Part shown: in pieces, positions 1 through 64,000 of the stretch | Position numbering within the stretch: the first letter of the stretch is position 1 | How the letters are laid out: each line of letters begins with the position of its first letter | Source: Polyangiaceae bacterium | Lineage (GTDB): Bacteria; Myxococcota_A; Polyangia; Polyangiales; Polyangiaceae | Reading direction: 5' to 3' | DNA: 64,000 nucleotides | Assembly: GCA_046351395.1 (NCBI GenBank) | Contig: JAXLYP010000017.1 | Coordinates: 129,508-193,507 of the forward strand | Translations under genes and position numbers: made by a program | Notes under the pieces: model-generated | The model's database searches: none | What the model was told of the DNA's origin: nothing | What the model saw: the letters and a program-made list of their open reading frames with translations, nothing else

Positions 1-134
1 CGCTTCGGCCACGCCCCCACGGCGTACGCCCGCACCAGCGATTGAGCTCGTTTCCAGCTGCAAGAGTCATCGAGCGATCTCGGCCACCCGGGAGATGCGG
101 AAGACAGACTCTGCCTTGAGTTCGAGCGGCGTCC

Positions 135-1968
135 TCAGGGGCTCTTCTTCTGCTTCACGACGAACTGGACCCGGCGGTTCTTCTGGCGGCCTTCGTCGGT
201 GTCATTGTCTGCGATGGGGACGTCCATGCCGTAGCCCTTCGCCGTGAGACGCTTCTCGTCCACGCCCCGGTTCACGAGCGCGTTCTTCACGGTGATCGCG
301 CGCGCGTTCGAGAGCGTCGCGTTGTAGATCCGCCCGCCGCGATTGTCCGTGTGGCCCTGGACCTCGACGAGCGTGAGCTCGGGGTGGTCCTTCAGCACCT
401 TGGCGACCGCGTCGAGCAGCGCGCTCGAGACCGGCTTGATCGTCGCGCGGCCCGTGTCGAACTGGACCTGCTGCAGGATGACGATCTCGGTGTCCGTCAG
501 GATGACGTCCGACGGCGGGCACCCGCGCTTGGAAGGATCCGCGCTGTCGACGCCCTTCTCCTTCGGGCACGCGTCCACGTCGTCGCGGAAGCCGTCCCCG
601 TCCGTGTCGGGGGGGCAGCCGTTCTTCGCCGGATCGGGATCGGCGACGCCCGGGATCTGCGGGCACGCGTCCTTGTCGTCGGCGATGGTGTCGCCGTCCG
701 CGTCCCCCACCGGGCAGCCGTTCTTCTTCGGATCGGGGTCGGCCACGCCGGGGATCTTCGGGCACGCGTCCACGTCGTCGAGGATCGTGTCTTGGTCCGC
801 GTCGCGGATCGGGCACCCGTTCTTCTTCGGATCTGGATCGGCGATGCCGGCTTCGTCGGGGCACGCGTCGCCCGGATCGAGGATGCCGTCTTTGTCGCGG
901 TCGCCTGGAGGCGGGCAGCCGTTCTTCTTGGGATCCTCGCTCCTCTCGCCCTTGACCTTCGGACACGCGTCCGCGTCGTCGAGGATCCCGTCGCCGTCGG
1001 TGTCGAGCACGGGCGGCTTCGGCTCGGGCGTGTAGAAGAAGCTGAACACGCCGCGGAAGTCCGGCGTCCCGACGCCCGACGTGAAACCTGGACCGACACC
1101 GACGCCGACCTCGAGCGGGGAGACGAACCGGTACCTCACGCCCGCGAGCGCCTCGAAGTTCGTGCTCTGGTTCGTGATGTTCTCGACCGTCACGCCGCCC
1201 GTGGCCTCGAGGCCGATCTGGAAGTTGCGCGCCGAGCCGAGCAGCGCGCCGACCCCCGCGCCCCACACGAACTCGTGGCCGTGCGTGAGCGATGCGAACT
1301 CGCGCCGCCCCCGGAGCGTCGCCCCGGCCATGACCGAATAGATGAAGCGGTCCGCGCGCCCTCCGACCAGCAGGTGCGCTTGCCCTTTGGCGGTTCCGTT
1401 GCCGAGGAAGTCTCCCCCCGTCGCCGTCGGGATCCAGACATACCCGCCGACGCCGATCTGAAAGGGCGCGAAATAGTCTCCGAAGATGCGCACGCGCGCG
1501 CCCAGGCGGAGATCTCCGACGCCCGGCTCATTGGGCGATTGGAAGCCGCTCGCTCCGGTGAAACCACCGCCGCTCACGGCGCCGTCCCCTTGGTTGAGGA
1601 GCGCGAACGGCATATCCGCGTTGAGCTCGATCCGATCGAACAGAGAGAACGCGAGGTTCACGTGCAGGAACATCTGGTGCTCGACGATCGCGCCGATCAA
1701 CGTTCCATCGGCTGCGGCGAGGACGAGCGGATCGTGGGCGTAGTCGAGGACCACTCCTCCGTGGAACGCGACCTTCCCGGGCGCGTATGGCGAGGGGACG
1801 CCGAAGAAGCGATCCCCGGCGGGGGCCGGGTCGAACTCGGGGAGGTCGAGGTCTTGGCGGTCCTGTGCGAGCGACGTGGCCGGCGTGAGCGCCAGCGCTC
1901 CGACGAGCGACGCGAGGGTGTACGAACGTACCCGGCGGCTGACGGTCATCGGCGCCATCAGAGCATGT
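135..1968 (-). CDS. OmpA-family outer-membrane protein with N-terminal beta-barrel-like region, five thrombospondin type-3 (calcium-binding DxDxDGxxDxxD) repeats and C-terminal OmpA peptidoglycan-binding domain
   Basis: Translation has signal peptide MAPMTVSRRVRSYTLASLVGALALTPATSLAQD. Repeated DTDGDGILDDADACP / DKDGILDPGDACP / DADGDTIADDKDACP units. C-terminal TDNRGG...NxxLSxxRA...V motif typical of OmpA. ATG placed at 1968 (first Met followed by a signal peptide); the longer ORF to 2930 is read-through of the overlapping neighbour. Confidence 0.8.
560..1000. repeat. Tandem ~75-105 nt DNA repeats encoding thrombospondin type-3 calcium-binding motifs
   Basis: Recurrent gggcagccgttcttcttcggatcggggtcggc... 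units visible by eye, matching the repeated DPDPKKNGCP...D.D.DG peptide motif. Confidence 0.6.
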
Positions 1969-4641
1969 GCGGCGGGTCGGTCGTCAAGTCGACGACGCGC
2001 GTGTTCGTCTTGTTCCGGATGAGGGTGAACGCGAACCCGGGACCGCACGCGAACGAGGGCGGCTCCACCATGACCGACCCCACGTCGGCGAGGACGATCG
2101 GCTTCGGCGCTTGCCCCGGGGGACCGCGCCACAGAAACCACGCGTGGTTCTCCTCCTCGACCGCGAACTCCGTGACTCCGTCGCTGCACCCACCCCAGCC
2201 GGTCGCGGAGACGGTGTTCGGGATCTCCACGCACCCCCCCGACGGCGGACAGCGGAGGCGGCCCGAGAACGTGATGCCCGCTTCGTCGCACGCGACGTCG
2301 AGGTAGCCGCCTACCGGGAGCGTGCGCAGCGTGGGCGCGTCCTCGGCGCGCCACGTCACGAGGCCGCTCCGCGACTCGAGGCTCGTGTCGTAGAGGTAGA
2401 GGTAGGTCGTGTCTCCGGAGCGACAGCCTGCGTCGAGATCCAGGTATCCGTCGAGTTCGCCGAGCTCGCGGGCCGGTGCGTCCAGCGGCTCGTCGTAGAC
2501 ATGGAGCGGAGTCGTGTTCGCCGGGATCGGCGCGTCCGGATCGCTGGGCTTCTTGAGGGGCATCCGGCCCATCAAGAGCGTCTTGTCCCACGCGACCCAG
2601 ACGCGTGGATCGTCCCAGTCGCTCGTTCTGACGCGCCGCTCGACGACCTCCTCCCCGCCCTGCGCGATGCGCGTGATCGCGACCTCGCCGCGCTTCGATC
2701 CCCGCGGACGAAGCGCGGCTCGTCCCGGCCCGCGTGGGTGCCCTGCCAGAGGTCCGGGAGGTCGAGGATCGGCCGCTCCGGACCGACGCGCGGCAGAAGC
2801 GCGAGCCCGTGATCCGTCGCGACCAGGACAACGTCGCCGAGCGGCGGTGACGACACCACGGCTCCGATGCTCCCTTTCGGGGCGCTATACGTCGCGCAGT
2901 CCATCCCCGCCTTTGAGAAATCACAGACAATCATCGAGCGGGTCGTGCGGAACGTCCGCCGTCGGATGCCCCCTCCGCGGAGCTTCGTCGTGCCGAGATC
3001 GTCCGACGCGTTGGCGCTGATCGGCTGACTCCCGGGGGCCTCCATGTCCAGCGCCGCCGTCGTGAGCTGCGGCGGTGTGAGCTTGGGATCCACCTTGCCG
3101 CCGTCGAGCCCGAGCCCCGAGCTCCCGTCGAGCGCGTTCTCGAGCGCTGCTGCTACGCCCTCGTTTGGAATGTCTGCGGGACGGGCGAGCGCGTCCATTT
3201 GCTTCGCGAAGCTCTGCGCGTGCGTGCTCGCGCGGTCGACGAGGTCGGCAACGACGCGCGCATAGCGCACGCAGCCGAGGAGGTCGCTCTTCGCCTCGCT
3301 CGACGGCAGCGGCGCCCCCCTCCGCGCTCCCTCGAGGCGGTTCAGCGTCTTCTGGAGGTCCAAGCGGCGTCGCAGCTCGCTCACCGCCTCGTCCTTCTCG
3401 GGGACCTTGCCGAGCGCGCACGCGAGGAAGCTCGCCCACGCGTCTCGGCGTGCCCGATCGGTCGTGTGTCCCTCGTACCAAAGCGCGAACGACACGCCGG
3501 CGACCACGAGCGCGGGGATCACGGAGAGCTTGAGGAAGAGGCGGAGGCGCTTGGCTCGCTCCTCTCGGTAACGAGCCTCCGCCCCGCGGACCTCCGCGTC
3601 GACGTCCGCGCCTTGGAGGCGAGCGGTGCTCGTGGGCCCCAGGGTCTCCGAGGCGGCGGCCGTTCGGGCCGCGCTCTCGGGGGCTCCGCTCGCGGACTCG
3701 GCGGCGGGGCGAGGCGGGGGGGCCGTCGGCTCCGACGCGGACGCCTCGGGGATGACGAGGGGGGTACGCCGAGTCACGCCGAGCGCCGCGGCGAGCGCGG
3801 TCACGGCGCCTCCGGCGGTCGCGAACCGAGCCTCGGGATCTCGGTTCACGCAGCGCACGAAGAAATCGTCGAACGCGTCCCCGGCGTGGTCGAACAGGGG
3901 CACCACGGCGCCCTGCTCTCGCGCGCGCTCGCTCGCCTTCGCGAGGTCGTCCGCGACGAGCTCTTTCATGATCGCGAACGCGGATTCGCCCAGCCAATAC
4001 GGGGTCCCCACGAGCGCTCGATAGGCGATGAGTCCGAGCGGCCAAATGTCTGCGCGCGGCCCGACCGCGGCCCGGCCGTCGCCCTGTTCGGGCGCCATGT
4101 ATGCGATCGTCCCGCCCGCCGTCGTCCCCGTGTGCGTCGCCTGCTCGAGGATCTTCGCGATCCCGAAGTCGAGCACCTTCACCACGTTGGGGCGACCGGG
4201 GCGCGCCTGGATGAACAGGTTCTCCGGCTTGATGTCTCGGTGCACCACGCCCTTCGCGTGTGCGCTGTCGAGCGCCTCGGCGGTCTGCCGAAGGACCTCG
4301 ACGAGCGTCTCGGGCTCGAGCGTGCGCACTCGATCCAGGATCTGCCCGAGGTCCCGGCCGGACAGATATTCCATGACGAGCCAGGGAGAGCCCGCCTCGT
4401 CCCGCCCCGCGTCGAGGACGTCGACGATGTGGGTCGCGTCCTCGATGCGCGCGCCGATCTGGGCCTCCTGCAGGAACCGCTCGACCGTCGTCGGATCCGT
4501 GAGGAGGTGAGGCAGCACGATCTTGAGCGCGCCGCGCTTCTTCGTGCGGCGGTGGTGGACGACGTACACCTCGCCCATGCCGCCCGACCCGAGCAAACGC
4601 TCGACGACGTACTTGTCGAAGCTGTCGCCAGGCCGCAGCAC
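1958..4641 (-). CDS. Receptor-like Ser/Thr protein kinase (N-terminal kinase domain, Pro/Ala-rich linker, one TM helix, Cys-rich periplasmic C-terminal domain); frame disrupted once near 2700
   Basis: MLRPGDSFDKYVVERLLGSGGMGEVY... HRDIKPENL, DFG, APE motifs. TM segment LFLKLSVIPALVVAGVSFALWY. The C-terminal ~205 aa lie in a different frame (ORF 1958..2575) and are homologous to the C-terminus of the paralogue at 4764..7524 (WDKTLL/WDKMIL, TTYLYLY/ATYVYIG, CGPGFAF/CGQGFAY, DPPHML/DPPTFR). The switch maps to a GGGG run near 2693-2715. Confidence 0.75.
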
Positions 4642-4763
4642 CGGAAGAACGTAGGGGGATCGCTCCTCTCGGAGAAGAGAATCCTCGCGCTGGACCGGAC
4701 GACGTCAGCCCTCGTGGTGGCTCCGGAGCGAACGCGACGGGAGACTCGCGAGAACGACCCGCG

Positions 4764-7524
4764 TCACCGGAACGTCGGCGGATCCGTCTCCAGGTCCAAG
4801 ACGCGCGCGGACGTCCCCATCGAGAGGACGGCATAGGCGAACCCTTGTCCGCACACGAGCTCGGTGGATTTCAGGCCGCGCGCGTCCAGATCCAGGAGCA
4901 GCGTCGTCTTCCGGTCGGACGGCGCGCTGTCCGGCGCGACGTTCAAGAGCAGCGCGTCGTCCACGGTCTCGATCCCGAACGTACGCTTCCCGTCGCTGCA
5001 TCCGGAGTCGACGCGCTCCGTCGAGAACGAACAATCCCCCTCGGGCGGGCAGGTCAATCGATCGAGCCCGTAGTGCAGGACGAGCCCCGCCTCGCTGCAC
5101 GTCGGCGGGTTCGCGTCCGTCGTGTGCAGGTTGATCTTGCGGAGCGTCGGCGCCTTGCCTTCGAGCCACGTGATGACCCACGCGTCCCCGGTGATGTAGT
5201 CGGCCTCGTCCCCGATGTAGACATACGTCGCGTTCGGGGCCTTGCACGCCTGTTGTCCGCGGAGGTTCGCGTTGTTCTTGAGGCGCGCGATCTTCTTTTT
5301 CGCGCCGTTCGGCTGCACGTCGAAGAGCGTGGGCCACGCCTCCTCGGCGGGGATGTCCCCACCCGTCTCGGCGGCGACGAGGATCATCTTGTCCCAGAAC
5401 AGCCGAAGGGACGGGTAGCGGAGATCCTTCACGTCGACCGTGACGTCGAGCGTGGGGTTCGGTCCCCAGGTGTAGACCTCGATGGTGTCCGGCTTCGTTC
5501 CCTCCTTCGTGTACCGAGGCGCGGCCTCCCCCGATTGGAACGCCGTCATCGCGCTCACGAACTTCGAGCCCTGCGCCGTCGACACTTCGAACCCGCCGGC
5601 TCCGCTTCGAAACAGCATCGAATCGCCGAGCGGCGGGGCTGCATCGGGGGCCGTGGAGGTGCGCATCCCAACAAACTTCTTGCACTTGAATGGGTTCGCT
5701 GGCCCCGCCAAGAAGTCGCACACGACGAAGTCGTCCTTGATGCGCCACGTTCGCCTCGCGACGCCGGACGCGCCGTAGCGCAGGCGGCCGATCGGCATCG
5801 AGCCCGCGCCGATCGGCACCTCGGAGCCCCCGCCGAGCTCGATCGCCGGCTCGACGATGGGCGGCTTGGGAGCGGCAGGATCCGCCGTGCCGGGGACGAG
5901 CTTGAGGTTGTTCCCGGCGGCCCACAGCGTGTCGAGCTGCTCGCCGAGGGCTCTTCCCGTCGCCGCCTCCGCGGGGTGCGCGAAGCGGCCCATCTGTTTG
6001 ATGAACTCGGCGTTCTTCGCTTCGCCGCGATCCAGCGAGTCGAGGATCGTCTGCGCGTACGTCGCGCACGGCTTGAGCTCGTTGGTCGGCTTGGGCGCCT
6101 TTCCGTCCTTCTCCTTGTCTTTGTCCGCGACGAGCTTCGCGAGCTCGATCTTTCGCCGGAGCTCGTTCGGTGGGTGCTGATCGTCCGGGATACGACCCAC
6201 GGTGCACATCTGGAAGCTCGCCCACGCGTCCTTGAGCCGGTTCTCGGTCTGGCGCCCATCCCACCAGAAGCCGATCACGAGCCCGGTGACCACGAGGACT
6301 GGCACGAGCGCGAGCAGGCCGACGAGCTTCAGCTGCCGCCGTCGCGTCGCCGCGTAGCGCGCCTCGGCGCCCTTCAGCTCCGCCTCGAGATCGGCGGGTG
6401 ATTGCGCCGTCGTGGAGGCCTTGGCGGCGCCCCGGTTCGAGGGCGCCGCGGGATCGCCCTCTTGGGCTCCTCCGCGGGCTCCTTCGCTTTCGCCGCAGCG
6501 ACCGCCGCCTCGGCGTGATCGGCGCTGTTGCTGAGGTGCGGTGGGGTCGGGCCTTCTCCGCTCGCGCGCTCCGTGGGGGCGGAGGCCTCGACGATGGCGG
6601 GCGCCGCGCTGCGCGCGGCGCGGGGTTCGGGATCTCGACGATGGAGGCGAGGGCCCCGCGCTCGGGATCGATCTCGACCTCGAGCGCGCGCGCGAGCTCC
6701 TCCACGGCCTCACCCGCGGACGCGATGCGGATGCTCGGATCGCGCGCGACGCACCGGAGGAAGAACATGTCGAACGCGTTCGAGAGCTCGACGCCCTTGT
6801 TGCGCGCGCGCTCCGACGCGCGGGGGATCGGCTCGGAGACGAGCTCCTTCATGATCGCGAAGCTCGTCTCGCCCTGCCAGAACGTGGAGCCGACGAGACC
6901 TCGGTACGCGATGAGCCCGAGCGGCCAGACGTCCGTCGCGGGGCCGATCTTCGCCTTCCGATCGCCCTGCTCCGGCGCCATGTACGTGATCGTCCCGCCC
7001 GCCATCGTCCCGCTCTGCGTCGCCTGTTCGATGATCTTCGCGATACCGAAGTCGAGGACCTTCACGACGGGGTTCTTGCCCGGCTTCTCCACGACGAAGA
7101 TGTTCTCGGGTTTGATGTCGCGGTGGACGACCCCGGCCTTGTGCGCGGCGTCCAGGGCGATCGCCGTCTGCCGCAGGAGCTCGACGAGGATCTTCGGCTC
7201 GAGCGTGCGGTTCTGGGAGAGGATCTGGCCGAGATCGCGGCCCTGGAGGTACTCCATCACGAGGAACGGCGAGCCCTCCGGATCGACCCCGGCGTCGATG
7301 ACGTCGACGATGTGATCGCAGTCCTCGATGCGCGAGCCGACCTGCGCCTCCCGGAAGAAGCGCTCGATGAGGACCTTCTCCGCGCAGAGGTGGGGAAGGA
7401 TCCGCTTCAGCGCGAGGCGCTTCTTCGTGTGCGCGTGCCGGACGACGTAGACTTCACCCATCCCCCCGCTCTTGAGGAGGTTCTCGACCTCGTATTTGTC
7501 GAATGTGTCCCCGGGCTTGAACAT
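4764..7524 (-). CDS. Receptor-like Ser/Thr protein kinase, tandem paralogue of 1958..4641; reading frame changes in the linker between kinase domain and TM helix (about 6440-6640)
   Basis: MFKPGDTFDKYEVENLLKSGGMGEVYVV... in the frame ending at 7524. The TM and periplasmic domain (KLVGLLALVPVLVVTGLVIGFWW ... CGQGFAYAVLSMGTSARVLDLETDPPTFR) are in the frame of ORF 4764..6713. A third frame reads a protein-like linker AIVEASAPTERASGEGPTPPHLSNSADHAEAAVAAAKAKEPAEEP between them. An 11-nt direct repeat ccatcgtcgag occurs twice, 47 nt apart, at the first junction. Confidence 0.75.
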
Positions 7525-7764
7525 CGCGGGCGGATCCTAGTGCACCGGCCGGTTTGAATCACCGGTGGATTCGCGAGAGTTTGGGCGGGAGGCGCGCGCC
7601 CGACGCGCGCACCGGGAGACGGCTGCTGACAATCTGAGGAGCACAGCGACGAGGCCGTGTGGATCGCACCTCAAATCGCGTGAATATCCCGTGATTCAGA
7701 CCGGTCGGTGCTCTCGTCGAGGGAGGGCGAACCTCGAGCGAAGATCCAAGCCCTCCGCGCGATC

Positions 7765-10218
7765 TCACGCCTTGATGCGCTTCATCTCCGGATCGTAGAG
7801 GGGCTTCATGGACACCCGCGCGGGCCAATGTCTGTCCGCGATCTCGATCGTCCACTCGCCGGACTCGAGGTACTTCCCGTCGATCGGTACGTCGGCGTGC
7901 ACCATCACGAGGCCGACGGCGCCGCCCAGCGTGTGGCCGTACGACGCGGCGCGCACGTAGCCCGCGGTCTTTCCGTTGCGGCGCAGCACCTCGCCGTGGA
8001 ACAACATCGGCTCGGGGTCGAGGACGAGCACCTGGAGGAGCCGCTTCTTCAGCGGGCCCTCCGCCTTCTTCGCGAGGACCGCGTCTTTGCCGATGAAGCC
8101 CCCCGCCTTCTTCAGATCGACCGCGAACCCGAGGCCCGCCTCGAGGACGGAGTCGGTGTTGTCGATGTCGTGCCCGTAGTCGCGGTACCCCTTCTCCATG
8201 CGGAGGCTCGCGAGCGCCTTCAACCCCGCGTGTCGGAGGCCGAGCGGCCCACCGGCGGCGACGATGCGCTCGTACACGTGCATCGCCTGAGGCGCCGGCA
8301 CGTAGAGCTCGTACCCGAGCTCGCCGAGGTACGTGATGCGGACACAGAGCGCGCGCGCGTAGCCGATCGCGATCTCGCGCGCGGCGCGGAACGGGAACCG
8401 CTCGTTCGACATGTCCTCGTCCGTGATCGCCGAGAGGAGCTCGCGCGAGCGCGGACCCTGCACGTTGATCTGCGCGTACCCGTTCGTCTGATCCGAGACG
8501 TGCGCGTCCGTGCCCTTGAAATGGCGCCGCATCCACGTCTCCACGTGCCGGTACGCGGTGTCCGAGGCGACGACCCAGTAGCGGCCCTCGTCGAGCTTGG
8601 TGACGGTGAGATCCGCCTCCAGCGTGCCGCGCGCGTTGAGCCACTGGGTGTACGTGATCATCCCGGGCTCGCCGTCGACGTGGTTCGCGGAGATCGTGTT
8701 CAACATGCGCCCCGCGTCGTCGCCCTCGACGAGGAACTTCGCCATGAACGACATATCCATCAGGATGACGCCCTCGCGCGTCGCGTCGTGCTCGGCCTTC
8801 CAATAGGGGAACCAGTTTTGTCTGCCCCACGAGAGCGCCTCCACCACGGGAGCGACGCCCTCGGGGGCGTACCAGTCGGCGCCCTCCCAGCCGCTCACGT
8901 CTCGGAAGTAGGCTCCCTTCGCGGCGAGCGGCGCGTGGATCGGGGAGAGCTTCGCGCCGCGCGCGGTCTGCATGGAGCGCGTGGGGTAGTGGCACTGGTA
9001 GACCATGCCGAGGGACTCGACGGTGCGGGTTCGCCGATAGTCCGGGTTCGACTGGTACGTCTGGAGCCGGTCGATGTTGAACCCCGTGACGTCGACGCCC
9101 GGATCCCCCGTCAGGATCCAGTTCGCCAGGACGCGCCCCATCCCCCCGCCCGTGAGGATCCCGATCGAGTTCATCCCCGCCGCGACGAAGTAGTTCTTGA
9201 GCTCGGGCGCCTCGCCCACGATCGGCGCGAGATCCGCGGTGAAGCTCTCGGGGCCGCAGAAGAACTTGCGCACGCCCACCTCGAGCGAGATCGGGACGCG
9301 CGCCATCGCCTTCTCGAGGTAGGGCGCCATGCGCTCCCAGTCGGGTTGGATCTCGCCGAACGCGAAGTCCTCGGGGATCCCGCCCACGTTCCAGGGCGCG
9401 CAGATCGGCTCGAAGAGGCCAATCATGAGCCCCTCGACCTCCTCGCGGAGGTAACAGTAGCTGCCGGGATCCTCGAGCACGGGCCACGACGGGTCGAGTC
9501 CGGGGACTTTGTCCGTGATCAGATAGTAGTGCTCCGCGGCCTGCAGCGGGGCGTTCACGCCGGCCATCGCCGCGAGCTCGCGGCCCCACATCCCGCCGCA
9601 GTTCACGACGAACTCGCACTGGATGTCTCCGAACGGAGTGGACACTCCCTTCACGGCGCCGCGCGACTTCAGGATGCCGGTGACGGGGACGCCCTCGATG
9701 ATCTTCGCGCCCTTTTGCCGTGCGCCCTTCGCGAGGGACATCGTCAAATCGACGGGGTTCGCGCGCCCGTCCTCCTTCACGTAGAAGCCGGCGAGGAGAT
9801 CGTCCGTCTTCGCGAGCGGGAAGAGCTCCTTGATCTGGGTCGGTGAGATCTCGTGGACGTCGACGCCGCAGTAGCGGTTGAACGCGGAGACGCGCCGGTA
9901 CTCCTCGAGGCGGTCTCGGTCCCCGGCCGCCTCGATGAACCCAACGGGCTTGAACCCCGTGGCGAGGCCCGTCTCGGCCTCGAGGCGCGCGTACAGATCG
10001 CGCGTGTATTTCCGCATCTCCGTGGAGGTCTCGGAGAACGAGCCGAACGTGACGATGAGGCCCGCGGAGTGCCACGTCGTCCCCGCGGTGAGCTGGGCGC
10101 GCTCGAGGAGGACGACGTCGCAGCCCATGTGCGCGAGGTGGTACGCGACGGAGGTTCCGATCACGCCGCCGCCGATGACGACGACGCGGGCCTGGGTCGG
10201 GAGGGTGGGGGGGCTCAT
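7765..10218 (-). CDS. Dimethylglycine/sarcosine dehydrogenase family protein (N-terminal FAD-dependent oxidoreductase domain fused to C-terminal GcvT-like folate-binding aminomethyltransferase domain)
   Basis: MSPPTLPTQARVVVIGGGVIGTSVAYHLAHMG dinucleotide-binding motif. About 818 aa with DAO-like and GcvT-like regions (YGHTLGGAVGLVMV...). ATG at 10218; the upstream in-frame extension is R-rich and implausible. Confidence 0.85.
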   Translation of the reverse strand: MSPPTLPTQARVVVIGGGVIGTSVAYHLAHMGCDVVLLERAQLTAGTTWHSAGLIVTFGSFSETSTEMRKYTRDLYARLEAETGLATGFKPVGFIEAAGDRDRLEEYRRVSAFNRYCGVDVHEISPTQIKELFPLAKTDDLLAGFYVKEDGRANPVDLTMSLAKGARQKGAKIIEGVPVTGILKSRGAVKGVSTPFGDIQCEFVVNCGGMWGRELAAMAGVNAPLQAAEHYYLITDKVPGLDPSWPVLEDPGSYCYLREEVEGLMIGLFEPICAPWNVGGIPEDFAFGEIQPDWERMAPYLEKAMARVPISLEVGVRKFFCGPESFTADLAPIVGEAPELKNYFVAAGMNSIGILTGGGMGRVLANWILTGDPGVDVTGFNIDRLQTYQSNPDYRRTRTVESLGMVYQCHYPTRSMQTARGAKLSPIHAPLAAKGAYFRDVSGWEGADWYAPEGVAPVVEALSWGRQNWFPYWKAEHDATREGVILMDMSFMAKFLVEGDDAGRMLNTISANHVDGEPGMITYTQWLNARGTLEADLTVTKLDEGRYWVVASDTAYRHVETWMRRHFKGTDAHVSDQTNGYAQINVQGPRSRELLSAITDEDMSNERFPFRAAREIAIGYARALCVRITYLGELGYELYVPAPQAMHVYERIVAAGGPLGLRHAGLKALASLRMEKGYRDYGHDIDNTDSVLEAGLGFAVDLKKAGGFIGKDAVLAKKAEGPLKKRLLQVLVLDPEPMLFHGEVLRRNGKTAGYVRAASYGHTLGGAVGLVMVHADVPIDGKYLESGEWTIEIADRHWPARVSMKPLYDPEMKRIKA

Positions 10219-10296
10219 GGTGCGCCCGCTTCTACCATCGTCGCGCCGCGATCGGGGCGTTGACGCCCGCGCGTCACGCGGTGACCGGGACGGCCG

Positions 10297-11241
10297 GTGA
10301 CCCACGCGGGGGAGGACGAGCTCGACTGGATCGCGGCGTGCGCGGGCGCGACCGCGGTGTCACGGCGCGAGCACGTCCAGACGCTTTGGGGCGGGTACGG
10401 GGCGCTCTTTCGCGTGCAGCTCGAGGGAGGTGCTCGACCGACGGCGATCGTCAAGCGCGTCGACCCGCCCCTCGGCGCGGGCGCGTCCCGCTCGGACGAA
10501 CGGAAGCGGCGCTCCTACGAGGTGGAGTCCACGTTCTATCGGCGATACGCGGCGCGCTGCGGGGCGACCTGTCGAGTCGCGGAGCTCCTCGGGAGCGCGC
10601 GCCGAGGCGAGGGCTGGCTCCTCGTGCTCGAGGACCTCGAGCCCGCGCGGATCGAGCCGCGAACGCGGTGGCGCGGCGATCGCGGGCCCCTCGTCGAGCG
10701 TTGTCTCGCGTGGCTCGCCGCGTTCCACGCGACCTTCCTCGGGGTCGAGCCCGAAGGGCTCTGGGCGGTCGGAACCTACTGGCACCTCGCGACGCGCCCC
10801 GAGGAGCTCGCCGCGATCGAGGACGTCGCCCTCCGCGAGGCCGCGCCGGTCCTCGACGGTCGGCTCGACGCCGCTCGGTACAAGACGTTGGTGCACGGCG
10901 ACGCGAAGGAGGCGAACTATTGCCTCGCGTCGAGCCCGCTCGCGGCCGTGGACTTCCAATACGTCGGCGGGGGCGTCGGCGTGAAGGACGTCGCGTACCT
11001 CCTCCACGGAAACGTCCACAGCGCGGGCGACGAGGCGAGGTTCCTCGACCTCTACTTCACCCTGCTCCGCGGCGAGCTCGAGGCGCGTGGCGTCGACGAC
11101 GCGGCCGCCGTGGAGGCCGAATGGCGCGCGCTCTACCGCGTCGCGGAGGCGGATTTCCTCCGCTTCCTCGCGGGCTGGGGCGCGGGGCCGGGGAGGCATG
11201 CGGCGACGCGCCTCTTCCGCGACGCGCTCCGTAGGCTCTGA
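10297..11241 (+). CDS. Phosphotransferase-family protein (aminoglycoside/choline-kinase-like APH fold)
   Basis: Brenner motif LVHGDAKEANY and downstream D-containing motif (VDFQYVGGGVGVKDVAY). 314 aa. Divergent from the DMGDH-family gene with a 78-bp spacer. Confidence 0.75.
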   Translation: MTHAGEDELDWIAACAGATAVSRREHVQTLWGGYGALFRVQLEGGARPTAIVKRVDPPLGAGASRSDERKRRSYEVESTFYRRYAARCGATCRVAELLGSARRGEGWLLVLEDLEPARIEPRTRWRGDRGPLVERCLAWLAAFHATFLGVEPEGLWAVGTYWHLATRPEELAAIEDVALREAAPVLDGRLDAARYKTLVHGDAKEANYCLASSPLAAVDFQYVGGGVGVKDVAYLLHGNVHSAGDEARFLDLYFTLLRGELEARGVDDAAAVEAEWRALYRVAEADFLRFLAGWGAGPGRHAATRLFRDALRRL

Positions 11242-11431
11242 TCGACCGCTGCGACGCCGAGGTGCGTCTCTCACGCCGCGGCGGGCGGGGATTGTCCGCT
11301 ACCATCACCACGGCACGCACCGACGCGAGCGTCGAGGCGCTCCGCGCGCGTTCCATCGCGCGGGGTGCGGTGCTCGGTCGAGCGCGCGTGATCGCACCGC
11401 GGTCGTCGCGACAGGGCATGATGTCGCCCCG

Positions 11432-12040
11432 ATGGACGCCATCGACAAGCGCACCCGCGGCCTGCTCGCGATCGCCATCACGGACGCGGTCCACGCCAAC
11501 GAGTTGCGGCCCGTCTCTCCGACGCTTCTTGGATTTCTCGGTCTCGTCGGCACCCGCCTCCCGGTGCGTCGCGCGGCGGTCAATTTCGGGATCGTCGGCT
11601 TCGTCGCAGTCTTCGGGCTCCCTTGGCTCCTTGCGGTCGAGGCGCTCCGCCGCCGTCGTGCTCAGCGCTTCACGCGGGCGGCGGAGCGCGTGGTCGAAGC
11701 GTCGACGGTGCCGGCGGGCGGCGTGTACCGGGCGGGGAGCTCGACGCGCGAGGGCGCGGGCGCGGGGCTCCTCGGATCGGACAAGCTCTACGCGATCGAC
11801 TGGTCGATCTGGCGCGACGGCGTGCTCGTCTTTGCCGGCGCCGCATTGGGCGTGGTCCGCGGCGAGACCCGTTTCGTGCATTGGCTCTCCGTTCACCGGG
11901 GGTACCCGCCACCCGGCGCCGTCGATGGGCTCCGCCTCGTTGGCGCTCTGCGTGACCTTCGACCTCAGCTCACGCGGTGGGAGTGGCAGATCGAGGATCC
12001 GTTCGAGGCCGTCGAGCGGGAGCAGCCGCTGCTTGCGTGA
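11432..12040 (+). CDS. Hypothetical membrane protein
   Basis: MDAIDKRTRGLLAIAITDAVHANELRPVSPTLLGFLGLVGTRL... with hydrophobic segments. Upstream in-frame extension is R-rich nonsense so ATG 11432 chosen. No recognisable domain. Confidence 0.4.
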   Translation: MDAIDKRTRGLLAIAITDAVHANELRPVSPTLLGFLGLVGTRLPVRRAAVNFGIVGFVAVFGLPWLLAVEALRRRRAQRFTRAAERVVEASTVPAGGVYRAGSSTREGAGAGLLGSDKLYAIDWSIWRDGVLVFAGAALGVVRGETRFVHWLSVHRGYPPPGAVDGLRLVGALRDLRPQLTRWEWQIEDPFEAVEREQPLLA

Positions 12041-12151
12041 TGCCGGCTTCGAGGCGCCGCGTCACAGGCGCCGTCCCGACCTCCGTGCACCTCGAGGTGA
12101 GCGCGGTGGGCGTATCGTCCTCGCGTGGTCCTTCGCGCATATCATCCAGGC

Positions 12152-12619
12152 TCAGTCCGGCAGTGCCTGGACGCACACGCCTCCGCCCGCGTTCAGCGGG
12201 GAGCAGAAGCCGGACACGGCCGGGAAGCACGCCTGACCGCACCCGAGCGGCCCGCACCCCGCGTTCACCCACGCGTCGTACGCGGCGAGCGCCGCCTTCA
12301 CTTTGTCGGGTTGCTTCTCGTTCAGGAGGAGCGACGGGCAGCCGCAAGCGTCCTTCACGACGGCCGTTCCATCGCATTGCGGGCTGCTCACGGTCGGGTT
12401 GCACGCCTGCGCTGCGGCGGCGGCGACGTTCATCGCGTCGAGCAGGTTCGCGCAGTTGCTCCCGCCCGTCGACGCGGACGTCGTCGCCCCGTGGCTCGTC
12501 GATGCGTTCGAGGAAGACCCCGGAGCCCCGCCCTCCGAGCCGCCTTCGACCCAAGTGACCTTGCCCCCGCAGGCGGCGGCGAGCGACGCTGCGACGAGAA
12601 TGAACGACCGACCGCGCAT
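12152..12619 (-). CDS. Secreted Cys-rich lipoprotein with Ser/Thr/Gly linker
   Basis: MRGRSFILVAASLAAACGG lipobox, then GSSSNASTSHGATTSASTGGS linker and a 12-Cys domain. Confidence 0.55.
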   Translation of the reverse strand: MRGRSFILVAASLAAACGGKVTWVEGGSEGGAPGSSSNASTSHGATTSASTGGSNCANLLDAMNVAAAAAQACNPTVSSPQCDGTAVVKDACGCPSLLLNEKQPDKVKAALAAYDAWVNAGCGPLGCGQACFPAVSGFCSPLNAGGGVCVQALPD

Positions 12620-12798
12620 CGATAGCGTATAGCCGCGCCGTCGTGGGCCGTCGACACCGTGGTACGTACGGCGCTCGCTGTCCGCTCCTCCTTCCCTGCG
12701 GCGGGGCCCTCGACGACGTTCCTCCGCGCAAAAGCGCCGATCCTCGTCGTCCACATTCGGACATGCAAGTGGACGGTAGCTTGCTGCAGGATCGGGCC

Positions 12799-13911
12799 AT
12801 GGTAGGTCGAAGGGCGACGTCGGTAGCCGTTGGGATCGTGGGTCTGTCGTGGATGCTCGCCGCGTGCGGGGCCGCCGAGCCGCCGCGCGCGCCGCTGATC
12901 GCGGGCCCGCCCGACGGGCCGATCGGCGAGTGGACCGAGCTGCCTTGGAGCGGCGCGGATCCGACGCTCGAGTTCAACGGTGGCCACGTGCACGCGGTCG
13001 GAGACTCCACGTACCTGCTCGTCGCCGATCGCTTCTATCGGTCCGACGATCACGGGACGCACTGGTCGCAGCGAGGCACCGAGATGCTCGGCGACTTCGC
13101 GCCCCAAGGGCCGCGCCTCTTCGGCTGGGATGGAAACCAAGAGGCGCCGCTCTACACGTCCACCGACGGCGGGGCCACGTGGGGGGGCCGCCCCGTGGCG
13201 ACGTACAGCGGTGATCAGATCCAGTCCACGGGCGCGTTCGCCTCGCCGCGGTTCCTCGCCGTGCTCGGGTCGACCGCGTTCATGACGCAATGGAGCCAAG
13301 CGAATCGCCTCTACATCAGCGAGGACGCGACGCGCGGTTGGACGGGCGTCTCGGTGCCCGGAGAGGTCCAGGACCTGGGCGCTCGCGGGGACGAGATCTA
13401 TGCGTGCACCTCGGAGGGGATGTTCCGCTCGACGGATCGGGGCCGCGTCTGGAGCGCGATCCCGAGCCCCGATGGAGTGGCGACGCCGCTCACCGGCTGC
13501 ACCTTCACCCGCTTCGCGACGCTCCTCTGCCCGACCGTCTCCCGGTACAGCGGCGCGCGGCTCTACTGCACGGCGGACGGGACGAGCTTCAGGCTCGCCG
13601 ACGACGGGCTCTTCGACGTCCCCGCGAACCCCGACTGGGCGCGATTCGAGGGGATGGAGTACCTCGAGGCGAGCGCGCAGCTCGGCTCGACGTACGTGCT
13701 CGCCGATCGCGGCAGCAACAGCTACGCGCCGCGGGAGGAAGGCGTCTACACGACGAACGATCCGTTCCAAGGGTGGACGCGCGTCGAGGCGCTCCGCGGG
13801 GAGCGCGTCCTCGGCATCACGCAGACGACTCAGGCGATCCTCGTCCTCTCGCAGCCGAAGACGTTCGAGAACGACCGGAAGCTCCGCTTGTTCCGGCTCC
13901 GGGTTCGCTGA
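12799..13911 (+). CDS. BNR/Asp-box repeat lipoprotein (sialidase/Ycf48-like beta-propeller)
   Basis: MVGRRATSVAVGIVGLSWMLAACGA lipobox. Asp-box motifs STDGGATW, SDDHGTHW, STDRGRVW. Confidence 0.65.
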   Translation: MVGRRATSVAVGIVGLSWMLAACGAAEPPRAPLIAGPPDGPIGEWTELPWSGADPTLEFNGGHVHAVGDSTYLLVADRFYRSDDHGTHWSQRGTEMLGDFAPQGPRLFGWDGNQEAPLYTSTDGGATWGGRPVATYSGDQIQSTGAFASPRFLAVLGSTAFMTQWSQANRLYISEDATRGWTGVSVPGEVQDLGARGDEIYACTSEGMFRSTDRGRVWSAIPSPDGVATPLTGCTFTRFATLLCPTVSRYSGARLYCTADGTSFRLADDGLFDVPANPDWARFEGMEYLEASAQLGSTYVLADRGSNSYAPREEGVYTTNDPFQGWTRVEALRGERVLGITQTTQAILVLSQPKTFENDRKLRLFRLRVR

Positions 13912-13923
13912 CGAGACGCTCGA

Positions 13924-14805
13924 TCAGCCCGTGTACTCGGGAGATCCAGGGGATCGGTAGCGGTCGAGCGGGCTCCGCTTCGCGTCGCTCCCGTAGTAGC
14001 GGCCGTTCCCCTCGAGCTCCACGAACAGAAGGTGCATGGGGGCCTTCGCGCCCTCGGACGGTGGCTTCATGCCGAGCTCGGCGGGCGTCTTTCCCGACGA
14101 GGCGACGTAGGGCTGCGTGAGATCCGTGGCGATGAAGCCGGGCGTGCACGCGTTCACGCGGAGGAGCGGGTGCTCTCGCGCCACGATCATCGTGTAGACG
14201 TTCACGAGCGCCTTCGACAGTCCGTACGCCGAGCCGTCGCCGAGCCCGCGCGCGGTGAACGCGGCCGCGTCGTCGCCGAGCGAAGAGCACTCCGCGAGGA
14301 TCTCCTCGAACCGGGCGCGCGTGATCGAGCCGTCCACGAAGTCGCGCTGCCGCTCGGGGCTGCAGGTGGAGACGAACATCGGCGCCGCGCCCGAGCTCAC
14401 GTTCACGATGCGACCGCGACTCGGGTCGAGGAGCGGAAGAAACGCCTCGGTGGTCCGGATCACGCCGCGCGTGTTCGTCTCGAGGATCGCCGCGAGCGTG
14501 CCGCTTCCGACGCCTATCGCGGCGTTGTTCACGAGGCCGTACAACGTGAGCCCGCGGCGCTCGAGATCGGCCGCGGCCGCGCTCACGCTCTCGCTGCGCG
14601 CGACGTCGATCGACAGGACCTCGATCCGCGGTGCCCACTCCGGCCTCGTCGAGGCGACGGCGCTCGCTGCGTCGCGGCCGCGCTCCTCGTCACGTGAGCC
14701 GAGCACCACGAGCGTGTCCTCTGCGTGCTCGAGGATCGCCTGCACGATCGCGAGCCCGATTCCTTTGTTCGCCCCCGTCACCAAGACGCGTCGCTCGTTC
14801 GCCAT
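13924..14805 (-). CDS. Short-chain dehydrogenase/reductase (carbonyl-reductase-like SDR)
   Basis: MANERRVLVTGANKGIGLAIV (TGxxxGIG) and catalytic YGLSK. The ORF track's 754-aa frame is an N-terminal nonsense extension. Confidence 0.85.
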   Translation of the reverse strand: MANERRVLVTGANKGIGLAIVQAILEHAEDTLVVLGSRDEERGRDAASAVASTRPEWAPRIEVLSIDVARSESVSAAAADLERRGLTLYGLVNNAAIGVGSGTLAAILETNTRGVIRTTEAFLPLLDPSRGRIVNVSSGAAPMFVSTCSPERQRDFVDGSITRARFEEILAECSSLGDDAAAFTARGLGDGSAYGLSKALVNVYTMIVAREHPLLRVNACTPGFIATDLTQPYVASSGKTPAELGMKPPSEGAKAPMHLLFVELEGNGRYYGSDAKRSPLDRYRSPGSPEYTG

Positions 14806-14925
14806 GCGACGCACCCTCGCACGGTCGGAGGAGGACGGCGGCAGAAACGTGCGTCGTCCGCGTGTTCGCGGGGCGAATCGGGCTCGACAGGGTGCGGTGA
14901 CCGAGCCAGTGTCCGGCCACCTGCC

Positions 14926-16251
14926 ATGGCTCGCCGACTCTGCGATCGACTTCTGCTCCGCTCGTGTGTGGGGCTCGTGCTCACCGGCGTGGGCTGCACC
15001 TCGCCGACCGACCCGCCGACGGGGAGCTCGACGAGCGCCGGCACATCCACGGCGTCCGGGTCGACTTCGAGCGCGGGGGGAGGCGGCGCTGCGACGGCGA
15101 GTTCGGGCACGGGCGTGCCGAGCGACGAGGCGCGGGTCCGCGTCCACTATCCGGCGGGCACGCACGTGGTCACGATCCGCGGGAGCGGCGCTGGGCTGAG
15201 CTGGACGGAGGGCGCACCGACCACGGCGGCGGGCAACACGTTCTCGTACGCGGTCTCCGGTATCACCGCCCCCATCGAGCTCAAGCCGCTGCTCGACGAC
15301 GCGACCTGGGCGCGCGGTCCGAACTATCGGGTCGCACCCGGCGAGACGCTCGACGTCTATCCCCACTTCGACACCGCGAAGGGAGAGGTCGTGGTCGTCA
15401 CGGAGGCGTTCCACTCGAACGTCCTCGGAAACGAGCGTCCCATCTACGCGTATCTCCCCCCGAGCTACGCAGAGAACACCGAGGCGACGTTCCCCGTCGT
15501 CTACATGCACGACGGCCAAAACCTCTGGGCGGCGCACCCCGAGCTCGCGTTCGGCGCGACCTGGGACGTCGACCTCACGTTCGACGCGGCCGCGGAGCTC
15601 GGCGCGTGCTCCTCCGGGGCGCTCGTCGGTTGGGGCGCACAGCCGCTCGGTGAAGCCGCGACGACCTGCACCGGCGACGGCGATTGCGCGTCCGGCGCGT
15701 GTCGCACGTTCCCCGAGGCCATCGTGATTGGCGTGGGCAACACCGCCGACCGGCTCCACGAGTACACGCCGACGGCGGATCCGGACTATCCCCAGGGCGG
15801 GGGAGCGGATCTCTACATCCAGATGTTGATCGAGGAGCTCAAGCCGCAGATCGACGCGATGTTCCGTACGCGCCCCGACGTGGGCTCGACCGCGCTCGTG
15901 GGGAGCTCGCTCGGTGGTCTCGTCAGTGCGTACGCGGGCCTCGAGCACCCCGAGGTGTTCGGGCTCGTCGGGGAGCTCAGCCCGTCGACGTGGTGGAACA
16001 ATCGCGTGATTGTCGACGAGGTGAAGACGACCAGCGCCGCGCCCGCGCGACCGCTCCGGGTGTACGTCGACTCTGGGGGCGACGCCGATGGCAAGGCCGA
16101 CACCGATCTGCTGGCCGCGGCCTACCTCGGCATTGGCTACGTGGAGAACGATAACTTCCGTCACGTCGTGCAACCGAATGCCGCTCACAACGAGGTCTAT
16201 TGGGCGGAGCGCCTCCCCGGCGCGATGCAGCTCGTGCTCGGCCCGAGATGA
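14926..16251 (+). CDS. Secreted esterase (putative esterase / enterochelin-esterase-like alpha/beta hydrolase) lipoprotein
   Basis: Signal/lipobox MARRLCDRLLLRSCVGLVLTGVGCTSP. STG-rich linker. GSSLGG nucleophile elbow (LVGSSLGGLVS). VVYMHDGQN motif typical of the esterase family. Confidence 0.75.
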   Translation: MARRLCDRLLLRSCVGLVLTGVGCTSPTDPPTGSSTSAGTSTASGSTSSAGGGGAATASSGTGVPSDEARVRVHYPAGTHVVTIRGSGAGLSWTEGAPTTAAGNTFSYAVSGITAPIELKPLLDDATWARGPNYRVAPGETLDVYPHFDTAKGEVVVVTEAFHSNVLGNERPIYAYLPPSYAENTEATFPVVYMHDGQNLWAAHPELAFGATWDVDLTFDAAAELGACSSGALVGWGAQPLGEAATTCTGDGDCASGACRTFPEAIVIGVGNTADRLHEYTPTADPDYPQGGGADLYIQMLIEELKPQIDAMFRTRPDVGSTALVGSSLGGLVSAYAGLEHPEVFGLVGELSPSTWWNNRVIVDEVKTTSAAPARPLRVYVDSGGDADGKADTDLLAAAYLGIGYVENDNFRHVVQPNAAHNEVYWAERLPGAMQLVLGPR

Positions 16252-16313
16252 GGGCGCGCCCTAAGCGTGCGCCGAAGTAGCCGCGCTCGCTTCGGCCGCG
16301 TACGTTCGCTCCC

Positions 16314-16907
16314 ATGAGCTTTTCTACCTCTCGCGCGACCTTCCTCCTCTCTGCCGTCGTCCTGCTCTCCGTGGGGTGTGACGACACCGCCGATGGCACT
16401 GGCGGCGCCAGCTCCTCGAGCGGCTCGAAGATGACCTCCACCACGACCGGCACGTCGATGAGCACCGGCACATCGATGAGCACCGGCACCGGCGTCACGA
16501 TGTCCGAGTGGGACGCCTATTGCGAAGCGCGGGGAGCGCTGATGTGCATGGGCTTCGACGTGGCGGCGTGCAAGGCGGACCGAGCTTGCGCAACCGGCTT
16601 CTTGAAGGATGACCTCGAGAAAGATCTGCTCGCCTGCCTCAACCAGAGCTGCATGTCGGACAATTGTCTGGTCCTCGCTGAAGGCAAGCCCATCTCGGCC
16701 GAAGGGATGAAGTTCAAGACGGCCTGTGCCGCGTGGGTCAAGGAGTGCACGCCGCCGAGCGACGACATCTGCATGGCGTATCTCTACGCCGAGGACGACG
16801 ATCTCGTGACGCTCGAGGGGTGTCTCGCGTCGAACACGTGCGCCCTCAAGCAGTCGTGCTTCGACGCCTACAACGCGACGCTCGACGCGTGCAGTAGCTG
16901 GAACTGA
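16314..16907 (+). CDS. Secreted Cys-rich lipoprotein with STG linker
   Basis: MSFSTSRATFLLSAVVLLSVGCDD lipobox. TSTTTGTSMSTGTSMSTGTG linker (18-bp tandem DNA repeat). About 14 Cys. Confidence 0.6.
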   Translation: MSFSTSRATFLLSAVVLLSVGCDDTADGTGGASSSSGSKMTSTTTGTSMSTGTSMSTGTGVTMSEWDAYCEARGALMCMGFDVAACKADRACATGFLKDDLEKDLLACLNQSCMSDNCLVLAEGKPISAEGMKFKTACAAWVKECTPPSDDICMAYLYAEDDDLVTLEGCLASNTCALKQSCFDAYNATLDACSSWN

Positions 16908-16913
16908 TCGCCC

Positions 16914-17279
16914 TCAGGGACCGACACCCGCCTTCGCGAGCGCCTCGCGCTCCTCCGCGTCGATCGCGTGGGGGTGCGGGGCTCCCGATGCGTCCAAGTC
17001 GCAGCGGGACCGCACCTTCGGCCGCACGATGCCGGGCCATGTCTTTTCGCCGTCGACGGCGATCCACCACTCCTCGTTGTTCGGCAGGGCTCGGCGGTCG
17101 CTCTCTCGATTGCCCTCCTCGGTGACGCGGGGACCGAGCTTGCCGATCTCGCTGTCGGCGAGCTCGAGCACGTGGAGGTAGATCTTCTCTTTCCCCGGGC
17201 CGACGCCGACCACGCCCTTGCTGCGCTGGGTGCCGTGGTGGACTTCGAAGAACGTGGACTCGACGACGTAGCGTGCCAT
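16914..17279 (-). CDS. Hypothetical small protein
   Basis: MARYVVESTFFEVHHGTQRSKGVVGVGPGKEKIYLHVLELADSEIGKLGP... The ATG is 25 bp from a divergent gene. No domain recognised. Confidence 0.4.
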   Translation of the reverse strand: MARYVVESTFFEVHHGTQRSKGVVGVGPGKEKIYLHVLELADSEIGKLGPRVTEEGNRESDRRALPNNEEWWIAVDGEKTWPGIVRPKVRSRCDLDASGAPHPHAIDAEEREALAKAGVGP

Positions 17280-17304
17280 CGAGCCAGGGTATCCTCCCTC
17301 CGAC

Positions 17305-18387
17305 ATGAAGACGGCGGTGATCGGAGGTGGTTTGAGCGGGCTCGTCGCGGCGCTGCGGCTCGTGGAGCGCGGGCACGCGGTCACGCTCTTCGAGGCGAGT
17401 GAACGGCTCGGCGGGCAGATCCACACCCTCGAGACCGACGGGCTCGTCATCGAGATCGGGGCGGAGGGCTTCATCGCGCGAAGCGAGACCGTCCCGGCGC
17501 TCGCACGCGATCTGGGGGTCGAGGACGCGCTCCTGGATCAAGCCACCACGCTCACGTTCGCGGACGAGCCTGGGGGACTGCGCGCTCTAGGACCGGGAGA
17601 AGCTGCGGCGCTCCTCGGGTTCCAGGTCCCGAAGGAGGAGCTCGGGCGAGGGATACGCTCGTTTCGACGAGGTATGGGGCAGCTCGTCGACGCGCTCGTG
17701 CGGCGGCTCGAACCCGCGGCCGTCCTCCGTCGCGGGGTGAGGGTTCGCGGTGTCGAGCGCCGCGCGGAGGCGCTCGCGATGACGCTCGAAGACGGGACCG
17801 CGTGCGTCGTCGACGCAGCGGTCGTCGCGACGCCGGCCGGCCGCGCCGCAGCGCTCCTCGCGCCGCTTGGCCTCTCTGTAGCGGCGCCTCTCGCCAGCGG
17901 GCGGATGCTCTCGAACGCGTCCGTCATCCTCCGGTACGCGCGCGATCAGATCGCCCACCCCCTCGACGGCAGCGGCCTCGTCGTCCCCACGGACGCGCAG
18001 CGCGACGGGTTTCGCGCCTGCAGCTTCGTGACGACGAAGTTCGAACGCGGGACGCCCCCCGACGTCGTGCTGCTCCGCGCGTTTTTTCGACCGACCGAAG
18101 CCGAGCTCGCCGCGCGCGACGATCGCGCGTGGATCGCGCTCGCGACGAGCGCGATCGCGCGGCCCCTCGGCGTCCGCGGTGAGCCGATCGCAGCCTGGAC
18201 CAGCGTGTGGCCCGCCGCTCTCCCCGTGTACGACGCGGCGTACAAGGAGGCCGTCGCGCGCGCCGACGAGGCGCTCGCTCCGCTGTCCATCGCGCTCGCG
18301 GGCTCCCATGTCCATGGGGCCGGCATCGACGCCGCGGTGCAATCGGCGGAGCGCGCCGCTGCGTCGCTGCACGCGCGCGCCCGCTGA
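17305..18387 (+). CDS. FAD-dependent oxidoreductase, protoporphyrinogen-oxidase/amine-oxidase-like (short form)
   Basis: MKTAVIGGGLSGLVAALRL (GxGxxG). ...EASERLGGQIHT. C-terminal HGAGIDAAVQSAERAA. 360 aa, shorter than canonical HemY. Confidence 0.7.
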   Translation: MKTAVIGGGLSGLVAALRLVERGHAVTLFEASERLGGQIHTLETDGLVIEIGAEGFIARSETVPALARDLGVEDALLDQATTLTFADEPGGLRALGPGEAAALLGFQVPKEELGRGIRSFRRGMGQLVDALVRRLEPAAVLRRGVRVRGVERRAEALAMTLEDGTACVVDAAVVATPAGRAAALLAPLGLSVAAPLASGRMLSNASVILRYARDQIAHPLDGSGLVVPTDAQRDGFRACSFVTTKFERGTPPDVVLLRAFFRPTEAELAARDDRAWIALATSAIARPLGVRGEPIAAWTSVWPAALPVYDAAYKEAVARADEALAPLSIALAGSHVHGAGIDAAVQSAERAAASLHARAR

Positions 18388-18412
18388 TCGCACGCGACAC
18401 GATCGCCGCCTC

Positions 18413-19759
18413 CTACTCGCGATCGGGCACCTTGATGTTGAACCGCGCCATGCGCGCGGCGAGCGTGTTGCGAGCGATCCCCAGCATCCGCGCCGTCTTC
18501 GACCGGTTGTAGCCGCACGCTTGGAGCGCTCGGTGGATGCGATCCTCCTCGAGCGCCTCGACGTCGTCGCGCAGGTTCCCGGGCCGCGGCGGGGGATCTC
18601 CGACGGGCGCTCGCGGGGGCGGAGGAAGGGGCGGCGGGTACCCGCTCGGCTGAGGCGGAGCATGGGATCGCGAAGCGTGGGGCGGCGTGAGCCGCAGGTG
18701 CTCCTCGAGGATGATCGAGCCCTCGACCGTCGCCGCGGCGCGGCCGAGCACGTTCTTCAACTCACGTACGTTGCCCGGCCACGGGTGGCGGAGGAGCGCC
18801 TGAAGAGCTCTCCCGTCGAGGTGCATCGGCGGGCGGCCCATCGCGTGGCAGGCCTCTCGGATGAACTGCGCGGCGAGGGGCTCGATCTCGTGGAGCCGCT
18901 CGCGCAGCGGGGGCACGACGAGCGTGATCGCGTTCAGCCGAAAGAGCAGGTCCTGGCGGAACTTGCCCTCCATCACCGCCACGTCGAGGTCCCGGTGCGT
19001 GGCCGCGAGGAAGCGCACCTCGATGTCGCGCGGCTTGAGCGCGCCGACGCGCCACACCTTCCGCTCCTCGAGGACGCGGAGGAGCTTCGCCTGGAGGGCG
19101 TGCCCGAGATCGCCGATCTCGTCGAGGAACACGGTCCCGCCCTCCGCGGTCTCGAGGAGGCCCGGCTTCGGCTGATTCGCTCCGGTGAACGCGCCGCGCT
19201 CGTGACCGAAGAGCTCGCTCTCCATGAGCGAGTCCGAGATCGCCGCGCAGTTGAGCCTGAGGAGCGGCTTGTCCGCGCGCGGCGACAGGCGGTGGATGGT
19301 CTCGGCCATGACCTCCTTGCCCGAACCCGTCTCTCCCTGGATGAGGACGGTGAGGGAGCTCTTCGCGATGCGCTCGACGCTCATCGCCGTGCCGAACGGC
19401 GCGCTCTTCTCGGGGGGTGGCCCGGCGCGCACCATCAACCCGATCGTGCCCGCCTCGATCAGGACGCCGGGCGCGATGGGCACGCGCGCGCGCGACGCGA
19501 TGGGAACTCCGCTCACCCTCGTGGGGTTGACGGCCCCGAGATCCTCCACGAACAACGACGCACCCGCGACGACGAGGCGCAGGTGCTCCCGGGAGACGGA
19601 CGGGTGCGGCAGGATGATGTCGCTTTCGCGCGACCGACCGAGCACGAGCGCTCCCGCCGCAGGGAGCCGGAAGCTCTGGGTCTCGGTGCCGAGCACGATC
19701 AGCCAGAGCTCCACGTTCGCGCGGTCGCTGAGGCGCATCGTCTCGTCTTCGTCCGCCAT
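18413..19759 (-). CDS. Sigma-54-dependent transcriptional activator with N-terminal FHA domain (FHA-AAA+-HTH)
   Basis: FHA-like N-terminus (LVLGRSRESDIILPHPSVSREHLRL). GETGSGKE Walker A, GAFTGA sigma54-contact motif, ESELFGHE. C-terminal Fis-type HTH (RSKTARMLGIARNTL). Confidence 0.9.
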   Translation of the reverse strand: MADEDETMRLSDRANVELWLIVLGTETQSFRLPAAGALVLGRSRESDIILPHPSVSREHLRLVVAGASLFVEDLGAVNPTRVSGVPIASRARVPIAPGVLIEAGTIGLMVRAGPPPEKSAPFGTAMSVERIAKSSLTVLIQGETGSGKEVMAETIHRLSPRADKPLLRLNCAAISDSLMESELFGHERGAFTGANQPKPGLLETAEGGTVFLDEIGDLGHALQAKLLRVLEERKVWRVGALKPRDIEVRFLAATHRDLDVAVMEGKFRQDLLFRLNAITLVVPPLRERLHEIEPLAAQFIREACHAMGRPPMHLDGRALQALLRHPWPGNVRELKNVLGRAAATVEGSIILEEHLRLTPPHASRSHAPPQPSGYPPPLPPPPRAPVGDPPPRPGNLRDDVEALEEDRIHRALQACGYNRSKTARMLGIARNTLAARMARFNIKVPDRE

Positions 19760-19867
19760 CTGATCCGTCCGCGACGCCGCGGGCGAGGGCCGCGATCGAG
19801 GCGCTCGTCGTCCGAGGCGGCTCCGCTCTGCGCGTCGCGCGAACGGTAACGCGGGAGGTTCAGCGCG

Positions 19868-22654
19868 TCACTTCGTCTTCGACGGGCCGCGTCGCGTCCC
19901 TTCCGCCGTTCGTGCGCGGCCGAGGTCGACTTTGTAGAGCGTCGCCCCCTCGAGATCCGCGCCGCGCAGATCCGCGCCGTCGACGAGCGCCTGCGAGAGA
20001 TCCGCGCGCCCGAGCTTGGCGTCCCGCGCGGACGCGTGGCGCAGATCCGCTCGCGTGAGGTCGGCGCTCGAGAGCCTCGCGCCGTCGAGGCGCGTGCGCA
20101 CGCAGCTCGCCTCTTTCATGCGCGCGTCGACGAGCGCGATGTCCCGGGCGTCGGCGCCCGAGAGGCGCGCCCCTTCGAGCGAGACGCCTTCGCCGCGCAG
20201 ACCCGTGAGGATGGCGGACTCGAGGTTCGCCCGGGAGAGGTTCGCGCCCGTGACGTCCGCGTCTCGAAGATCGACGTCCCGCAGATCCGCGCCCCGCAGA
20301 TCCGCCCGCTCGAAGTTCGCGCCCGAGAGCTCCGCGCCCGCCCACGCCGAGTGCGTCGCGGCGAGGCCGCGCGCCTCGACCGCCCCGAGCTTTGCGCCCT
20401 CCCATCGAGAGTCGTTGAGGCGCGCGCCGTTCAGCACGAGCGCCGTCGCACGAGCGCCTTCGAAACGGCCTCGAAGCACCGTCGCGCCCGTGAAATCCGT
20501 TCGGTCGAGCTCCGCCGCGCTGAAGTCGGCTCGATCGAGCGAGGCGGCCGTGAACGTCGCGTCGTTCAGCGAGCACCCTTTGAAGAGAGCGCGCATCCCC
20601 GTCGCGCCGCGGAAGGACGCTCCGCTCGCGTTCGCGTCCTCGAAGAGCGCGTCCGCGATCTGGGCCCGATCGAGCTTCGCGCTCACGAGGGTCGCGCGCG
20701 TCGCGTCGGCGCGCGTGAGGATCGCGCCCGTGAGGTTGGCGTCCGTCAGGTCGGACTCGTCGAGCAGCGCCCCCGTGAGGTTGCATCGAGCGAGGACCGC
20801 GGCCTCCAGTCGAGCGCCCGTGAGGATCGCTCGGGCGAGCGACCGCTCTCGGAAGTCGATGGCCGAGAGGTCGGCGCCGGCGAGCGCGATGCCCTCGAGG
20901 GTTTGTCCCTTCTCGATCCGCGCAAGGCACTCCGCCCGCGCCGGCGACTCGCGCGCGGGAGCGAGCGCGCGAACCGCTTTGTCGGTGACCGGCGCGAGAC
21001 GGTCCGGCTTGCGCTCCGCGGGAGGGTCCAGGTCGGGGGCCACCCTGGGGAGCGACGCGCCGTCGCGCGGCCTCTCCTCCGCCGACTTGGGCCCGTCCGT
21101 GGCAGCGCTGACGCGCGCCGCCGCTTGCTGCGCGGCGACGTGCAGCGCGCCGATCGTGAGCGGGACGTCCTTCGGGACCCAGTCGCGCGCGGGCTCGAGC
21201 CGCGCGGGCGCGAGCGGCGCGGGCGGCAAGGGGGGAGCCGTCGCCTCGTTCGGTGGCGTCGGCGCGGGGCGCTCGAGGAGCGCGCGCTCGGCCTGGACCG
21301 GATCGAGCGTCTCGTCTCCCCATGCGACCGCGTCCACGGATCGCGCGCGGATGGGGCTCCAAGGAGCGCCCGGGATGGGCGCGAGCGGCGCGCCGGCCTC
21401 CGTCGCTGCGCGGTTCGTGCCGCGCGCGACCCAGCTCGGCTCCGCGGCGGAGGCGTCGAACACGAGTCCGGACGTGAGGGTCTCGAACCCGGCGTCCAGG
21501 GGGGGCGTCATGACGTCCGCGATCATCGCCGGGCCATGCGAAGGGCGCGGAGCGGAGCCGAGCTCGCCGAGATCCAACGTGTGCGCCTGGCCCAGCGCCG
21601 GCCGCGCGTGCGCCGCGGCGGCGAGCGCGGCGAGCGCCGCGGCGTTCGACCCCGTGACGCCCAGGGTCGAGAGACGGGGCGGCCACGCGGCGGACTCGTC
21701 CTCCGTCGCATCACCGAACGCCAGCGCGACGGCCGCGTGAACGACCTCCGTCGGATCCGCGGGCGCCGGGATCTGCGCGCGCCACGTCAGGGACGCGCGC
21801 CGCGCTTCGGTGTCGATCACCAGACAATCCCCGCGCAGGTCGAGCGCCCTCGCCGCGCGCCCGGACCTCACCCACCGCGCGACGGCCCGCGCGCGCGGCA
21901 AGCGGAACTCGATCGACGTCGCCTCGCGGTCCATCCCCGACAGCACGATCCGCTCGTCTCCGGTGAAGAACTCCCGCATCCCGAGGAGGCGCTGATCGGG
22001 GGGCGCCGTCTGGAACGCCTCCCACTCGGCCTCCGTCCGAATGTCCGGGAACGGCTGGTCCAAGTCGATGAAGATTGGGCTCGTCCGTGGTGTGGGCCAA
22101 GGCGCGAGGTTCGCGAACCGCGTGGATCGATCGTCGGGCAAGATGTTCGGGAGCGTCGCCGCGCTCGCTCCAACCCCCACCCCGCCCGGGTTGACGGGGT
22201 CCCCGGGCCCGCCCCAGCAGAGCTCGTCCGCGAGGGGGATCGCCTCGAAGGGGTCCGGGAACGCGTCCGCGGATTGGCGATCTCCGACGACGTAGAGGCG
22301 CTTGTCGACGAGCGCGTCCGCGCCCCGCACGACCGCGAGTCGCACGCCGATTTCGCGCGCCATCGTCCCGCGCGGTGCGCGCGCGAAGCCCAGCACCGTG
22401 ACGCCCCCGCGGCGCAGGTTCGGCGCGAGCTCCGTCGCCCGGGCGGTGCGCGCCGCTCGCCGGAGGAGCGGCTCCGGGAACGCTGACTCCGTGACGTCGA
22501 GCGACAGCGGCTCCGGCTCGACGAGCCAGGCGTCCCCGGACGCGCCGTACATGAACGTCGCCTTCACGATCAGCGTGAAGAACGCGTCGCCGTCACGCTG
22601 GAACGCACGCTGCGCCACGCGGACCGCGGAGAGCGCTTCGATCTCGAGAGGCAT
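19868..22654 (-). CDS. DUF2169-domain protein with long C-terminal pentapeptide-repeat region
   Basis: MPLEIEALSAVRV...FTLIVKATF... N-terminal region resembles DUF2169. The C-terminal about 350 aa are A(D/N)LxxA(D/N)L pentapeptide repeats (ADLSAIDFRERSLARAILTGARLEAAVLARCNLTGALL...). ATG at 22654. Confidence 0.8.
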   Translation of the reverse strand: MPLEIEALSAVRVAQRAFQRDGDAFFTLIVKATFMYGASGDAWLVEPEPLSLDVTESAFPEPLLRRAARTARATELAPNLRRGGVTVLGFARAPRGTMAREIGVRLAVVRGADALVDKRLYVVGDRQSADAFPDPFEAIPLADELCWGGPGDPVNPGGVGVGASAATLPNILPDDRSTRFANLAPWPTPRTSPIFIDLDQPFPDIRTEAEWEAFQTAPPDQRLLGMREFFTGDERIVLSGMDREATSIEFRLPRARAVARWVRSGRAARALDLRGDCLVIDTEARRASLTWRAQIPAPADPTEVVHAAVALAFGDATEDESAAWPPRLSTLGVTGSNAAALAALAAAAHARPALGQAHTLDLGELGSAPRPSHGPAMIADVMTPPLDAGFETLTSGLVFDASAAEPSWVARGTNRAATEAGAPLAPIPGAPWSPIRARSVDAVAWGDETLDPVQAERALLERPAPTPPNEATAPPLPPAPLAPARLEPARDWVPKDVPLTIGALHVAAQQAAARVSAATDGPKSAEERPRDGASLPRVAPDLDPPAERKPDRLAPVTDKAVRALAPARESPARAECLARIEKGQTLEGIALAGADLSAIDFRERSLARAILTGARLEAAVLARCNLTGALLDESDLTDANLTGAILTRADATRATLVSAKLDRAQIADALFEDANASGASFRGATGMRALFKGCSLNDATFTAASLDRADFSAAELDRTDFTGATVLRGRFEGARATALVLNGARLNDSRWEGAKLGAVEARGLAATHSAWAGAELSGANFERADLRGADLRDVDLRDADVTGANLSRANLESAILTGLRGEGVSLEGARLSGADARDIALVDARMKEASCVRTRLDGARLSSADLTRADLRHASARDAKLGRADLSQALVDGADLRGADLEGATLYKVDLGRARTAEGTRRGPSKTK

Positions 22655-22958
22655 CGGGGTGCAGAGGCTACCGCAATGCGGAGCGGGCGCTCCCTTCGTC
22701 GATCTCCCTCGGTGTGCCGGGCTCCGAGCTGGCTCGAAGAAGCGTACGCGGGAGCGCGCGAAGGCGCTCGATCCTGCTTCGGCTTGGCTCGCGGAGGTCG
22801 AATGAGCGCGCCGAAGTCGCTCCACTCTGCAGCGGTTCCGCCGCCGAATTCGGGGAAGAGCAGCTGGCTCGTCAGGATGACGTCAATCCGAGTCGAGGCG
22901 GTCTCAAGAACTCATCAAGGCGCCGGATGAGTCGCCGCGTGAGCCGATCTGCGCTCTA

Positions 22959-23690
22959 GTGCTCGGCATGTCCGGGCCTGCGAGTGACCCCTTCGGACCT
23001 CTGGTCTTGGTGGTCGACGACGAACCCCAGCTCCGCAAGTTCCTCCGCGCGGCGCTGCTGAGCCACGGCTATCGACTCATCGAGGCGGAGTCGTGCGCGG
23101 GCGCGCTCGTGGAGGTGAAGACGCGCAACCCGGACGTCGTGCTCCTCGACCTCGGGCTCCCGGACGGGAGCGGCCTCGACCTCACGCGCACCCTCCGTCA
23201 GTGGTCGAAGACGCCGATCATCGTCATCAGCGCGCGTGGCAGAGAGGACGACAAAGTCGAGGCGCTCGACGCGGGCGCGGACGACTACCTGACCAAGCCG
23301 TTCGGTGTGAAGGAGCTGCTCGCGCGCATCCGCGTGGCGCTCCGGCACGTCGGCACGCTCGAGCCCGACGAGCCCGTCATCACGCTCGGAACGCTCGCGG
23401 TCGACCTCACGCGCCACGAGGTCCGGGTCGACGGCGCGCAGCAGCACCTCACGCCGCAGGAGTACAAACTCCTCGTCTACCTGCTGAACCACCGCGGTCG
23501 CGTCCTTACCCACCGCCAGATCCTGAAGGACGTCTGGGGGGCGGCCCACGCGTCTCAGACCCATTATCTGCGCGTCTACATGGCCCAGCTCCGCAGGAAG
23601 CTCGAGCGCGATCCGACCCGCCCGCGGATTCTCCTCACCGAGCCGGGCGTCGGCTACCGAGTGCGCGACGACCTCTCCGAAGCAGACTAA
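22959..23690 (+). CDS. kdpE: OmpR-family response regulator KdpE
   Basis: Receiver domain (LVVDDEP...D...LDLGLPDGSG...KTPIIVISAR) plus winged-helix (LTPQEYKLLVYL...GYRV). Located immediately 5' of kdpFABC. Confidence 0.9.
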   Translation: MLGMSGPASDPFGPLVLVVDDEPQLRKFLRAALLSHGYRLIEAESCAGALVEVKTRNPDVVLLDLGLPDGSGLDLTRTLRQWSKTPIIVISARGREDDKVEALDAGADDYLTKPFGVKELLARIRVALRHVGTLEPDEPVITLGTLAVDLTRHEVRVDGAQQHLTPQEYKLLVYLLNHRGRVLTHRQILKDVWGAAHASQTHYLRVYMAQLRRKLERDPTRPRILLTEPGVGYRVRDDLSEAD

Positions 23691-23932
23691 ACGAGGCGCA
23701 GCCTCGCGGATGCGCCCGCGATGGCGCGCTCCGGAGAGAGCGGCGAACGAGTCAGGGCGGAGTAGGCGCAGACACGCAACCGCACTCGAATGGCGAGACC
23801 GGGGCGATGCCGATCAAGCTACGCGTCTTGATGCCTTCTTGATCCGAAGTGTCGCCGCATTGACGCGCCTCAGACCGGCGCCCGTGCAGAATCGCACTGT
23901 CTTCGGAGGCGCCTCGCCGAGGCGAAACCCAA

Positions 23933-24012
23933 TGGACCTTCTCTACGTCGGCATCTCCGCCGCCTTTTTTGCGCTGACCTGGGGCCTCTACCGCCTCTTG
24001 GAAAAGCTCTGA
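23933..24012 (+). CDS. 26-aa hydrophobic single-TM peptide (KdpF-like paralogue?) directly upstream of kdpF
   Basis: atg gac ctt ctc tac gtc ... tga = MDLLYVGISAAFFALTWGLYRLLEKL. GAGG 9 nt upstream. Ends ...EKL like the adjacent KdpF (...PEKLQ). Confidence 0.3.
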
Positions 24013-24019
24013 GGTCGCC

Positions 24020-24112
24020 ATGTCCGCGCTCGTGATCGTCGGCGGTGTCCTATCCGCTGCGCTCCTCGTCTATTTGTTCGTCGCGCTGCTCGCCCCGGAG
24101 AAGCTCCAGTGA
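24020..24112 (+). CDS. kdpF: K+-transporting ATPase subunit F
   Basis: MSALVIVGGVLSAALLVYLFVALLAPEKLQ (30 aa). GAGGT 5 nt upstream of ATG. Stop overlaps kdpA GTG start (GTGA). Confidence 0.7.
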   Translation: MSALVIVGGVLSAALLVYLFVALLAPEKLQ

Positions 24113-25854
24113 CCACGCACGGCACCGTTACGCTGCTCGTCTTCGTCGGCGTCCTGCTGGGGCTCGCGTGGCCGCTCGGATCGTTCATCGCCGACGTGAT
24201 GGAGGGCAAGCCCGGCTGGATGGGGCGCCTGCTCGGCCCGATCGAGAGGCTCTTCTATCGCGCCGCTGGCGTCCGCTCGGAGGACGAGCAGACGCCTCGA
24301 CAGTACGCGCTCGCCGCGCTCGTGTTCAACGTGCTCGGCCTCCTCGTCGTCTATGGCCTCCAGCGGCTCCAGGCCTCGCTGCCGCTGAACCCGGACGGAA
24401 TGGCTGCCGTATCGCCCGAGGTGAGCTTCAACACCGCCGTCAGCTTCGCGTCGAACACGAACTGGCAGGCCTACGGCGGCGAGTCGACCATGAGCTACCT
24501 CACGCAGATGGCGGCGCTCGCGGTGCAGAACTTCCTCTCTGCGGCGACCGGTATCGCGGTGATGGTCGCGCTCGTCCGCGGCTTCACGCGCGCCGAGTCG
24601 AGGACCCTCGGGAGCTTCTGGGTCGATCTCACCCGGACGACGCTGTACGTCCTCGTCCCGCTGTCCTTCGTGTTCGCGCTCTTCCTCGTGAGCCAGGGCG
24701 TCGTCCAGACGTTCGACGGTCACGCGACCGCGCAGCTCGTCGAGCCGCTCACGCTGCAGGACGGGACGACGGTCACCGATCAGCTCATCTCCATGGGACC
24801 GGCCGCCTCCCAGATCGCGATCAAGCAGCTCGGGACGAACGGCGGCGGGTTCTTCAACGCGAACTCGGCGCACCCGCTCGAGAACCCGACGGCGCTCTCG
24901 AACTTCTTCGAGCTCGTCGCGATCCTCCTCGTCCCTGCGGCGCTCTGCTTCACGTTCGGGAAGATGGTGAGGGACCGCCGGCAGGGGAACACGCTCATCA
25001 TCGCGATGCTGGCGATCTTCGTCCCGCTCGCGGTGGTGTGCATCGCCTCCGAGCAGGCGGGCAACCCTGCGCTCCGCTCGCTCGGCGTCGACCAGCTGGC
25101 GAGCGCGTTCTCGTCCGGCGGCAACATGGAAGGCAAGGAGGTGCGGTTCGGCATCGCAGACAGTGGCCTCTGGGCCACGGCCACCACGGCGGCCTCGAAC
25201 GGCAGCGTCAACGCGATGCACGACAGCTTCACGCCGCTCGGCGGGATGGTCCCGATGGTGCTGATGCAGCTCGGCGAGGTCGTGTTCGGCGGCGTCGGCT
25301 GCGGCCTCTACGGCATCCTGATGTTCGCGGTCGTCGCCGTCTTCATCGCGGGCCTCATGGTCGGACGGACGCCCGAGTACCTCGGCAAGAAGATCGAGGC
25401 CTACGAGATGAAGATGGCGTCGCTCGTGGTCCTCTTCCCGTGCGCCGCCGTATTGGTCGGCACCGCGATCGCGTGCATCTCGAAGTCGGGGACGGAAGGG
25501 GTGCTCACGAACGCCGGCGCGCACGGCTTCAGCGAGATCCTCTACGCGCTCTCGTCCGGCTCGAACAACAACGGCTCCGCGTTCGGCGGGCTCACGGCGA
25601 GCGGACAGTTCTACTCGATCCTGATCGGCCTCTGCATGCTGATTGGCCGGTACTGGATCCTGATCGCGATCATCGCGCTGGCGGGTGCATTGGCCAGGAA
25701 GAAGCGCATCCCCATCAGTCCGGGGACGCTCCCGACGCACACTCCACTCTTCGTCGCGCTGCTCGTCGGCACGATCCTCATCGTCGGCGCGCTCACGTTC
25801 ATCCCGGCGCTCGCGCTCGGCCCGATCGTCGAGCACCTCGAGCTCCACGGGTAG
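24109..25854 (+). CDS. kdpA: K+-transporting ATPase subunit A
   Basis: 581 aa polytopic protein, MTTHGTVTLLVFVGVLLGLAWPLG..., typical KdpA length and composition. GTG start overlapping kdpF stop. Confidence 0.95.
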   Translation: MTTHGTVTLLVFVGVLLGLAWPLGSFIADVMEGKPGWMGRLLGPIERLFYRAAGVRSEDEQTPRQYALAALVFNVLGLLVVYGLQRLQASLPLNPDGMAAVSPEVSFNTAVSFASNTNWQAYGGESTMSYLTQMAALAVQNFLSAATGIAVMVALVRGFTRAESRTLGSFWVDLTRTTLYVLVPLSFVFALFLVSQGVVQTFDGHATAQLVEPLTLQDGTTVTDQLISMGPAASQIAIKQLGTNGGGFFNANSAHPLENPTALSNFFELVAILLVPAALCFTFGKMVRDRRQGNTLIIAMLAIFVPLAVVCIASEQAGNPALRSLGVDQLASAFSSGGNMEGKEVRFGIADSGLWATATTAASNGSVNAMHDSFTPLGGMVPMVLMQLGEVVFGGVGCGLYGILMFAVVAVFIAGLMVGRTPEYLGKKIEAYEMKMASLVVLFPCAAVLVGTAIACISKSGTEGVLTNAGAHGFSEILYALSSGSNNNGSAFGGLTASGQFYSILIGLCMLIGRYWILIAIIALAGALARKKRIPISPGTLPTHTPLFVALLVGTILIVGALTFIPALALGPIVEHLELHG

Positions 25855-25896
25855 GACCAAAGCTGAATCGAGTGCCTCTGGCACGGGAGCATTTTC

Positions 25897-27960
25897 ATGT
25901 CGACACAGGCTCGTCCACTGTTCGAGTCGGCGATTGTCCGCCGCGCCATCGGCGATGCGTTCGTCAAGCTCGACCCGCGCCGGATGATCAAGAACCCCGT
26001 CATGTTCGTCGTCGAGGTCGGGAGCTTCTTCACGACCGTGCTCGCCGTGCACGCCGCGGTCACGTCGAACGGCGAGTCTCCCGCGGGGTTCATCGCGGCG
26101 ATCTCCGTGTGGCTCTGGTTCACCGTGCTGTTCGCGAACTTCGCCGAGGCGATGGCCGAGGGACGGGGCAAGGCGCAGGCCGACGCGCTGCGGAAGGCGA
26201 AGAAGGACGTCCCGGCGAAGAAGCTCGAGGCGCCGAAGCGGGACGCGAAGTCGACCGAGGTGAGCGCGTCGCAGCTCAAGAAGGGCGACTATGTCCTGGT
26301 CGTCGCAGGGGAGTACATCCCCGGCGACGCCGAGGTGGTCGAGGGGGTCGCGTCGGTCGACGAGAGCGCCATCACGGGCGAGAGCGCGCCGGTCATCCGC
26401 GAGAGCGGCGGGGACCGGAGCGCCGTCACGGGCGGGACGCGCGTCCTCTCGGACTGGCTGATCCTCCAGATCTCCGCGAACGCAGGCGAGAGCTTCCTCG
26501 ACCGCATGATCGCGATGGTCGAGGGCGCGAAGCGGAAGAAGACGCCGAACGAGATCGCGCTCGACATCCTGCTCGCGAAGCTGACGATCATCTTCCTCCT
26601 CGCGACGTGCACGCTGCTCCCGTACTCGATCTACGCGGTCGCGTCGGCGGGCGCGGGCTCGCCGGTGCCGCTCACGATCCTCGTCGCGCTGCTCGTCTGT
26701 CTGATCCCGACCACGATTGGCGGTCTCCTCTCGGCGATCGGCATCGCGGGTATGGACCGCATGATCCAGGCGAACGTCATCGCGACCAGCGGCCGCGCCG
26801 TCGAAGCCGCCGGAGACGTCGACGTGTTGCTCCTCGACAAGACGGGGACGATCACGCTCGGGAACCGCCAGGCGACAGCGTTCATCCCGGCGAACGGCGT
26901 CTCCGAGCGCGAGCTCGCCGAGGCGGCCGAGCTCTCGTCGCTCGCCGACGAGACGCCCGAAGGCCGAAGCATCGTCGAGCTCGCGCGTCACAAGTTCCAG
27001 ATCGCGGAGAGAAAGGTCGAAGGCGCCGTGTTCGTCCCGTTCACGGCCCAGACCCGGATGAGCGGCGTGGACGTCGGCGGCGTGAGCATCCGCAAGGGCG
27101 CCGCCGACGCCGTCAACAAGTACGTCGCGGCGCAGGGCCACACCGTCTCGGCCGAGGTGAAGGACGCGGTCGCGACCGTCGCCAAGAAGGGCGGAACGCC
27201 GCTCGTGGTCGCGAACGGCAAGGGCGTGCTCGGCGTCGTCGCCCTGTCCGACATCGTGAAGGAGGGGATCAAGGAGCGCTTCGGCGAGATGCGGCGGATC
27301 GGGATCAAGACCGTGATGATCACGGGCGACAATCCGCTCACCGCCGCCGCCATCGCGGCCGAGGCGGGCGTCGACGACTTCCTCGCGGAGGCGACGCCCG
27401 AGGCGAAGCTCTCGATGATCAAGGACTACCAGAGGAAAGGACACCTCGTCGCGATGACGGGCGACGGGACGAACGACGCGCCGGCGCTCGCGCAAGCGGA
27501 CGTGGCGGTCGCCATGAACACGGGCACGCAGGCGGCGAAGGAAGCCGGCAACATGGTCGATCTCGACTCGAACCCGACGAAGCTCCTCAGCATCGTCGAG
27601 ATCGGCAAGCAGATGCTCATGACGCGCGGCTCGCTGACGACGTTCTCGATCGCGAACGACATCGCCAAGTACTTCGCGATCATCCCCGCCGCGTTCGCCG
27701 GGACCTATCCGGTGCTGCGGAAGCTCGACGTCATGCGGCTCCACTCGGCCCAGAGCGCCGTGCTCTCCGCGGTCATCTTCAACGCGCTCATCATCGTCGC
27801 GCTCATCCCGATCGCGCTCCGCGGCATCAAGTACAAGCCAGCGCCCGCGTCCGCTCTGCTCCGACGCAACCTGCTCGTCTACGGCCTCGGCGGCGTGGTG
27901 CTCCCGTTCCCGTTCATCAAGCTCATCGACATGCTGCTCGCGGCCCTCCACCTCGTGTGA
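25897..27960 (+). CDS. kdpB: K+-transporting P-type ATPase subunit B
   Basis: DKTGTIT phosphorylation motif. TGDN ([11 protein letters not shown]). [10 protein letters not shown] hinge. 687 aa. Confidence 0.95.
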
Positions 27961-28016
27961 GCTCCGCGGACAGACCTCGGCTGAAAGGAGCGCCTCCGGC
28001 GCGCTCGGTGAATCCC

Positions 28017-28664
28017 ATGAAGACACTCCGACCGGCCCTCGTCCTGCTCGCGATCTTCACGATCGTCTGTGGGCTCCTCTATCCCCTCGCCGTGACGGGC
28101 GCCGCGAACGTGTTCGCGAAGCAGCGCATGGGGAGCCTCGTCGTCGCGGCCAACGGACAGATCGTCGGCTCGAGGCTGATTGGACAGTCCTTCACGAACC
28201 CTGGCCACTTCTGGGGCCGTCCGTCCGCGACGAGCCCCCAGCCCTACAACGCGGGCAGCTCGAGTGGCTCGAACCTCGGACCATCGAACACCGCGCTCCA
28301 CGACGCCATCCGTGATCGTGTGGCGGCGCTGAAGGCCGCGGATCCGGATCAAGCGGGTCCGGTGCCGATCGATCTCGTCACCGCGTCCGGCAGCGGCCTC
28401 GATCCGGACATCAGCCCGGCTGCGGCCTACTATCAGGTGCACCGGGTCGCGATCGCGCGCGGCCTCGACGTGTCGAAGGTGCGCGCGCTCGTCGACGCGA
28501 ACGTCGAGGGCCGGTTCCTCGGGATCCTCGGCGAGCCGCACGTGAACGTGCTGCTCTTGAACCAGGCGCTCGACGTTCTCGCAGGCGGCGCGCCCGCTCC
28601 GGTGCCGACGCCCGATCAATCCGCGAGCGCGGCGCCCGAGACCTCGGCGAGCGCGGCCGAGTAG
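28017..28664 (+). CDS. kdpC: K+-transporting ATPase subunit C
   Basis: MKTLRPALVLLAIFTIVCGLLYPLAVTGAANVFAKQ... GSGLDPDISP. About 215 aa. Confidence 0.9.
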   Translation: MKTLRPALVLLAIFTIVCGLLYPLAVTGAANVFAKQRMGSLVVAANGQIVGSRLIGQSFTNPGHFWGRPSATSPQPYNAGSSSGSNLGPSNTALHDAIRDRVAALKAADPDQAGPVPIDLVTASGSGLDPDISPAAAYYQVHRVAIARGLDVSKVRALVDANVEGRFLGILGEPHVNVLLLNQALDVLAGGAPAPVPTPDQSASAAPETSASAAE

Positions 28665-28670
28665 TTGGCG

Positions 28671-31385
28671 ATGGACGGCCGCCCCGATCCCGAGGAGCTC
28701 CTCGATCGCCTCAGGGCGAACGAGGCGCGGGTCGGCAAGGGCACGCTCAAGATCTTCTTCGGCGCGGCGCCCGGCGTCGGCAAGACGTTCGCGATGCTGG
28801 AGTCGGCCCGCCGCCTCGAGAAGGAGGGGTGGACGTCGTGGTCGGCTGCGTGGAGACGCACGGTCGAGCCGAGACGGCGGCGCTCGTCGAGGGCCTGGAG
28901 GCGCTGCCGATGCGCTCTGTGGAGTACCGCGGCGCGACGCTCCGCGAGTTCGATCTCGACGGCGCGTTGAAGCGCAAGCCGGGCATCCTGCTGCTCGACG
29001 AGCTCGCGCACACGAACGCGCCGGGAGCCTGCACAAGAAGCGCTGGCAGGACGTCATGGATCTGCTCGACGCGGGGATCGACGCCACACGACGCTGAACG
29101 TGCAGCACGTCGAGAGCCTGAACGACGTCGTGCGCGAAGTGACGCAGATCCGGGTCCGCGAGACGGTGCCGGATCGGGTGCTCGAGCGCGCGGACGAGAT
29201 CGAGCTCGTCGATCTTCCGCCCGATGATCTCCTGCAGCGATTGTCCGAGGGCAAGGTCTACCTGGCCGAGCAGGCCGCGCGCGCGAAGACCGGTTCTTCC
29301 GGCGCGGGAACCTCCTCGCGCTCCGGGAGCTCGCCCTCCGTCAGACGGCGCAGCACGTCGACAGCGACGTACGCGAGTACCGGACCGAGCACGCGATCGC
29401 GACGACGTGGGCGTCGGGTGAGCGGATCCTCGTCGCGGTCGGGCCCGCGCCAGCCTCTGCGGGTCTGGTCCGCGCCGCGCGGAGGATGGCCGATCGGCTT
29501 CGGTCGCCCTGGATCGCGGTCTCGGTGGAGTCGACCACGGCCGCGCTCCCAGCCGCGGCGCGCGCGCGGCTCGATGCGAACCTCGGGCTCGCGGCGGATC
29601 TCGGCGCGACCGTCATCCGCCTCGCCAGCGACAGCCTCGCGCGCGCGCTGATCGAGTGCGCGGCGAAGCAAAACGTCACGCGGATCCTGATCGGCAAGCC
29701 GACGCACTCACGCCTCCGCGACTTCGTGCGCGGGTCGCTCCTCGACGCGGTGGTGCGGGGCAGTGGCAACATCGATGTACTCGTCACGTCGGGCAGCGAC
29801 GCGGAGGAGCCTCGACCGAGCGGCGATCCCGGCTCGCGCGCCGCCGCGCCCGGCAGCCCGCTCGCCCTCGCCCCCTACGCGATCGGGACGCTCGCGATCC
29901 TCGCGGTGACGGGGCTCGGCATGACGGTGAGGGCGCGCCTCGATCTCGCCGACGTCGTCATGCTCTACCTCCTCGCGATCGGCGCCGTCGCGATGCGGTT
30001 CGGGCGCTGGCCGAGCGTGGTCGCGGCCGCGCTCGCGGTCGCCGCGCTCGACTTCTTCTTCGTGCCTCCGTTCTACGAGTTCGTCGTCACGGACGCGCGG
30101 CACGTCTTCACGTTCGCGATGATGTTCGTCGTGGGCGTGCTCTTGAGCGGCCTGATGCTCCGGATCCGGCGGCAGGAGCGCGCGGCGTGGCTCCGCGCCG
30201 AGCGAACCACGATGCTCTACGCGCTGACGCGCGCGATCGCGGGGGGCGTCGACCGCGGAGGAGATCGCAGGCATCGTGAGTCGACACGTCGAGACGACCC
30301 TGGACTGCGACGCCACGGTGTGGCTGGCGACCGGCGAGCGATCGAAGCTCGCGCGCATCGACCCGGACGCGCCCGTCGACCCGCAAGACGAGATCGTCGC
30401 AGCGTGGGTGCTCGAGCATGGGAAAATCGCTGGGCTCGGTACCGACACGCTCGCAGGAGCCAAGGTGTTCGCCGCGCCGATGGTCTCCGCGACGGCGACG
30501 TGGGGCGTCGTCGCGCTCCGGCCGCGCGTCCAAGGGGCGCTCGTCGATCGCGAGCAGAGGGACCTCCTCGAGGCGTTGCTGCGTCAGGCCGGACTGGCGA
30601 TCGAGCGGGCTCACCTCGCGGAGGAGGCGCGCCTGGCGGCGCTGCGCGCGAAGACGGAGGAGCTCCGAGCGTCCCTGCTGTCCGCGGTGTCGCACGATCT
30701 TCGGACGCCGCTCGCCGCGATCACTGGCGCCGCGACGTCTCTCCTGGACGCCTCCGAGCGCTTCGCCGAGCCGCAGCGCGTGGAGCTCCTCAGCGCCATC
30801 TGCGAGGAGGCCGATCACCTCGAGCGCCTCCTCACGAACCTCCTCGACATGACGCGGATCGACTCGGGTGGGATCGCGGTGAAGCGGGACTGGGTCCCGA
30901 TCGAGGAGGTCGTGGGATCGGCGCTCGCGCGCGTCGAGAAGACCTTGGCGGGCCATCCGCTCGCGATCGATCTGCCCGCGGATCTCCCGCTCGTCGCGGT
31001 CGATCCGGTGGTGTTCGGGCAGGTCTTCGTGAACCTGCTCGAGAACGCCGCGAAGTACACGCCGGCCGGCTCGGCGATCGAGATCGCGGGGCGCCGAACG
31101 GAGCGCGCGGTCGAGATCGACGTGGCGGATCACGGCCCCGGCATCCCCGAGGCGATCCAGAAGCGCGTCTTCGAGAAGTTCTACCGCGGCGCTGGCGAGC
31201 GGGCGGGCGGGGTAGGCCTCGGCCTCGCCATCTGTCGCGGGATCGTCGAGGCCCACGGCGGGACCATCTCAGTCACGAACCGGCCTGAAGGCGGGGCGCT
31301 GTTTCGGATCTCGCTCCCGCTCCTCGACGAAGCGCCGCCCGTGCCATCCGAGCCGCCGGCCCCCGAGACGAAGGACGCGACGTGA
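28671..31385 (+). pseudogene. kdpD: kdpD sensor histidine kinase, copy 1, disrupted by five single-base indels (pseudogene or homopolymer sequencing errors)
   Basis: The KdpD reading frame is split over five ORFs (28665, 28829, 29100, 29486, 30276). Comparison with the intact paralogue 33847..36591 pins the indels: -1 in gaggggtgg (~28830), -1 in gccgggagcc (~29030), -1 in gacgccacac (~29085), -1 in aagaccgg (~29290), +1 in gcggggggc (~30247). Net -3, so the C-terminal HisKA/HATPase part returns to the initial frame. Confidence 0.85.
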
Positions 31386-31533
31386 GAGAAGAAGGAGACC
31401 TCGTATTGGTCATCGAAGCCGACAGGACGCTTCACTCATGCGTTCTTGACACCGTTGGGGCCCATCTTGAACCCGCTCTGCTTCGGCGCTCGCTAAACAG
31501 CGGACATCCGTCTCCGAGACTGGAGCACCCATC

Positions 31534-32889
31534 ATGTTCGAGACTCTCGTTTGCAGTCCGCTCGCCAGAGGACTCCTCGTCGCTGGTTGGCTCTTGATCG
31601 CGCCGTCGCTCGCGCACGCGCAGCCGGTGTCACCGGTCACGCCCGAGCAGCCCGCGGAGCCCCCCCGGCCCGCGCAGCCCGCCGAGCCGGTTTCGCCGCC
31701 GGCGCAGCCGGCGCCAGCTGGCGAACCACCGAAGGGCGACCATGCGCCCGTCAATCAGGCCGAGGCTCCTCCGAAGAGGTGGTACGAAAACATCGAGCTC
31801 TCGGCGTTCATCGACGCGTATGTCTCTTTGAACACGAACTTCCCCCAGCCCGAAGGCCCGACTCCCACCGGCGGTGGAAACAGCTTTCGGGCCTACGACG
31901 TGAACAACGGCCTGAGCCTCCATTGGATAGGCGCCGACTTGTCCTACGCGCCAGAACCGATCGGAGCCACGCTGGGCGTTCGATTTGGACCCTCTGCAAC
32001 CATTTACGCGGCGTCCGACGCGGCCATCCATCTCGAGAACATCAAGCAGGCGTTCGCGACACTGAAGGTCAAGCAGTTTACGCTCGACTTTGGTAAGTTC
32101 GACACGTTCATCGGGGCCGAGGTCGCGGACAGTCAGTTCAACATGAACTACACGCGCGGCGTCCTCTACTGGTACGCTCAGCCTCTGTTCCATACCGGAT
32201 TCCGTGTCCAGTACGACTTCGGTGAGCTCGCGACGCTCCGAGCGATCGTGGTCAATGGCTGGAACGACACGCTCGACGACAACGCGGGGAAGAGCGGCGG
32301 CCTCCAGTTGACGATCAAAGGAAAGGACAAAATCACTGCATCGCTCGGCTACATCATCGGTCCGGAGCAGGCGGACACGGCGGTCGTCAGCTGCCCGGCG
32401 GACACGGCCTTCACTGGCGGTAAGTGCGTGGCGGCGCGCGGCGAGCCGGGCGGCGATTTCGACGTCGCGGTCGACGGAGCGAACAGCCGGCTCAAGCACA
32501 TCGTCGACCTCGTGGTCGATGCGAAGCCTGTCGAGCCCCTCCGCATCCTCGCCAATGGCGACTTCGGTGCCGAGCAGCAGCCGGGGGGCGACTACGCGCT
32601 GTGGTATGGCGCGGCCCTCGCGGTGGGCGTGACCCCCGCGAAGATCTGTTCACTCGCGCTGCGCGGGGAGGCCTACCGCGACGCCCAGGGCTACACGACG
32701 GGCGTCGGGACCCCGATCACGTTCTTCACCGGCACCTTGACCGCGAACCTCAGCCCGGTCGATCAGCTGTCTGTGTTCTTCGACGCGCGGCTCGATGGGG
32801 CGACGCAGAGTGTCTTCCAGAAGCGGATCGAAGAGAGCGCGCCCCTGCAATTCACGACGACGCTCGGCACGATCGTGAAGACCAACTGA
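31534..32889 (+). CDS. Outer-membrane porin-like beta-barrel protein (signal peptide, Pro-rich N-terminal stretch)
   Basis: MFETLVCSPLARGLLVAGWLLIAPSLAHA signal. PVSPVTPEQPAEPPRPAQPAEPVSPPAQP linker. Alternating amphipathic strands (LSLHWIGADLSYAP, TLGVRFGPSATIYAA, FTLDFGKFDTFIG...). Sits between the two kdpCD copies. Confidence 0.6.
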   Translation: MFETLVCSPLARGLLVAGWLLIAPSLAHAQPVSPVTPEQPAEPPRPAQPAEPVSPPAQPAPAGEPPKGDHAPVNQAEAPPKRWYENIELSAFIDAYVSLNTNFPQPEGPTPTGGGNSFRAYDVNNGLSLHWIGADLSYAPEPIGATLGVRFGPSATIYAASDAAIHLENIKQAFATLKVKQFTLDFGKFDTFIGAEVADSQFNMNYTRGVLYWYAQPLFHTGFRVQYDFGELATLRAIVVNGWNDTLDDNAGKSGGLQLTIKGKDKITASLGYIIGPEQADTAVVSCPADTAFTGGKCVAARGEPGGDFDVAVDGANSRLKHIVDLVVDAKPVEPLRILANGDFGAEQQPGGDYALWYGAALAVGVTPAKICSLALRGEAYRDAQGYTTGVGTPITFFTGTLTANLSPVDQLSVFFDARLDGATQSVFQKRIEESAPLQFTTTLGTIVKTN

Positions 32890-33130
32890 AAGCAACTCGC
32901 ATCTTGATCCCTTCTCGACCCAATGGTGCGCCACCTTGACGACGCCGAGACGGGCGAGATCGCAGAACCCCGTCCTCTCCCGAGGCCCCGCCGAAGGGCG
33001 CTAGCTAGGGAAACCATGGTTCGATTGCGCGTCTGCATCGCCGCCGCCCTTTTCTGGGGGGCTGACCTGGGGCCGCAATTGCTCGGGGAAAAAGAGGGCT
33101 CGATATGCTGCGCGCGGCCCTCCACCTCGT

Positions 33131-33844
33131 GTGAGAGCCGCGGTCGCGCCGCGGCTCGGAGCCTCGGCAGAAGGGCGCGCCTCGGGCGCGTCGGTGAATC
33201 CCACAAGGACACTCCGCCCCGCGCTCGTGCTCCTCGCGATCTTCACGATGGTCTGCGGCCTCCTCTATCCTCTCGCCGTGACGAGCGCCGCGAACGTGTT
33301 TGCGAAGCAGCGCCAAGGCAGCCTCGTGGTCGCGGCGAACGGGCAGATCGTCGGATCGAAGCTCGTCGGCCAGTCGTTCACGAAACCCGGTCATTTCTGG
33401 GGCCGCCCATCGGCGACGAGCCCCGCGCCCTACGACGCAGGCAGCTCGAGCGGCTCGAACCTCGGCCCGTCCAACCCCGCGCTCCGCGACGCGATCCGAG
33501 AGCGCGTGCAGGCGCTGAAGGCCGCCGATCCGGAGCAGGCGGGTGAGGTCCCGGTCGATCTCGTGAGTGCGTCCGGGAGCGGCCTCGATCCGGACATCAG
33601 CCCGGCTGCGGCCTACTACCAGGTGCACCGGGTCGCGATCGCGCGCGGCCTCGACGAGTCGAAGGTGCGCGCGCTCGTCGACGCGAATGTCGAGGGCCGG
33701 TTCCTCGGGATCTTCGGCGAGCCGCACGTCAGCGCGCTGCTCTTGAACCAGGCGCTCGATGCGCTCGCCGGCGGAGCGTCCGCGGTCGTCCTCGAAGGGG
33801 CGGCGAGCGCGCGGCACGAGACGTCCGCGAGCGCGGCCGAGTAG
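33131..33844 (+). CDS. kdpC: KdpC paralogue (copy 2) lacking the canonical ATG (ATG->ACA); only an upstream in-frame GTG giving a 20-aa N-terminal extension
   Basis: Copy 1 has ggtgaatcccATGaagacactccg. Copy 2 has ggtgaatcccACAaggacactccg. The rest (TLRPALVLLAIFTMVCGLLYPLAVTSAANVFAKQ ... ) is conserved. Confidence 0.6.
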   Translation: MRAAVAPRLGASAEGRASGASVNPTRTLRPALVLLAIFTMVCGLLYPLAVTSAANVFAKQRQGSLVVAANGQIVGSKLVGQSFTKPGHFWGRPSATSPAPYDAGSSSGSNLGPSNPALRDAIRERVQALKAADPEQAGEVPVDLVSASGSGLDPDISPAAAYYQVHRVAIARGLDESKVRALVDANVEGRFLGIFGEPHVSALLLNQALDALAGGASAVVLEGAASARHETSASAAE

Positions 33845-33846
33845 TC

Positions 33847-36591
33847 GTGATGGACGGCCGCCCCGATCCCGAGGAGCTCCTCGACCGCGTGAAGGCGGAC
33901 GAGGCGCGCGTCGGACAGGGCGCGCTCAAGATCTTCTTCGGCGCGGCGCCCGGCGTCGGCAAGACGTTCGCGATGCTGGAGTCGGCCCGCCGCCTCGAGA
34001 AGGAGGGGGTGGACGTCGTGGTCGGCTGCGTGGAGACGCACGGTCGAGCCGAGACGGCGGCGCTCGTCGAGGGCCTGGAGGCGCTGCCGATGCGCTCTGT
34101 GGAGTACCGCGGCGCGACGCTCCGCGAGTTCGATCTCGACGGCGCGTTGAAGCGCAAGCCGGGCATCCTGCTGCTCGACGAGCTCGCGCACACGAACGCG
34201 CCGGGGAGCCTGCACAAGAAGCGCTGGCAGGACGTCATGGATCTGCTCGACGCGGGGATCGACGTCCACACGACGCTCAACGTGCAGCACGTCGAGAGCC
34301 TGAACGACGTCGTCCGAGAGGTGACGCAGGTTCGGGTGCGCGAGACCGTGCCGGACCGAGTGCTCGAGCGCGCGGACGAGATCGAGCTCGTCGATCTTCC
34401 GCCGGACGATCTCCTGCAGCGGCTGTCCGACGGGAAGGTCTACCTCGCCGAGCAGGCCGCGCGCGCCAAGGAGCGCTTCTTTCGCCGGGGCAACCTCCTC
34501 GCGCTCCGCGAGCTCGCGCTCCGGCAGACCGCGCAGCACGTCGACAGTGACGTGCGCGAGTACCGCAAGGAGCACGCGATCGCGACGACGTGGGCGTCGG
34601 GCGAGCGGATCCTCGTCGCGGTCGGCCCATCACCGGCGTCGGCGGCGCTGGTCCGCGCCGCGCGCCGTATGGCGGATCGGCTCCGCGCGCCCTGGATCGC
34701 CGCCTCCGTCGAGTCGACCACGGCCGCGATGACCCCTCGGGCGCGTGCGCGGCTCGACGCGAACCTCGGGCTCGCCGCGGATCTCGGCGCCGCCGTGCTC
34801 CGGCTCACGAGCGACGACATCCCTCGCGCCCTGATCGACTGCGCCGCGAAGCAGAACGTCACGCGCATCGTGATCGGGAAGCCGACCCACTCGCGGCTCC
34901 GCGACTTCGTGCGGGGATCGCTGCTCGACGCGGTCGTGCGGGGCAGCGGGAACGTCGACGTGCTGGTCACTTCGGGGACCGACGACGAGACCCGGCCGAC
35001 GGAGGAGCCACGGGCGCGGCCGGACCCGCCCAAACCTCTGGCGCTCGCGCCCTACGCGCTCGCGACGCTCGGGATCCTCGCCGTGACGGGGCTCGGCGTG
35101 TCGATCCGCGCTCGGCTCGACCTCGCGGACGTCGTCATGCTGTACCTCCTCGCGATCGGCGCGGTCGCGATGCGGTTCGGTCGGTGGCCGAGCGTCTTCA
35201 CGGCGGCGCTCGCGGTGGGCGCGCTCGACTTCTTCTTCGTGCCCCCGCTCTACGAGCTCGTCGTCACCGACGCTCGTCACGTCTTCACGTTCGCGATGAT
35301 GTTCGTGGTCGGCGTGCTCCTCAGCGGCCTGATGCTGCGGATCCGAAGGCAGGAGCGGGCCGCTTGGCTGCGCGCCGAGCGCACCGCGATGCTCTACGCC
35401 CTGACGCGGGCCATCGCCGGCGCGTCGAGCGCGGAGGAGATCGCTCGGGTCGTCCGCCGCCACGTGGAGACGACCCTCGAGTGCGACGCCGCCGTGTGGC
35501 TCTCGGGCGGAGCGCCCGAGTCGATCGCTCCCGGGACGGCCGATCGGTCGCGCCTCGTGCGCGTCGACGCGGACAGAGCGGTCGAAGCGCAGGACGAGAC
35601 GGTCGCCTCCTGGGTGCTCGAGCATGGGCGGGTCGCGGGGCTCGGCACCGATACGCTCGCGGGCGCGAAGGTGTTCGCTGCGCCCATGGCGTCGGCGACG
35701 GCGACCTGGGGCGTCATCGCCTTGCGGCCGCGTGGGGACGACGCGCGAATCGACCGCGAGCAGCGAGACCTGCTCGACGCGCTGCTGCGCCAGGCGGGCC
35801 TCGCGATCGAGCGCACGCGCCTCGCCGAGGAGGCGCGCGTCGCCGCGCTCCGCGCGAAGACGGAGGAGCTCCGAGCGTCCCTCCTCTCGGCGGTGTCCCA
35901 CGATCTTCGCACGCCGCTCGCGGCGATCACGGGCGCCGCGACTTCGCTGCTGGACGCGTCCGAGCGCCTCGACGAGCCGCAGCGCGTGGAGCTCCTGACG
36001 GCGATCTGCGACGAGGCGGATCACCTCGAGCGGCTCCTCACGAACCTGCTCGACATGACGCGGATCGACTCGGGAGGCGTCGCCGTGAAGCGCGAGTGGG
36101 TCCCGATCGAAGAGGTCGTCGGCTCGGCGCTCGCGCGCGTGGAGAAGAGCCTCGCGGGGCGTCCGCTCGAGATCCACCTCCCCGCCGATCTGCCGCTCGT
36201 CGCGGTCGATCCCGTCGTGTTCGGCCAGGTCTTCGTGAACCTCCTCGAGAACGCCGCGAAGTACACGCCCGATGGATCACCCATCGAGGTCGGTGCGCGC
36301 CGAGCGGACGGCGCCATCGAGATCGACGTGGCCGATCATGGGCCCGGGATCCCCGAGGCCGCCCAGAAGCGCGTGTTCGAGAAGTTCTACCGAGGGGTTG
36401 GAGAGCGACCGGGCGGCGTGGGGCTGGGCCTCGCGATCTGTCGCGGGATCGTCGAGGCGCACGGCGGCGCCATCGCGGTCACGAACCGGCCCGGGGGTGG
36501 CGCGCTCTTCCGGATCTCGCTGCCGCTCGTCGAGTCTCCCCCCGTGCCCTCCGAGCCCCCACCGCCGGGCGATGCGGAGGCCGCGCGATGA
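33847..36591 (+). CDS. kdpD: Sensor histidine kinase KdpD (intact; KdpD N-terminal sensor/Usp, four TM helices, GAF-like, HisKA, HATPase)
   Basis: 914 aa. GAAPGVGKTFAML P-loop. TM block. H-box SAVSHDLRTPLAAITGA. N/G boxes (LLENAAKYTP, GVGLGLAICRGIVEAHGG). Confidence 0.9.
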   Translation: MMDGRPDPEELLDRVKADEARVGQGALKIFFGAAPGVGKTFAMLESARRLEKEGVDVVVGCVETHGRAETAALVEGLEALPMRSVEYRGATLREFDLDGALKRKPGILLLDELAHTNAPGSLHKKRWQDVMDLLDAGIDVHTTLNVQHVESLNDVVREVTQVRVRETVPDRVLERADEIELVDLPPDDLLQRLSDGKVYLAEQAARAKERFFRRGNLLALRELALRQTAQHVDSDVREYRKEHAIATTWASGERILVAVGPSPASAALVRAARRMADRLRAPWIAASVESTTAAMTPRARARLDANLGLAADLGAAVLRLTSDDIPRALIDCAAKQNVTRIVIGKPTHSRLRDFVRGSLLDAVVRGSGNVDVLVTSGTDDETRPTEEPRARPDPPKPLALAPYALATLGILAVTGLGVSIRARLDLADVVMLYLLAIGAVAMRFGRWPSVFTAALAVGALDFFFVPPLYELVVTDARHVFTFAMMFVVGVLLSGLMLRIRRQERAAWLRAERTAMLYALTRAIAGASSAEEIARVVRRHVETTLECDAAVWLSGGAPESIAPGTADRSRLVRVDADRAVEAQDETVASWVLEHGRVAGLGTDTLAGAKVFAAPMASATATWGVIALRPRGDDARIDREQRDLLDALLRQAGLAIERTRLAEEARVAALRAKTEELRASLLSAVSHDLRTPLAAITGAATSLLDASERLDEPQRVELLTAICDEADHLERLLTNLLDMTRIDSGGVAVKREWVPIEEVVGSALARVEKSLAGRPLEIHLPADLPLVAVDPVVFGQVFVNLLENAAKYTPDGSPIEVGARRADGAIEIDVADHGPGIPEAAQKRVFEKFYRGVGERPGGVGLGLAICRGIVEAHGGAIAVTNRPGGGALFRISLPLVESPPVPSEPPPPGDAEAAR

Positions 36592-36670
36592 CCGAGGGGC
36601 GCGAGTGGCGCCCCCGCGAAGGGCGCTCGAGGTTGCAGACGAGCGTCGGACGATCTGCGAGCCTCGCGTC

Positions 36671-37195
36671 ATGCGACTCCAACTCCTCAAGCTCGCGGCC
36701 AAGCGGCCGCTCGTCGCGCTCTTCGGAGCGCTCCTCCTCGTAGGTGCCGCGGTCGCGGCGCCGATCGCGCTGGTCGCGTCGAGCGGCGGTTCGGAGGCGA
36801 GCGCGGCGAACCCGCGGTCCCTGATCGGCCGCCTGTGGCTCGATCGCTACCCGGGCAAGCCGCGCGACGAGGTCGATCTGATCCTCTTCTTCGGCAGCGG
36901 GTTCGGCGTCTACGAGCACGGGTCGCGCTACAAGGCGTCGATGGAATTCTTCGAGTTCGAGCGGCAAGGGGGCGCCGTCGAGGTGCACTTCTTCCAGGAC
37001 GACTCGCGCATGAAGACGAAGTTCGAGATCTCCGCGTGCTCGGACGATCGGAACTTCGACCTTTGCCTCGACTTCAAGAACTCCCCGCGCGGTCCCAAGC
37101 GCTACTACTCGTGGGGACGCGACGGTGACGACGCCGCGCACGTCCCCTGGGCGGAGGATTGGAAGCGAGGCGCCGAGGCGCGCGTGACGCGGTGA
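36671..37195 (+). CDS. Hypothetical secreted protein
   Basis: MRLQLLKLAAKRPLVALFGALLLVGAAVAAPIALVAS signal-like N-terminus. 174 aa. No known domain. Confidence 0.5.
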   Translation: MRLQLLKLAAKRPLVALFGALLLVGAAVAAPIALVASSGGSEASAANPRSLIGRLWLDRYPGKPRDEVDLILFFGSGFGVYEHGSRYKASMEFFEFERQGGAVEVHFFQDDSRMKTKFEISACSDDRNFDLCLDFKNSPRGPKRYYSWGRDGDDAAHVPWAEDWKRGAEARVTR

Positions 37196-37235
37196 CCGGC
37201 TTGACGCGCCTCGCGCGGAGGGCGACGTCAGCCGC

Positions 37236-38018
37236 ATGACGGATCGAGTCAGCATCGAGCAGCGCGGCCACGTCCTCCTCATCGGGATCCAGCGCCCAGA
37301 GAAGCGCAACGCGTTCGACCTCGCGATGATCGACGCCCTGGGCGCCGCGTACCAGCGCCTCGGGGACGACCCCACGATCCGCGCCGGCGTCGTCTTCGCG
37401 CACGGCGCCCACTTCTCCGCGGGCCTCGAGCTCACGGAGGTGGGGCCGGCGGTCCTCGAGCACGGCCCGAAGGCGCTCGGCGGCGCGCACGCGTACGATC
37501 CGTTCGCGATGTGGGGCCCGCGCGTCCCGAAGCCCGTCGTGATCGCGCTCCAGGGCATCGCGTTCACGCTGTCGATCGAGCTCGCGCTCGCGAGCGACAT
37601 CGTCGTCGCGGCGACGGACGTCCGCTTCCGCCAGCTCGGCTGAGGTCGGTCGCGGTATCGTGCCGTTCGGCGGCGCCACGATGCGCGCCCCTCGGCACCT
37701 CGGCGAAGGAACGCGATGCGCTTCCTCCTCACCGGCGAGGAGTTCGGCGCGGAGGTCGCGCTGCGCATCGGCCTCGTGCAGGAGGTCGTCCCCGTCGGTC
37801 AGCAGGTCGAGCGGGCCGCCGAGATCGCCGCGCTCATCGCCAAGCAATCCCCGACCGCGGTGCGCACCACGCTCGAGAACGCGCGCCTCGAAATGTCCGA
37901 GGGCACGGACAGCGCGCGCGCTCACCTCCTCGACACGCTGCCCAAGATCATGTCGAGCGAGGACGCGCGCGAGGGTGTGCAGAGCTTCATCGAGCGCCGC
38001 GAAGCCGTGTTCAAGTGA
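37236..38018 (+). pseudogene. Enoyl-CoA hydratase/isomerase (crotonase) family gene interrupted by a compensating +1/-1 frameshift pair about 60 nt apart
   Basis: Frame 0 ends at TGA 37641. The conserved motif ...EVGRGIVPFGGATMRAPRHLGEG is readable only in the +1 frame 37642-37705. The gene then resumes in frame 0 (MRFLLTGEEFGAEVALRIGLVQEVVP...). Confidence 0.7.
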
Positions 38019-38025
38019 GCGGCGC

Positions 38026-38865
38026 TCAGCGGTGGTAGTTGTGGGGCTGGTTCGGGTTCTGCGGCCCCGGCCCGACGACGCCGCCGCCGGTGGGGTTGGT
38101 CGGGTAGCGCGGCTTCTCGGGCTTGTACTCGTGTGAGAGCGCGTCCCGCGCGTACAAGTAGCCGGACTCGATCGTGTACGAGAACTCCCCGCTGTTGAAC
38201 ATCAGCCGGCCGGTGAACTTGCCCTGGATGTCGGTGGGGTTGTTCCCCGGATAGAGGTCGAGCTCGCAGGAGCCCCCGGGGTTCGCGGCTTGCGCCGTCT
38301 CGGGATCGCTGAGGGGCTTGTCCGACTCACCGAGCAGGAGATCGAAATCCGGGCACTCGTAGTGCCCAGGCCGGAGCTTCGGGATGCGGATGTAGAGGTC
38401 CTCGTTGTTGCGCGAGAGGATCGCCAAGTAGAACGCGCCGTCCGCGAACGAGTCGAAGTTCGTCGACGTCTTGAAGATGTACGAGGTGCGGGTGCCCGTC
38501 GTCTGGTTCTCGATGCGGAGCGCGGTCGCCACGCCGCCGGACGTGTCCGGCATCACGGTCTTGATCTGATCGACGTACCCCGCGAACGTCGACGGGTCCT
38601 CGGGCGGATCGGGCTGGGTGGTCGGAGGCGGAGCGTTCGTGTCGCTCGTGGGCTGGATGTCGTCCGCCTTCCCCCGGTCCTCGATCGGCGGGGCTGGTTC
38701 GGCCGGCGCGGTCGACGTCTGCGCGGGGATGAGGGACCTCCAATCCGGCACCGTCCCGACGAACTCCTGCTTCACCGGCTTGCTCGCGCACCCCGACGCG
38801 GCGAGGGCGAGACCCGCCGAGAACCCCGCGATCCCACGGGACCAACCGAACCTACGAATGAGCAT
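38026..38865 (-). CDS. Hypothetical lipoprotein
   Basis: MLIRRFGWSRGIAGFSAGLALAASGCASK lipobox, Pro/Thr-rich linker, about 279 aa. Confidence 0.55.
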   Translation of the reverse strand: MLIRRFGWSRGIAGFSAGLALAASGCASKPVKQEFVGTVPDWRSLIPAQTSTAPAEPAPPIEDRGKADDIQPTSDTNAPPPTTQPDPPEDPSTFAGYVDQIKTVMPDTSGGVATALRIENQTTGTRTSYIFKTSTNFDSFADGAFYLAILSRNNEDLYIRIPKLRPGHYECPDFDLLLGESDKPLSDPETAQAANPGGSCELDLYPGNNPTDIQGKFTGRLMFNSGEFSYTIESGYLYARDALSHEYKPEKPRYPTNPTGGGVVGPGPQNPNQPHNYHR

Positions 38866-38969
38866 GGGGCCGTCTCCGAGCGTTGCTCCCACTTTGACGT
38901 GCCTCGCATCGGAATCCAACAACGATTCCTTCGCGTGACGGGAGCCCTCGAATACGCTGCCGTTCCTCG

Positions 38970-40361
38970 ATGCCGTCGTACTCGTCGCTCCCGAAATGGG
39001 CCCAAGAGCTGATCCCCATCCTCGTCCTGCTCGGGGTCATCGCGTTCGTCCTCCGGCGGCTCCCCAAGGTGGAGGTTGGCCACACGAAGGGATTCCTCCG
39101 GAGGCGGCTCTGGAACTGGCTCCCCGCGGGGCTCACGTACGCGTTCCTCTACATGGGCCGGTACAACCTCACCGCGTTCAAGAACGCCGCCCACCTGACG
39201 AACGACGCGTACGGCACGATCGATTTCTGGGGAGCCATCGTCTACGGCTTCGCGTTCGTCATCAACGGTCCGCTCGCGGACAAGATCGGCGGCCGCAAGA
39301 CGCTGCTCATCGCGGCGGTGGGCTCGGCCGCGATGAACGTGGTCCTCGGCGTATTGGCGCTGAAGCCGTTCGAGCCGTCGAGCGTGGCGTCGTTCTCGAT
39401 CGCCTATGCGGCGAACATGTACTTCCAGAGCTTCGGCGCCGTCAGCATCGTGAAGGTCAACGCCGCATGGTTCCACATCCGGGAGCGCGGCACGTTCGGC
39501 GGGATCTTCGGCATCCTGATCTCGCTCGGCGTGTACTTCGCGTACGACTGGGGCCCGAAGATCGCCGACGCATTCCCGGGGCAGCCGCAGTGGGTGTTCT
39601 TCATCCCGCCGATCGCGCTGCTCGTCCTCGCTGCGGTCGACTTCGCGCTGGTGCGCGACACGCCGGGAGAGGCGGGGCAGCGCGACTTCGACCCCGGGGA
39701 CGCGACGGTCGAGGGAGAGAAGCTCTCCGTGCTCCAGGTCGCGCGGCGGATGCTCACGAGCAAGGTGATTCTGATCATCGCCGTGATCGAGTTCTGCTCC
39801 GGCTACCTCCGCAACGCGGTGATGAAGTGGGGGCCGGTGTTCGCGAAGGAGACCGGCGTGAAGAAGGATCAGTTCGTCCACGCGAACTGGGGGATGATGA
39901 ACTGCATCGCCGGGATTCTGGGCGGCATGTTCGCGGGCGTGATCAGCGATCACGTGTTCGGATCCCGGCGCGGCCCCGTCTCGAGCATCCTCTACCTGGG
40001 CATGCTCGGGGGCGCGGTGGGCATGTGCTACACGCTCACGAACGGCGGGCTCGGCTGGGCGTTGATCTTCGCGTCACTCTGCGTGATCGGCGTCCACGGC
40101 ATGCTTTCCGGCACCGCGAGCATGGACTTCGGCGGCAAGAAGAACGTCGGCGTGGCGGTCGGCATCATCGACGGCTTCGTCTACCTGGGCACGGCCGTGC
40201 AGGCGCTCGTCTTGAAGGAGCTCGTGCCGTCCGGAGATGCCCAAAAGGATCCGACGAACTGGTGGAAGTGGCCGATCGCGATGGTGCCGCTCATGTTCGT
40301 CGGCCTGCTCCTCGCGCTGCGCTTGTGGGACGCCCGCGCGACGCGTGGCGGCGCGCATTGA
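38970..40361 (+). CDS. MFS transporter (organophosphate:phosphate antiporter/OFA-like)
   Basis: 12 predicted TM segments. FLYMGRYNLTAF resembles the GlpT/UhpC N-terminal motif. 463 aa. Confidence 0.85.
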   Translation: MPSYSSLPKWAQELIPILVLLGVIAFVLRRLPKVEVGHTKGFLRRRLWNWLPAGLTYAFLYMGRYNLTAFKNAAHLTNDAYGTIDFWGAIVYGFAFVINGPLADKIGGRKTLLIAAVGSAAMNVVLGVLALKPFEPSSVASFSIAYAANMYFQSFGAVSIVKVNAAWFHIRERGTFGGIFGILISLGVYFAYDWGPKIADAFPGQPQWVFFIPPIALLVLAAVDFALVRDTPGEAGQRDFDPGDATVEGEKLSVLQVARRMLTSKVILIIAVIEFCSGYLRNAVMKWGPVFAKETGVKKDQFVHANWGMMNCIAGILGGMFAGVISDHVFGSRRGPVSSILYLGMLGGAVGMCYTLTNGGLGWALIFASLCVIGVHGMLSGTASMDFGGKKNVGVAVGIIDGFVYLGTAVQALVLKELVPSGDAQKDPTNWWKWPIAMVPLMFVGLLLALRLWDARATRGGAH

Positions 40362-40367
40362 CGGTCG

Positions 40368-40820
40368 TCAGTCGTTCGGCGCCCCGTTCGAGATCCACAG
40401 ACGGACGCCCTCGAGCTCGTCTGCGGTGAGGCTCGGCCGGTCTTCTCCGAGCGGCATGACCCCGCCGCAGGGGGCCTCCTTTCCGTGGAGCTTCGCGAAG
40501 CTCATCATGTAGAAGAGGCTCTGTTCGGGGTCCCCGGCGACGACTCGCTTCATCGGGCTCGTGGCGCACTCGTCGCTCGCTGCTGCCGCGCCGACGAGCG
40601 CCTCGTACGGCGTGAACTCGAGGTCGAGCCGACCCGCTGCGTCCACGCCGCCCGAGTGGCACGCGAAGGTGCAGTTGGGCTTGAGGATGGTCTCGTTGAT
40701 CTGGGTGAACGTCGGCGCCTTCTCGGCCACGTCGCACCCGGCGAGCGCGAACGCTAGGGCCGCCGCGCCGGCCGCGAAGAGGCGCTCGCGCACGTCACTC
40801 CACCGTGATGTCGATGACAT
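40368..40820 (-). CDS. Lipoprotein with PSCyt1-like (planctomycete cytochrome c) domain carrying a non-canonical C-x3-CH motif
   Basis: Lipobox AFALAGC. NCTFACHSGG ... SLFYMMSF...GGVMPLGEDRPSLTADELEGVRLWISNGA matches the PSCyt1 pattern (CxxCH...MP...WI..GA) except the Cys spacing is C-TFA-CH. Confidence 0.55.
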   Translation of the reverse strand: MSSTSRWSDVRERLFAAGAAALAFALAGCDVAEKAPTFTQINETILKPNCTFACHSGGVDAAGRLDLEFTPYEALVGAAAASDECATSPMKRVVAGDPEQSLFYMMSFAKLHGKEAPCGGVMPLGEDRPSLTADELEGVRLWISNGAPND

Positions 40821-41307
40821 CCTCGACGGGTGGGTTGAGCGCCTTGTGCTTGTTGTCGCTCAGGTTGATGCGGAGCGTGTGCGGGCCGGGCGCGGTGCCG
40901 GCGGGGATCTTCACCGTGATGGTCGGCGTCTGCCCCGCGACGAGGTAGCTCGTCTGCTGGTCGAGGTAGATGTGATAGTGCCCTTCGCCGTCGACGTTGG
41001 TCGCTTGCGGGGGGACGAGCGTGAAGTTCGTCACCGTCACGGTCGCCTCCGTGTTGGCCCCCGCCTTGATGGTCGTCGGGTTCACCTCGAACGAGACCGT
41101 CGGGGCCGCGGTCATCCCGCTGGACGTGCTCGACATCGACGCCCCGGTCGACGTGCCGGTCGTGGTGCCGGTGCTCATCGACGAACCGGTCGTCGCGCTC
41201 GTCGTCCCGCTCCCGCCCGCTCCACCGGTCGCGTCGCCGGTCGACGTGTCGCAGCCCGTGGCCGCGACGGCCACACCCCAAAAGCCGATCAAGAACGCCT
41301 TCTTCAT
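40795..41307 (-). CDS. Lipoprotein with STG-rich linker
   Basis: MKKAFLIGFWGVAVAATGCD lipobox. GGSGTTSATTGSSMSTGTTTGTSTGASMSSTSSG linker. About 170 aa. Confidence 0.55.
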   Translation of the reverse strand: MKKAFLIGFWGVAVAATGCDTSTGDATGGAGGSGTTSATTGSSMSTGTTTGTSTGASMSSTSSGMTAAPTVSFEVNPTTIKAGANTEATVTVTNFTLVPPQATNVDGEGHYHIYLDQQTSYLVAGQTPTITVKIPAGTAPGPHTLRINLSDNKHKALNPPVEDVIDITVE

Positions 41308-41429
41308 GCTCCCAAAGTAGCGGATTCGACGATCCGCGCGATCCGCATTTTCGCGATGAGCGCGTTCGGTTCTCCCGAACAATGGCGCGCGCGGACGCGC
41401 GTCGAAGGCCCTCGCGCGCGCCTCGGAGC

Positions 41430-42477
41430 TCAATCCACGAGGTCGAGGACCTGTCCGTCCACGACGTACTTTCCCTGTGGATTGAACGAGACCGTCGGCA
41501 GGAGGTGGTCCTTGTCGAACTTCGCGAGCGTCGGCTCGATCATCTTCCAGAAGCTCACGTTCGCCGCCATCTCGGGGTCGGCCTCGACCGCCTTCATGTC
41601 GCGCGCGGGGAACACGTGCATCTGGATTTTGCCGTTCTTCGCGTAGAGCGGGGACGCCATCGTCCAGAGCTCCTCGATCGTCTCGTCGCCCATCGACACG
41701 CACCCGATCGACGCGCACGAGCCGTGGACGAGGATGTCGCTGCCGGGCGAGACGGGGGACTGTCGCTTGTCCCAGGGGTTCGGGTAGTTCACGTACATCG
41801 CGAGGTGGTAGTTGGTCGCGGTCGTGATGTAGTTCAGCGTGTAGAACCCCTCCGGAACCTGGAGATCGCCCTCGTGGTGCTTCGGCCCGAGGATCCCCGA
41901 GATCATGCAGATGCCGTACGTCGCGATGGGCTTGAGCGCGGTGCCCTTCTCGTCGTTCGCCCAGACCTCGAGCTTCCACTCCTTCTTGAACACGCGGAAG
42001 AGGATCTCCGCGGCGGGGAACTTCACGCCCGCGTCCGCGAAGAGCTTCGTCACCTTCTCCGTCCGGCGCGACTTCGCGCCGCGATCCCGCGCGACGCCCG
42101 CCTCCGCCTCGTCCCCCCACCAGTCGGTGTGCGGGAAGAACGGGCCGGGATCCGCGGGCGGCGGCGGGTCCTTCGCCACGAGCGCCGAGGGCGGGGGAGG
42201 CGCGATCGGGGCGGCGCTCGATGCGGCGGGGCCGCTCGCGGGGCCCGGGGGCGGCGCGTAGTTCGCTGCGGCGCTCGTGCGCGGCTTCTCGGTCGCGGGT
42301 TTCTCGGATGGGGGAGCGCACGCGAGCTGGACCGCGATCGCGCCGATCGCGGCTGCGGCCCGTCCGGCTTGTCGCGCTCGATGCGGGAGGCTACGTGATG
42401 CCCTGCGCGGAGCCGCGCCCGGATCGAGCGCGCCCCGCTCGCTCGGGTGATCCAACACTCTCTTCCGAAGGTGAGCC

Positions 42478-42479
<2 letters not shown>
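41430..42479 (-). CDS. L,D-transpeptidase (YkuD) domain protein
   Basis: Catalytic HGSCASIGCVSM (H...C) motif. Pro-rich N-terminal region. Start assigned to ATG 42479 (MAHLRKRV...), which overlaps the thiolase ATG on the opposite strand; the start is uncertain. Confidence 0.7.
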
Positions 42480-43658
<1,179 letters not shown>

Positions 43659-43662
<4 letters not shown>

Positions 43663-44510
43663 GCCCGGAGACCGTCGATCTCTCGCGCGGCTGGGCGTCC
43701 TTCTCCGCGAGGACGCCCACGCTCCCGCCCGCGACGCACACCCAGAGCTACGCGATCGGCACGCGCGAGGTCGTCCTCGTCGAGCCGGCGACCCCGTACG
43801 AAGACGAGCAGCGGGCGTGGCTCGAGTGGGCGCGGGGCCTCGTGTCCCAGGGGTGCACGCTCGTCGGGATCTTCGCGACGCATCACCACCCCGACCACGT
43901 GGGCGGCGCGGCGTTCTTCCGCGAAGCGCTCGGGCTGCCGCTCTGGGCGCACGAGAAGACGGCGGCGCGCTTGCCCGTTTGGCTCGACGCGAAGGTCGAC
44001 CGGCTGGTCGCCCAGGGCGAGATCATCACGCTCGAGGGCCCGACGCCGACGCGCTGGGAGGCGCTCCACACGCCGGGGCACGCGCCCGGACACCTGTGCC
44101 TGTGGGAGCGGTCGCTCGGCGCCGTGATCGTCGGCGACATGGTCGCGAGCGTCGGCACGATCCTCGTCGAGAAGAACGACGGGGACATGATCCAGTACCT
44201 CGCCTCGCTCGAGCGCCTCGCGCGGCTCGAGGCCGCGGTGGCGCTGCCCGCGCATGGTGGCGAGATCGCGGCGCCCTCGAAGCTCTTCCGCGGCTACATC
44301 GCCCACCGATACATGCGGGAGGGCGCCGTGGTCCGCGCCGTGACGGATCACCCCGGGACGCTCGACGAGCTCGTCTCCGTCGCGTACGCGGACGTCCCGC
44401 CGAACGTGCACCCCATCGCGCGGATGAGCCTCGAGGCGCACCTCATCAAGCTCGTGCGGGAGGGACGCGTGAGGGAGGACGCGGACGGTCGCTACACGAT
44501 CGTCCCGTGA
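43659..44510 (+). CDS. MBL-fold metallo-hydrolase (glyoxalase II-like)
   Basis: THHHPDHVGG metal-binding motif, HTPGHAPGH. GTG start overlapping the thiolase stop (GGTGA). Confidence 0.85.
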
Positions 44511-44546
44511 GGCGGAGCGCGCGGCGCGGGCCGCGCGCGCGGCGCA

Positions 44547-45797
44547 TCAGTCTTCCCGCTTGATCGAGGCGCGCGCGAGCGCCTCCTCCGCGATTTCGCC
44601 CTCCGCAGCCGCCTCGAGCGCCGCTCGGAGATCGGGATCCGCGGTCGCGGCGGCGGCGACGCGCACCCGACGCTTCACTCCCTCGTCGACGCCGCGGAGC
44701 GCGAGCACGGCCGCCACGCGGCGCTCGGGTGGGGCGCCTCCGTCGTCGACGAGGCGCGTGAGCTCGTCTCGATCGAACGTGGCGACGCGGTAGTCCCCCC
44801 CGCCCGCGGTGATCTTGGTGAGATCGCTTCGCCACGCGTCCGCGGAGCGACCGGCGCGATCGAGCGCGGTGAGCTTCGTGCGCGCGAGCGCCGCGCTCGC
44901 TCCGGCGCGGCGGCGCGCGCGGTCGATGCGATCCACGAGCGCCCGGACCGCGAGGTTCGCCCCCGAGAACACCACCGGCAGCTCGATCGTGGAGTCGTCG
45001 TCGAGCGTGACGTGGACGGAGCCTCCCATCACTTCGACCTTCTGGACGGACGAGTACGGCACGAAGTGGTTGCGCACGATCTGGTACGTGAGCCCGTCCG
45101 CGCCGACGCGGAGATCCTTCTTGCGGAGGCTCCAGACGAGCGTCGCGAGGAGGAACGTCAGCCCGAGCGCGATCCCGGCGATCGTCGCCGTCGCCGCGGG
45201 CTTCGACTCACCGAGCGAGCTCCACGCGCCGATCCACGAGGCCACGGCGCCGATGCCGAGGAACGGGAGCGCGACGCCGATCGCCACGCGCAAGCAGGAC
45301 GCCCCGCGGTCGAGCGGGCTCAACAAGCGGATGCGGTGGACGAGGTCGACCGAGCCGGCGAAATGCTCGAGGAGGGGCTCGAGGGCCGCGCGGCTCGCCG
45401 CGCGGAGCGTAAGGCCCGGGCCGCGCTTTTGCTGGAGGACGAGCGCGTCCTCAGTCTCGAGCGCCGCGCGCTCCACGTCGCCCGGTGCGATCTCGTGGGT
45501 CGCGCCATCGCTCGACGTGATGCGCACGCGATCCTCCGCGATGGAGAACCGGCCCTTTCCCCCGGACACGGTGCTGCCCTTCGAGGCCGAGGCGCCCACG
45601 CCGAAGCCGACCGCGGCGAGGATCGCGGTCGTCGCGAGGGCGACCCATCCATCGGACGCGGCGCCGGACAGCGCGATCGGTGCGCCGATCGCGAGCGCCG
45701 CGAGGAGCGCGCTCGCGACCATCCCCCAGGTGAGCCTCCTCCGCCAGGGATCGCGCTCCGAACGCGTCACCTCGAGGAGCTCGCCCTCCCTCTCCAC
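44547..45797 (-). CDS. Hypothetical membrane protein
   Basis: Several TM segments (MVASALLAALAIGAPIAL, VALATTAILAAVGFGVGA, IAGIALGLTFLLATLVW). 416 aa. Confidence 0.55.
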   Translation of the reverse strand: MEREGELLEVTRSERDPWRRRLTWGMVASALLAALAIGAPIALSGAASDGWVALATTAILAAVGFGVGASASKGSTVSGGKGRFSIAEDRVRITSSDGATHEIAPGDVERAALETEDALVLQQKRGPGLTLRAASRAALEPLLEHFAGSVDLVHRIRLLSPLDRGASCLRVAIGVALPFLGIGAVASWIGAWSSLGESKPAATATIAGIALGLTFLLATLVWSLRKKDLRVGADGLTYQIVRNHFVPYSSVQKVEVMGGSVHVTLDDDSTIELPVVFSGANLAVRALVDRIDRARRRAGASAALARTKLTALDRAGRSADAWRSDLTKITAGGGDYRVATFDRDELTRLVDDGGAPPERRVAAVLALRGVDEGVKRRVRVAAAATADPDLRAALEAAAEGEIAEEALARASIKRED

Positions 45798-45851
45798 CGT
45801 GCGCCTCGTGCCGAGCTCTTCCGAAGACGAAAGCTGGGCGAGCGCGCTCGG

Positions 45852-46601
45852 TCAGTTCGCCTTCGTCGCGGTGTCGACCGAGGCGACGCTGGACGGATCG
45901 GCGCCCATCTGGACGAGGGTCGCCTTGTAGAACACGCCGCCCTGATCGATGCGGATCTCGCCGCCGACGTCACCCCAGGCGAAGTCGTCGCTCGAGAGGG
46001 TCTGCAGGGTCGCCTGCGCCGCGCCGATCTTCACGCGGTACGTCGTCGCGGTGACGGCGAGATCCTTGCCGGACACGTTGACCTTCGCCGGGACGCTGAG
46101 GAGCTCGGCGTCGTTCACGTCCGTCGACGCGACCGTCATCGCCATGAGGGTGTCGTACTTCGCGCGCTCGACCGGGGTCGCCTTGCCCTTCGCGTCGATC
46201 TGCTTCACCCCGAGGACCTCGCCGGCGTGCGCGAGCTCGAGGCTCGTCGTCACCTGGAGCGTCTCGGTCGGCTTGCCCTTCTCCTTGAACGCGAGCTCGA
46301 CGGTGATCGCCTTGTCGGAGCGGTCGACGACGCGCTCCGTCAGCTCGAGCGGCGCCGTGCGGTACGAGCCCTCGAACGAGAACACGACGAAGTCTCCCGT
46401 CTTGCGCGGGTCGACGACCGAGTCGCCCGCCGCGTCCGCGGTGAGATCCTGATCGAGCTCGGTGAACGTGTCCGTCTTCTCGTCGGTCGCCGACACCTCG
46501 GCGTGCGTCACCGGCGCCTTCGCGGTGAGCTTCGACGCGCTTCCGGCGCAGCCTGCGAGGAGACCCACGATGGAGAGGAGCGAGAGGGCGGTCGTCTTCA
46601 T
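45852..46601 (-). CDS. Hypothetical lipoprotein
   Basis: MKTTALSLLSIVGLLAGCAGS lipobox. 249 aa. Confidence 0.6.
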   Translation of the reverse strand: MKTTALSLLSIVGLLAGCAGSASKLTAKAPVTHAEVSATDEKTDTFTELDQDLTADAAGDSVVDPRKTGDFVVFSFEGSYRTAPLELTERVVDRSDKAITVELAFKEKGKPTETLQVTTSLELAHAGEVLGVKQIDAKGKATPVERAKYDTLMAMTVASTDVNDAELLSVPAKVNVSGKDLAVTATTYRVKIGAAQATLQTLSSDDFAWGDVGGEIRIDQGGVFYKATLVQMGADPSSVASVDTATKAN

Positions 46602-46655
46602 GCCCAACGCCGCTACACCGCCCACTCCGATCGGGCCAACTTCACGACGTCGAGG

Positions 46656-47687
46656 TCACTTCGCCGCGAGGGCCATCTCGAGCGCGACGGCTTCATCCTT
46701 CACGACGCCCTGCCCCTTCGCGTACATCTCGGCGAGGTCCGAGCAGAGCCCTCGCATGCCGAGCTTGCAGGCCTTTCGGTACTCCGCCATGCCCGCGAGC
46801 GGCGCGGCGCTCTCCGCCACGCGAAAGCACGCGGACGCGAGGTTGCCGGAGCACGCGCGCTCGTAGAGCTCGTGGGCCTTCGCCCGTTCGATCTTCGCGG
46901 CCGCCTCGTCGGTGACGGCATAGGCCGCGGCTTCGTGGAGCTCGCCCACGGCCTCGCAGCTCGGCATGAAGCCCGCGTCGCAGTTCTTCGTGAACACCGG
47001 CTCGGCGGCCTTCGCGTCGGGCTCGAGGATCGTCCCGAGGTGCGACCGCCACGCGCCTCGCGCGAGGAGTCGGCCGAGGCCGTCGCAGTAGACGAGATCT
47101 CCGGCGCCGCACCCCGCCTCGAGCGTGGACTTCAGCCAGGTGCGACGCTCGATGATCTCCGCGTCGCACTGCGCGTCGCATCCCGCGGGGCACGACTGCA
47201 TCGCGAAGTCGCAGCCGCTGCTCCGGAAGGAGAGTCGCTTCATCAACGTGTGGTGCAGGTCGCACGCCCCGAAGAGCGCCGTATCCTCGCGCGGTTGCTC
47301 GAGGAGTCGGATGGCCTCGCGCACCGACGCTGCGTCGCCCCGCGCGAGCGCGCGGAGCGCCGCGAGCGTGCACGCCTCCACGGAGGGGGCGTCGCCATCG
47401 CAGCCGTCCTCGAGCAGGTCGCGATCGCTCTTCGCGAGGCCCGACGCCGTCAGTCCCGTGAGCGCGAAGCAGCTCCAGCCGTCCCCTTCTTCGCACCCGA
47501 GCGCGAGCCATGACGCGCTCTCCTTCGGGGCGTCCGCGTCGAAGAGCGCCCGCAGGCGGCACGCCGCGCCGTCCCGGAGCGCGCAGCCGCGCTCCGCGTA
47601 GGGCTTCGCGCGATCCACGCGCGCGCGCGCGCCCCGGCCGTAGCCAACCATCGTCGCGAGCTCGCGGCACGAGGCCGCGTCCTCCAT
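46656..47687 (-). CDS. Cys-rich Sel1-like (TPR family) repeat protein
   Basis: C-terminal Sel1 repeats (ACFRVAESAAPLAGMAEYRKACKLGMRGLCSDLAEMYAKGQGVVKDEAVALEMALAA). Many paired Cys. N-terminal limit uncertain. Confidence 0.7.
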   Translation of the reverse strand: MEDAASCRELATMVGYGRGARARVDRAKPYAERGCALRDGAACRLRALFDADAPKESASWLALGCEEGDGWSCFALTGLTASGLAKSDRDLLEDGCDGDAPSVEACTLAALRALARGDAASVREAIRLLEQPREDTALFGACDLHHTLMKRLSFRSSGCDFAMQSCPAGCDAQCDAEIIERRTWLKSTLEAGCGAGDLVYCDGLGRLLARGAWRSHLGTILEPDAKAAEPVFTKNCDAGFMPSCEAVGELHEAAAYAVTDEAAAKIERAKAHELYERACSGNLASACFRVAESAAPLAGMAEYRKACKLGMRGLCSDLAEMYAKGQGVVKDEAVALEMALAAK

Positions 47688-48156
47688 CGCGCAGGCGGTG
47701 TCACGCCACGCGAGCTCCTTTTGTCGATCCGCCTCGCACGTGACGCCGGTCGATGGCGCGCCGTCCGTCCGTTCGACGCTGCTCGACGCGCACGTCCCCG
47801 TGCGTGGCCCGGGAGGGAGGATCTCCTCCTTCTTCGCGCCGCCGCACGCCGCGCTCTCGAGCGCGAGCGCGGCGGTGAAGTGTGACCCGGAGGACCGCGC
47901 GGCCGGAGTGGCCGCGCGCTGCAGGTGTCACGCCTCCTCGGCGATCGGTTGGTCCGGGGACGATCCCAGCGATGTCTGGATCGACGCCCGGCGGATAGTC
48001 CTTCGAACCTTCACCCTTCGTTCGCTTGCGCGAGGCTCGATCCGCTGCCTTGTCGGCTTGCTTCTGCAACCTCGCGCGCTCCTTGTTTCGCTTGTCGGCC
48101 CCAGGTCTGCCGCGCTCCTCTCCAGCAGGTGAATCCTCTCGCGGAGGATTCGTTCC

Positions 48157-48443
48157 TCAGCGCCAGCGCCCGCCGCCGCCGCCGCCACCCCCGCGCGCCG
48201 GGCGCTCCTGCGCCTCGTTCACCTTGAGCAGACGACCGTCGAGGGTCGAGCCGTTGGCTGCGCGATCGCAGCGGTCGCCGCGCTCGCGGTGCCCATGGTG
48301 ACGAACGCGAAGCCGCGGGGTTGGCCGATCTCACGATCGGTGGGCATGGCGACCTCGCACTTCGCCGCACGCGGAGAACGCGGCCTGGGCGTGGCTTGGG
48401 TGGTGTTGTACGAGAGGTTTCCGACGTAGAGACGATTTCCCAT
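48157..48443 (-). pseudogene. RRM (RNP-1/RNP-2) RNA-binding protein gene with Gly-rich tail, interrupted by three single-base frame shifts
   Basis: MGNRLYVGNLSYNTTQ (RNP-2 LYVGNL) in frame 0. AQAAFSACGEVRG only in frame +2. VAMPTDREIGQPRGFAFVTMGTASAATAAIAQ (RNP-1 RGFAFVTM) back in frame 0. NGSTLDGRLLKVNEAQERPARGGGGGGGRWR* only in frame +2. Lower GC than surroundings. Confidence 0.7.
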
Positions 48444-49206
48444 TTTGTTGCTTTCGGGGCTTCGGACACGGGCCTCCGAGGAGGCCATGCCACCGTTCGA
48501 TGAAGCCAGGCATCGGACGGTGGCGTCGAATCGAAGGCCTCACCCACCGAGGTGAACCGCCGCGTCGACGGCCATGTCATCCCGGTCATCGAAAGCCGCA
48601 ATCTCCGGGCGTGACGATCGGCGAGCAAAGGACGTCGCGGAGATGCCCTAGTCCATCGAGCGGACCCACCACCCCCTTCGACGGGAAAAACGGAACGGCT
48701 CAGCTGTGCGGAGGGTGAACTTCGCCTTCGCACGGTACTGCAGGGAAAGATCGCAGCGCTGTCCGCTCCCGTCGTAGCCCGTGCACGCGTCCGTCCCGCC
48801 GAACGTGGCGTCGGCCTGCCCGGTGCGCTCACTGGTCCGGAGCGCGCTCATGATCTCGCGGGTCAGGTCGTGCCCTCCACCCTGGCACGATCGGTTCCCG
48901 CACGGGATCTGAAACAGCGCTGGCGCATGCTCGACGACGACTCGGCGGATGTACTGGCGCACCGCGCGTCCGACGGCCGCTCGCGCCGCTCGCGCTCGCG
49001 CCGCTCCTCGAACTCCAGCGACAAGGCCGTCAACGTGGGGATCTCGGCGTGAAGGCGCGGCGCTGCACGTCTTCCAACTCGCGCCGGGCCGCGAGCGCGC
49101 TGAGCGGCGGCGTTGTTTCTCCTGAAACCCATAGGACACCCTAGCACCGATGGGCTCCAGGGCGCCTTCGCTCGATAGTCATCGTCCGCGCTCGACCACG
49201 TCAGGG

Positions 49207-50025
49207 TCATGGCGCGCTCGGATTGAACACGCGCCACGCGTCGTTCCGGCGGGAGCGACGCGTTGAACGTGAACGGCACGACGCTCTCGAGGAAGTGACG
49301 CCCTGCTCCATGGCTATCCTCCGATCGCCGTCCGCGAAGCCGAGCGCGCGGACGAGCGTCGTGCTCGGTGAACCCACCGCGACGCGGAGCGTGTCGATGG
49401 GGGTGGACGTGGGCTCGAGCTTCGCCGCGCGCAGCGTCGCGTGATCTCGCATCCACGCGAGGTGGGCCTCCGGCGGTTCGGGGAGGCCGCCGAGCGCGTA
49501 GCCGCGCACGACGTTGAACGGGATGTCGTCGAGGATCACGACCGGAAACCGGGGCGCGTCGCGATCGTTCTTGGGGAACCCGGGGCTCGGCTCTCCGACC
49601 GCCATGTGAGGGAACACGCCGGTGTCCGCGGGAGGGTCGAAGAGCGTGCGCAGGACCAGGAAGACACCCTCGCGCCCGCCGTCCTCGAAGGACGAGCTCA
49701 CGCGGAGGTACTCGTGAGCACCGCGATCGCGGTGGTCTTGCCGAGGGTTGGAGGGCGTTGACCCCGCCGGATCAGCCGGAGCGGATGCCCGACGGAGTTG
49801 TACGACGGGACGGCGTCGATCGTGCGGAGGAGATCGCGCAGCGCCGCCTCTAGAGTCGAGCTTGGGGCGCTCCTTTTCCGCCGAACACGTACTGCACGCG
49901 ATTGTCTGCTTGCAAGTGCACGCTCCCAGGTGGCGAACGTCATGTGCCCATAGGTCCATACCGCCAGATCGTCGCCGTGCGCATCCGCCGGCATGATCCC
50001 CCGGGATCGTCCGCTTAGTGCGCAC
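49207..50025 (-). CDS. Fragmentary ORFs with P-loop NTPase-like motifs (possibly one gene broken by frameshifts); low confidence
   Basis: Adjacent frames carry LIRRGQRPPTLGKTTAIAVL (Walker-A-like) and, downstream, PRFPVVILDDIPFN (Walker-B-like hhhhDD). Composition is protein-like in patches only. Local GC lower than flanks. Confidence 0.25.
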   Translation of the reverse strand: MRTKRTIPGDHAGGCARRRSGGMDLWAHDVRHLGACTCKQTIACSTCSAEKERPKLDSRGGAARSPPHDRRRPVVQLRRASAPADPAGSTPSNPRQDHRDRGAHEYLRVSSSFEDGGREGVFLVLRTLFDPPADTGVFPHMAVGEPSPGFPKNDRDAPRFPVVILDDIPFNVVRGYALGGLPEPPEAHLAWMRDHATLRAAKLEPTSTPIDTLRVAVGSPSTTLVRALGFADGDRRIAMEQGVTSSRASCRSRSTRRSRRNDAWRVFNPSAP

Positions 50026-50340
50026 GTCGTCGGGCGGGCCGAGGAGCGCCTGCGTCCGCGGCGTCCATGCCCGGCTTCACCTTGGCGACGCTGCCGCGAA
50101 GTCGCGCGAACGGGGGCAGGCGCTGCCACGTCCCGCTTCGAGGAGGCGGAGGCCGCCGGGGCTCGCGGCGCGCGTTGGGACGCCACCGCCGAGACCGAGG
50201 GCTCGCCGGTCTGCGGCGCGGAGCACGCGGCGAGCCCGGCGAGGATTGCCGCGACGGTCGCGACCCGCGGCCACCCGTTCGGCGCACGGCTCGTCTTCTC
50301 GCCTAGAGGTTCCATCCCCGTGAGGTATACCCGAGGGACC

Positions 50341-51378
50341 GTGCGCGTGCGGCTCGCCCTCGTCGCCTCGATCGCGCTCCCCGCCTGCGGCGCTCGCACG
50401 TCGCTCCGCGAGGACGCGGAGGCGGTCGCCTCGACCGCGGAGGCGTCGAGCAGCGCGAGCAGCGGTGAGGGGGGCTGCTCGCCGACGACGCTCGAGGCAG
50501 ACAGTCCGGGGGTGGAGTTCCTCGTGGCCGAGGGGGAGCAGGTCTTCTACGTCACGCGCGATCACCGCGTGATGGCGGCGAATCTGGACACCGCGGAGGC
50601 CACGCTGCTCACGGCCACGTCGCCCATGGCGCTCGCGGGCGCGGTGACGGCGTTCGGAGACTTCGTCTACTACGCGGACGACAACGTCGTCTGGCGCGTC
50701 TCCAAAGCGGGCGGAGCGCCCGAGGCGCTGACGGAGAAGATCCCGCAGCTCTTCAACCTCACGGCGGACGCGTCGGGCCTCTACTGGACGCAAGGGGGCG
50801 GACCCGTCGCGGCGCGCGATATCATCCGGCGTCGGCCCGATGGGACGCGCATCACCATCGCGTCCCAGCAGCACGGGGTGTTCGGGATCCTGCCTCTGCC
50901 CGAGGGGATCGTGTTCTCGACGCAATCGGACGACTCCGGCGTGTTCCTCGCCAGCCCCGACGGCGGCGCGGTCACGGCGATCGTCACGGGGCTGCCGCAG
51001 CCGCGCTACCCCTTCGCCCACGGCGGGTGGATCCACTGGGTCGAGGAGACGGACGTCGACAAGCAGGGCTTTGGCGCGGTCGCGCGCGCGAAGCTCGATG
51101 GATCGGGCTACGAGCGCGTCCTCGTAGAGGGCGACCCGGCGATCGTGACGACGCGTGCCGTGACCGACGGCGTCCACACGTTCGCCGTACGCGTCGCCGC
51201 GAACTACAGCGTCGTCGCGGCGGATTACCCCGTCGCGACCGACGTCGTGACGGTCCGCGAGAGCCCGTTCCCGATCAGCGCGCTCTCGCTCACGCTCACT
51301 CCGAAGCGACTCGTCTTCACGTTCACGGAGCCGTCCGGGGAGCCGAGCATCGAGTCCGTGTGCCTCGCCGATCTCTAG
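50341..51378 (+). CDS. Putative beta-propeller lipoprotein (YWTD/DUF5050-like repeats)
   Basis: VRVRLALVASIALPACGA lipobox after a GTG. Repeated blades (VFYVTRDHRVMAANLD, FVYYADDNVVWRVSKAGG, LYWTQGGGPVAARDIIRRRPDG, IVFSTQSDDSGVFLASPDGG, WIHWVEETDVDKQGFGAVARAKLDGSG). Confidence 0.6.
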   Translation: MRVRLALVASIALPACGARTSLREDAEAVASTAEASSSASSGEGGCSPTTLEADSPGVEFLVAEGEQVFYVTRDHRVMAANLDTAEATLLTATSPMALAGAVTAFGDFVYYADDNVVWRVSKAGGAPEALTEKIPQLFNLTADASGLYWTQGGGPVAARDIIRRRPDGTRITIASQQHGVFGILPLPEGIVFSTQSDDSGVFLASPDGGAVTAIVTGLPQPRYPFAHGGWIHWVEETDVDKQGFGAVARAKLDGSGYERVLVEGDPAIVTTRAVTDGVHTFAVRVAANYSVVAADYPVATDVVTVRESPFPISALSLTLTPKRLVFTFTEPSGEPSIESVCLADL

Positions 51379-51401
51379 AGGACCGCGCCGCGATCCCCTG
51401 A

Positions 51402-52577
51402 TCAGCTTCGCTTGAGCCGGTCGAACGCGGCGAGCGCGAGCTCGACCGCGCCCTCGCTCGTCGCCGCCGTGGCGGAGAGGTGACCAATCTTGCGACCGGG
51501 GCGCGCGCCTCGCTTGCCGTAGAGGTGGAGTCGCACGCCCGACAGCGAGAGCGCGTCGTGGAACGCGGGCTCGCCGTCCCCGACCCAGAGATCGCCGAGC
51601 AGGTTCACGATCGCCGCGGGCCGCAGCGCCTCCGCCGAGCCGAGCGGCATGTCGCACACGGCGCGCGCGTGCTGTTCGAACTGACTCGTCGCGCACGCGA
51701 TCTGCGTCGCGTGGAAGCTGTTGTGCGGACGCGGCGCGAGCTCGTTCACGAGGAGCTCGCCGTCAAGCACGAAGAGCTCGACGACGAGCAGGCCGACGGC
51801 GTCGAGCTGGACGGCGATCTGCCGTCCGATCTCCGCCGCGCGCGTCGCCATCGCCGCGGGGATGGGCGCGGGGATCACCGACCACTTGAGGATCCGCTCC
51901 TCGTGGTGATTCTTGGCCGGCGGGTAGACGACGATCTCTCCGCTCGGGCTCCGCGCGACGAGCACGGAGAGCTCGCCTTCGATCGGCAGCCCCTTCTCCA
52001 CGACCGCCGAGAGGCGCGCGGACGGACCCGCGAGGAGGTCGAACGCGGATTGGCTCTCGGCCGCGGAGCGGATCTCGACCTGGCCGCGGCCGTCGTACCC
52101 ACCCGTCGCCGCCTTCACGAAGCACAGCCCGCCGTCCTCGGCGTCCGCGTGGAGCGCACGGAACGCAGCCGCGATCTCGTGCGCGCTCGAGACGACGCGG
52201 AACGCGCCCACGGGGAAGCCCTCCCGCTCGAGCCACGCCTTCTGCACCACGCGGTCTTGGATGATCTCGAGCACCGCGGGCGAGGGGTGCACAGGCGCGT
52301 GCTTCTCCGCGGCCCGCAAGCTCGACAGGCTGATCTTCTCGATCTCCAGCGTGATGACGTCGCTCCGGTGAGCGAGCCACGCGGCGGCGACCTCGTCGTC
52401 GAACGGCGCGGTGATGCACTCCTCGACGACGAAGCGCGCGGCGCACGACGGATCCGGATCGAGGACGCGGATGTGGTACCCGAGCTCGCGCGCCGCCATC
52501 GCCGTCATGCGCCCGAGCTGGCCTCCGCCCAGGATGCCGATCGTCGCTCCGGGGCCCAAACGTCGTACGCGCGCCAT
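51402..52577 (-). CDS. purK: N5-carboxyaminoimidazole ribonucleotide synthase
   Basis: ATP-grasp. GILGGGQLGRM. 391 aa. ATG overlaps purE stop (ATGA). Confidence 0.9.
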   Translation of the reverse strand: MARVRRLGPGATIGILGGGQLGRMTAMAARELGYHIRVLDPDPSCAARFVVEECITAPFDDEVAAAWLAHRSDVITLEIEKISLSSLRAAEKHAPVHPSPAVLEIIQDRVVQKAWLEREGFPVGAFRVVSSAHEIAAAFRALHADAEDGGLCFVKAATGGYDGRGQVEIRSAAESQSAFDLLAGPSARLSAVVEKGLPIEGELSVLVARSPSGEIVVYPPAKNHHEERILKWSVIPAPIPAAMATRAAEIGRQIAVQLDAVGLLVVELFVLDGELLVNELAPRPHNSFHATQIACATSQFEQHARAVCDMPLGSAEALRPAAIVNLLGDLWVGDGEPAFHDALSLSGVRLHLYGKRGARPGRKIGHLSATAATSEGAVELALAAFDRLKRS

Positions 52578-53122
52578 CAGAGCACCGTCTGGTGGAGCAC
52601 CTCGTCGCGGCGCTTCTCTCGGTACGCGCGGAGCACTCCGCGCACCTCGGGGTGTTTGTTCGCGACGATCGCGGCGGCGAGGAACGCCGCGTTCGCCGCG
52701 CCCGCCTTCCCGATCGCGAGCGTGCCGACCGGGATCCCCTTCGGCATCTGCACGATCGACATCAACGCGTCGACGCCCTGGAGGCCTGTCGTCGGCATCG
52801 GCACGCCGAGCACGGGCAGGAGCGACTTGGACGCCACCATGCCCGGCAGGTGCGCGGCGCCGCCCGCGCCCGCGATGATCACCTCGACGCCACGGGCCTC
52901 GGCGCTCTCGGCGAACTCGAACATCATGTCCGGCGTCCTGTGCGCGGAGACGACGCGCGCCTCGTGCGGGATGGCGAGCTCGGAGAGGATCTCGAGCGCC
53001 GCCGACATGTACTCGAGGTCGCTTCGGCTCCCCATGATCACGCTCACCCACGGGGGCTCTCCTGCGGAGATCGAGGCGGTGATGGAGCTCACGGACGCAC
53101 CTGCATCCGGGGCCTGTCTCAC
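52577..53122 (-). CDS. purE: N5-carboxyaminoimidazole ribonucleotide mutase
   Basis: [14 protein letters not shown]...AHRTPD...[16 protein letters not shown] motifs. Start may be internal to the listed ORF. Confidence 0.85.
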
Positions 53123-53247
53123 GGAGGGATGGTCGCGCCTAGTCGTTTCCGCTTCCGGCTTGCGAGGCGCTCCTCCCCCGAGCGACGATGCACCATGGAG
53201 TGTGCTGCCCGAGCTCGCGGAGCGCGCGCGCGGCCGGTCGTCCGCAC

Positions 53248-53736
53248 ATGAATGCTGCGTCTCGAGCGTGCGCCCCGAGCGATCTCGTCCAGCTCCTCGC
53301 CGGCTCGCTCGGCGCCGAGAAGGCGAGCGCGGTCGTGGACACGGCGATGAAGGCGCTCGGCATCTCGGGGGACACGTTGGAGCTCGGCGCCGCGAAGCGC
53401 GTCCTGACGTTCGTCGCGAACATCGACGGCATCGTCGGGGTCACGGGGCGAGTCGCGCTGACCCGCCTGCAGTACGGCACGAGCGCGTCTGGGAGCGTGC
53501 CGATGGTCACGAAGCCCGAGACACGTCCGCTCTCGCTCGTCGTGTCCCTGCTCGCTCCCGATTTGGGGGAGGACCGAGCAGCGCGCCTCGTCGAGGAGAC
53601 CGCCTCCATCCTGAACCTCCCAGGCGAGGTGGATCTCGATCAGGCGCTCACGCTCCTCGAGCGGATCACGCGCATGAGCGGCGTCGTCGGCGTGGCCGCG
53701 CGCTTCGCGAAGACTCGGATCCACCTCTCATGGTGA
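53248..53736 (+). CDS. Hypothetical protein
   Basis: [53 protein letters not shown]... 162 aa. No domain recognised. Confidence 0.4.
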
Positions 53737-53826
53737 ACGAGCGCCCCGTTCGGCCCGTCGAGCGCCACGCCCCCGCGCGCCTCGGAGCGGGCTCAGAGAG
53801 GTCCGGGGCGCGTGGAGGCGAACCGC

Positions 53827-55143
53827 ATGAGCTGCTGTCACTACGTCGCTGAACCAGGCTTCGAGAGCGCGTTCACCGTGGACGCTTCGCGCGTCACCTT
53901 CGGTCGGGGCGCGATCCGCGAGGTCGGCGCGCGGTGCCGCAGGCTCGGCCTGCGGCGTGTCGCGCTCTTCACGGACGCTCGCGTGCGCGGGCTCGCGCTC
54001 TTCGAGCGCGCGCGAGAGTCCCTCGTCTCCGCGTCGATCGACGTGGTCGTGTACGACGGGGTCCGCGTGGAGCCGACGGACGAGTCCCTCGCCGAAGCGA
54101 TCGCGTTCGCAAGCGAAGCGCGCGCCGACGGGTACGTCTCGGTCGGAGGAGGCTCGGTCATCGACACGTGCAAGGCCGCGAACCTCTACGCGACGCACCC
54201 CGACAACCTCCTCGCGTACGTGAACGCGCCGATCGGGGATGGTCGCCCGCCTCCGGGGCCGCTCCGACCGCACGTCGCCTGCCCGACCACCTCCGGCACG
54301 GGCAGCGAGGTGACGGCCATCGCCGTGTTCGATCTGCTCTCCATGCAGGCGAAGACGGGGATCTCGAGCCCCGCGCTGCGCCCGACGGAGGCGCTCATCG
54401 ATCCCGACGCGACCGACACGCTGCCGCGCGAGGTCGTCGCGGCGAGCGGGTTCGACGTGCTCTCGCACGCGCTCGAGTCCTTCACCGCGCGGCCGTACGT
54501 CTCACGCGCGCGGAGCGACGACCCGCTCGCGCGGCCGCTCAGCCAAGGCGCGAACCCGTGGAGCGACATCGGCGCGCGCGAGGCGCTCCGATCGATGGGT
54601 GAGCACTTGGTGCGCGCCGCGAACGACCCGCGCGATCGGGACGCGCGCGCCGAGGTGATGTGGGCCGCGACGCTCGCCGGCATCGCGTTCGGGAACGCGG
54701 GGGTCCACATCCCGCACGCCATGAGCTACGCGGTCGCCGGCCTCGTCCGGAGCTACCGCCCGAGCAGCGGCTACCCCGTGGACGAGCCGCTCGTGCCGCA
54801 CGGCGTGAGCGTGATCCTCGGCGCGCCCGCCGCGTTCCGCGCGACCGCCCTCGCGAGCCCGGGCCGGCACCGCGAAGCGGCGCGCCTGCTCGGCGCGACC
54901 CAGGGCGAGGCGACGAGCGCGTCCGACGCGGAGGCGGGCGCGCTCCTCGCGGAGCGGCTGGTCGTCCTCATGCGCGCGCTCGGGATCCCGAACGGCCTCG
55001 CGGGAGTGGGCTACACGCGGGCGGACGTGCCGGCCCTCACCGCGCGCGCTCTCCCGCAGAAGAGGCTCCTCAAGAACGCGCCGATCGACGTCGACGGGCC
55101 CGCGCTCGATCGACTGTTCGAAGCGTCCCTCGGCTGCTGGTAG
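53827..55143 (+). CDS. Iron-containing alcohol dehydrogenase family (hydroxyacid-oxoacid transhydrogenase-like)
   Basis: [11 protein letters not shown] and [13 protein letters not shown]/Fe-ADH motifs, HxxxH metal site ([12 protein letters not shown]). 438 aa. Confidence 0.85.
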
Positions 55144-55154
55144 ATCCGTCCGCG

Positions 55155-55574
55155 ATGCGTCGCTCCGAGTACCGCTGGTTCACGCCGATCACGACGAGGT
55201 GGATGGACAACGACGTCTACGGCCACGTGAACAACGTCACGTACTACAGCTACTTCGACACGGCCGCGAACCTCTACCTCATCGAGGAGGGGGGCCTCGA
55301 CATCCACGCGAGCGGGGTGATCGGCCTCGTCGTGGAGTCGCGCTGCAACTACCTCGCGCCGCTGTCGTACCCCGTCGCGATCGACGCGGGCCTGCGCGTC
55401 GACAAGCTCGGGAACCGCTCGGTCACCTACGGGATCGCCATCTTCGCGCGCGGCGCGGACGCGGCCGCCGCGCACGGCCACTTCGTCCACGTGTTCGTCG
55501 ATCGCTCGACGCGGAAGGCGGTCGCGATCCCCGATCGGCTGCGAGACGCGCTCACTCGGGTCGCCGTCGGCTAG
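55155..55574 (+). CDS. Acyl-CoA thioesterase (4HBT/hotdog fold)
   Basis: [22 protein letters not shown] catalytic motif. 139 aa. Confidence 0.8.
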
Positions 55575-55586
55575 TATCCGCAGCCT

Positions 55587-55877
55587 ATGAAGCACTCGGT
55601 CGAGGTTCGAATCGCGGGGCGAGGATCGGTTCGAGACGAGGTCGCGACCGCGAAGGCGGATCAGATCGCGCACTGCGATCTGTGCGGTCAGGACTGCGAC
55701 GCGGTCGCCTCCACGACACGTCGGGGCGATGCGCCTCCGGGCAGCGGAGCGGCGGCCGAGGGATCCTTCGCGTGCAAGGCGTGCCTACGGAGCCTCCTCG
55801 AGGCGATGACCCTCGGCGCGTGGCTCCTCCGGTCCCCCGCCGAGGGCGGGCTGCCCTGGGGCAAGGTCAGCGGCTGA
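55587..55877 (+). CDS. Possible small zinc-ribbon protein (CxxC...CxxC); may be spurious
   Basis: HCDLCGQDCD ... FACKAC. Overlaps about 190 nt with the 3' end of the convergent DUF3556 gene. Confidence 0.25.
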   Translation: MKHSVEVRIAGRGSVRDEVATAKADQIAHCDLCGQDCDAVASTTRRGDAPPGSGAAAEGSFACKACLRSLLEAMTLGAWLLRSPAEGGLPWGKVSG

Positions 55878-57523
55878 TCCCACCTCGAGATCCCACGGCT
55901 GGAGCTTCCGCAGCGCGGCGACCTCGAGCTCGCCGCGTTCCGGTACCCGGTCTTCGCGTCGTGCAGGCGGTACTCCATCGTCCCTCGGCCGAGCGGCTGC
56001 GACTCGACGAAGATGCACCGGAGCTCGCCCTCCTCGAACCCGCACTGCGCCTGGATGGACTCGCAGAGCTGCTCCTGGTGCAGGTGTCCCTCGCCGAAGT
56101 TCCACCCGAGCACCATCCCCGCGACGATCTCGCCGTCCATCCACTCGTAGTCCTCCACGCGATCGACGGCTTTGGGGAGGAGCTTCACGAGCGCGCGGCC
56201 GTGGAGGTGCATCATCCGGAAGCCCACGACCTTGCTGACGAGCGCGACCGCGGTCCCTCGATCGTAGAAGCGCGCGAGCTGATCGTAGACCCACGGGCTC
56301 GTCGTCTTCAGGCGCCCGAGCTTGCGGTACGAGTCGCCGCGGAACAGCCATATCGAGTACGCCCAGTTGCCCGCGTAGTACCGCATCGCGAGGAGGAACG
56401 AGACCCAGCGCGGGTAGAGGTTGCCGAGGAGCGGGAGCCCGACCGACATGCCGACGACGAACACGGCGAGCCACGCGGGGCCGATCGACTGGATCGAAAC
56501 GCCTGGGTGCGCCCAGAACAACGCGAAGCCCGAGTAGACCACCGCGACGTTCCACTCGAGCGGGACGGCCATGGGCACGTTGCTCGTGATGTACCCGTGG
56601 AGCGCGAGCATCAGCGCGATCCCCACGATCGGCTTCGCGCCGAGCGGGGTCACGAGGAACGCGATGGGCACGGCGATCTCGAGCGCGGTGCCGCCGTGGG
56701 CCATCCACGTCGCGAGGCGCGACGGCCGCAGATCGTCCGGGTACGCGCGGTACATCGCCTTTCGGATCCACGCGGCGCGCGTGAGCGGGCCGTTGCTCGT
56801 CATGACGCACGTGACCGTGGGGAAATGATGATTGAGCTTCGAGAACCCCGCGAAGAACCAGAGCGCGAGCTGGACCACCATCGCGGCGGGGAGCCAGCTC
56901 GTCGTCGCCGTGAAGCAGACCAGCACGACCCAGTAATGCTCCGCGCGCGCGGCCAGGAACGCGGTCTTGTCGAGGACGCCGAGCGCGGGGACGAGGATCG
57001 CGAGCGGCAGCAGGTGCTGCAGCTCGAGCGCGGGGGCGACGAGCGCCCGCACCGCGCAGATCAAGAGCGCGAGGTAGAGCGAAACGTCGAGGACGCCGCG
57101 GGTTCGCGCGCCGATGATCGGGGCCGAGGGGAAGAGCGGGAGCTTCGTGGTCCCGGGGCGAAGGAAGTAGAGCGCGCCGCCGAACGGCGGAACGTACCTC
57201 CCGCTGAGCGGACCGCTGCTGCACCCGAGACCGAGGATCTCGAACAGGAGACTCCAGACGATCGCCTTTTGGAACGCGATCGGCTCGAGCCACCACTCGG
57301 GCAAGCGTCCGAGGCTCATCGCGAACGATCCGACGCCGCAGAACAGCGCCCAGCCGAGCACGTAGAGCCCGATCTTCACGACGTAGACCAGGTAGACCGC
57401 GATCGGCGCGCCGTACCCCTGGAGCGCCCACGCGCGCGACACGCGCCGGACACGCTCCGGAAACGGCAGCGTCAGCCACTCGAGGGGATCGTACGGGGGC
57501 GGGGTCGGCGCGAGGAACGGCAC
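55688..57523 (-). CDS. Polytopic integral membrane protein (DUF3556-like); C-terminal about 80 codons look frame-shifted or read-through
   Basis: At least 10 hydrophobic segments. Protein-like up to ...MEYRLHDAKTGY, then R/S-rich nonsense. A different frame reads ELEVAALRKLQPWDLEV... ATG 5 nt after the upstream kinase stop. Confidence 0.65.
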   Translation of the reverse strand: MPFLAPTPPPYDPLEWLTLPFPERVRRVSRAWALQGYGAPIAVYLVYVVKIGLYVLGWALFCGVGSFAMSLGRLPEWWLEPIAFQKAIVWSLLFEILGLGCSSGPLSGRYVPPFGGALYFLRPGTTKLPLFPSAPIIGARTRGVLDVSLYLALLICAVRALVAPALELQHLLPLAILVPALGVLDKTAFLAARAEHYWVVLVCFTATTSWLPAAMVVQLALWFFAGFSKLNHHFPTVTCVMTSNGPLTRAAWIRKAMYRAYPDDLRPSRLATWMAHGGTALEIAVPIAFLVTPLGAKPIVGIALMLALHGYITSNVPMAVPLEWNVAVVYSGFALFWAHPGVSIQSIGPAWLAVFVVGMSVGLPLLGNLYPRWVSFLLAMRYYAGNWAYSIWLFRGDSYRKLGRLKTTSPWVYDQLARFYDRGTAVALVSKVVGFRMMHLHGRALVKLLPKAVDRVEDYEWMDGEIVAGMVLGWNFGEGHLHQEQLCESIQAQCGFEEGELRCIFVESQPLGRGTMEYRLHDAKTGYRNAASSRSPRCGSSSRGISRWDQPLTLPQGSPPSAGDRRSHAPRVIASRRLRRHALHAKDPSAAAPLPGGASPRRVVEATASQS

Positions 57524-57528
57524 TCGCG

Positions 57529-58836
57529 TTAGCGGTAGCGATACAGAAAGAGCGCGGCCAGCACGACGACGGCGGCGACGAGCACCACGACCGCGACGGA
57601 GAGCGCGCGGATCGTCCTCCTCACGGCGATCGACGGGTGCGCGGAAGGCTCCCGAACGGGCTCAGCGCGCGGCGGGGGCGCGATCGAAGCGACGTCCACG
57701 TCGATCTCCACGCTGAGGCGCGCCTCGGGGAGCAGCGCGGGCGCAGCGCGCGCGACGTGGAGGTCGGCGCGCGTCGGGCGCTCGGCCTCCGGTAGCGCGG
57801 GCGCGCGGGAGCTCGGTCGGATCCGGTGTCCGTCGTCCCACGTGATGTCGAGCTCGAGCGGTCCGCTCGGCGTGCGCGCCGTCGTCCGGATCGCTCCTTC
57901 GAAGCCCTCGACGAGCTCGTCGATCGTTTGGAAGCGCATCGTCGGGTGCTTCTCGAGCCCGCGCCGGAAGAAGGTGTCGAGCCCGCGCGGGAGGCTCGGA
58001 TCGAGCACGGTCGCGCGGGGCGGCGCCTCCTGGAGGATGCGCGCGAAGACCTCCGCGTTCGAGCCCTTGAAGGGGCGCTCCCCCGTGATCGCACGGAACA
58101 AGAGGACCGAGAGGGACCAGAGATCGGAGCGGGTGTCGATCTCGTCGTGCGCGCCGATCTGCTCGGGGCTCATGTACTGCGACGATCCGACGAGCATCCC
58201 CGGTAGCGTCAGGCGGGAGGTCGACCACGTCTCTTTCGCGATCCCGAAATCGAGGAGCTTGACGATCTCGCTCCGACCGTCGAGCGCTTGGACGCCGGAC
58301 GAGGCGCCGCGCGGGCGCGCGAAGAACACGTTCGCGGGCTTGAGATCCCTGTGGACGATCGACTTTTCGTGCGCGATCCGAAGGGCGACCGCCATCCCGC
58401 GCAGACAGTCGCGCGCCTCGTTGACCGACAATCGACCCTTTCGTTCGAGCCGCGCGTGGAGCGTCTCGCCGTAGAGGAGCTCCATGACGAGGTACGCGCG
58501 GCGCTCCGACGTCTCCGGGCTCTGGTGGACCCCGTACGCGTACACCTCGGCGAACGCGGGGCCGACGAGGTGCTTCGACACCTGGTACTCCCGCTCGAGC
58601 CGCGCGGGCGCGTCGTCGATGTCGGCGCCTTCGAACGGGACGAGCTTCAGCGCGACGCGGCGGCCGAGCTTCCGATCGTAGGCCGACCACACCTCGCCCA
58701 TGCCTCCGCGCCCGAGCAGGAGCTCCAGCGCGTAGCGCTTGTCGATGAAGGAGAACCCCTTGAGGCTGCTCCCGGGCTTCGTCTCCGACGCGGCTCGATG
58801 GGGGCTCCGCGGCGGAGGGCGCTTCGCTTGGGTCAC
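57529..58836 (-). CDS. Ser/Thr protein kinase with C-terminal TM anchor
   Basis: GTG start 4 nt after AGGAGG (aaggaggcgcGTG). LGRGGMGEVW, HRDLKPANVF, DFGIAKE, SPEQ. C-terminal TM LSVAVVVLVAAVVVLAALFLY. The 1009-aa ORF is an upstream nonsense extension. Confidence 0.85.
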   Translation of the reverse strand: MTQAKRPPPRSPHRAASETKPGSSLKGFSFIDKRYALELLLGRGGMGEVWSAYDRKLGRRVALKLVPFEGADIDDAPARLEREYQVSKHLVGPAFAEVYAYGVHQSPETSERRAYLVMELLYGETLHARLERKGRLSVNEARDCLRGMAVALRIAHEKSIVHRDLKPANVFFARPRGASSGVQALDGRSEIVKLLDFGIAKETWSTSRLTLPGMLVGSSQYMSPEQIGAHDEIDTRSDLWSLSVLLFRAITGERPFKGSNAEVFARILQEAPPRATVLDPSLPRGLDTFFRRGLEKHPTMRFQTIDELVEGFEGAIRTTARTPSGPLELDITWDDGHRIRPSSRAPALPEAERPTRADLHVARAAPALLPEARLSVEIDVDVASIAPPPRAEPVREPSAHPSIAVRRTIRALSVAVVVLVAAVVVLAALFLYRYR

Positions 58837-58937
58837 GCGCCTCCTTTCGCCTCCTAGAATACGGGAGCATCGCGGACCTTGCACGAGGGACTTCTCCGCT
58901 CCCACAACGAGATGTGGGCCGACCGGAGACACCGACC

Positions 58938-61022
58938 TCACCTCCGGAGCGCGCGGCTCTCGGCTCGAGGATCCGTCTCCTCGGCCGGGCGGTTCGGGGC
59001 TCCTGCGCGCGACGCGTTGAGCGCGAGGAGGCGCTCGATCACTCGGTCGTCGTACGAAGGCGAGCCGAGCTCCGAGGCGAGATCCATCCAGCCATACGAC
59101 TCGAGCGCCGCGTGTTCCATGCGCCGCTCGCACGCGCGCAACGCGTCGAGGCGCGAGTCGCGATCCCGGGGATCGAGGAGGCGCCGTCGGAGCGCCGTGA
59201 GCCCCACGCCGAGATCCGCGAGCACGCGTCCGCGCCTCTCGTCGAGCTCCGCACCCGCCCGGTCGAGCTCGGCGGTCGTGATCCGCGGATCCCCGAAAGG
59301 GAAGGGGAACGTCTCGGTGCACGTGGACGGCGTGTAGCGAAGCCCCTCGCCCAGCGTGGACGCGTGGCGGCGCGCCCACGCGACGTGGATGCGGGACTGG
59401 AGCAGCGCGAGGTGCCCGTCCCGGTCGAGCGCGAACACGCACAGCTGATCCGAAAAGACGCGATCCGTCGGCTGCCACGCGACGTGGATGGACCTCGACA
59501 GGCGTGGCAGCACGAGGCAACGCGCGAGGCCCGCGAGCGCGCGCCGGAGCTCGGGCCGCGTGTTTGCGAAGAGCCACCAGCGCGCCCGGTGGGCGTCGTT
59601 CGCGCCCCCGACGGGGAGCGCGAGGCGCTCGGGCTTCACGGTCCGCTCGAGGTGCGCGAGCAGACGAGGGTGCTGGGCGGCCTCTCCGAGCGTGCACGTG
59701 CCCTCGCCGAGGTGCGCGAGATCGATCACGAAGCGGTGCGGGGATTGGGTCGGCGACGCGCCGACCTCTTCGCCCCCGAGGAACGGCCGGAGCGGCGAGA
59801 GATCCTCCTCCGCGCCCTCCGCGATGCGCCGCGCCTCGCGCGCGTCGAGGACGAAGCCCTTGCCGCGGAGGAAGCAGCCGATGAAGCAGATCCGCTGCGA
59901 GGCGCCGAGGCGCGCCGGCTCGACGCGCTCGCGCCCGACGCGGAGGCTCGAGTCGATCGACGGCACCTCGCGCCCATCGAGCCGAGGAGCGGGGAGGGCG
60001 AGACCTCGCGCGAGGTGGACGATCGAGACGAACACCGCGGCGTCTCCGGGCCACGGCGCGCTCCGCGTCGCCTCGTAGAGGGTCCACCCCTCGGCCGCGA
60101 GCATTACCGCGAGGCCCGCGCGGCGCGTGTCCCCCTCCGCGAGGCTGTTCGTCGTCACGAAGCTGATCGTCGCCGCGCCGCCCGCGAGCGCGCCCGCGCG
60201 CCTCACGAAGTGGGCGGACAGATCCGCGTTCTTGCTCGTCCCGTGGCGCGCGTGGAGGGCGGCGGCGTACGCGGCGCCGAGCTCCGTCGAGATCCGCTTG
60301 CCGCCGAGGAACGGGGGGTTCCCGACCACGGCGTCGAACGCGGTGAAGCCCGCCGGGAGCCGATCGACGAGCGCGTCGCGGCACACGATCCGCCCCTCGA
60401 GCGCGCGCGCCGCCGCGCCTCGAAGGCCCGACGCGAGCGCGACGGAACGACGCGCGACCGCGGCGGCGACGGGGCTCTTGTCGATCCCGAAGAGACAACG
60501 AGCGGCGACCTCGCGCCGGGCCGCGTCGAGGGCGCCCTTCGCGCCCTCGCGCATCCACGCGGCGTGGAGGGCCTCCGCGAGGTGATCGAGCGCGGCGAGG
60601 AGGAACGCCCCCGCGCCGACGGACGGATCGAGCACGCGCAGCGCGAGGATCTCTTCGCTCGTGGGCGGTCGTCCTCGGCGCGCGAGGAGAGGCGCGAGCC
60701 CTCGCGCGACGACGCGCGCCGCGAGATCGTGCGGCGTGTAGTGCGTGCCGGTCGTGCGTCGAGCGTCCGTCCTCGCCACCTCGAGGCGGCCTTCGACCCT
60801 GCGAATCGCGAGCCCGAGGGACGCCTCGCAGAGCGCGCCCACCGCTGGCAAACCGTCCGCCGCGCTCTCCATGGCGTCGAAGGCGACGCCGAGCGCGACG
60901 CGAAGCAGGGCCTCGGAGGCCGCGCGCGGATCGACGTCACCGAGCGCCTCCGCGATCCCACTTCGGCGCGCGAGCCGTTCGAGCACACGCGCCGCGCCCG
61001 ATGTGGCGTTTGGTTTGGTCAC
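58938..61022 (-). CDS. Gamma-class N6-adenine DNA methyltransferase of the Eco57I/MmeI/PglX type with C-terminal target-recognition region; no nuclease domain seen
   Basis: Motif X GTHYTPHDLA. Motif I VLDPSVGAGAFLLAA. Motif II/III FGIDKSPVAAAV. Motif IV FDAVVGNPPF. About 350-aa C-terminal extension. Candidate GTG at 61022 overlaps the GNAT stop (GTGA); alternative ATG at 60872. Confidence 0.8.
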   Translation of the reverse strand: MTKPNATSGAARVLERLARRSGIAEALGDVDPRAASEALLRVALGVAFDAMESAADGLPAVGALCEASLGLAIRRVEGRLEVARTDARRTTGTHYTPHDLAARVVARGLAPLLARRGRPPTSEEILALRVLDPSVGAGAFLLAALDHLAEALHAAWMREGAKGALDAARREVAARCLFGIDKSPVAAAVARRSVALASGLRGAAARALEGRIVCRDALVDRLPAGFTAFDAVVGNPPFLGGKRISTELGAAYAAALHARHGTSKNADLSAHFVRRAGALAGGAATISFVTTNSLAEGDTRRAGLAVMLAAEGWTLYEATRSAPWPGDAAVFVSIVHLARGLALPAPRLDGREVPSIDSSLRVGRERVEPARLGASQRICFIGCFLRGKGFVLDAREARRIAEGAEEDLSPLRPFLGGEEVGASPTQSPHRFVIDLAHLGEGTCTLGEAAQHPRLLAHLERTVKPERLALPVGGANDAHRARWWLFANTRPELRRALAGLARCLVLPRLSRSIHVAWQPTDRVFSDQLCVFALDRDGHLALLQSRIHVAWARRHASTLGEGLRYTPSTCTETFPFPFGDPRITTAELDRAGAELDERRGRVLADLGVGLTALRRRLLDPRDRDSRLDALRACERRMEHAALESYGWMDLASELGSPSYDDRVIERLLALNASRAGAPNRPAEETDPRAESRALRR

Positions 61023-61561
61023 CGCTCGCCCGTTGGCGCCCCATCCCGCTCGCTCGGCGACACCCGTCCCGAGGAGGCGAGCCACTGCCAGTAGCCCACG
61101 TCGATCCACTTGCCGAACTTGAACCCCGTCTGTTCGAAGTGCGCGACCTTCTTCATCCCGAACCGCTCGTGGAGGGCGACGCTCGCCTCGTTCGGAAGCG
61201 CGATGCCGGCGAGGATCGCGTGGGTGCCGCGCGCTTCGAGCCTCGGAAAGAGCGTGCCGTAGAGCCGCCCGCCGATTCCGCGTCGCCCCAGCCCGGGCTT
61301 CACGTAGACGGTGATCTCCACCGAGAAGCGGTACGCCGATCGCGCCTTCCATGGCGCGGCGTACGCGTAGCCGACGACCTCGTCCCGATCGAGCCCGACG
61401 ACCCACTCCCCCGAGTGGGTCTCCATGCGCCGCTGCATCTCGCCCGGGGAGAGCTCGACCTCCTCGAACGTGATCACGGTCTCCCGGATGAAGTGGTTGT
61501 AGATCGCCGCGACGGCCGGCGCGTCGTCGGGCCGCGCGTCGCGCACCGTGATCGTCGACAT
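61019..61561 (-). CDS. GNAT family N-acetyltransferase (phosphinothricin-acetyltransferase-like)
   Basis: MSTITVRDARPDDAPAVAAIYNHF...RRGIGGRLYGTL acetyl-CoA motif. 180 aa. Confidence 0.85.
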   Translation of the reverse strand: MSTITVRDARPDDAPAVAAIYNHFIRETVITFEEVELSPGEMQRRMETHSGEWVVGLDRDEVVGYAYAAPWKARSAYRFSVEITVYVKPGLGRRGIGGRLYGTLFPRLEARGTHAILAGIALPNEASVALHERFGMKKVAHFEQTGFKFGKWIDVGYWQWLASSGRVSPSERDGAPTGER

Positions 61562-61668
61562 GGCCGCCGCGTAGCACTGCCTTTCAGAAAGAGCATTGCG
61601 GCGACCGTCGTACTCCAATACTCACCTATGGGAAGTATGGGCGACGCCGTGGATGGAGGAAGACGACG

Positions 61669-62403
61669 ATGACGAAGGTCGCTGGTGCTCTCGCGCTCGC
61701 GCTGTGTTTGGGAGCGGCGGCGTGCGGCTCCCCCGACGCAAAGCCCGCGGGCTCGGGTTCTCCGAGCGCCACGGCCACCACGTCGACGAAGGTGGCCACC
61801 TCGGCCGCGCCCGCGAAGTCCGACGAGCCGAAGGTGGACGTGGACATCGCGAAGATCCTCGATGCCTCGAAGGACGCGAAGACGTCCGGCGCGCTCAAGG
61901 TGGACCTCTCGAAGGTCGACGAGAACGCGCCCCCCATCGGGGGATCCGCGGCGAAGAAGGACCCTTCGGCGAAGTACACGTGGATCGCAGCCGGTGACGC
62001 CGTCCTCATCGGCCAGCCGCAGGGCTGGGAGAAGGGCGGGAACGAGGTGATCGGCCAGTTCCTCGACGCGAAGAAGAAGGCCACGATCGTCTGGCGGACG
62101 TTCACCGATCAGAAGGACGGTCAGGCGAAGGTCGACGATCTGGTGAAGCGGCTCTCGATGAAGGACCCCGTCTGGCGCGACAACGTCCTCAAGAAGTTCG
62201 TCCTCGGGCCCGACAAGATCCCCGCGCTCATGGGCGCCGGAAACGCCAAGGAGCCCGACGGGACGCCCGTGGCGCTGTTCTATTTCCTCGTGCAGACGGG
62301 AGGAAAAGAGAACCTGCTGATCATCGGCGGCGTCGACGACGGCGCGCCCAAGGAGACCCTCGACGAGGCGATCCGCATCATCGACGGCATCAAGAAGAAG
62401 TAG
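61669..62403 (+). CDS. Lys-rich lipoprotein
   Basis: MTKVAGALALALCLGAAACGS lipobox. 244 aa. Confidence 0.6.
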   Translation: MTKVAGALALALCLGAAACGSPDAKPAGSGSPSATATTSTKVATSAAPAKSDEPKVDVDIAKILDASKDAKTSGALKVDLSKVDENAPPIGGSAAKKDPSAKYTWIAAGDAVLIGQPQGWEKGGNEVIGQFLDAKKKATIVWRTFTDQKDGQAKVDDLVKRLSMKDPVWRDNVLKKFVLGPDKIPALMGAGNAKEPDGTPVALFYFLVQTGGKENLLIIGGVDDGAPKETLDEAIRIIDGIKKK

Positions 62404-62431
62404 CGTCGAGCTCGCGGGCGCCGCGCTTTCG
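62404..62431. terminator. Possible bidirectional terminator hairpin between convergent genes
   Basis: Perfect palindrome gcgggcgccgc followed by cttt, in the 28-bp gap between the convergent lipoprotein and deacetylase genes. Confidence 0.3.
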
Positions 62432-63511
62432 TCACTCGCAACCGAGCTTCGCGCGCGCCATCGACTCGAGGGACACGACGCTGACCCCGTCCATCTCCAT
62501 CTGATCGAGGCCGCGCGCGAGCGCGGCCTTCTCGATCGCGTCGTGCACGAGCAGCACCCCGCCGCGCCGCGTGGCCCACGTCATGTTGCTCTGCTGGTAG
62601 CCCACGTCGTGCGCGCGCCCCTCCTCGGTCTCGCCGGTCGCGCCGTGCCACAGCACGTTCACCAACCCGAGGCGGTCGAGCGCCTCTTGGTATCGCTTCG
62701 CCGCGGGCGTGTCTTGGCTGCCGAGGTAGGTCCCGCCGCCTGGCGGCCGATAGAACGCGATCGGGTACGCGTGCGCCTGCTCGACGCCGCGCTCTCGCAG
62801 CACCTCGCTCGTCCTCGCCGCGAACACCTCGTGGTCGGTGCGGAGCTTGTCCTTCATGATCCACGCGAACGGCTGCACGTCGAAGACGCGCGTGTAGAGC
62901 GCGTTGAAGTCGTCCTCGCTCGTCGCGACGAGCGCGAGGTCCACGAGCGCCTGCGTGGTCACGTGCTCGCCGACGATGTACTCGACGCCCGCCTCCCCGC
63001 CGTACGCGGACGCCATCTCGACGTCGTGGTCGTAGCTGTGCGAGCCGATCGTGTGGCCTGCCGCGATCGTGCGCTGGATGAGGCCGTACGTGTGGCTGTT
63101 GATCGCGCGTCCGACGACGAAGAACGTCGCCTGGACGTGGTGCGCCGCGAGCAGATCGAGCACCGCGGGCGTGAACGTGACGTGCGGGCCGTCGTCGAAC
63201 GTGAGCGCTACCGTCTTCTCCACCCGCGGATCGTCGCGGTTGATGAGGAGTGAGCCGCCGCGCTCCGCCATACAGCTCGAGAGCGTGCGCCGCTCGGGCG
63301 CCGCCGCTTCGAGGCTCGGGACCTGAGCCGCGACGAGCTCGATCGGAGAGGCGGCTCGAATCGTCGCCGCGCCGTCCACGAGCACTTGGGCCTGCGGCGT
63401 GACGGGGGCCGCCACCGGGGCTCGGTGCCCGGGGAGCGCCGAGCATCCGGACACGAGGGAGAGAACGGCACCGAGGACCACCGAACCGAGCGACCGACCG
63501 CGAATCGTCAT
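62432..63511 (-). CDS. Polysaccharide deacetylase (NodB/CE4) lipoprotein
   Basis: Lipobox LSLVSGCS. TFDDGP and HxxxH (SHSYDHD) CE4 motifs. Confidence 0.85.
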   Translation of the reverse strand: MTIRGRSLGSVVLGAVLSLVSGCSALPGHRAPVAAPVTPQAQVLVDGAATIRAASPIELVAAQVPSLEAAAPERRTLSSCMAERGGSLLINRDDPRVEKTVALTFDDGPHVTFTPAVLDLLAAHHVQATFFVVGRAINSHTYGLIQRTIAAGHTIGSHSYDHDVEMASAYGGEAGVEYIVGEHVTTQALVDLALVATSEDDFNALYTRVFDVQPFAWIMKDKLRTDHEVFAARTSEVLRERGVEQAHAYPIAFYRPPGGGTYLGSQDTPAAKRYQEALDRLGLVNVLWHGATGETEEGRAHDVGYQQSNMTWATRRGGVLLVHDAIEKAALARGLDQMEMDGVSVVSLESMARAKLGCE

Positions 63512-63595
63512 GCCCGGAAGACCGGGAACCGTGACAGGAGCGCTCGAAAAAAAGCGCAGTGCGGGTCTGTCACGGTTCGCGGTACGACGGGGGAA

Positions 63596-64000
63596 TGGCT
63601 CTGTCCGAGCACGAGGAGGACGACGCCGCGCTGCTCGCGCGGGCGGCCGCGTCAGGGCAGCCGGGCGCGCGCCCCGCGCAGTCGGAGTTCTACGCGCGAC
63701 ACGTGCGGTACCTCTACGGCGCGCTCAAGCGCCGGGAGGCCGTCCTCGCGCGGATCGGCGGGCTGTCCATCGAGGATCTCGTCCAGGAGACCTTCCAGCG
63801 CGCGTTCCAGTACGGCGGCTCGTTCCGCGCGGACACGACCGATCCGGAGCGCGCGCGCCTGCAGACGCGCGCGTGGCTCGGGAGGATCGCGGAGCGGCTG
63901 ATCGTGAACGCCATCGCGAAGCCGAGCGAGGTCGTCGCGTCCGAGCTCGTCGAGGCCGCGAGCGACGAGGATCTCGAGGTGCCTCCGTCTTCACCCGGCG
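63596..64000 (+). CDS. ECF (sigma-70 family) RNA polymerase sigma factor, 3' truncated by window edge
   Basis: Region-2 motif DLVQETFQRAF. Runs off the window end. Confidence 0.8.

Follow-up and report, generated by a model that had tools for sequence, protein, structure and literature searches.

The 64-kb stretch of DNA analysed here (64,000 nt, referred to as the window) comes from an NCBI metagenome-assembled genome (MAG) of a Polyangiaceae bacterium, in which it is part of a contig of 246,456 bp, and it contains several genes whose reading frames are broken, some of them many times over. The question raised by this locus is whether these breaks are mutations carried by the organism or errors in the consensus sequence of the contig. 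We consider it very probable that they are consensus errors, since at every site that can be checked the genes are intact in assemblies made independently from the same strain.

Frame changes and the genes that carry them

Frame changes were called from a codon-usage Viterbi scan together with three-frame views, with switches of frame away from any gene boundary in five loci. The original prediction had listed 13 single-base indels at six loci within 1958-50025. All 13 are present, and those in kinase 1, kinase 2, kdpD copy 1 (five), crotonase (two) and the RRM gene (three) were each recovered, but the list is an undercount that covers about half of the real number: with around 12 changes in a lipoprotein gene and one in a DUF3556 gene beyond that range, the window holds at least 26. 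Net deletions make up about two thirds of these, and the description of every event as single-base does not hold, given a +4 insertion in crotonase and a -2 deletion in the RRM gene.

2690-2705, minus strand: net -1 frame change in kinase 1, near GCGGGG (Viterbi switch at 2697; three-frame view)
6455-6622, minus strand: two net -1 frame changes in kinase 2, at approximately 6617 and 6460 (Viterbi scan and three-frame view)
48170-48443, minus strand: gene for an RRM-type RNA-binding protein, with three private deletions in an alignment (A2) with six intact orthologues
49160-50249, minus strand: lipoprotein gene of a P0133-like family, broken by about 12 frame changes when compared with the homologue P0133

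In kinase 1 the frame of the kinase domain (ORF 2572..4704) carries on in that of ORF 1958..2884; with no close orthologue found, the position of the change is approximate. The kinase 2 changes sit in the low-complexity linker from the kinase domain to the transmembrane/C-terminal region, where the Viterbi segments 6620-7530, 6462-6619 and 4779-6461 occupy three different frames. The C-terminal frame of kinase 2 is homologous to kinase 1, the corrected kinase 1 aligns with kinase 2 over the junction with V.DL.TDPP ending both, and in both kinases the downstream frames are still strongly codon-biased, with the Cys and C-terminal motifs conserved. A profile search with the non-kinase region of the two kinases returned the MAG's own protein as its sole match. 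The public record MFO0616273.1 is kinase 1 truncated at 689 aa, and no public protein entry was found that corresponds to the 939-aa ORF of kinase 2.

The deletions in the RRM gene are of 1 nt at ~48395, 2 nt at ~48358 (in GCGC) and 1 nt at ~48258 (a T lost). The six orthologues were obtained by scanning GTDB genomes, from which the MAG itself is absent, with an RRM 26-mer. Apart from its deletions the gene has 9 private substitutions, against 0-14 among the orthologues, which is no excess, and the corrected protein matches RRM_1 over positions 1-70 of 70. The ORF fragments at 49.2-50.0 kb, previously thought to be probably frame-disrupted, indeed belong to one lipoprotein gene that extends to ~50249. 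Its 131-aa fragment matched 669 cluster representatives, with P0133 as the top match (66% identity), and a frameshift-aware alignment to residues 8-374 of P0133 gives 59% identity with no in-frame stops over 367 codons. The frame changes lie near 50093, 50053, 50012, 49959, 49928, 49869, 49766, 49743, 49714, 49298, 49243 and 49223. The stretch between the RRM and lipoprotein genes, 48.45-49.16 kb, has no gene assigned to it and may contain a further broken one.

Six long genes that had been described as clean, encoding DMGDH, DUF2169, KdpA, KdpB, the second KdpD copy and an MTase, pass the codon-frame scan. Pfam matches are full-length for DMGDH, DUF2169 and kdpD copy 2; the ORFs of kdpA and kdpB are unbroken, and their translations match proteins that NCBI names KdpA and KdpB; and the MTase is an uninterrupted 2.1-kb ORF with partial MmeI-type Pfam matches. 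Apparent frame switches at 40.8, 52.6, 57.5 and 61.1 kb were rejected, being normal junctions between genes (two lipoproteins; purE/purK; a third kinase; a GNAT beside the MTase). No RNA genes were found in the 64-kb window.

Comparison with independent assemblies and with the second kdpD copy

Four contigs from independent assemblies overlap the window. Two of them, L001 (Logan, SRR14234089; window 30647-32924) and L091 (Logan, SRR12908308; 54634-55755), are 100% identical to it. L090 (Logan, SRR14234089) equals 54595-56463 apart from one 8-nt patch in the DUF3556 gene, and L092 (ENA ERZ27248706, contig k141_785746) corresponds to 37070-38536 with 4 mismatches and 2 gaps, all within the crotonase patch.

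37495-37708, plus strand: crotonase error patch, relative to L092
55940-55947, minus strand: corrupted patch of 8 nt, net -1, near the 3' end of the DUF3556 gene

Relative to L092, the crotonase patch contains substitutions at 37495 and 37656, a 4-nt insertion (GGCT) at 37638-41, and, at 37705-08, a 1-nt deletion with two substitutions where L092 contains a run of five G and codes for HLGWGN. There are thus 6 changes in 214 nt and none in the remaining ~1,250 nt matched by L092, which encodes an intact 259-aa crotonase (P0283). Correction converts the split Pfam ECH_1 match (profile 3-123 and 147-249; 57.6 and 57.8 bits) into a single one (3-249; 139.6 bits). A search for a protein record of a crotonase fragment ORF found none.

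The DUF3556 change was flagged by the codon-frame scan at 55891-55927, and switching frame there raises Pfam profile coverage from 545 to 562 of 573 positions with a gain of 11 bits. At this patch L090 reads GCGTTC-GAACCGCCCGGTC and the window reads GCGTTCCGGTA--CCCGGTC, which amounts to 5 changes within 8 nt; the rest is identical over 1,870 nt, and in L090 the ORF is uninterrupted.

The independent contigs test 3 of the ~26 events (37638-41, 37705-08 and 55940-47), and at all three the frame change is absent, while ~5.4 kb is otherwise 100% identical. Exact Logan/ENA look-ups of neighbours (thiolase, 36671-37192, 38029-38865, 50341/50347-51375, 46659-47687 and 40371-40820) found nothing, two JGI metagenome scans gave no matches, and a literature search for the SRA run returned nothing relevant.

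The second kdpD copy provides a reference sequence within the window itself.

28744-29095, plus strand: 352-nt tract of kdpD copy 1, equal to copy 2 but for three deletions of 1 nt each (MAFFT; exact 31-mer repeat map)
28825, plus strand: 1-nt deletion, G5 to G4
29022, plus strand: 1-nt deletion, G4 to G3
29083, plus strand: 1-nt deletion, T lost
29283, plus strand: 1-nt deletion in a GCGCGC context (alignment to copy 2; Viterbi switch at 29291)
30236-30241, plus strand: 1-nt insertion within a G6 run (Viterbi switch at 30251)

DNA alignment to copy 2 thus gives four 1-nt deletions and one 1-nt insertion in copy 1 (net -3), and these five edits restore a 905-aa ORF whose Pfam KdpD match (319.9 bits) compares with 319.3 bits for copy 2. 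Within the 352-nt tract the three deletions are accompanied by no substitutions at all, while the flanks differ by 10-20%. Correction leaves kdpD copy 1, crotonase, the RRM gene and the lipoprotein gene without any in-frame stop and with Pfam matches over the full length.

A search with a kdpD copy 1 fragment found relatives at no more than 61% identity; copy 2 was not among them, so this word-index search is non-exhaustive. Guessed partial proteins across 30241 were absent from the protein collection, as was a control partial protein from L001, the collection being without partial genes. A search for protein records of two kdpD copy 1 fragment ORFs likewise found none.

Distribution of the changes and rival readings

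The original prediction that the frame changes are clustered is borne out, the median nearest-neighbour distance being 100 nt against ~1830 nt expected (P ~8e-5). The clustering is moreover sub-genic, four of the five kdpD copy 1 events falling inside 460 nt of a 2.7-kb gene. The further prediction that the sites are homopolymeric stands only in part: of 11 precisely placed events, 4 are at G/C runs of at least 4 and the other 7 are not, and nearly all of the 565 such runs in the window are unaffected. The homopolymer-only signature classic for a single platform is therefore not seen. The events are mixed in type, comprising small indels, multi-base indels and nearby substitutions, and occur in patches of 8 nt to ~2 kb with roughly 1-3% small indels and substitutions, most of the contig being accurate. 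Where a truth sequence is at hand the spectrum is dominated by indels, as seen in the kdpD tract and in the RRM gene with its three private indels and normal substitution count.

Several candidate causes were rejected. GATC and ten other methylation motifs show no enriched proximity to the sites; local GC at the sites (0.61 to 0.80) is not distinctive; and placement within repeats of the window holds for kdpD only. Neither local GC nor GATC proximity sets the affected positions apart.

Of the two explanations originally offered, localised low-quality assembly agrees with the in-frame independent contigs and with the indel-only kdpD tract, and the same two observations speak against recent inactivation of paralogues. 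That kdpD copy 1, crotonase, the RRM gene, the lipoprotein gene and the kinase genes are genuine pseudogenes, recently inactivated in the organism or in a sub-population of the MAG, is in our judgement very unlikely. Such a reading would account for the concentration of frame changes in few genes, which is expected after gene death, for the excess of deletions over insertions, a bias that natural mutation shares, and for kdpD copy 1, which may be dispensable with an intact paralogue present. The intact Logan and ENA versions could in principle be alleles of co-occurring or sister strains. Against this, those versions sit in assemblies otherwise 100% identical to the window, the differences form tight mixed patches (6 in 214 nt; 5 within 8 nt), the kdpD tract has indels but no substitutions, the RRM gene shows no excess of substitutions, the corrected genes contain no in-frame stops, and clustering operates below the scale of the gene. 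The argument that compensating pairs of indels speak against decay, in contrast, is a weak one, since whichever model applies the net shift will be a multiple of 3 in roughly one case out of three.

A combination in which most changes are artefacts and a minority are real is improbable, if less so than wholesale gene decay. Its candidates are the GCGGGG change in kinase 1 and the two linker changes in kinase 2, which are isolated, lie outside the dense patches at G/C-rich or low-complexity sites where real slippage happens, and have no independent contig or orthologue for comparison. However, the sole isolated change that can be tested, in DUF3556, turned out to be an artefact, and downstream of the changes the frames of both kinases are still strongly codon-biased and contain the conserved motifs. 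Were a subset real, with kdpD copy 1 or the tandem orphan-domain Ser/Thr kinases as candidates, it would point to a lineage now losing one copy of recently duplicated signalling genes, with gene conversion still homogenising kdpD; we regard this as very unlikely. Functional recoding or phase variation, that is programmed ribosomal frameshifting, transcriptional slippage or switchable contingency loci, is hardly credible. A few events do fall at G runs of 4-6, but the sites are without long simple-sequence tracts or slippery heptamers, the majority are off homopolymers, shifts follow one another at tens of bases with up to 12 in one gene, and the six RRM orthologues, P0283 and the independent assemblies are all in frame.

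Taken together, these indirect arguments from sequence suggest that the changes in kinase 1, kinase 2, kdpD copy 1, the RRM gene and the lipoprotein gene are probably artefacts too. In the organism itself the affected genes almost certainly have unbroken frames, and the disruptions are no biological feature.

Origin of the patches and comparison with known systems

The most likely origin of the consensus errors would be a draft consensus built from error-prone long reads, or gap filling with such reads, in which accurate short reads left the patches uncorrected. Polishing could fail where short reads are not uniquely placeable, as in the 352-nt kdpD repeat, where reads would go to the copy with fewer errors and leave the other uncorrected; it could also fail at poor short-read coverage. 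Copy 2 shows no errors, where ~3 would be expected if the copies were equally unpolished, so that an assumption of one-copy-takes-all mapping or of gap filling is needed. Both the long-read origin and the failure of polishing are what we infer from the pattern of changes.

Public annotation already carries these errors as truncated or missing protein records, and this genome would mislead any pseudogene count, pangenome analysis or protein-family survey that draws on it. Patches of this kind can be detected without reads in two ways, by comparison with a paralogue that serves as internal truth sequence and by locating exact-protein neighbours in independent assemblies.

With pseudogenes that arise by frameshift decay the locus shares several frame changes per gene, a deletion bias and, for kdpD copy 1, an intact paralogue; it differs from them in having no in-frame stops, no substitution excess, sub-genic clustering and frame changes that are absent from independent assemblies. 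The closer likeness in our preferred reading, that of consensus error, is to the residual indels of long-read and hybrid assemblies. Frameshifts from small indels are known in long-read assemblies that need short-read polishing, and these, at least as described in two reports (10.1101/2021.08.23.457338; PMC9262707), are mostly small deletions, partly homopolymeric, that split conserved genes, as here. Also shared are the in-frame state of same-organism short-read assemblies and the persistence of errors in repeats. Unlike such assemblies, the contig carries its errors only in patches measuring 8 nt to ~2 kb and is otherwise apparently error-free; of the well-placed events two thirds lie away from homopolymers, and some events are multi-base or accompanied by substitutions.

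Frame changes in the window

The window has a G+C content of ~70%. Its gene content, typical for a myxobacterium, includes Ser/Thr kinases, a pentapeptide-repeat DUF2169 protein, a sigma-54 activator carrying an FHA domain, and kdpABC. By exact protein look-ups its proteins are MFO0616273 to MFO0616306 of the NCBI metagenome-assembled genome (MAG) Polyangiaceae bacterium, the contig being 246,456 bp long; no tRNA genes or Rfam families were found within the window. A codon-usage model was trained on clean genes and a seven-state Viterbi path then drawn over the window, which revealed, in three genes, frame switches that stay on one strand and cross no intergenic gap, the remaining switches being rejected as frame breaks because they are ordinary gene boundaries.

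Frame switches on the Viterbi path
2697, minus strand: Ser/Thr kinase gene 1 (kinase 1)
6461 and 6619, minus strand: Ser/Thr kinase gene 2 (kinase 2)
28824, 29018, 29085, 29291 and 30251: first sensor-kinase gene (kdpD1)

Taken with paralogue and orthologue alignments, Pfam matches and frame views, these data confirm all 13 frame changes of the original prediction. As a total, however, 13 is too low: adding ~12 in a lipoprotein gene and one in a DUF3556 gene gives at least 26 events, 15 of them between 48.17 and 50.25 kb (density ~1.1%). The range first proposed, 1958-50025, holds its 13 events but leaves the DUF3556 patch (55940-55947) outside.

Kinases 1 and 2 are tandem paralogues that, once corrected for frame, can be aligned across the junctions, and both have a transmembrane segment, conserved cysteines and a C-terminal V.DL.TDPP motif. 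In these two kinases (1958-7524, minus strand) the common non-kinase region of ~600 amino acids contains a transmembrane helix and has a C-terminus rich in Cys; it retrieved only the MAG's own protein in a word-indexed, non-exhaustive profile search of 5.8 billion proteins. A third Ser/Thr kinase (57532-58890, minus strand) is intact; the gene immediately upstream of it (58941-61076) encodes an MmeI-like DNA methyltransferase or type IIL enzyme, the two spanning 57532-61076 on the minus strand.

The kdpC-kdpD segment is duplicated (27926-31357 and 33100-36560, 84.7% identity), the copies being separated by a BBP2-type porin gene (31534-32889). DNA alignment to the second sensor-kinase gene, kdpD2, places five indels in kdpD1.

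Single-nucleotide indels in kdpD1
28825: deletion, G5 to G4
29022: deletion, G4 to G3
29083: deletion, T lost
29283: deletion in a GC repeat
30241: insertion in a G6 run

Reversing these edits yields a 905-residue ORF with the full KdpD architecture and a KdpD domain score of 319.9 bits, against 319.3 for kdpD2.

The RRM gene (48443 to 48170, minus strand) has three frame changes, placed as deletions of 1, 2 and 1 nt by alignment with six intact orthologues from GTDB genomes. Fragments at 49.2-50.0 kb had been singled out as a probable disruption; disrupted they are, as a single gene with ~12 frame changes. The 131-residue fragment at 49321-49713 has 669 cluster representatives as homologues (E <= 1e-3), the best being a 374-residue lipoprotein (P0133), residues 8-374 of which align along 50249 to ~49160 at 59% identity in a frameshift-aware alignment that crosses those changes and no in-frame stop. 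No Pfam model covers this family (49160-50249; proteins P0133-P0282). The surrounding 47880-50250 has lower G+C (in places ~0.59-0.72) and hardly any coding signal, the latter because two genes there are full of frame changes; 48.45-49.16 kb may hold another broken gene. An ORF at 48651-49178 (minus strand) has patches of high GC3.

In the crotonase gene the ECH_1 Pfam match is split (profile 3-123 and 147-249), an in-frame stop lying between the two parts, and the motif absent from the split match, EVGRGIVPFGGATMRAPRHLG, is found in another frame; joining the frames gives a single match to 3-249 of 251. A finer codon-frame scan recovered this patch and also flagged 55891-55927 in the DUF3556 gene, where a frame switch extends the Pfam match from profile position 545 to 562 of 573 (+11 bits).

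As predicted, the original 13 sites are clustered, with a median nearest-neighbour distance of 100 nt versus ~1830 nt under uniformity (P ~8e-5). The proposed location at homopolymers stands in part: G/C runs of at least 4 coincide with 4 of the 11 base-placed events (28825, 29022 and 30241 in kdpD1; 37705-08 in the crotonase gene). The other seven comprise losses of a single T, slips at GC dinucleotides, one insertion of 4 nt and one scrambled patch of 8 nt. The window holds 565 such runs of >=4 and 129 of >=5, with 7-29 in each clean gene. The affected sites are not set apart by local GC content, nor by closeness to GATC or to ten other motifs.

Comparison with independent assemblies

A chimeric protein query retrieved an intact 259-residue crotonase, 98% identical, encoded by contig k141_785746 (presumably a MEGAHIT name) of ENA ERZ27248706. 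This contig equals window 37070-38536 apart from four places (37495, 37638-41, 37656 and 37705-08): at 37638-41 the window carries an additional GGCT, and at 37705-08, where the contig encodes the canonical HLGWGN, it is one base short with two substitutions.

Looking up the thioesterase gene (55155-55571) gave two Logan contigs, which we take to be k=31 de Bruijn graph assemblies. One (L091, SRR12908308) is 100% identical to 54634-55755; the other (L090, SRR14234089) matches 54595-56463 except at the DUF3556 patch, reading GCGTTC-GAACCGCCCGGTC against GCGTTCCGGTA--CCCGGTC in the window, and its ORF there runs uninterrupted to the alternative-frame stop. A third Logan contig (SRR14234089) is 100% identical to 30647-32924 and its left boundary lies precisely at a 32-nt repeat common to both kdpD copies, as would be expected of a k=31 graph of accurate reads. 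Over ~5.4 kb outside the patches there are no differences between the window and these contigs, and all three frame changes that they cover are absent from them.

Exact look-ups of further neighbouring genes found no independent contigs, JGI metagenome scans gave no matches, and a literature search on the SRA run accession found nothing relevant. Protein searches with the kinase non-kinase region and corrected kdpD1 found no near-identical fragments; the latter missed kdpD2, although it is ~80% identical and in the collection, so its negatives need caution. Partial-protein queries carry no weight, a control having shown that partial genes are not indexed there.

Assembly error or gene decay

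Within kdpD1 the tract 28744-29095 (352 nt) differs from kdpD2 by three deletions and no substitutions, while its flanks differ by 10-20%, a pattern suggestive of recent gene conversion between these genes. Real mutation should produce mostly substitutions, since indels make up the smaller share of spontaneous changes in bacteria; were indels ~10% of mutations, three out of three would have a probability of about 1e-3. Nor do the genes give any sign of relaxed constraint: private substitutions in the RRM copy number 9 (0-14 in the six orthologues), with gaps in the window copy only, and no corrected gene has an in-frame stop. Indels and substitutions occur closely intermingled (6 changes within 214 nt; 5 within 8 nt), a form of difference that resembles poor consensus rather than independent mutations.

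Genuine pseudogenes or strain polymorphism are thus very improbable, being contradicted by the independent assemblies, the kdpD control, the constraint and the form of the differences. The same four lines speak against the many recently inactivated paralogues offered in the original prediction and bear out its other option, localized low-quality assembly. It is unlikely that a few events lacking an independent contig (those in kinases 1 and 2, for instance) are real, as the sole isolated event that could be checked, in the DUF3556 gene, is an artefact. Recoding or phase variation is the least credible reading, with no slippery or long repeat tracts at the sites and relatives in frame. The frame disruptions are not a biological feature.

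Probable origin and consequence of the errors

Most likely, the contig is largely accurate but has patches where the consensus is of low quality, being unpolished or gap-filled. The exact 352-nt kdpD repeat probably exceeds a typical short read, assuming such a read length for these runs; in that case reads would map preferentially to the copy with fewer errors, the other would stay uncorrected and polishing would fail. Alternatively, a hybrid assembler could have drawn on long reads to fill in the second copy. This repeat-based account is drawn from the kdpD tract and does not extend to the 48.2-50.25 kb, crotonase, DUF3556 or kinase patches.

In practice the errors have already been carried into public annotation, where MFO0616273.1 is a truncated 689-residue kinase 1 ORF (2575-4641, minus strand); the protein collection lacks the 939-residue ORF of kinase 2, both kdpD1 fragment ORFs tried and a crotonase fragment ORF. 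Two reports describe such frameshifts as a recognized trait of assemblies built from long reads and in need of short-read polishing (10.1101/2021.08.23.457338; PMC9262707).

Follow-up and report, generated by a model that had tools for sequence, protein, structure and literature searches.

Probable in-place duplication of a kdp operon, with later loss within the downstream copy, in a Polyangiaceae MAG

In this study, a 64,000-nt stretch of DNA (the window) from one uncultured Polyangiaceae MAG was analysed, and we observed that 27926-31385 and 33100-36591 are collinear direct copies of part of a kdp locus. The whole kdp operon was probably duplicated in place within this lineage, the downstream copy later losing about 3.9 kb, with indels in the upstream kdpD that are either recent or erroneous. 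The features concerned are as follows.

22959-23690, +, kdpE-like response regulator of the OmpR family (Pfam Response_reg and Trans_reg_C)
23822-24005, +, operon 5' region of copy 1, upstream of kdpF, homologous to 32898-33092
23826-23843, +, direct-repeat box of copy 1, TCTTGAT-N4-TCTTGAT
23859, +, -35-like ATTGACG of copy 1, 15 nt after the box
23932-24012, +, gene for a 26-aa hydrophobic peptide, MDLLYVGISAAFFALTWGLYRLLEKL, directly upstream of kdpF
24020-24112, +, kdpF (TIGR02115 and PF09604 above cut-off)
24109-25854, +, kdpA (NCBI MFO0616290.1, KdpA)
25897-27960, +, kdpB (NCBI MFO0616291.1, KdpB)
28017-28664, +, kdpC1, 215 aa from an ATG start (PF02669, 237 bits; NCBI MFO0616292.1)
28671-31385, +, kdpD1, a 905-aa KdpD readable only after correcting five 1-nt indels
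28744-29095, +, 352-nt tract of copy 1, equal to kdpD2 at about 33923-34277 except for three 1-nt deletions
31534-32889, +, BBP2 (OmpL-like) outer-membrane beta-barrel porin (PF07642, 183 bits; NCBI MFO0616296.1)
32898-33092, +, relic operon 5' region of copy 2, 195 nt between the porin and the kdpB tail
32902-32919, +, box of copy 2, TCTTGAT-N4-TCTCGAC
32935, +, CTTGACG of copy 2, 15 nt after the box
from 33016, +, decayed leader-peptide ORF of copy 2
33100-33134, +, orphan kdpB 3' tail (DMLRAALHLV and stop), 33 of 35 nt matching 27926-27960, TGA included
33194-33844, +, kdpC2, 216 aa from GTG (PF02669, 230 bits; NCBI MFO0616297.1, starting at 33194)
33850-36591, +, kdpD2, intact 913-aa (913/914) sensor kinase (Pfam; NCBI MFO0616298.1)

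Extent of the duplicated unit

The direct repeat reported in the initial annotation was borne out by pairwise alignment and by a repeat search, which returned eight collinear segments with a spacing of 5176-5206 and 77-100% identity. In the full alignment, homology begins at 27926/33100 and ends with the stop codons of kdpD (31385/36591); identity per 100 columns is 65-100%, and similarity is absent outside both repeat ends. The proteins of the two copies share about 85% (KdpC) and 87% (KdpD) identity, dN/dS between copies being 0.156 for kdpD and 0.215 for kdpC, and the earlier view that the copies arose by duplication rather than convergence is upheld at a protein divergence of about 13-15%. 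Chance similarity was ruled out by 3.5 kb of collinear coding homology with a dS of about 0.45. Additionally, KdpD1 and KdpD2 are closer to one another than to any other match in 5.8 billion proteins, which argues that the duplication is lineage-specific; the nearest outside sequence (P0007) is equidistant, at 76.8% to KdpD1 and 76.2% to KdpD2. The kdpA product is 59-78% identical to the KdpA of relatives.

The unit first proposed, consisting of the kdpB tail, kdpC and kdpD, turned out to be too small, as copy 2 also retains a degenerate operon 5' region. The local alignment of 32898-33092 with 23822-24005, a segment that also covers most of the leader peptide gene, scored 65, whereas no other part of the window exceeded 35 and the shuffle maximum was 31, and 139 of the 173 aligned columns are identical. 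The arrangement of box and TTGAC is conserved in alignments with two relatives only (L083 and L002), and the role of the 5' region as promoter and KdpE box is a putative one; a generic sigma-70 scan found no promoter. The 26-aa leader peptide matches no Pfam or NCBIfam family, and its gene keeps the same position in four related loci (L083, L002, L003 and L004). The orphan kdpB remnant was confirmed, its template being the last 35 nt of kdpB. Retention of the 5' region argues that the whole leader-kdpFABC-kdpD operon was duplicated and that the kdpB tail stems from a later deletion; judged from the sequence, this tail would be a scar at the right edge of an internal deletion of about 3.9 kb that took kdpF, kdpA and most of kdpB.

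According to the preferred reading, the module of promoter region, 26-aa leader peptide gene, kdpF, kdpA, kdpB, kdpC and kdpD would have been duplicated in place; the kdp-associated BBP2 porin gene lies between the two operon copies. The downstream copy would later have lost a stretch that starts at the end of the leader peptide gene and stops 35 nt short of the kdpB stop codon, so that relic promoter and leader, kdpB tail, kdpC2 and kdpD2 remain, with a predicted deletion junction at 33093-33099, and a 352-nt stretch would have been homogenised between kdpD1 and kdpD2. A second porin copy or remnant, expected from simple tandem duplication, was not found, which calls for one or more additional deletions or for a non-tandem mechanism.

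Fate of the duplicated kdpC and kdpD genes

In kdpC2, ACA stands at 33203-33205 where kdpC1 has its ATG, the ORF being otherwise intact, and an in-frame GTG (33194 in copy 2) is present in both copies three codons upstream of the lost ATG. To call this gene start-less was an overstatement: the NCBI start is this GTG, and the product passes the KdpC equivalog cut-offs (NF001454, 233.6 bits vs a cut-off of 178), suggesting that kdpC2 uses, or can use, the GTG as its start. In relative-rate tests kdpC2 evolves about 4-6 times faster than kdpC1, with lineage-specific replacements in KdpC1 and KdpC2 of 4 vs 14 (p = 0.03), 2 vs 12 (p = 0.013) and 2 vs 11 (p = 0.02). Constraint on kdpC2, detached from the pump genes, is relaxed rather than absent.

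The product of kdpD2 displays the full KdpD set of domains (KdpD N-terminal, Usp, DUF4118, GAF, HisKA and HATPase_c). In kdpD1 the frame changes by -1 at 28825 (G5 to G4), 29022 (G4 to G3), 29083 (T lost) and 29283 (GG to G), and by +1 at 30241 (G5 to G6); after five 1-nt edits the gene is full-length with zero stop codons. Compared with kdpD2 there is also an in-frame gap of 30 nt at 30334 in kdpD1, and NCBI annotates the C-terminal part of kdpD1 (30264-31385) as a separate 373-aa 'ATP-binding protein'. Lineage-specific replacements number 38 in KdpD1 vs 39 in KdpD2 (p = 1), and purifying selection appears to have acted with equal strength on both paralogs for practically all of the time since they were duplicated. 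With a dN/dS of 0.16 and a replacement count equal to that of KdpD2, kdpD1 is not an old pseudogene. Of the split of functional parts described earlier, the interrupted kdpD of copy 1, the intact kdpD of copy 2 and the loss of the kdpC2 ATG thus stand; 'broken' holds for kdpD1 only as far as its five frame changes go.

These indels are either very recent or assembly consensus errors, and we lean slightly towards error over recent mutation. Codons 31-150 of kdpD show 0-1 differences between the copies, while dS in the flanks is 0.45-0.6, and the 352-nt tract there reflects either gene conversion or a repeat-linked consensus artefact. The 13% of kdpD1 that would otherwise equal kdpD2 holds three of the five indels (binomial p = 0.018), and four of the five are located in G runs. 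Also on the side of error, at least one other gene in the window (ECH) carries paired indels, as a kinase gene probably does, and the contig of this MAG is 246 kb long, while the same locus in a short-read k-mer assembly is a 2.3-kb contig only. On the other side, full-length domain matches were obtained for kdpA, kdpB, kdpC1, kdpC2, kdpD2 and the porin, and for most of the remaining genes tested, and five indels in one 2.7-kb gene therefore far exceed the window background; moreover, true pseudogenes are expected among redundant duplicates.

It is quite possible, if not the reading we favour, that kdpD1 is a genuine, very recently inactivated pseudogene, in which gene conversion with kdpD2 in the 5' part was followed by slippage indels in G runs. 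With the same reserve, the redundancy may be in the course of being resolved, pump and kdpC1 being kept upstream and the sensor kdpD2 downstream. The frame changes are present in the deposited sequence, where NCBI annotates the fragments separately, the large neighbouring genes are intact so that lesions are concentrated in the redundant copy, and complementary relaxation is seen in kdpC2. However, amino-acid replacements are not in excess in KdpD1, the corrected kdpD1 frame is free of stop codons, paired indels occur in other genes of this MAG too, and the tract that kdpD1 shares with its paralogue has three indels and zero substitutions. Since substitutions are several-fold commoner than indels in bacterial mutation spectra, the last pattern is unexpected.

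Alternative origins of the second copy

We regard it as unlikely that only the kdpB tail, kdpC and kdpD were copied behind an unrelated porin in an old event followed by complementary degeneration, leaving a dead kdpD1 and a dead, start-less kdpC2. Strong nucleotide similarity does begin at the kdpB tail, kdpC2 has lost its ATG and kdpD1 is frameshifted, but upstream of the tail there is renewed homology, to the operon 5' region, a GTG lies in frame in kdpC2, which also has a KdpC annotation and an equivalog-level score, and kdpD1 evolved under the same constraint as kdpD2. Moreover, BBP2 porins, here with a signal peptide and a Pro-rich linker, are regular kdp neighbours: they adjoin kdp genes in two related loci (L002 and L003) and in Bacteroidota loci, so that the description of a porin beside kdp as unusual was not upheld. 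The association is frequent rather than universal, a BBP2 match lying within reach in only 7 of 30 fetched kdpA-containing loci.

A chimeric join or mis-scaffolding of two related metagenome populations, with kdp loci about 13% apart, is likewise improbable. The source is a MAG, and a search of 5.8 billion proteins gave no further genome or assembly with orthologues of both copies (best outside match 79%), so that the architecture rests on a single MAG; the one 352-nt tract identical between the copies is also what a mis-polished or collapsed repeat would give. Nevertheless, an assembler would have had no overlapping sequence at which to switch, copy 2 opens not with a full kdpB but with a leader region that has diverged and the scar of a deletion, and the copies differ in the manner of paralogues under selection, with equal branches. 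In an independent assembly (k=31) of run SRR14234089, Logan contig L001 matches 30647-32924 at 100%, spanning the kdpD1 3' end, the porin (100% identity) and the relic leader up to its 27th nt, box included, and it begins exactly at a 30-mer common to both copies (30647 and 35853), where the assembly branches. Furthermore, the kdpE-like regulator, which is 62-69% identical to the regulator after kdpD in L002, L003 and L032 and 66% identical to the KdpE of L082, sits upstream of the operon, not downstream of kdpD, and a search of 20-40 kb gave no second kdpE-like segment. As kdpE follows neither kdpD copy, unlike in L002, L003, L082 and L083, where it follows kdpD, both copies share the same derived state.

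Horizontal acquisition of kdpC2-kdpD2 is very improbable: second kdp sensor systems elsewhere do come on mobile elements, such as the staphylococcal SCCmec and ACME (PMC7322546), but the two KdpD proteins are mutually closest, GC content is uniform, no mobile-element genes were found flanking copy 2, and this copy keeps the leader and kdpB tail of its own lineage.

Comparison with known systems and proposed regulation

Like the canonical kdpFABC-kdpDE locus of the Escherichia coli type, this locus consists of the families KdpF (TIGR02115), KdpA, KdpB, KdpC (PF02669), KdpD, with KdpD/Usp N-terminal, DUF4118, GAF and HisKA/HATPase_c domains, and an OmpR-type regulator. In L002, L082 and L083, the closest relatives, the order is canonical and kdpE overlaps the stop of kdpD, whereas here kdpE lies upstream, an extra 26-aa peptide gene precedes kdpF, a porin lies inside the locus, and a second module follows that lacks the pump (relic leader, kdpB tail, kdpC2 and kdpD2). 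In kdp loci of the Bacteroidota Chryseobacterium (L009) and Flavisolibacter (L014) and of a Myxococcales MAG (L003), a PF07642 porin likewise adjoins kdp genes on the same strand, and in L003 it stands 95 nt upstream of leader-kdpF-kdpA, compared with 126 nt from porin to relic leader here; their porin separates single-copy genes, in contrast to the two paralogous operon copies of this locus.

Two KdpD sensors per genome are also known from staphylococci, in which second KdpDE systems occur on SCCmec and ACME and the loss of one copy has been attributed to cross-talk avoidance (PMC7322546). Those systems carry their own kdpE and pump genes on mobile elements, whereas the second copy here comes from local duplication, has neither kdpE nor pump genes, and is the sister of the resident copy. 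The locus also resembles generic birth-and-death of tandem duplicates with gene conversion, in its direct repeats separated by a few kb, the partial deletion of one copy, a tract of zero synonymous differences within diverged paralogues and asymmetric relaxation of one duplicate; the only peculiarity here is the indels inside the homogenised tract, which are more typical of an assembly problem. The locus is a case of ordinary gene-family evolution, with nothing mechanistically distinctive.

Under the favoured duplication, the single upstream-encoded KdpE would be fed by KdpD2, and also by KdpD1 if intact, and may activate the box of direct repeats in front of kdpF and, to a lesser degree, the relic box that follows the porin; the porin itself may provide outer-membrane passage. 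If this proposed regulation is true, kdpC2-kdpD2 would be a K+-limitation-inducible, self-reinforcing sensor module.

Extent and probable origin of the kdp duplication

The source record is the MAG 'Polyangiaceae bacterium' at NCBI, the window lies within a 246,456-nt contig, and GC across the locus is even, at about 0.65-0.75. Repeat search of the window returned eight collinear direct-repeat segments with a spacing of 5176-5206 and identities of 77-100%, and full alignment showed homology that begins at 27926/33100, continues without a break and ends at the kdpD stops (31385/36591), with none past them. Both analyses recovered the direct repeat that the initial annotation had described. All components of the locus belong to well-known families by profile cut-offs, and the main features are as follows.

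Features of the kdp locus (window coordinates)
22959-23690, + strand: OmpR-type regulator gene (kdpE), by Pfam
24020-24112, + strand: kdpF, by TIGR02115
28017-28664, + strand: kdpC1, full-length KdpC by Pfam
31534-32889, + strand: BBP2 porin gene, by PF07642
33131/33194-33844, + strand: kdpC2 ORF, full-length KdpC by Pfam
33847/33850-36591, + strand: kdpD2, complete KdpD by Pfam

Exact look-ups identified the NCBI proteins for KdpA (MFO0616290.1), KdpB (..291), KdpC (..292), the porin (..296), the second KdpC (..297), KdpD (..298) and an MFS transporter (..301), and no Rfam match was observed between 22.5 and 37.5 kb of the window.

The orphan kdpB remnant reported at the start of copy 2 is present, as 33100-33134 agrees with the final 35 nt of kdpB at 33 positions, TGA included (translation DMLRAALHLV*). 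The duplicated unit, previously taken to comprise the kdpB tail, kdpC and kdpD only, is larger, because the operon 5' region also occurs in copy 2: the 195-nt interval that separates the porin stop (32889) from the kdpB tail (33100) is homologous to it. With the query trimmed so as not to overlap the kdpB tail, 32898-33092 aligns to 23822-24005, the stretch directly preceding kdpF, at a local score of 65 and with 139 of 173 columns identical, against 35 for the next-best segment in the whole window on either strand and at most 31 in all of 1000 shuffles. This homology argues that copy 2 is the remnant of an entire second operon. A deletion equivalent to about 24006-27925 (kdpF, kdpA and kdpB minus 35 nt) apparently fused the leader to the kdpB tail, and on sequence grounds the tail is to be regarded as the scar of this deletion, not as a boundary of the duplication. 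The full duplicated unit covers about 23822-31385, and the starts of the copies are 9076 nt apart.

Among 5.8 billion proteins, the best matches of KdpD1 (the frame-corrected copy-1 sensor) were KdpD2 of copy 2 (87%), followed by the Logan-assembled homologues P0007 (79%) and P0008 (68%). In a neighbour-joining tree built without the homogenised N-terminus, KdpD1 and KdpD2 were sisters with equal branches, and P0007 was 76.8% and 76.2% identical to them; this sister relationship with an equidistant outgroup points to a lineage-specific, local duplication and not a foreign acquisition, and horizontal acquisition is judged unlikely. The copies are in direct orientation and collinear, and their sensors are mutual nearest relatives, as expected of a local tandem-type duplication. 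Since dS between the copies reaches 0.45 for kdpD and 0.41 for kdpC, the duplication is not recent. The nearest loci in a species-level genome scan belonged to a Polyangiaceae MAG (L002, KdpD 65%) and a Myxococcales MAG (L003, 57%), and exact look-ups of KdpD2 on contigs gave no match.

An independent assembly also supports part of the path between the copies. The Logan contig L001 from run SRR14234089, for which an accession search found no paper, matches 30647-32924 at 100% and extends from the 3' end of kdpD1 across the porin into the relic leader, of which it holds the first 27 nt with the box. Its left end is a 30-mer present at both 30647 and 35853, in agreement with the predicted unique intervals; because this 30-mer is common to both copies, it is the very point at which a k=31 graph has to branch when the reads contain both. 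Copy 2 does not open at a point of sequence overlap; it opens with a leader that has diverged and with the scar of a deletion, a start that no assembler can invent. The position of kdpE gives a further argument. In all close relatives kdpE overlaps or follows the kdpD stop, and the P0007 contig and the relative locus L083 have the canonical kdpD-kdpE order, whereas here kdpE lies upstream of the operon, unlinked from either kdpD copy. No kdpE remnant was found after kdpD1 or kdpD2, other than five residues (VLVIE) after kdpD1, which are too short to count, and no kdpD remnant was found in front of kdpE. Both copies therefore have one derived state, an argument for placing them in a single genome. 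A chimeric assembly is judged unlikely in view of the missing overlap at the copy-2 start, the branching of L001 and the derived lack of a downstream kdpE that the copies have in common.

Operon 5' region and leader peptide

A direct repeat, TCTTGAT-N4-TCTTGAT at 23826 in copy 1 and TCTTGAT-N4-TCTCGAC at 32902 in copy 2, has TTGACG at a distance of exactly 15 nt behind it in both copies (23826-23865 and 32902-32941, + strand), so that the putative relic promoter behind the porin keeps the first repeat and TTGAC, with two changes in the second repeat. A promoter activated by KdpE, an OmpR-family regulator, would be expected to bind the regulator and to carry direct repeats that are phased by about 11 bp, abut a -35 element and are conserved upstream of the operon. 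Judged by its sequence, the element is a candidate site for an activator of the OmpR/KdpE type, placed against a -35 element. In our alignment of operon 5' regions (A1), the repeat and TTGACG also precede, with variation, the kdp operons in L083 and L002, and they are not evident upstream of kdp in L003 or the relative locus L004. The boxes of L083 and L002 are visible by alignment only, as a simple regular expression found no match in the relatives, and searching the two leader regions for generic sigma-70 promoters and for terminators gave nothing useful.

Immediately upstream of kdpF, a 26-codon ORF (23932-24012, + strand) encodes the hydrophobic peptide MDLLYVGISAAFFALTWGLYRLLEKL. A 26-aa peptide gene occupies the same place in L083 (5284-5361), L002 (5239-5316), L003 (17602-17679) and L004 (4831-4908), with the consensus MD[LF][LV]Y[VF]…TWG[LF]…L.E[KNR][LV] in Polyangiaceae, Myxococcales and Nitrospiraceae MAGs. 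The peptide matched no family in Pfam or NCBIfam, and its copy-2 counterpart at 33016 is decayed (MVRLRVCIAAALFWGADLGPQLLGEKE…). Possible identities are a small membrane peptide that is associated with Kdp and has escaped recognition, and a leader peptide; this conserved, unannotated gene may be of wider interest than the duplication.

Constraint on the sensor and subunit copies

KdpD2 is certainly a complete sensor kinase, as one 914-aa ORF displays the KdpD N-terminal, Usp, DUF4118, GAF, HisKA and HATPase_c domains (Pfam) in order. kdpD1 is readable only with five frame changes, with which a codon-position GC Viterbi scan concurs; its lesions are five 1-nt indels only (G5->G4, G4->G3, T lost, GG->G and G5->G6), and NCBI annotates a 373-aa fragment of it (30264-31385) as 'ATP-binding protein'. 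The five corrections yield a stop-free 905-aa protein with all kinase motifs, whose full-length identity to KdpD2 is 87%. dN/dS between kdpD1 and kdpD2 is 0.156, and a Tajima-type relative-rate test with three outgroups counted 38 vs 39, 31 vs 28 and 28 vs 29 lineage-specific replacements in KdpD1 and KdpD2 (p = 0.8-1), and therefore KdpD1 is constrained as much as KdpD2. No sign of the relaxed selection expected in a pseudogene, whether replacement excess, stops after correction or a dN/dS approaching 1, was observed in kdpD1. The earlier description of kdpD1 as broken holds for the five frame changes in the sequence, and an old complementary split of functions between the copies gains no support for kdpD, however the indels are read.

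Two readings of these indels were weighed. We lean slightly towards assembly consensus errors. The 352-nt tract 28744-29095, 13% of the gene, is identical to kdpD2 except for indels and holds three of the five (binomial p = 0.018), with no substitutions alongside; the gene as a whole has no replacement excess. Both patterns are typical of residual consensus error where short reads lack unique placement, and the MAG contig here is 246 kb long versus 2.3 kb in the independent k-mer assembly of SRR14234089. The same reading is favoured by the enoyl-CoA hydratase gene 1 kb downstream, with two compensating indels about 70 nt apart, and by the Ser/Thr kinase gene at 4705-7524, where third-position GC shifts frame without a stop. 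Against it, most genes tested are intact, and five indels in one gene are far above the window background. A real and very recent inactivation of kdpD1, to which we give a little under an even chance, would be expected in a redundant duplicate. A long-standing pseudogene should show excess replacements, and KdpD1 has none. In the mutation spectra of bacteria, neither indels without substitutions nor an old pseudogene without replacement excess is expected from real mutation. kdpD codons 31-150 differ at 0-1 nt, with flanking dS of 0.45-0.6, as in gene conversion; a mis-polishing artefact would give the same picture, and if the tract was truly converted, three indels and zero substitutions have arisen in it since. 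When Logan proteins were searched for an independent fragment spanning the +1 site at 30241, which falls in a predicted unique k=31 interval of 1286 nt, the NCBI fragment was the only return. The case is also cautionary, since MAG frameshifts clustered in a paralogue-identical stretch need read-level support before they are called pseudogenisation.

kdpC2 scores 230 bits with PF02669 (profile positions 1-181 of 182), 233.6 bits with NF001454 (cut-off 178) and 200.8 bits with TIGR00681 (cut-off 152.55), and thus passes the NCBIfam equivalog level. It had been described as start-less, which is too strong: the ancestral ATG is now ACA, but an in-frame GTG at 33194, three codons upstream and common to both copies, opens an intact 216-codon KdpC ORF and is the putative translation start used by NCBI for its KdpC annotation. 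The gene is not in an operon with kdpA and kdpB, as the 35-nt kdpB tail alone precedes it and kdpFAB lies 5 kb upstream, beyond kdpD1 and the porin. dN/dS between kdpC1 and kdpC2 is 0.215, and the relative-rate counts for KdpC1 and KdpC2 are 4 vs 14, 2 vs 12 and 2 vs 11 (p = 0.03, 0.013 and 0.02), a rate for kdpC2 about 4-6 times that of kdpC1. It is fair to call kdpC2 relaxed and possibly on the way out; the gene either supplies a spare subunit or is decaying.

Porin, neighbouring genes and working of the locus

The porin matches PF07642 at 182.7 bits (profile positions 2-337 of 339), and its translated N-terminus MFETLVCSPLARGLLVAGWLLIAPSLAHAQ reads as a putative signal sequence. A porin beside kdp genes is not unusual: in L002 a BBP2 porin lies next to them on the opposite strand, after kdpE, in L003 it has the same strand as leader-kdpF-kdpA and precedes them by 95 nt, and in Bacteroidota kdp loci it stands between kdpC and kdpD. 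With BBP2 porins in seven of the 30 kdpA-containing loci examined, the porin is a recurrent accessory of such loci, and its position next to the leader in copy 2 may go back to the ancestral state. If leader-kdpFABCD-porin had simply been copied in tandem, a porin would be expected after kdpD2. Neither a second porin or remnant there nor homology between the sequences 3' of kdpD1 and kdpD2 was found (best score 27, within background), which would call for a further deletion or for a mechanism other than tandem copying.

Several neighbouring genes were also noticed. Directly after kdpD2, an ORF at 36668-37195 (+) has coding-like GC3 and the hydrophobic N-terminus MRLQLLKLAAKRPLVALFGALLLVGAAVAAP…, with no match in Pfam or NCBIfam. 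The enoyl-CoA hydratase gene (37188-38015, +) carries indels of about +1 near 37637 and -1 near 37707 that scramble the active-site motif; the motif EVGRGIVPFGGATMR is in another frame, and the original frame meets TGA at 37641-37643. This gene is either a further pseudogene or a further consensus error. The Ser/Thr kinase ORF 4705-7524 (-) is open for 939 codons, with the third-position GC signal changing frame at about 6620-6320, and NCBI lists what lies downstream as a protein of its own (513 aa). In several homologues the kinase part is matched by an N-terminal extension of 340-380 aa (fused), and one homologue stands alone, which is suggestive of a gene that is probably a frameshifted fusion. 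In L083 (ENA contig_131773_np1212), the nearest long-contig relative, genes are split or fused at 3744-4933, 7213-9807 and 13064-13423: an ELFV dehydrogenase is in two pieces, an 864-aa 'kdpB' runs into kdpC, and kdpE is cut to its C-terminal domain. Such genes are typical of long-read indel errors, and frameshifts in MAGs of this lineage call for caution. A large DUF2169 and pentapeptide-repeat protein is encoded divergently from kdpE (19868-22825, -), and an MmeI-like type II restriction-modification fusion (MmeI_Mtase, Eco57I, MmeI_TRD) at 58941-61583 (-).

In the most likely working of the locus, the upstream-encoded KdpE would activate the box-bearing promoter that precedes kdpFABC-kdpD1 and its leader peptide gene. 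kdpC2-kdpD2 may still be driven by the relic promoter, which would make the second sensor inducible by its own pathway, and KdpD1 would be a second sensor kinase if its indels are errors. That all parts are functional is doubtful: two diverged KdpD would then act on one KdpE, with KdpD2 and an alternative KdpC expressed from the relic promoter as a positive-feedback module induced by K+ limitation, apart from the pump operon, and with the kdpD1 indels being errors. In staphylococci, second kdp sensor systems are known and are carried by mobile elements (PMC7322546); here, in contrast, the second set comes from local duplication. A literature search on this kdp architecture found nothing specific.

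Observed in a single MAG, the locus is a known system in a new architecture, which ordinary duplication, deletion and homogenisation produced. Its importance is modest. It prompts one to ask whether some Polyangiaceae have two KdpD sensors acting on one KdpE, and it offers a clean, datable case of an operon duplicate being dismantled, with pump genes lost, the sensor fully constrained, the orphaned subunit gene relaxed and the copies locally homogenised.
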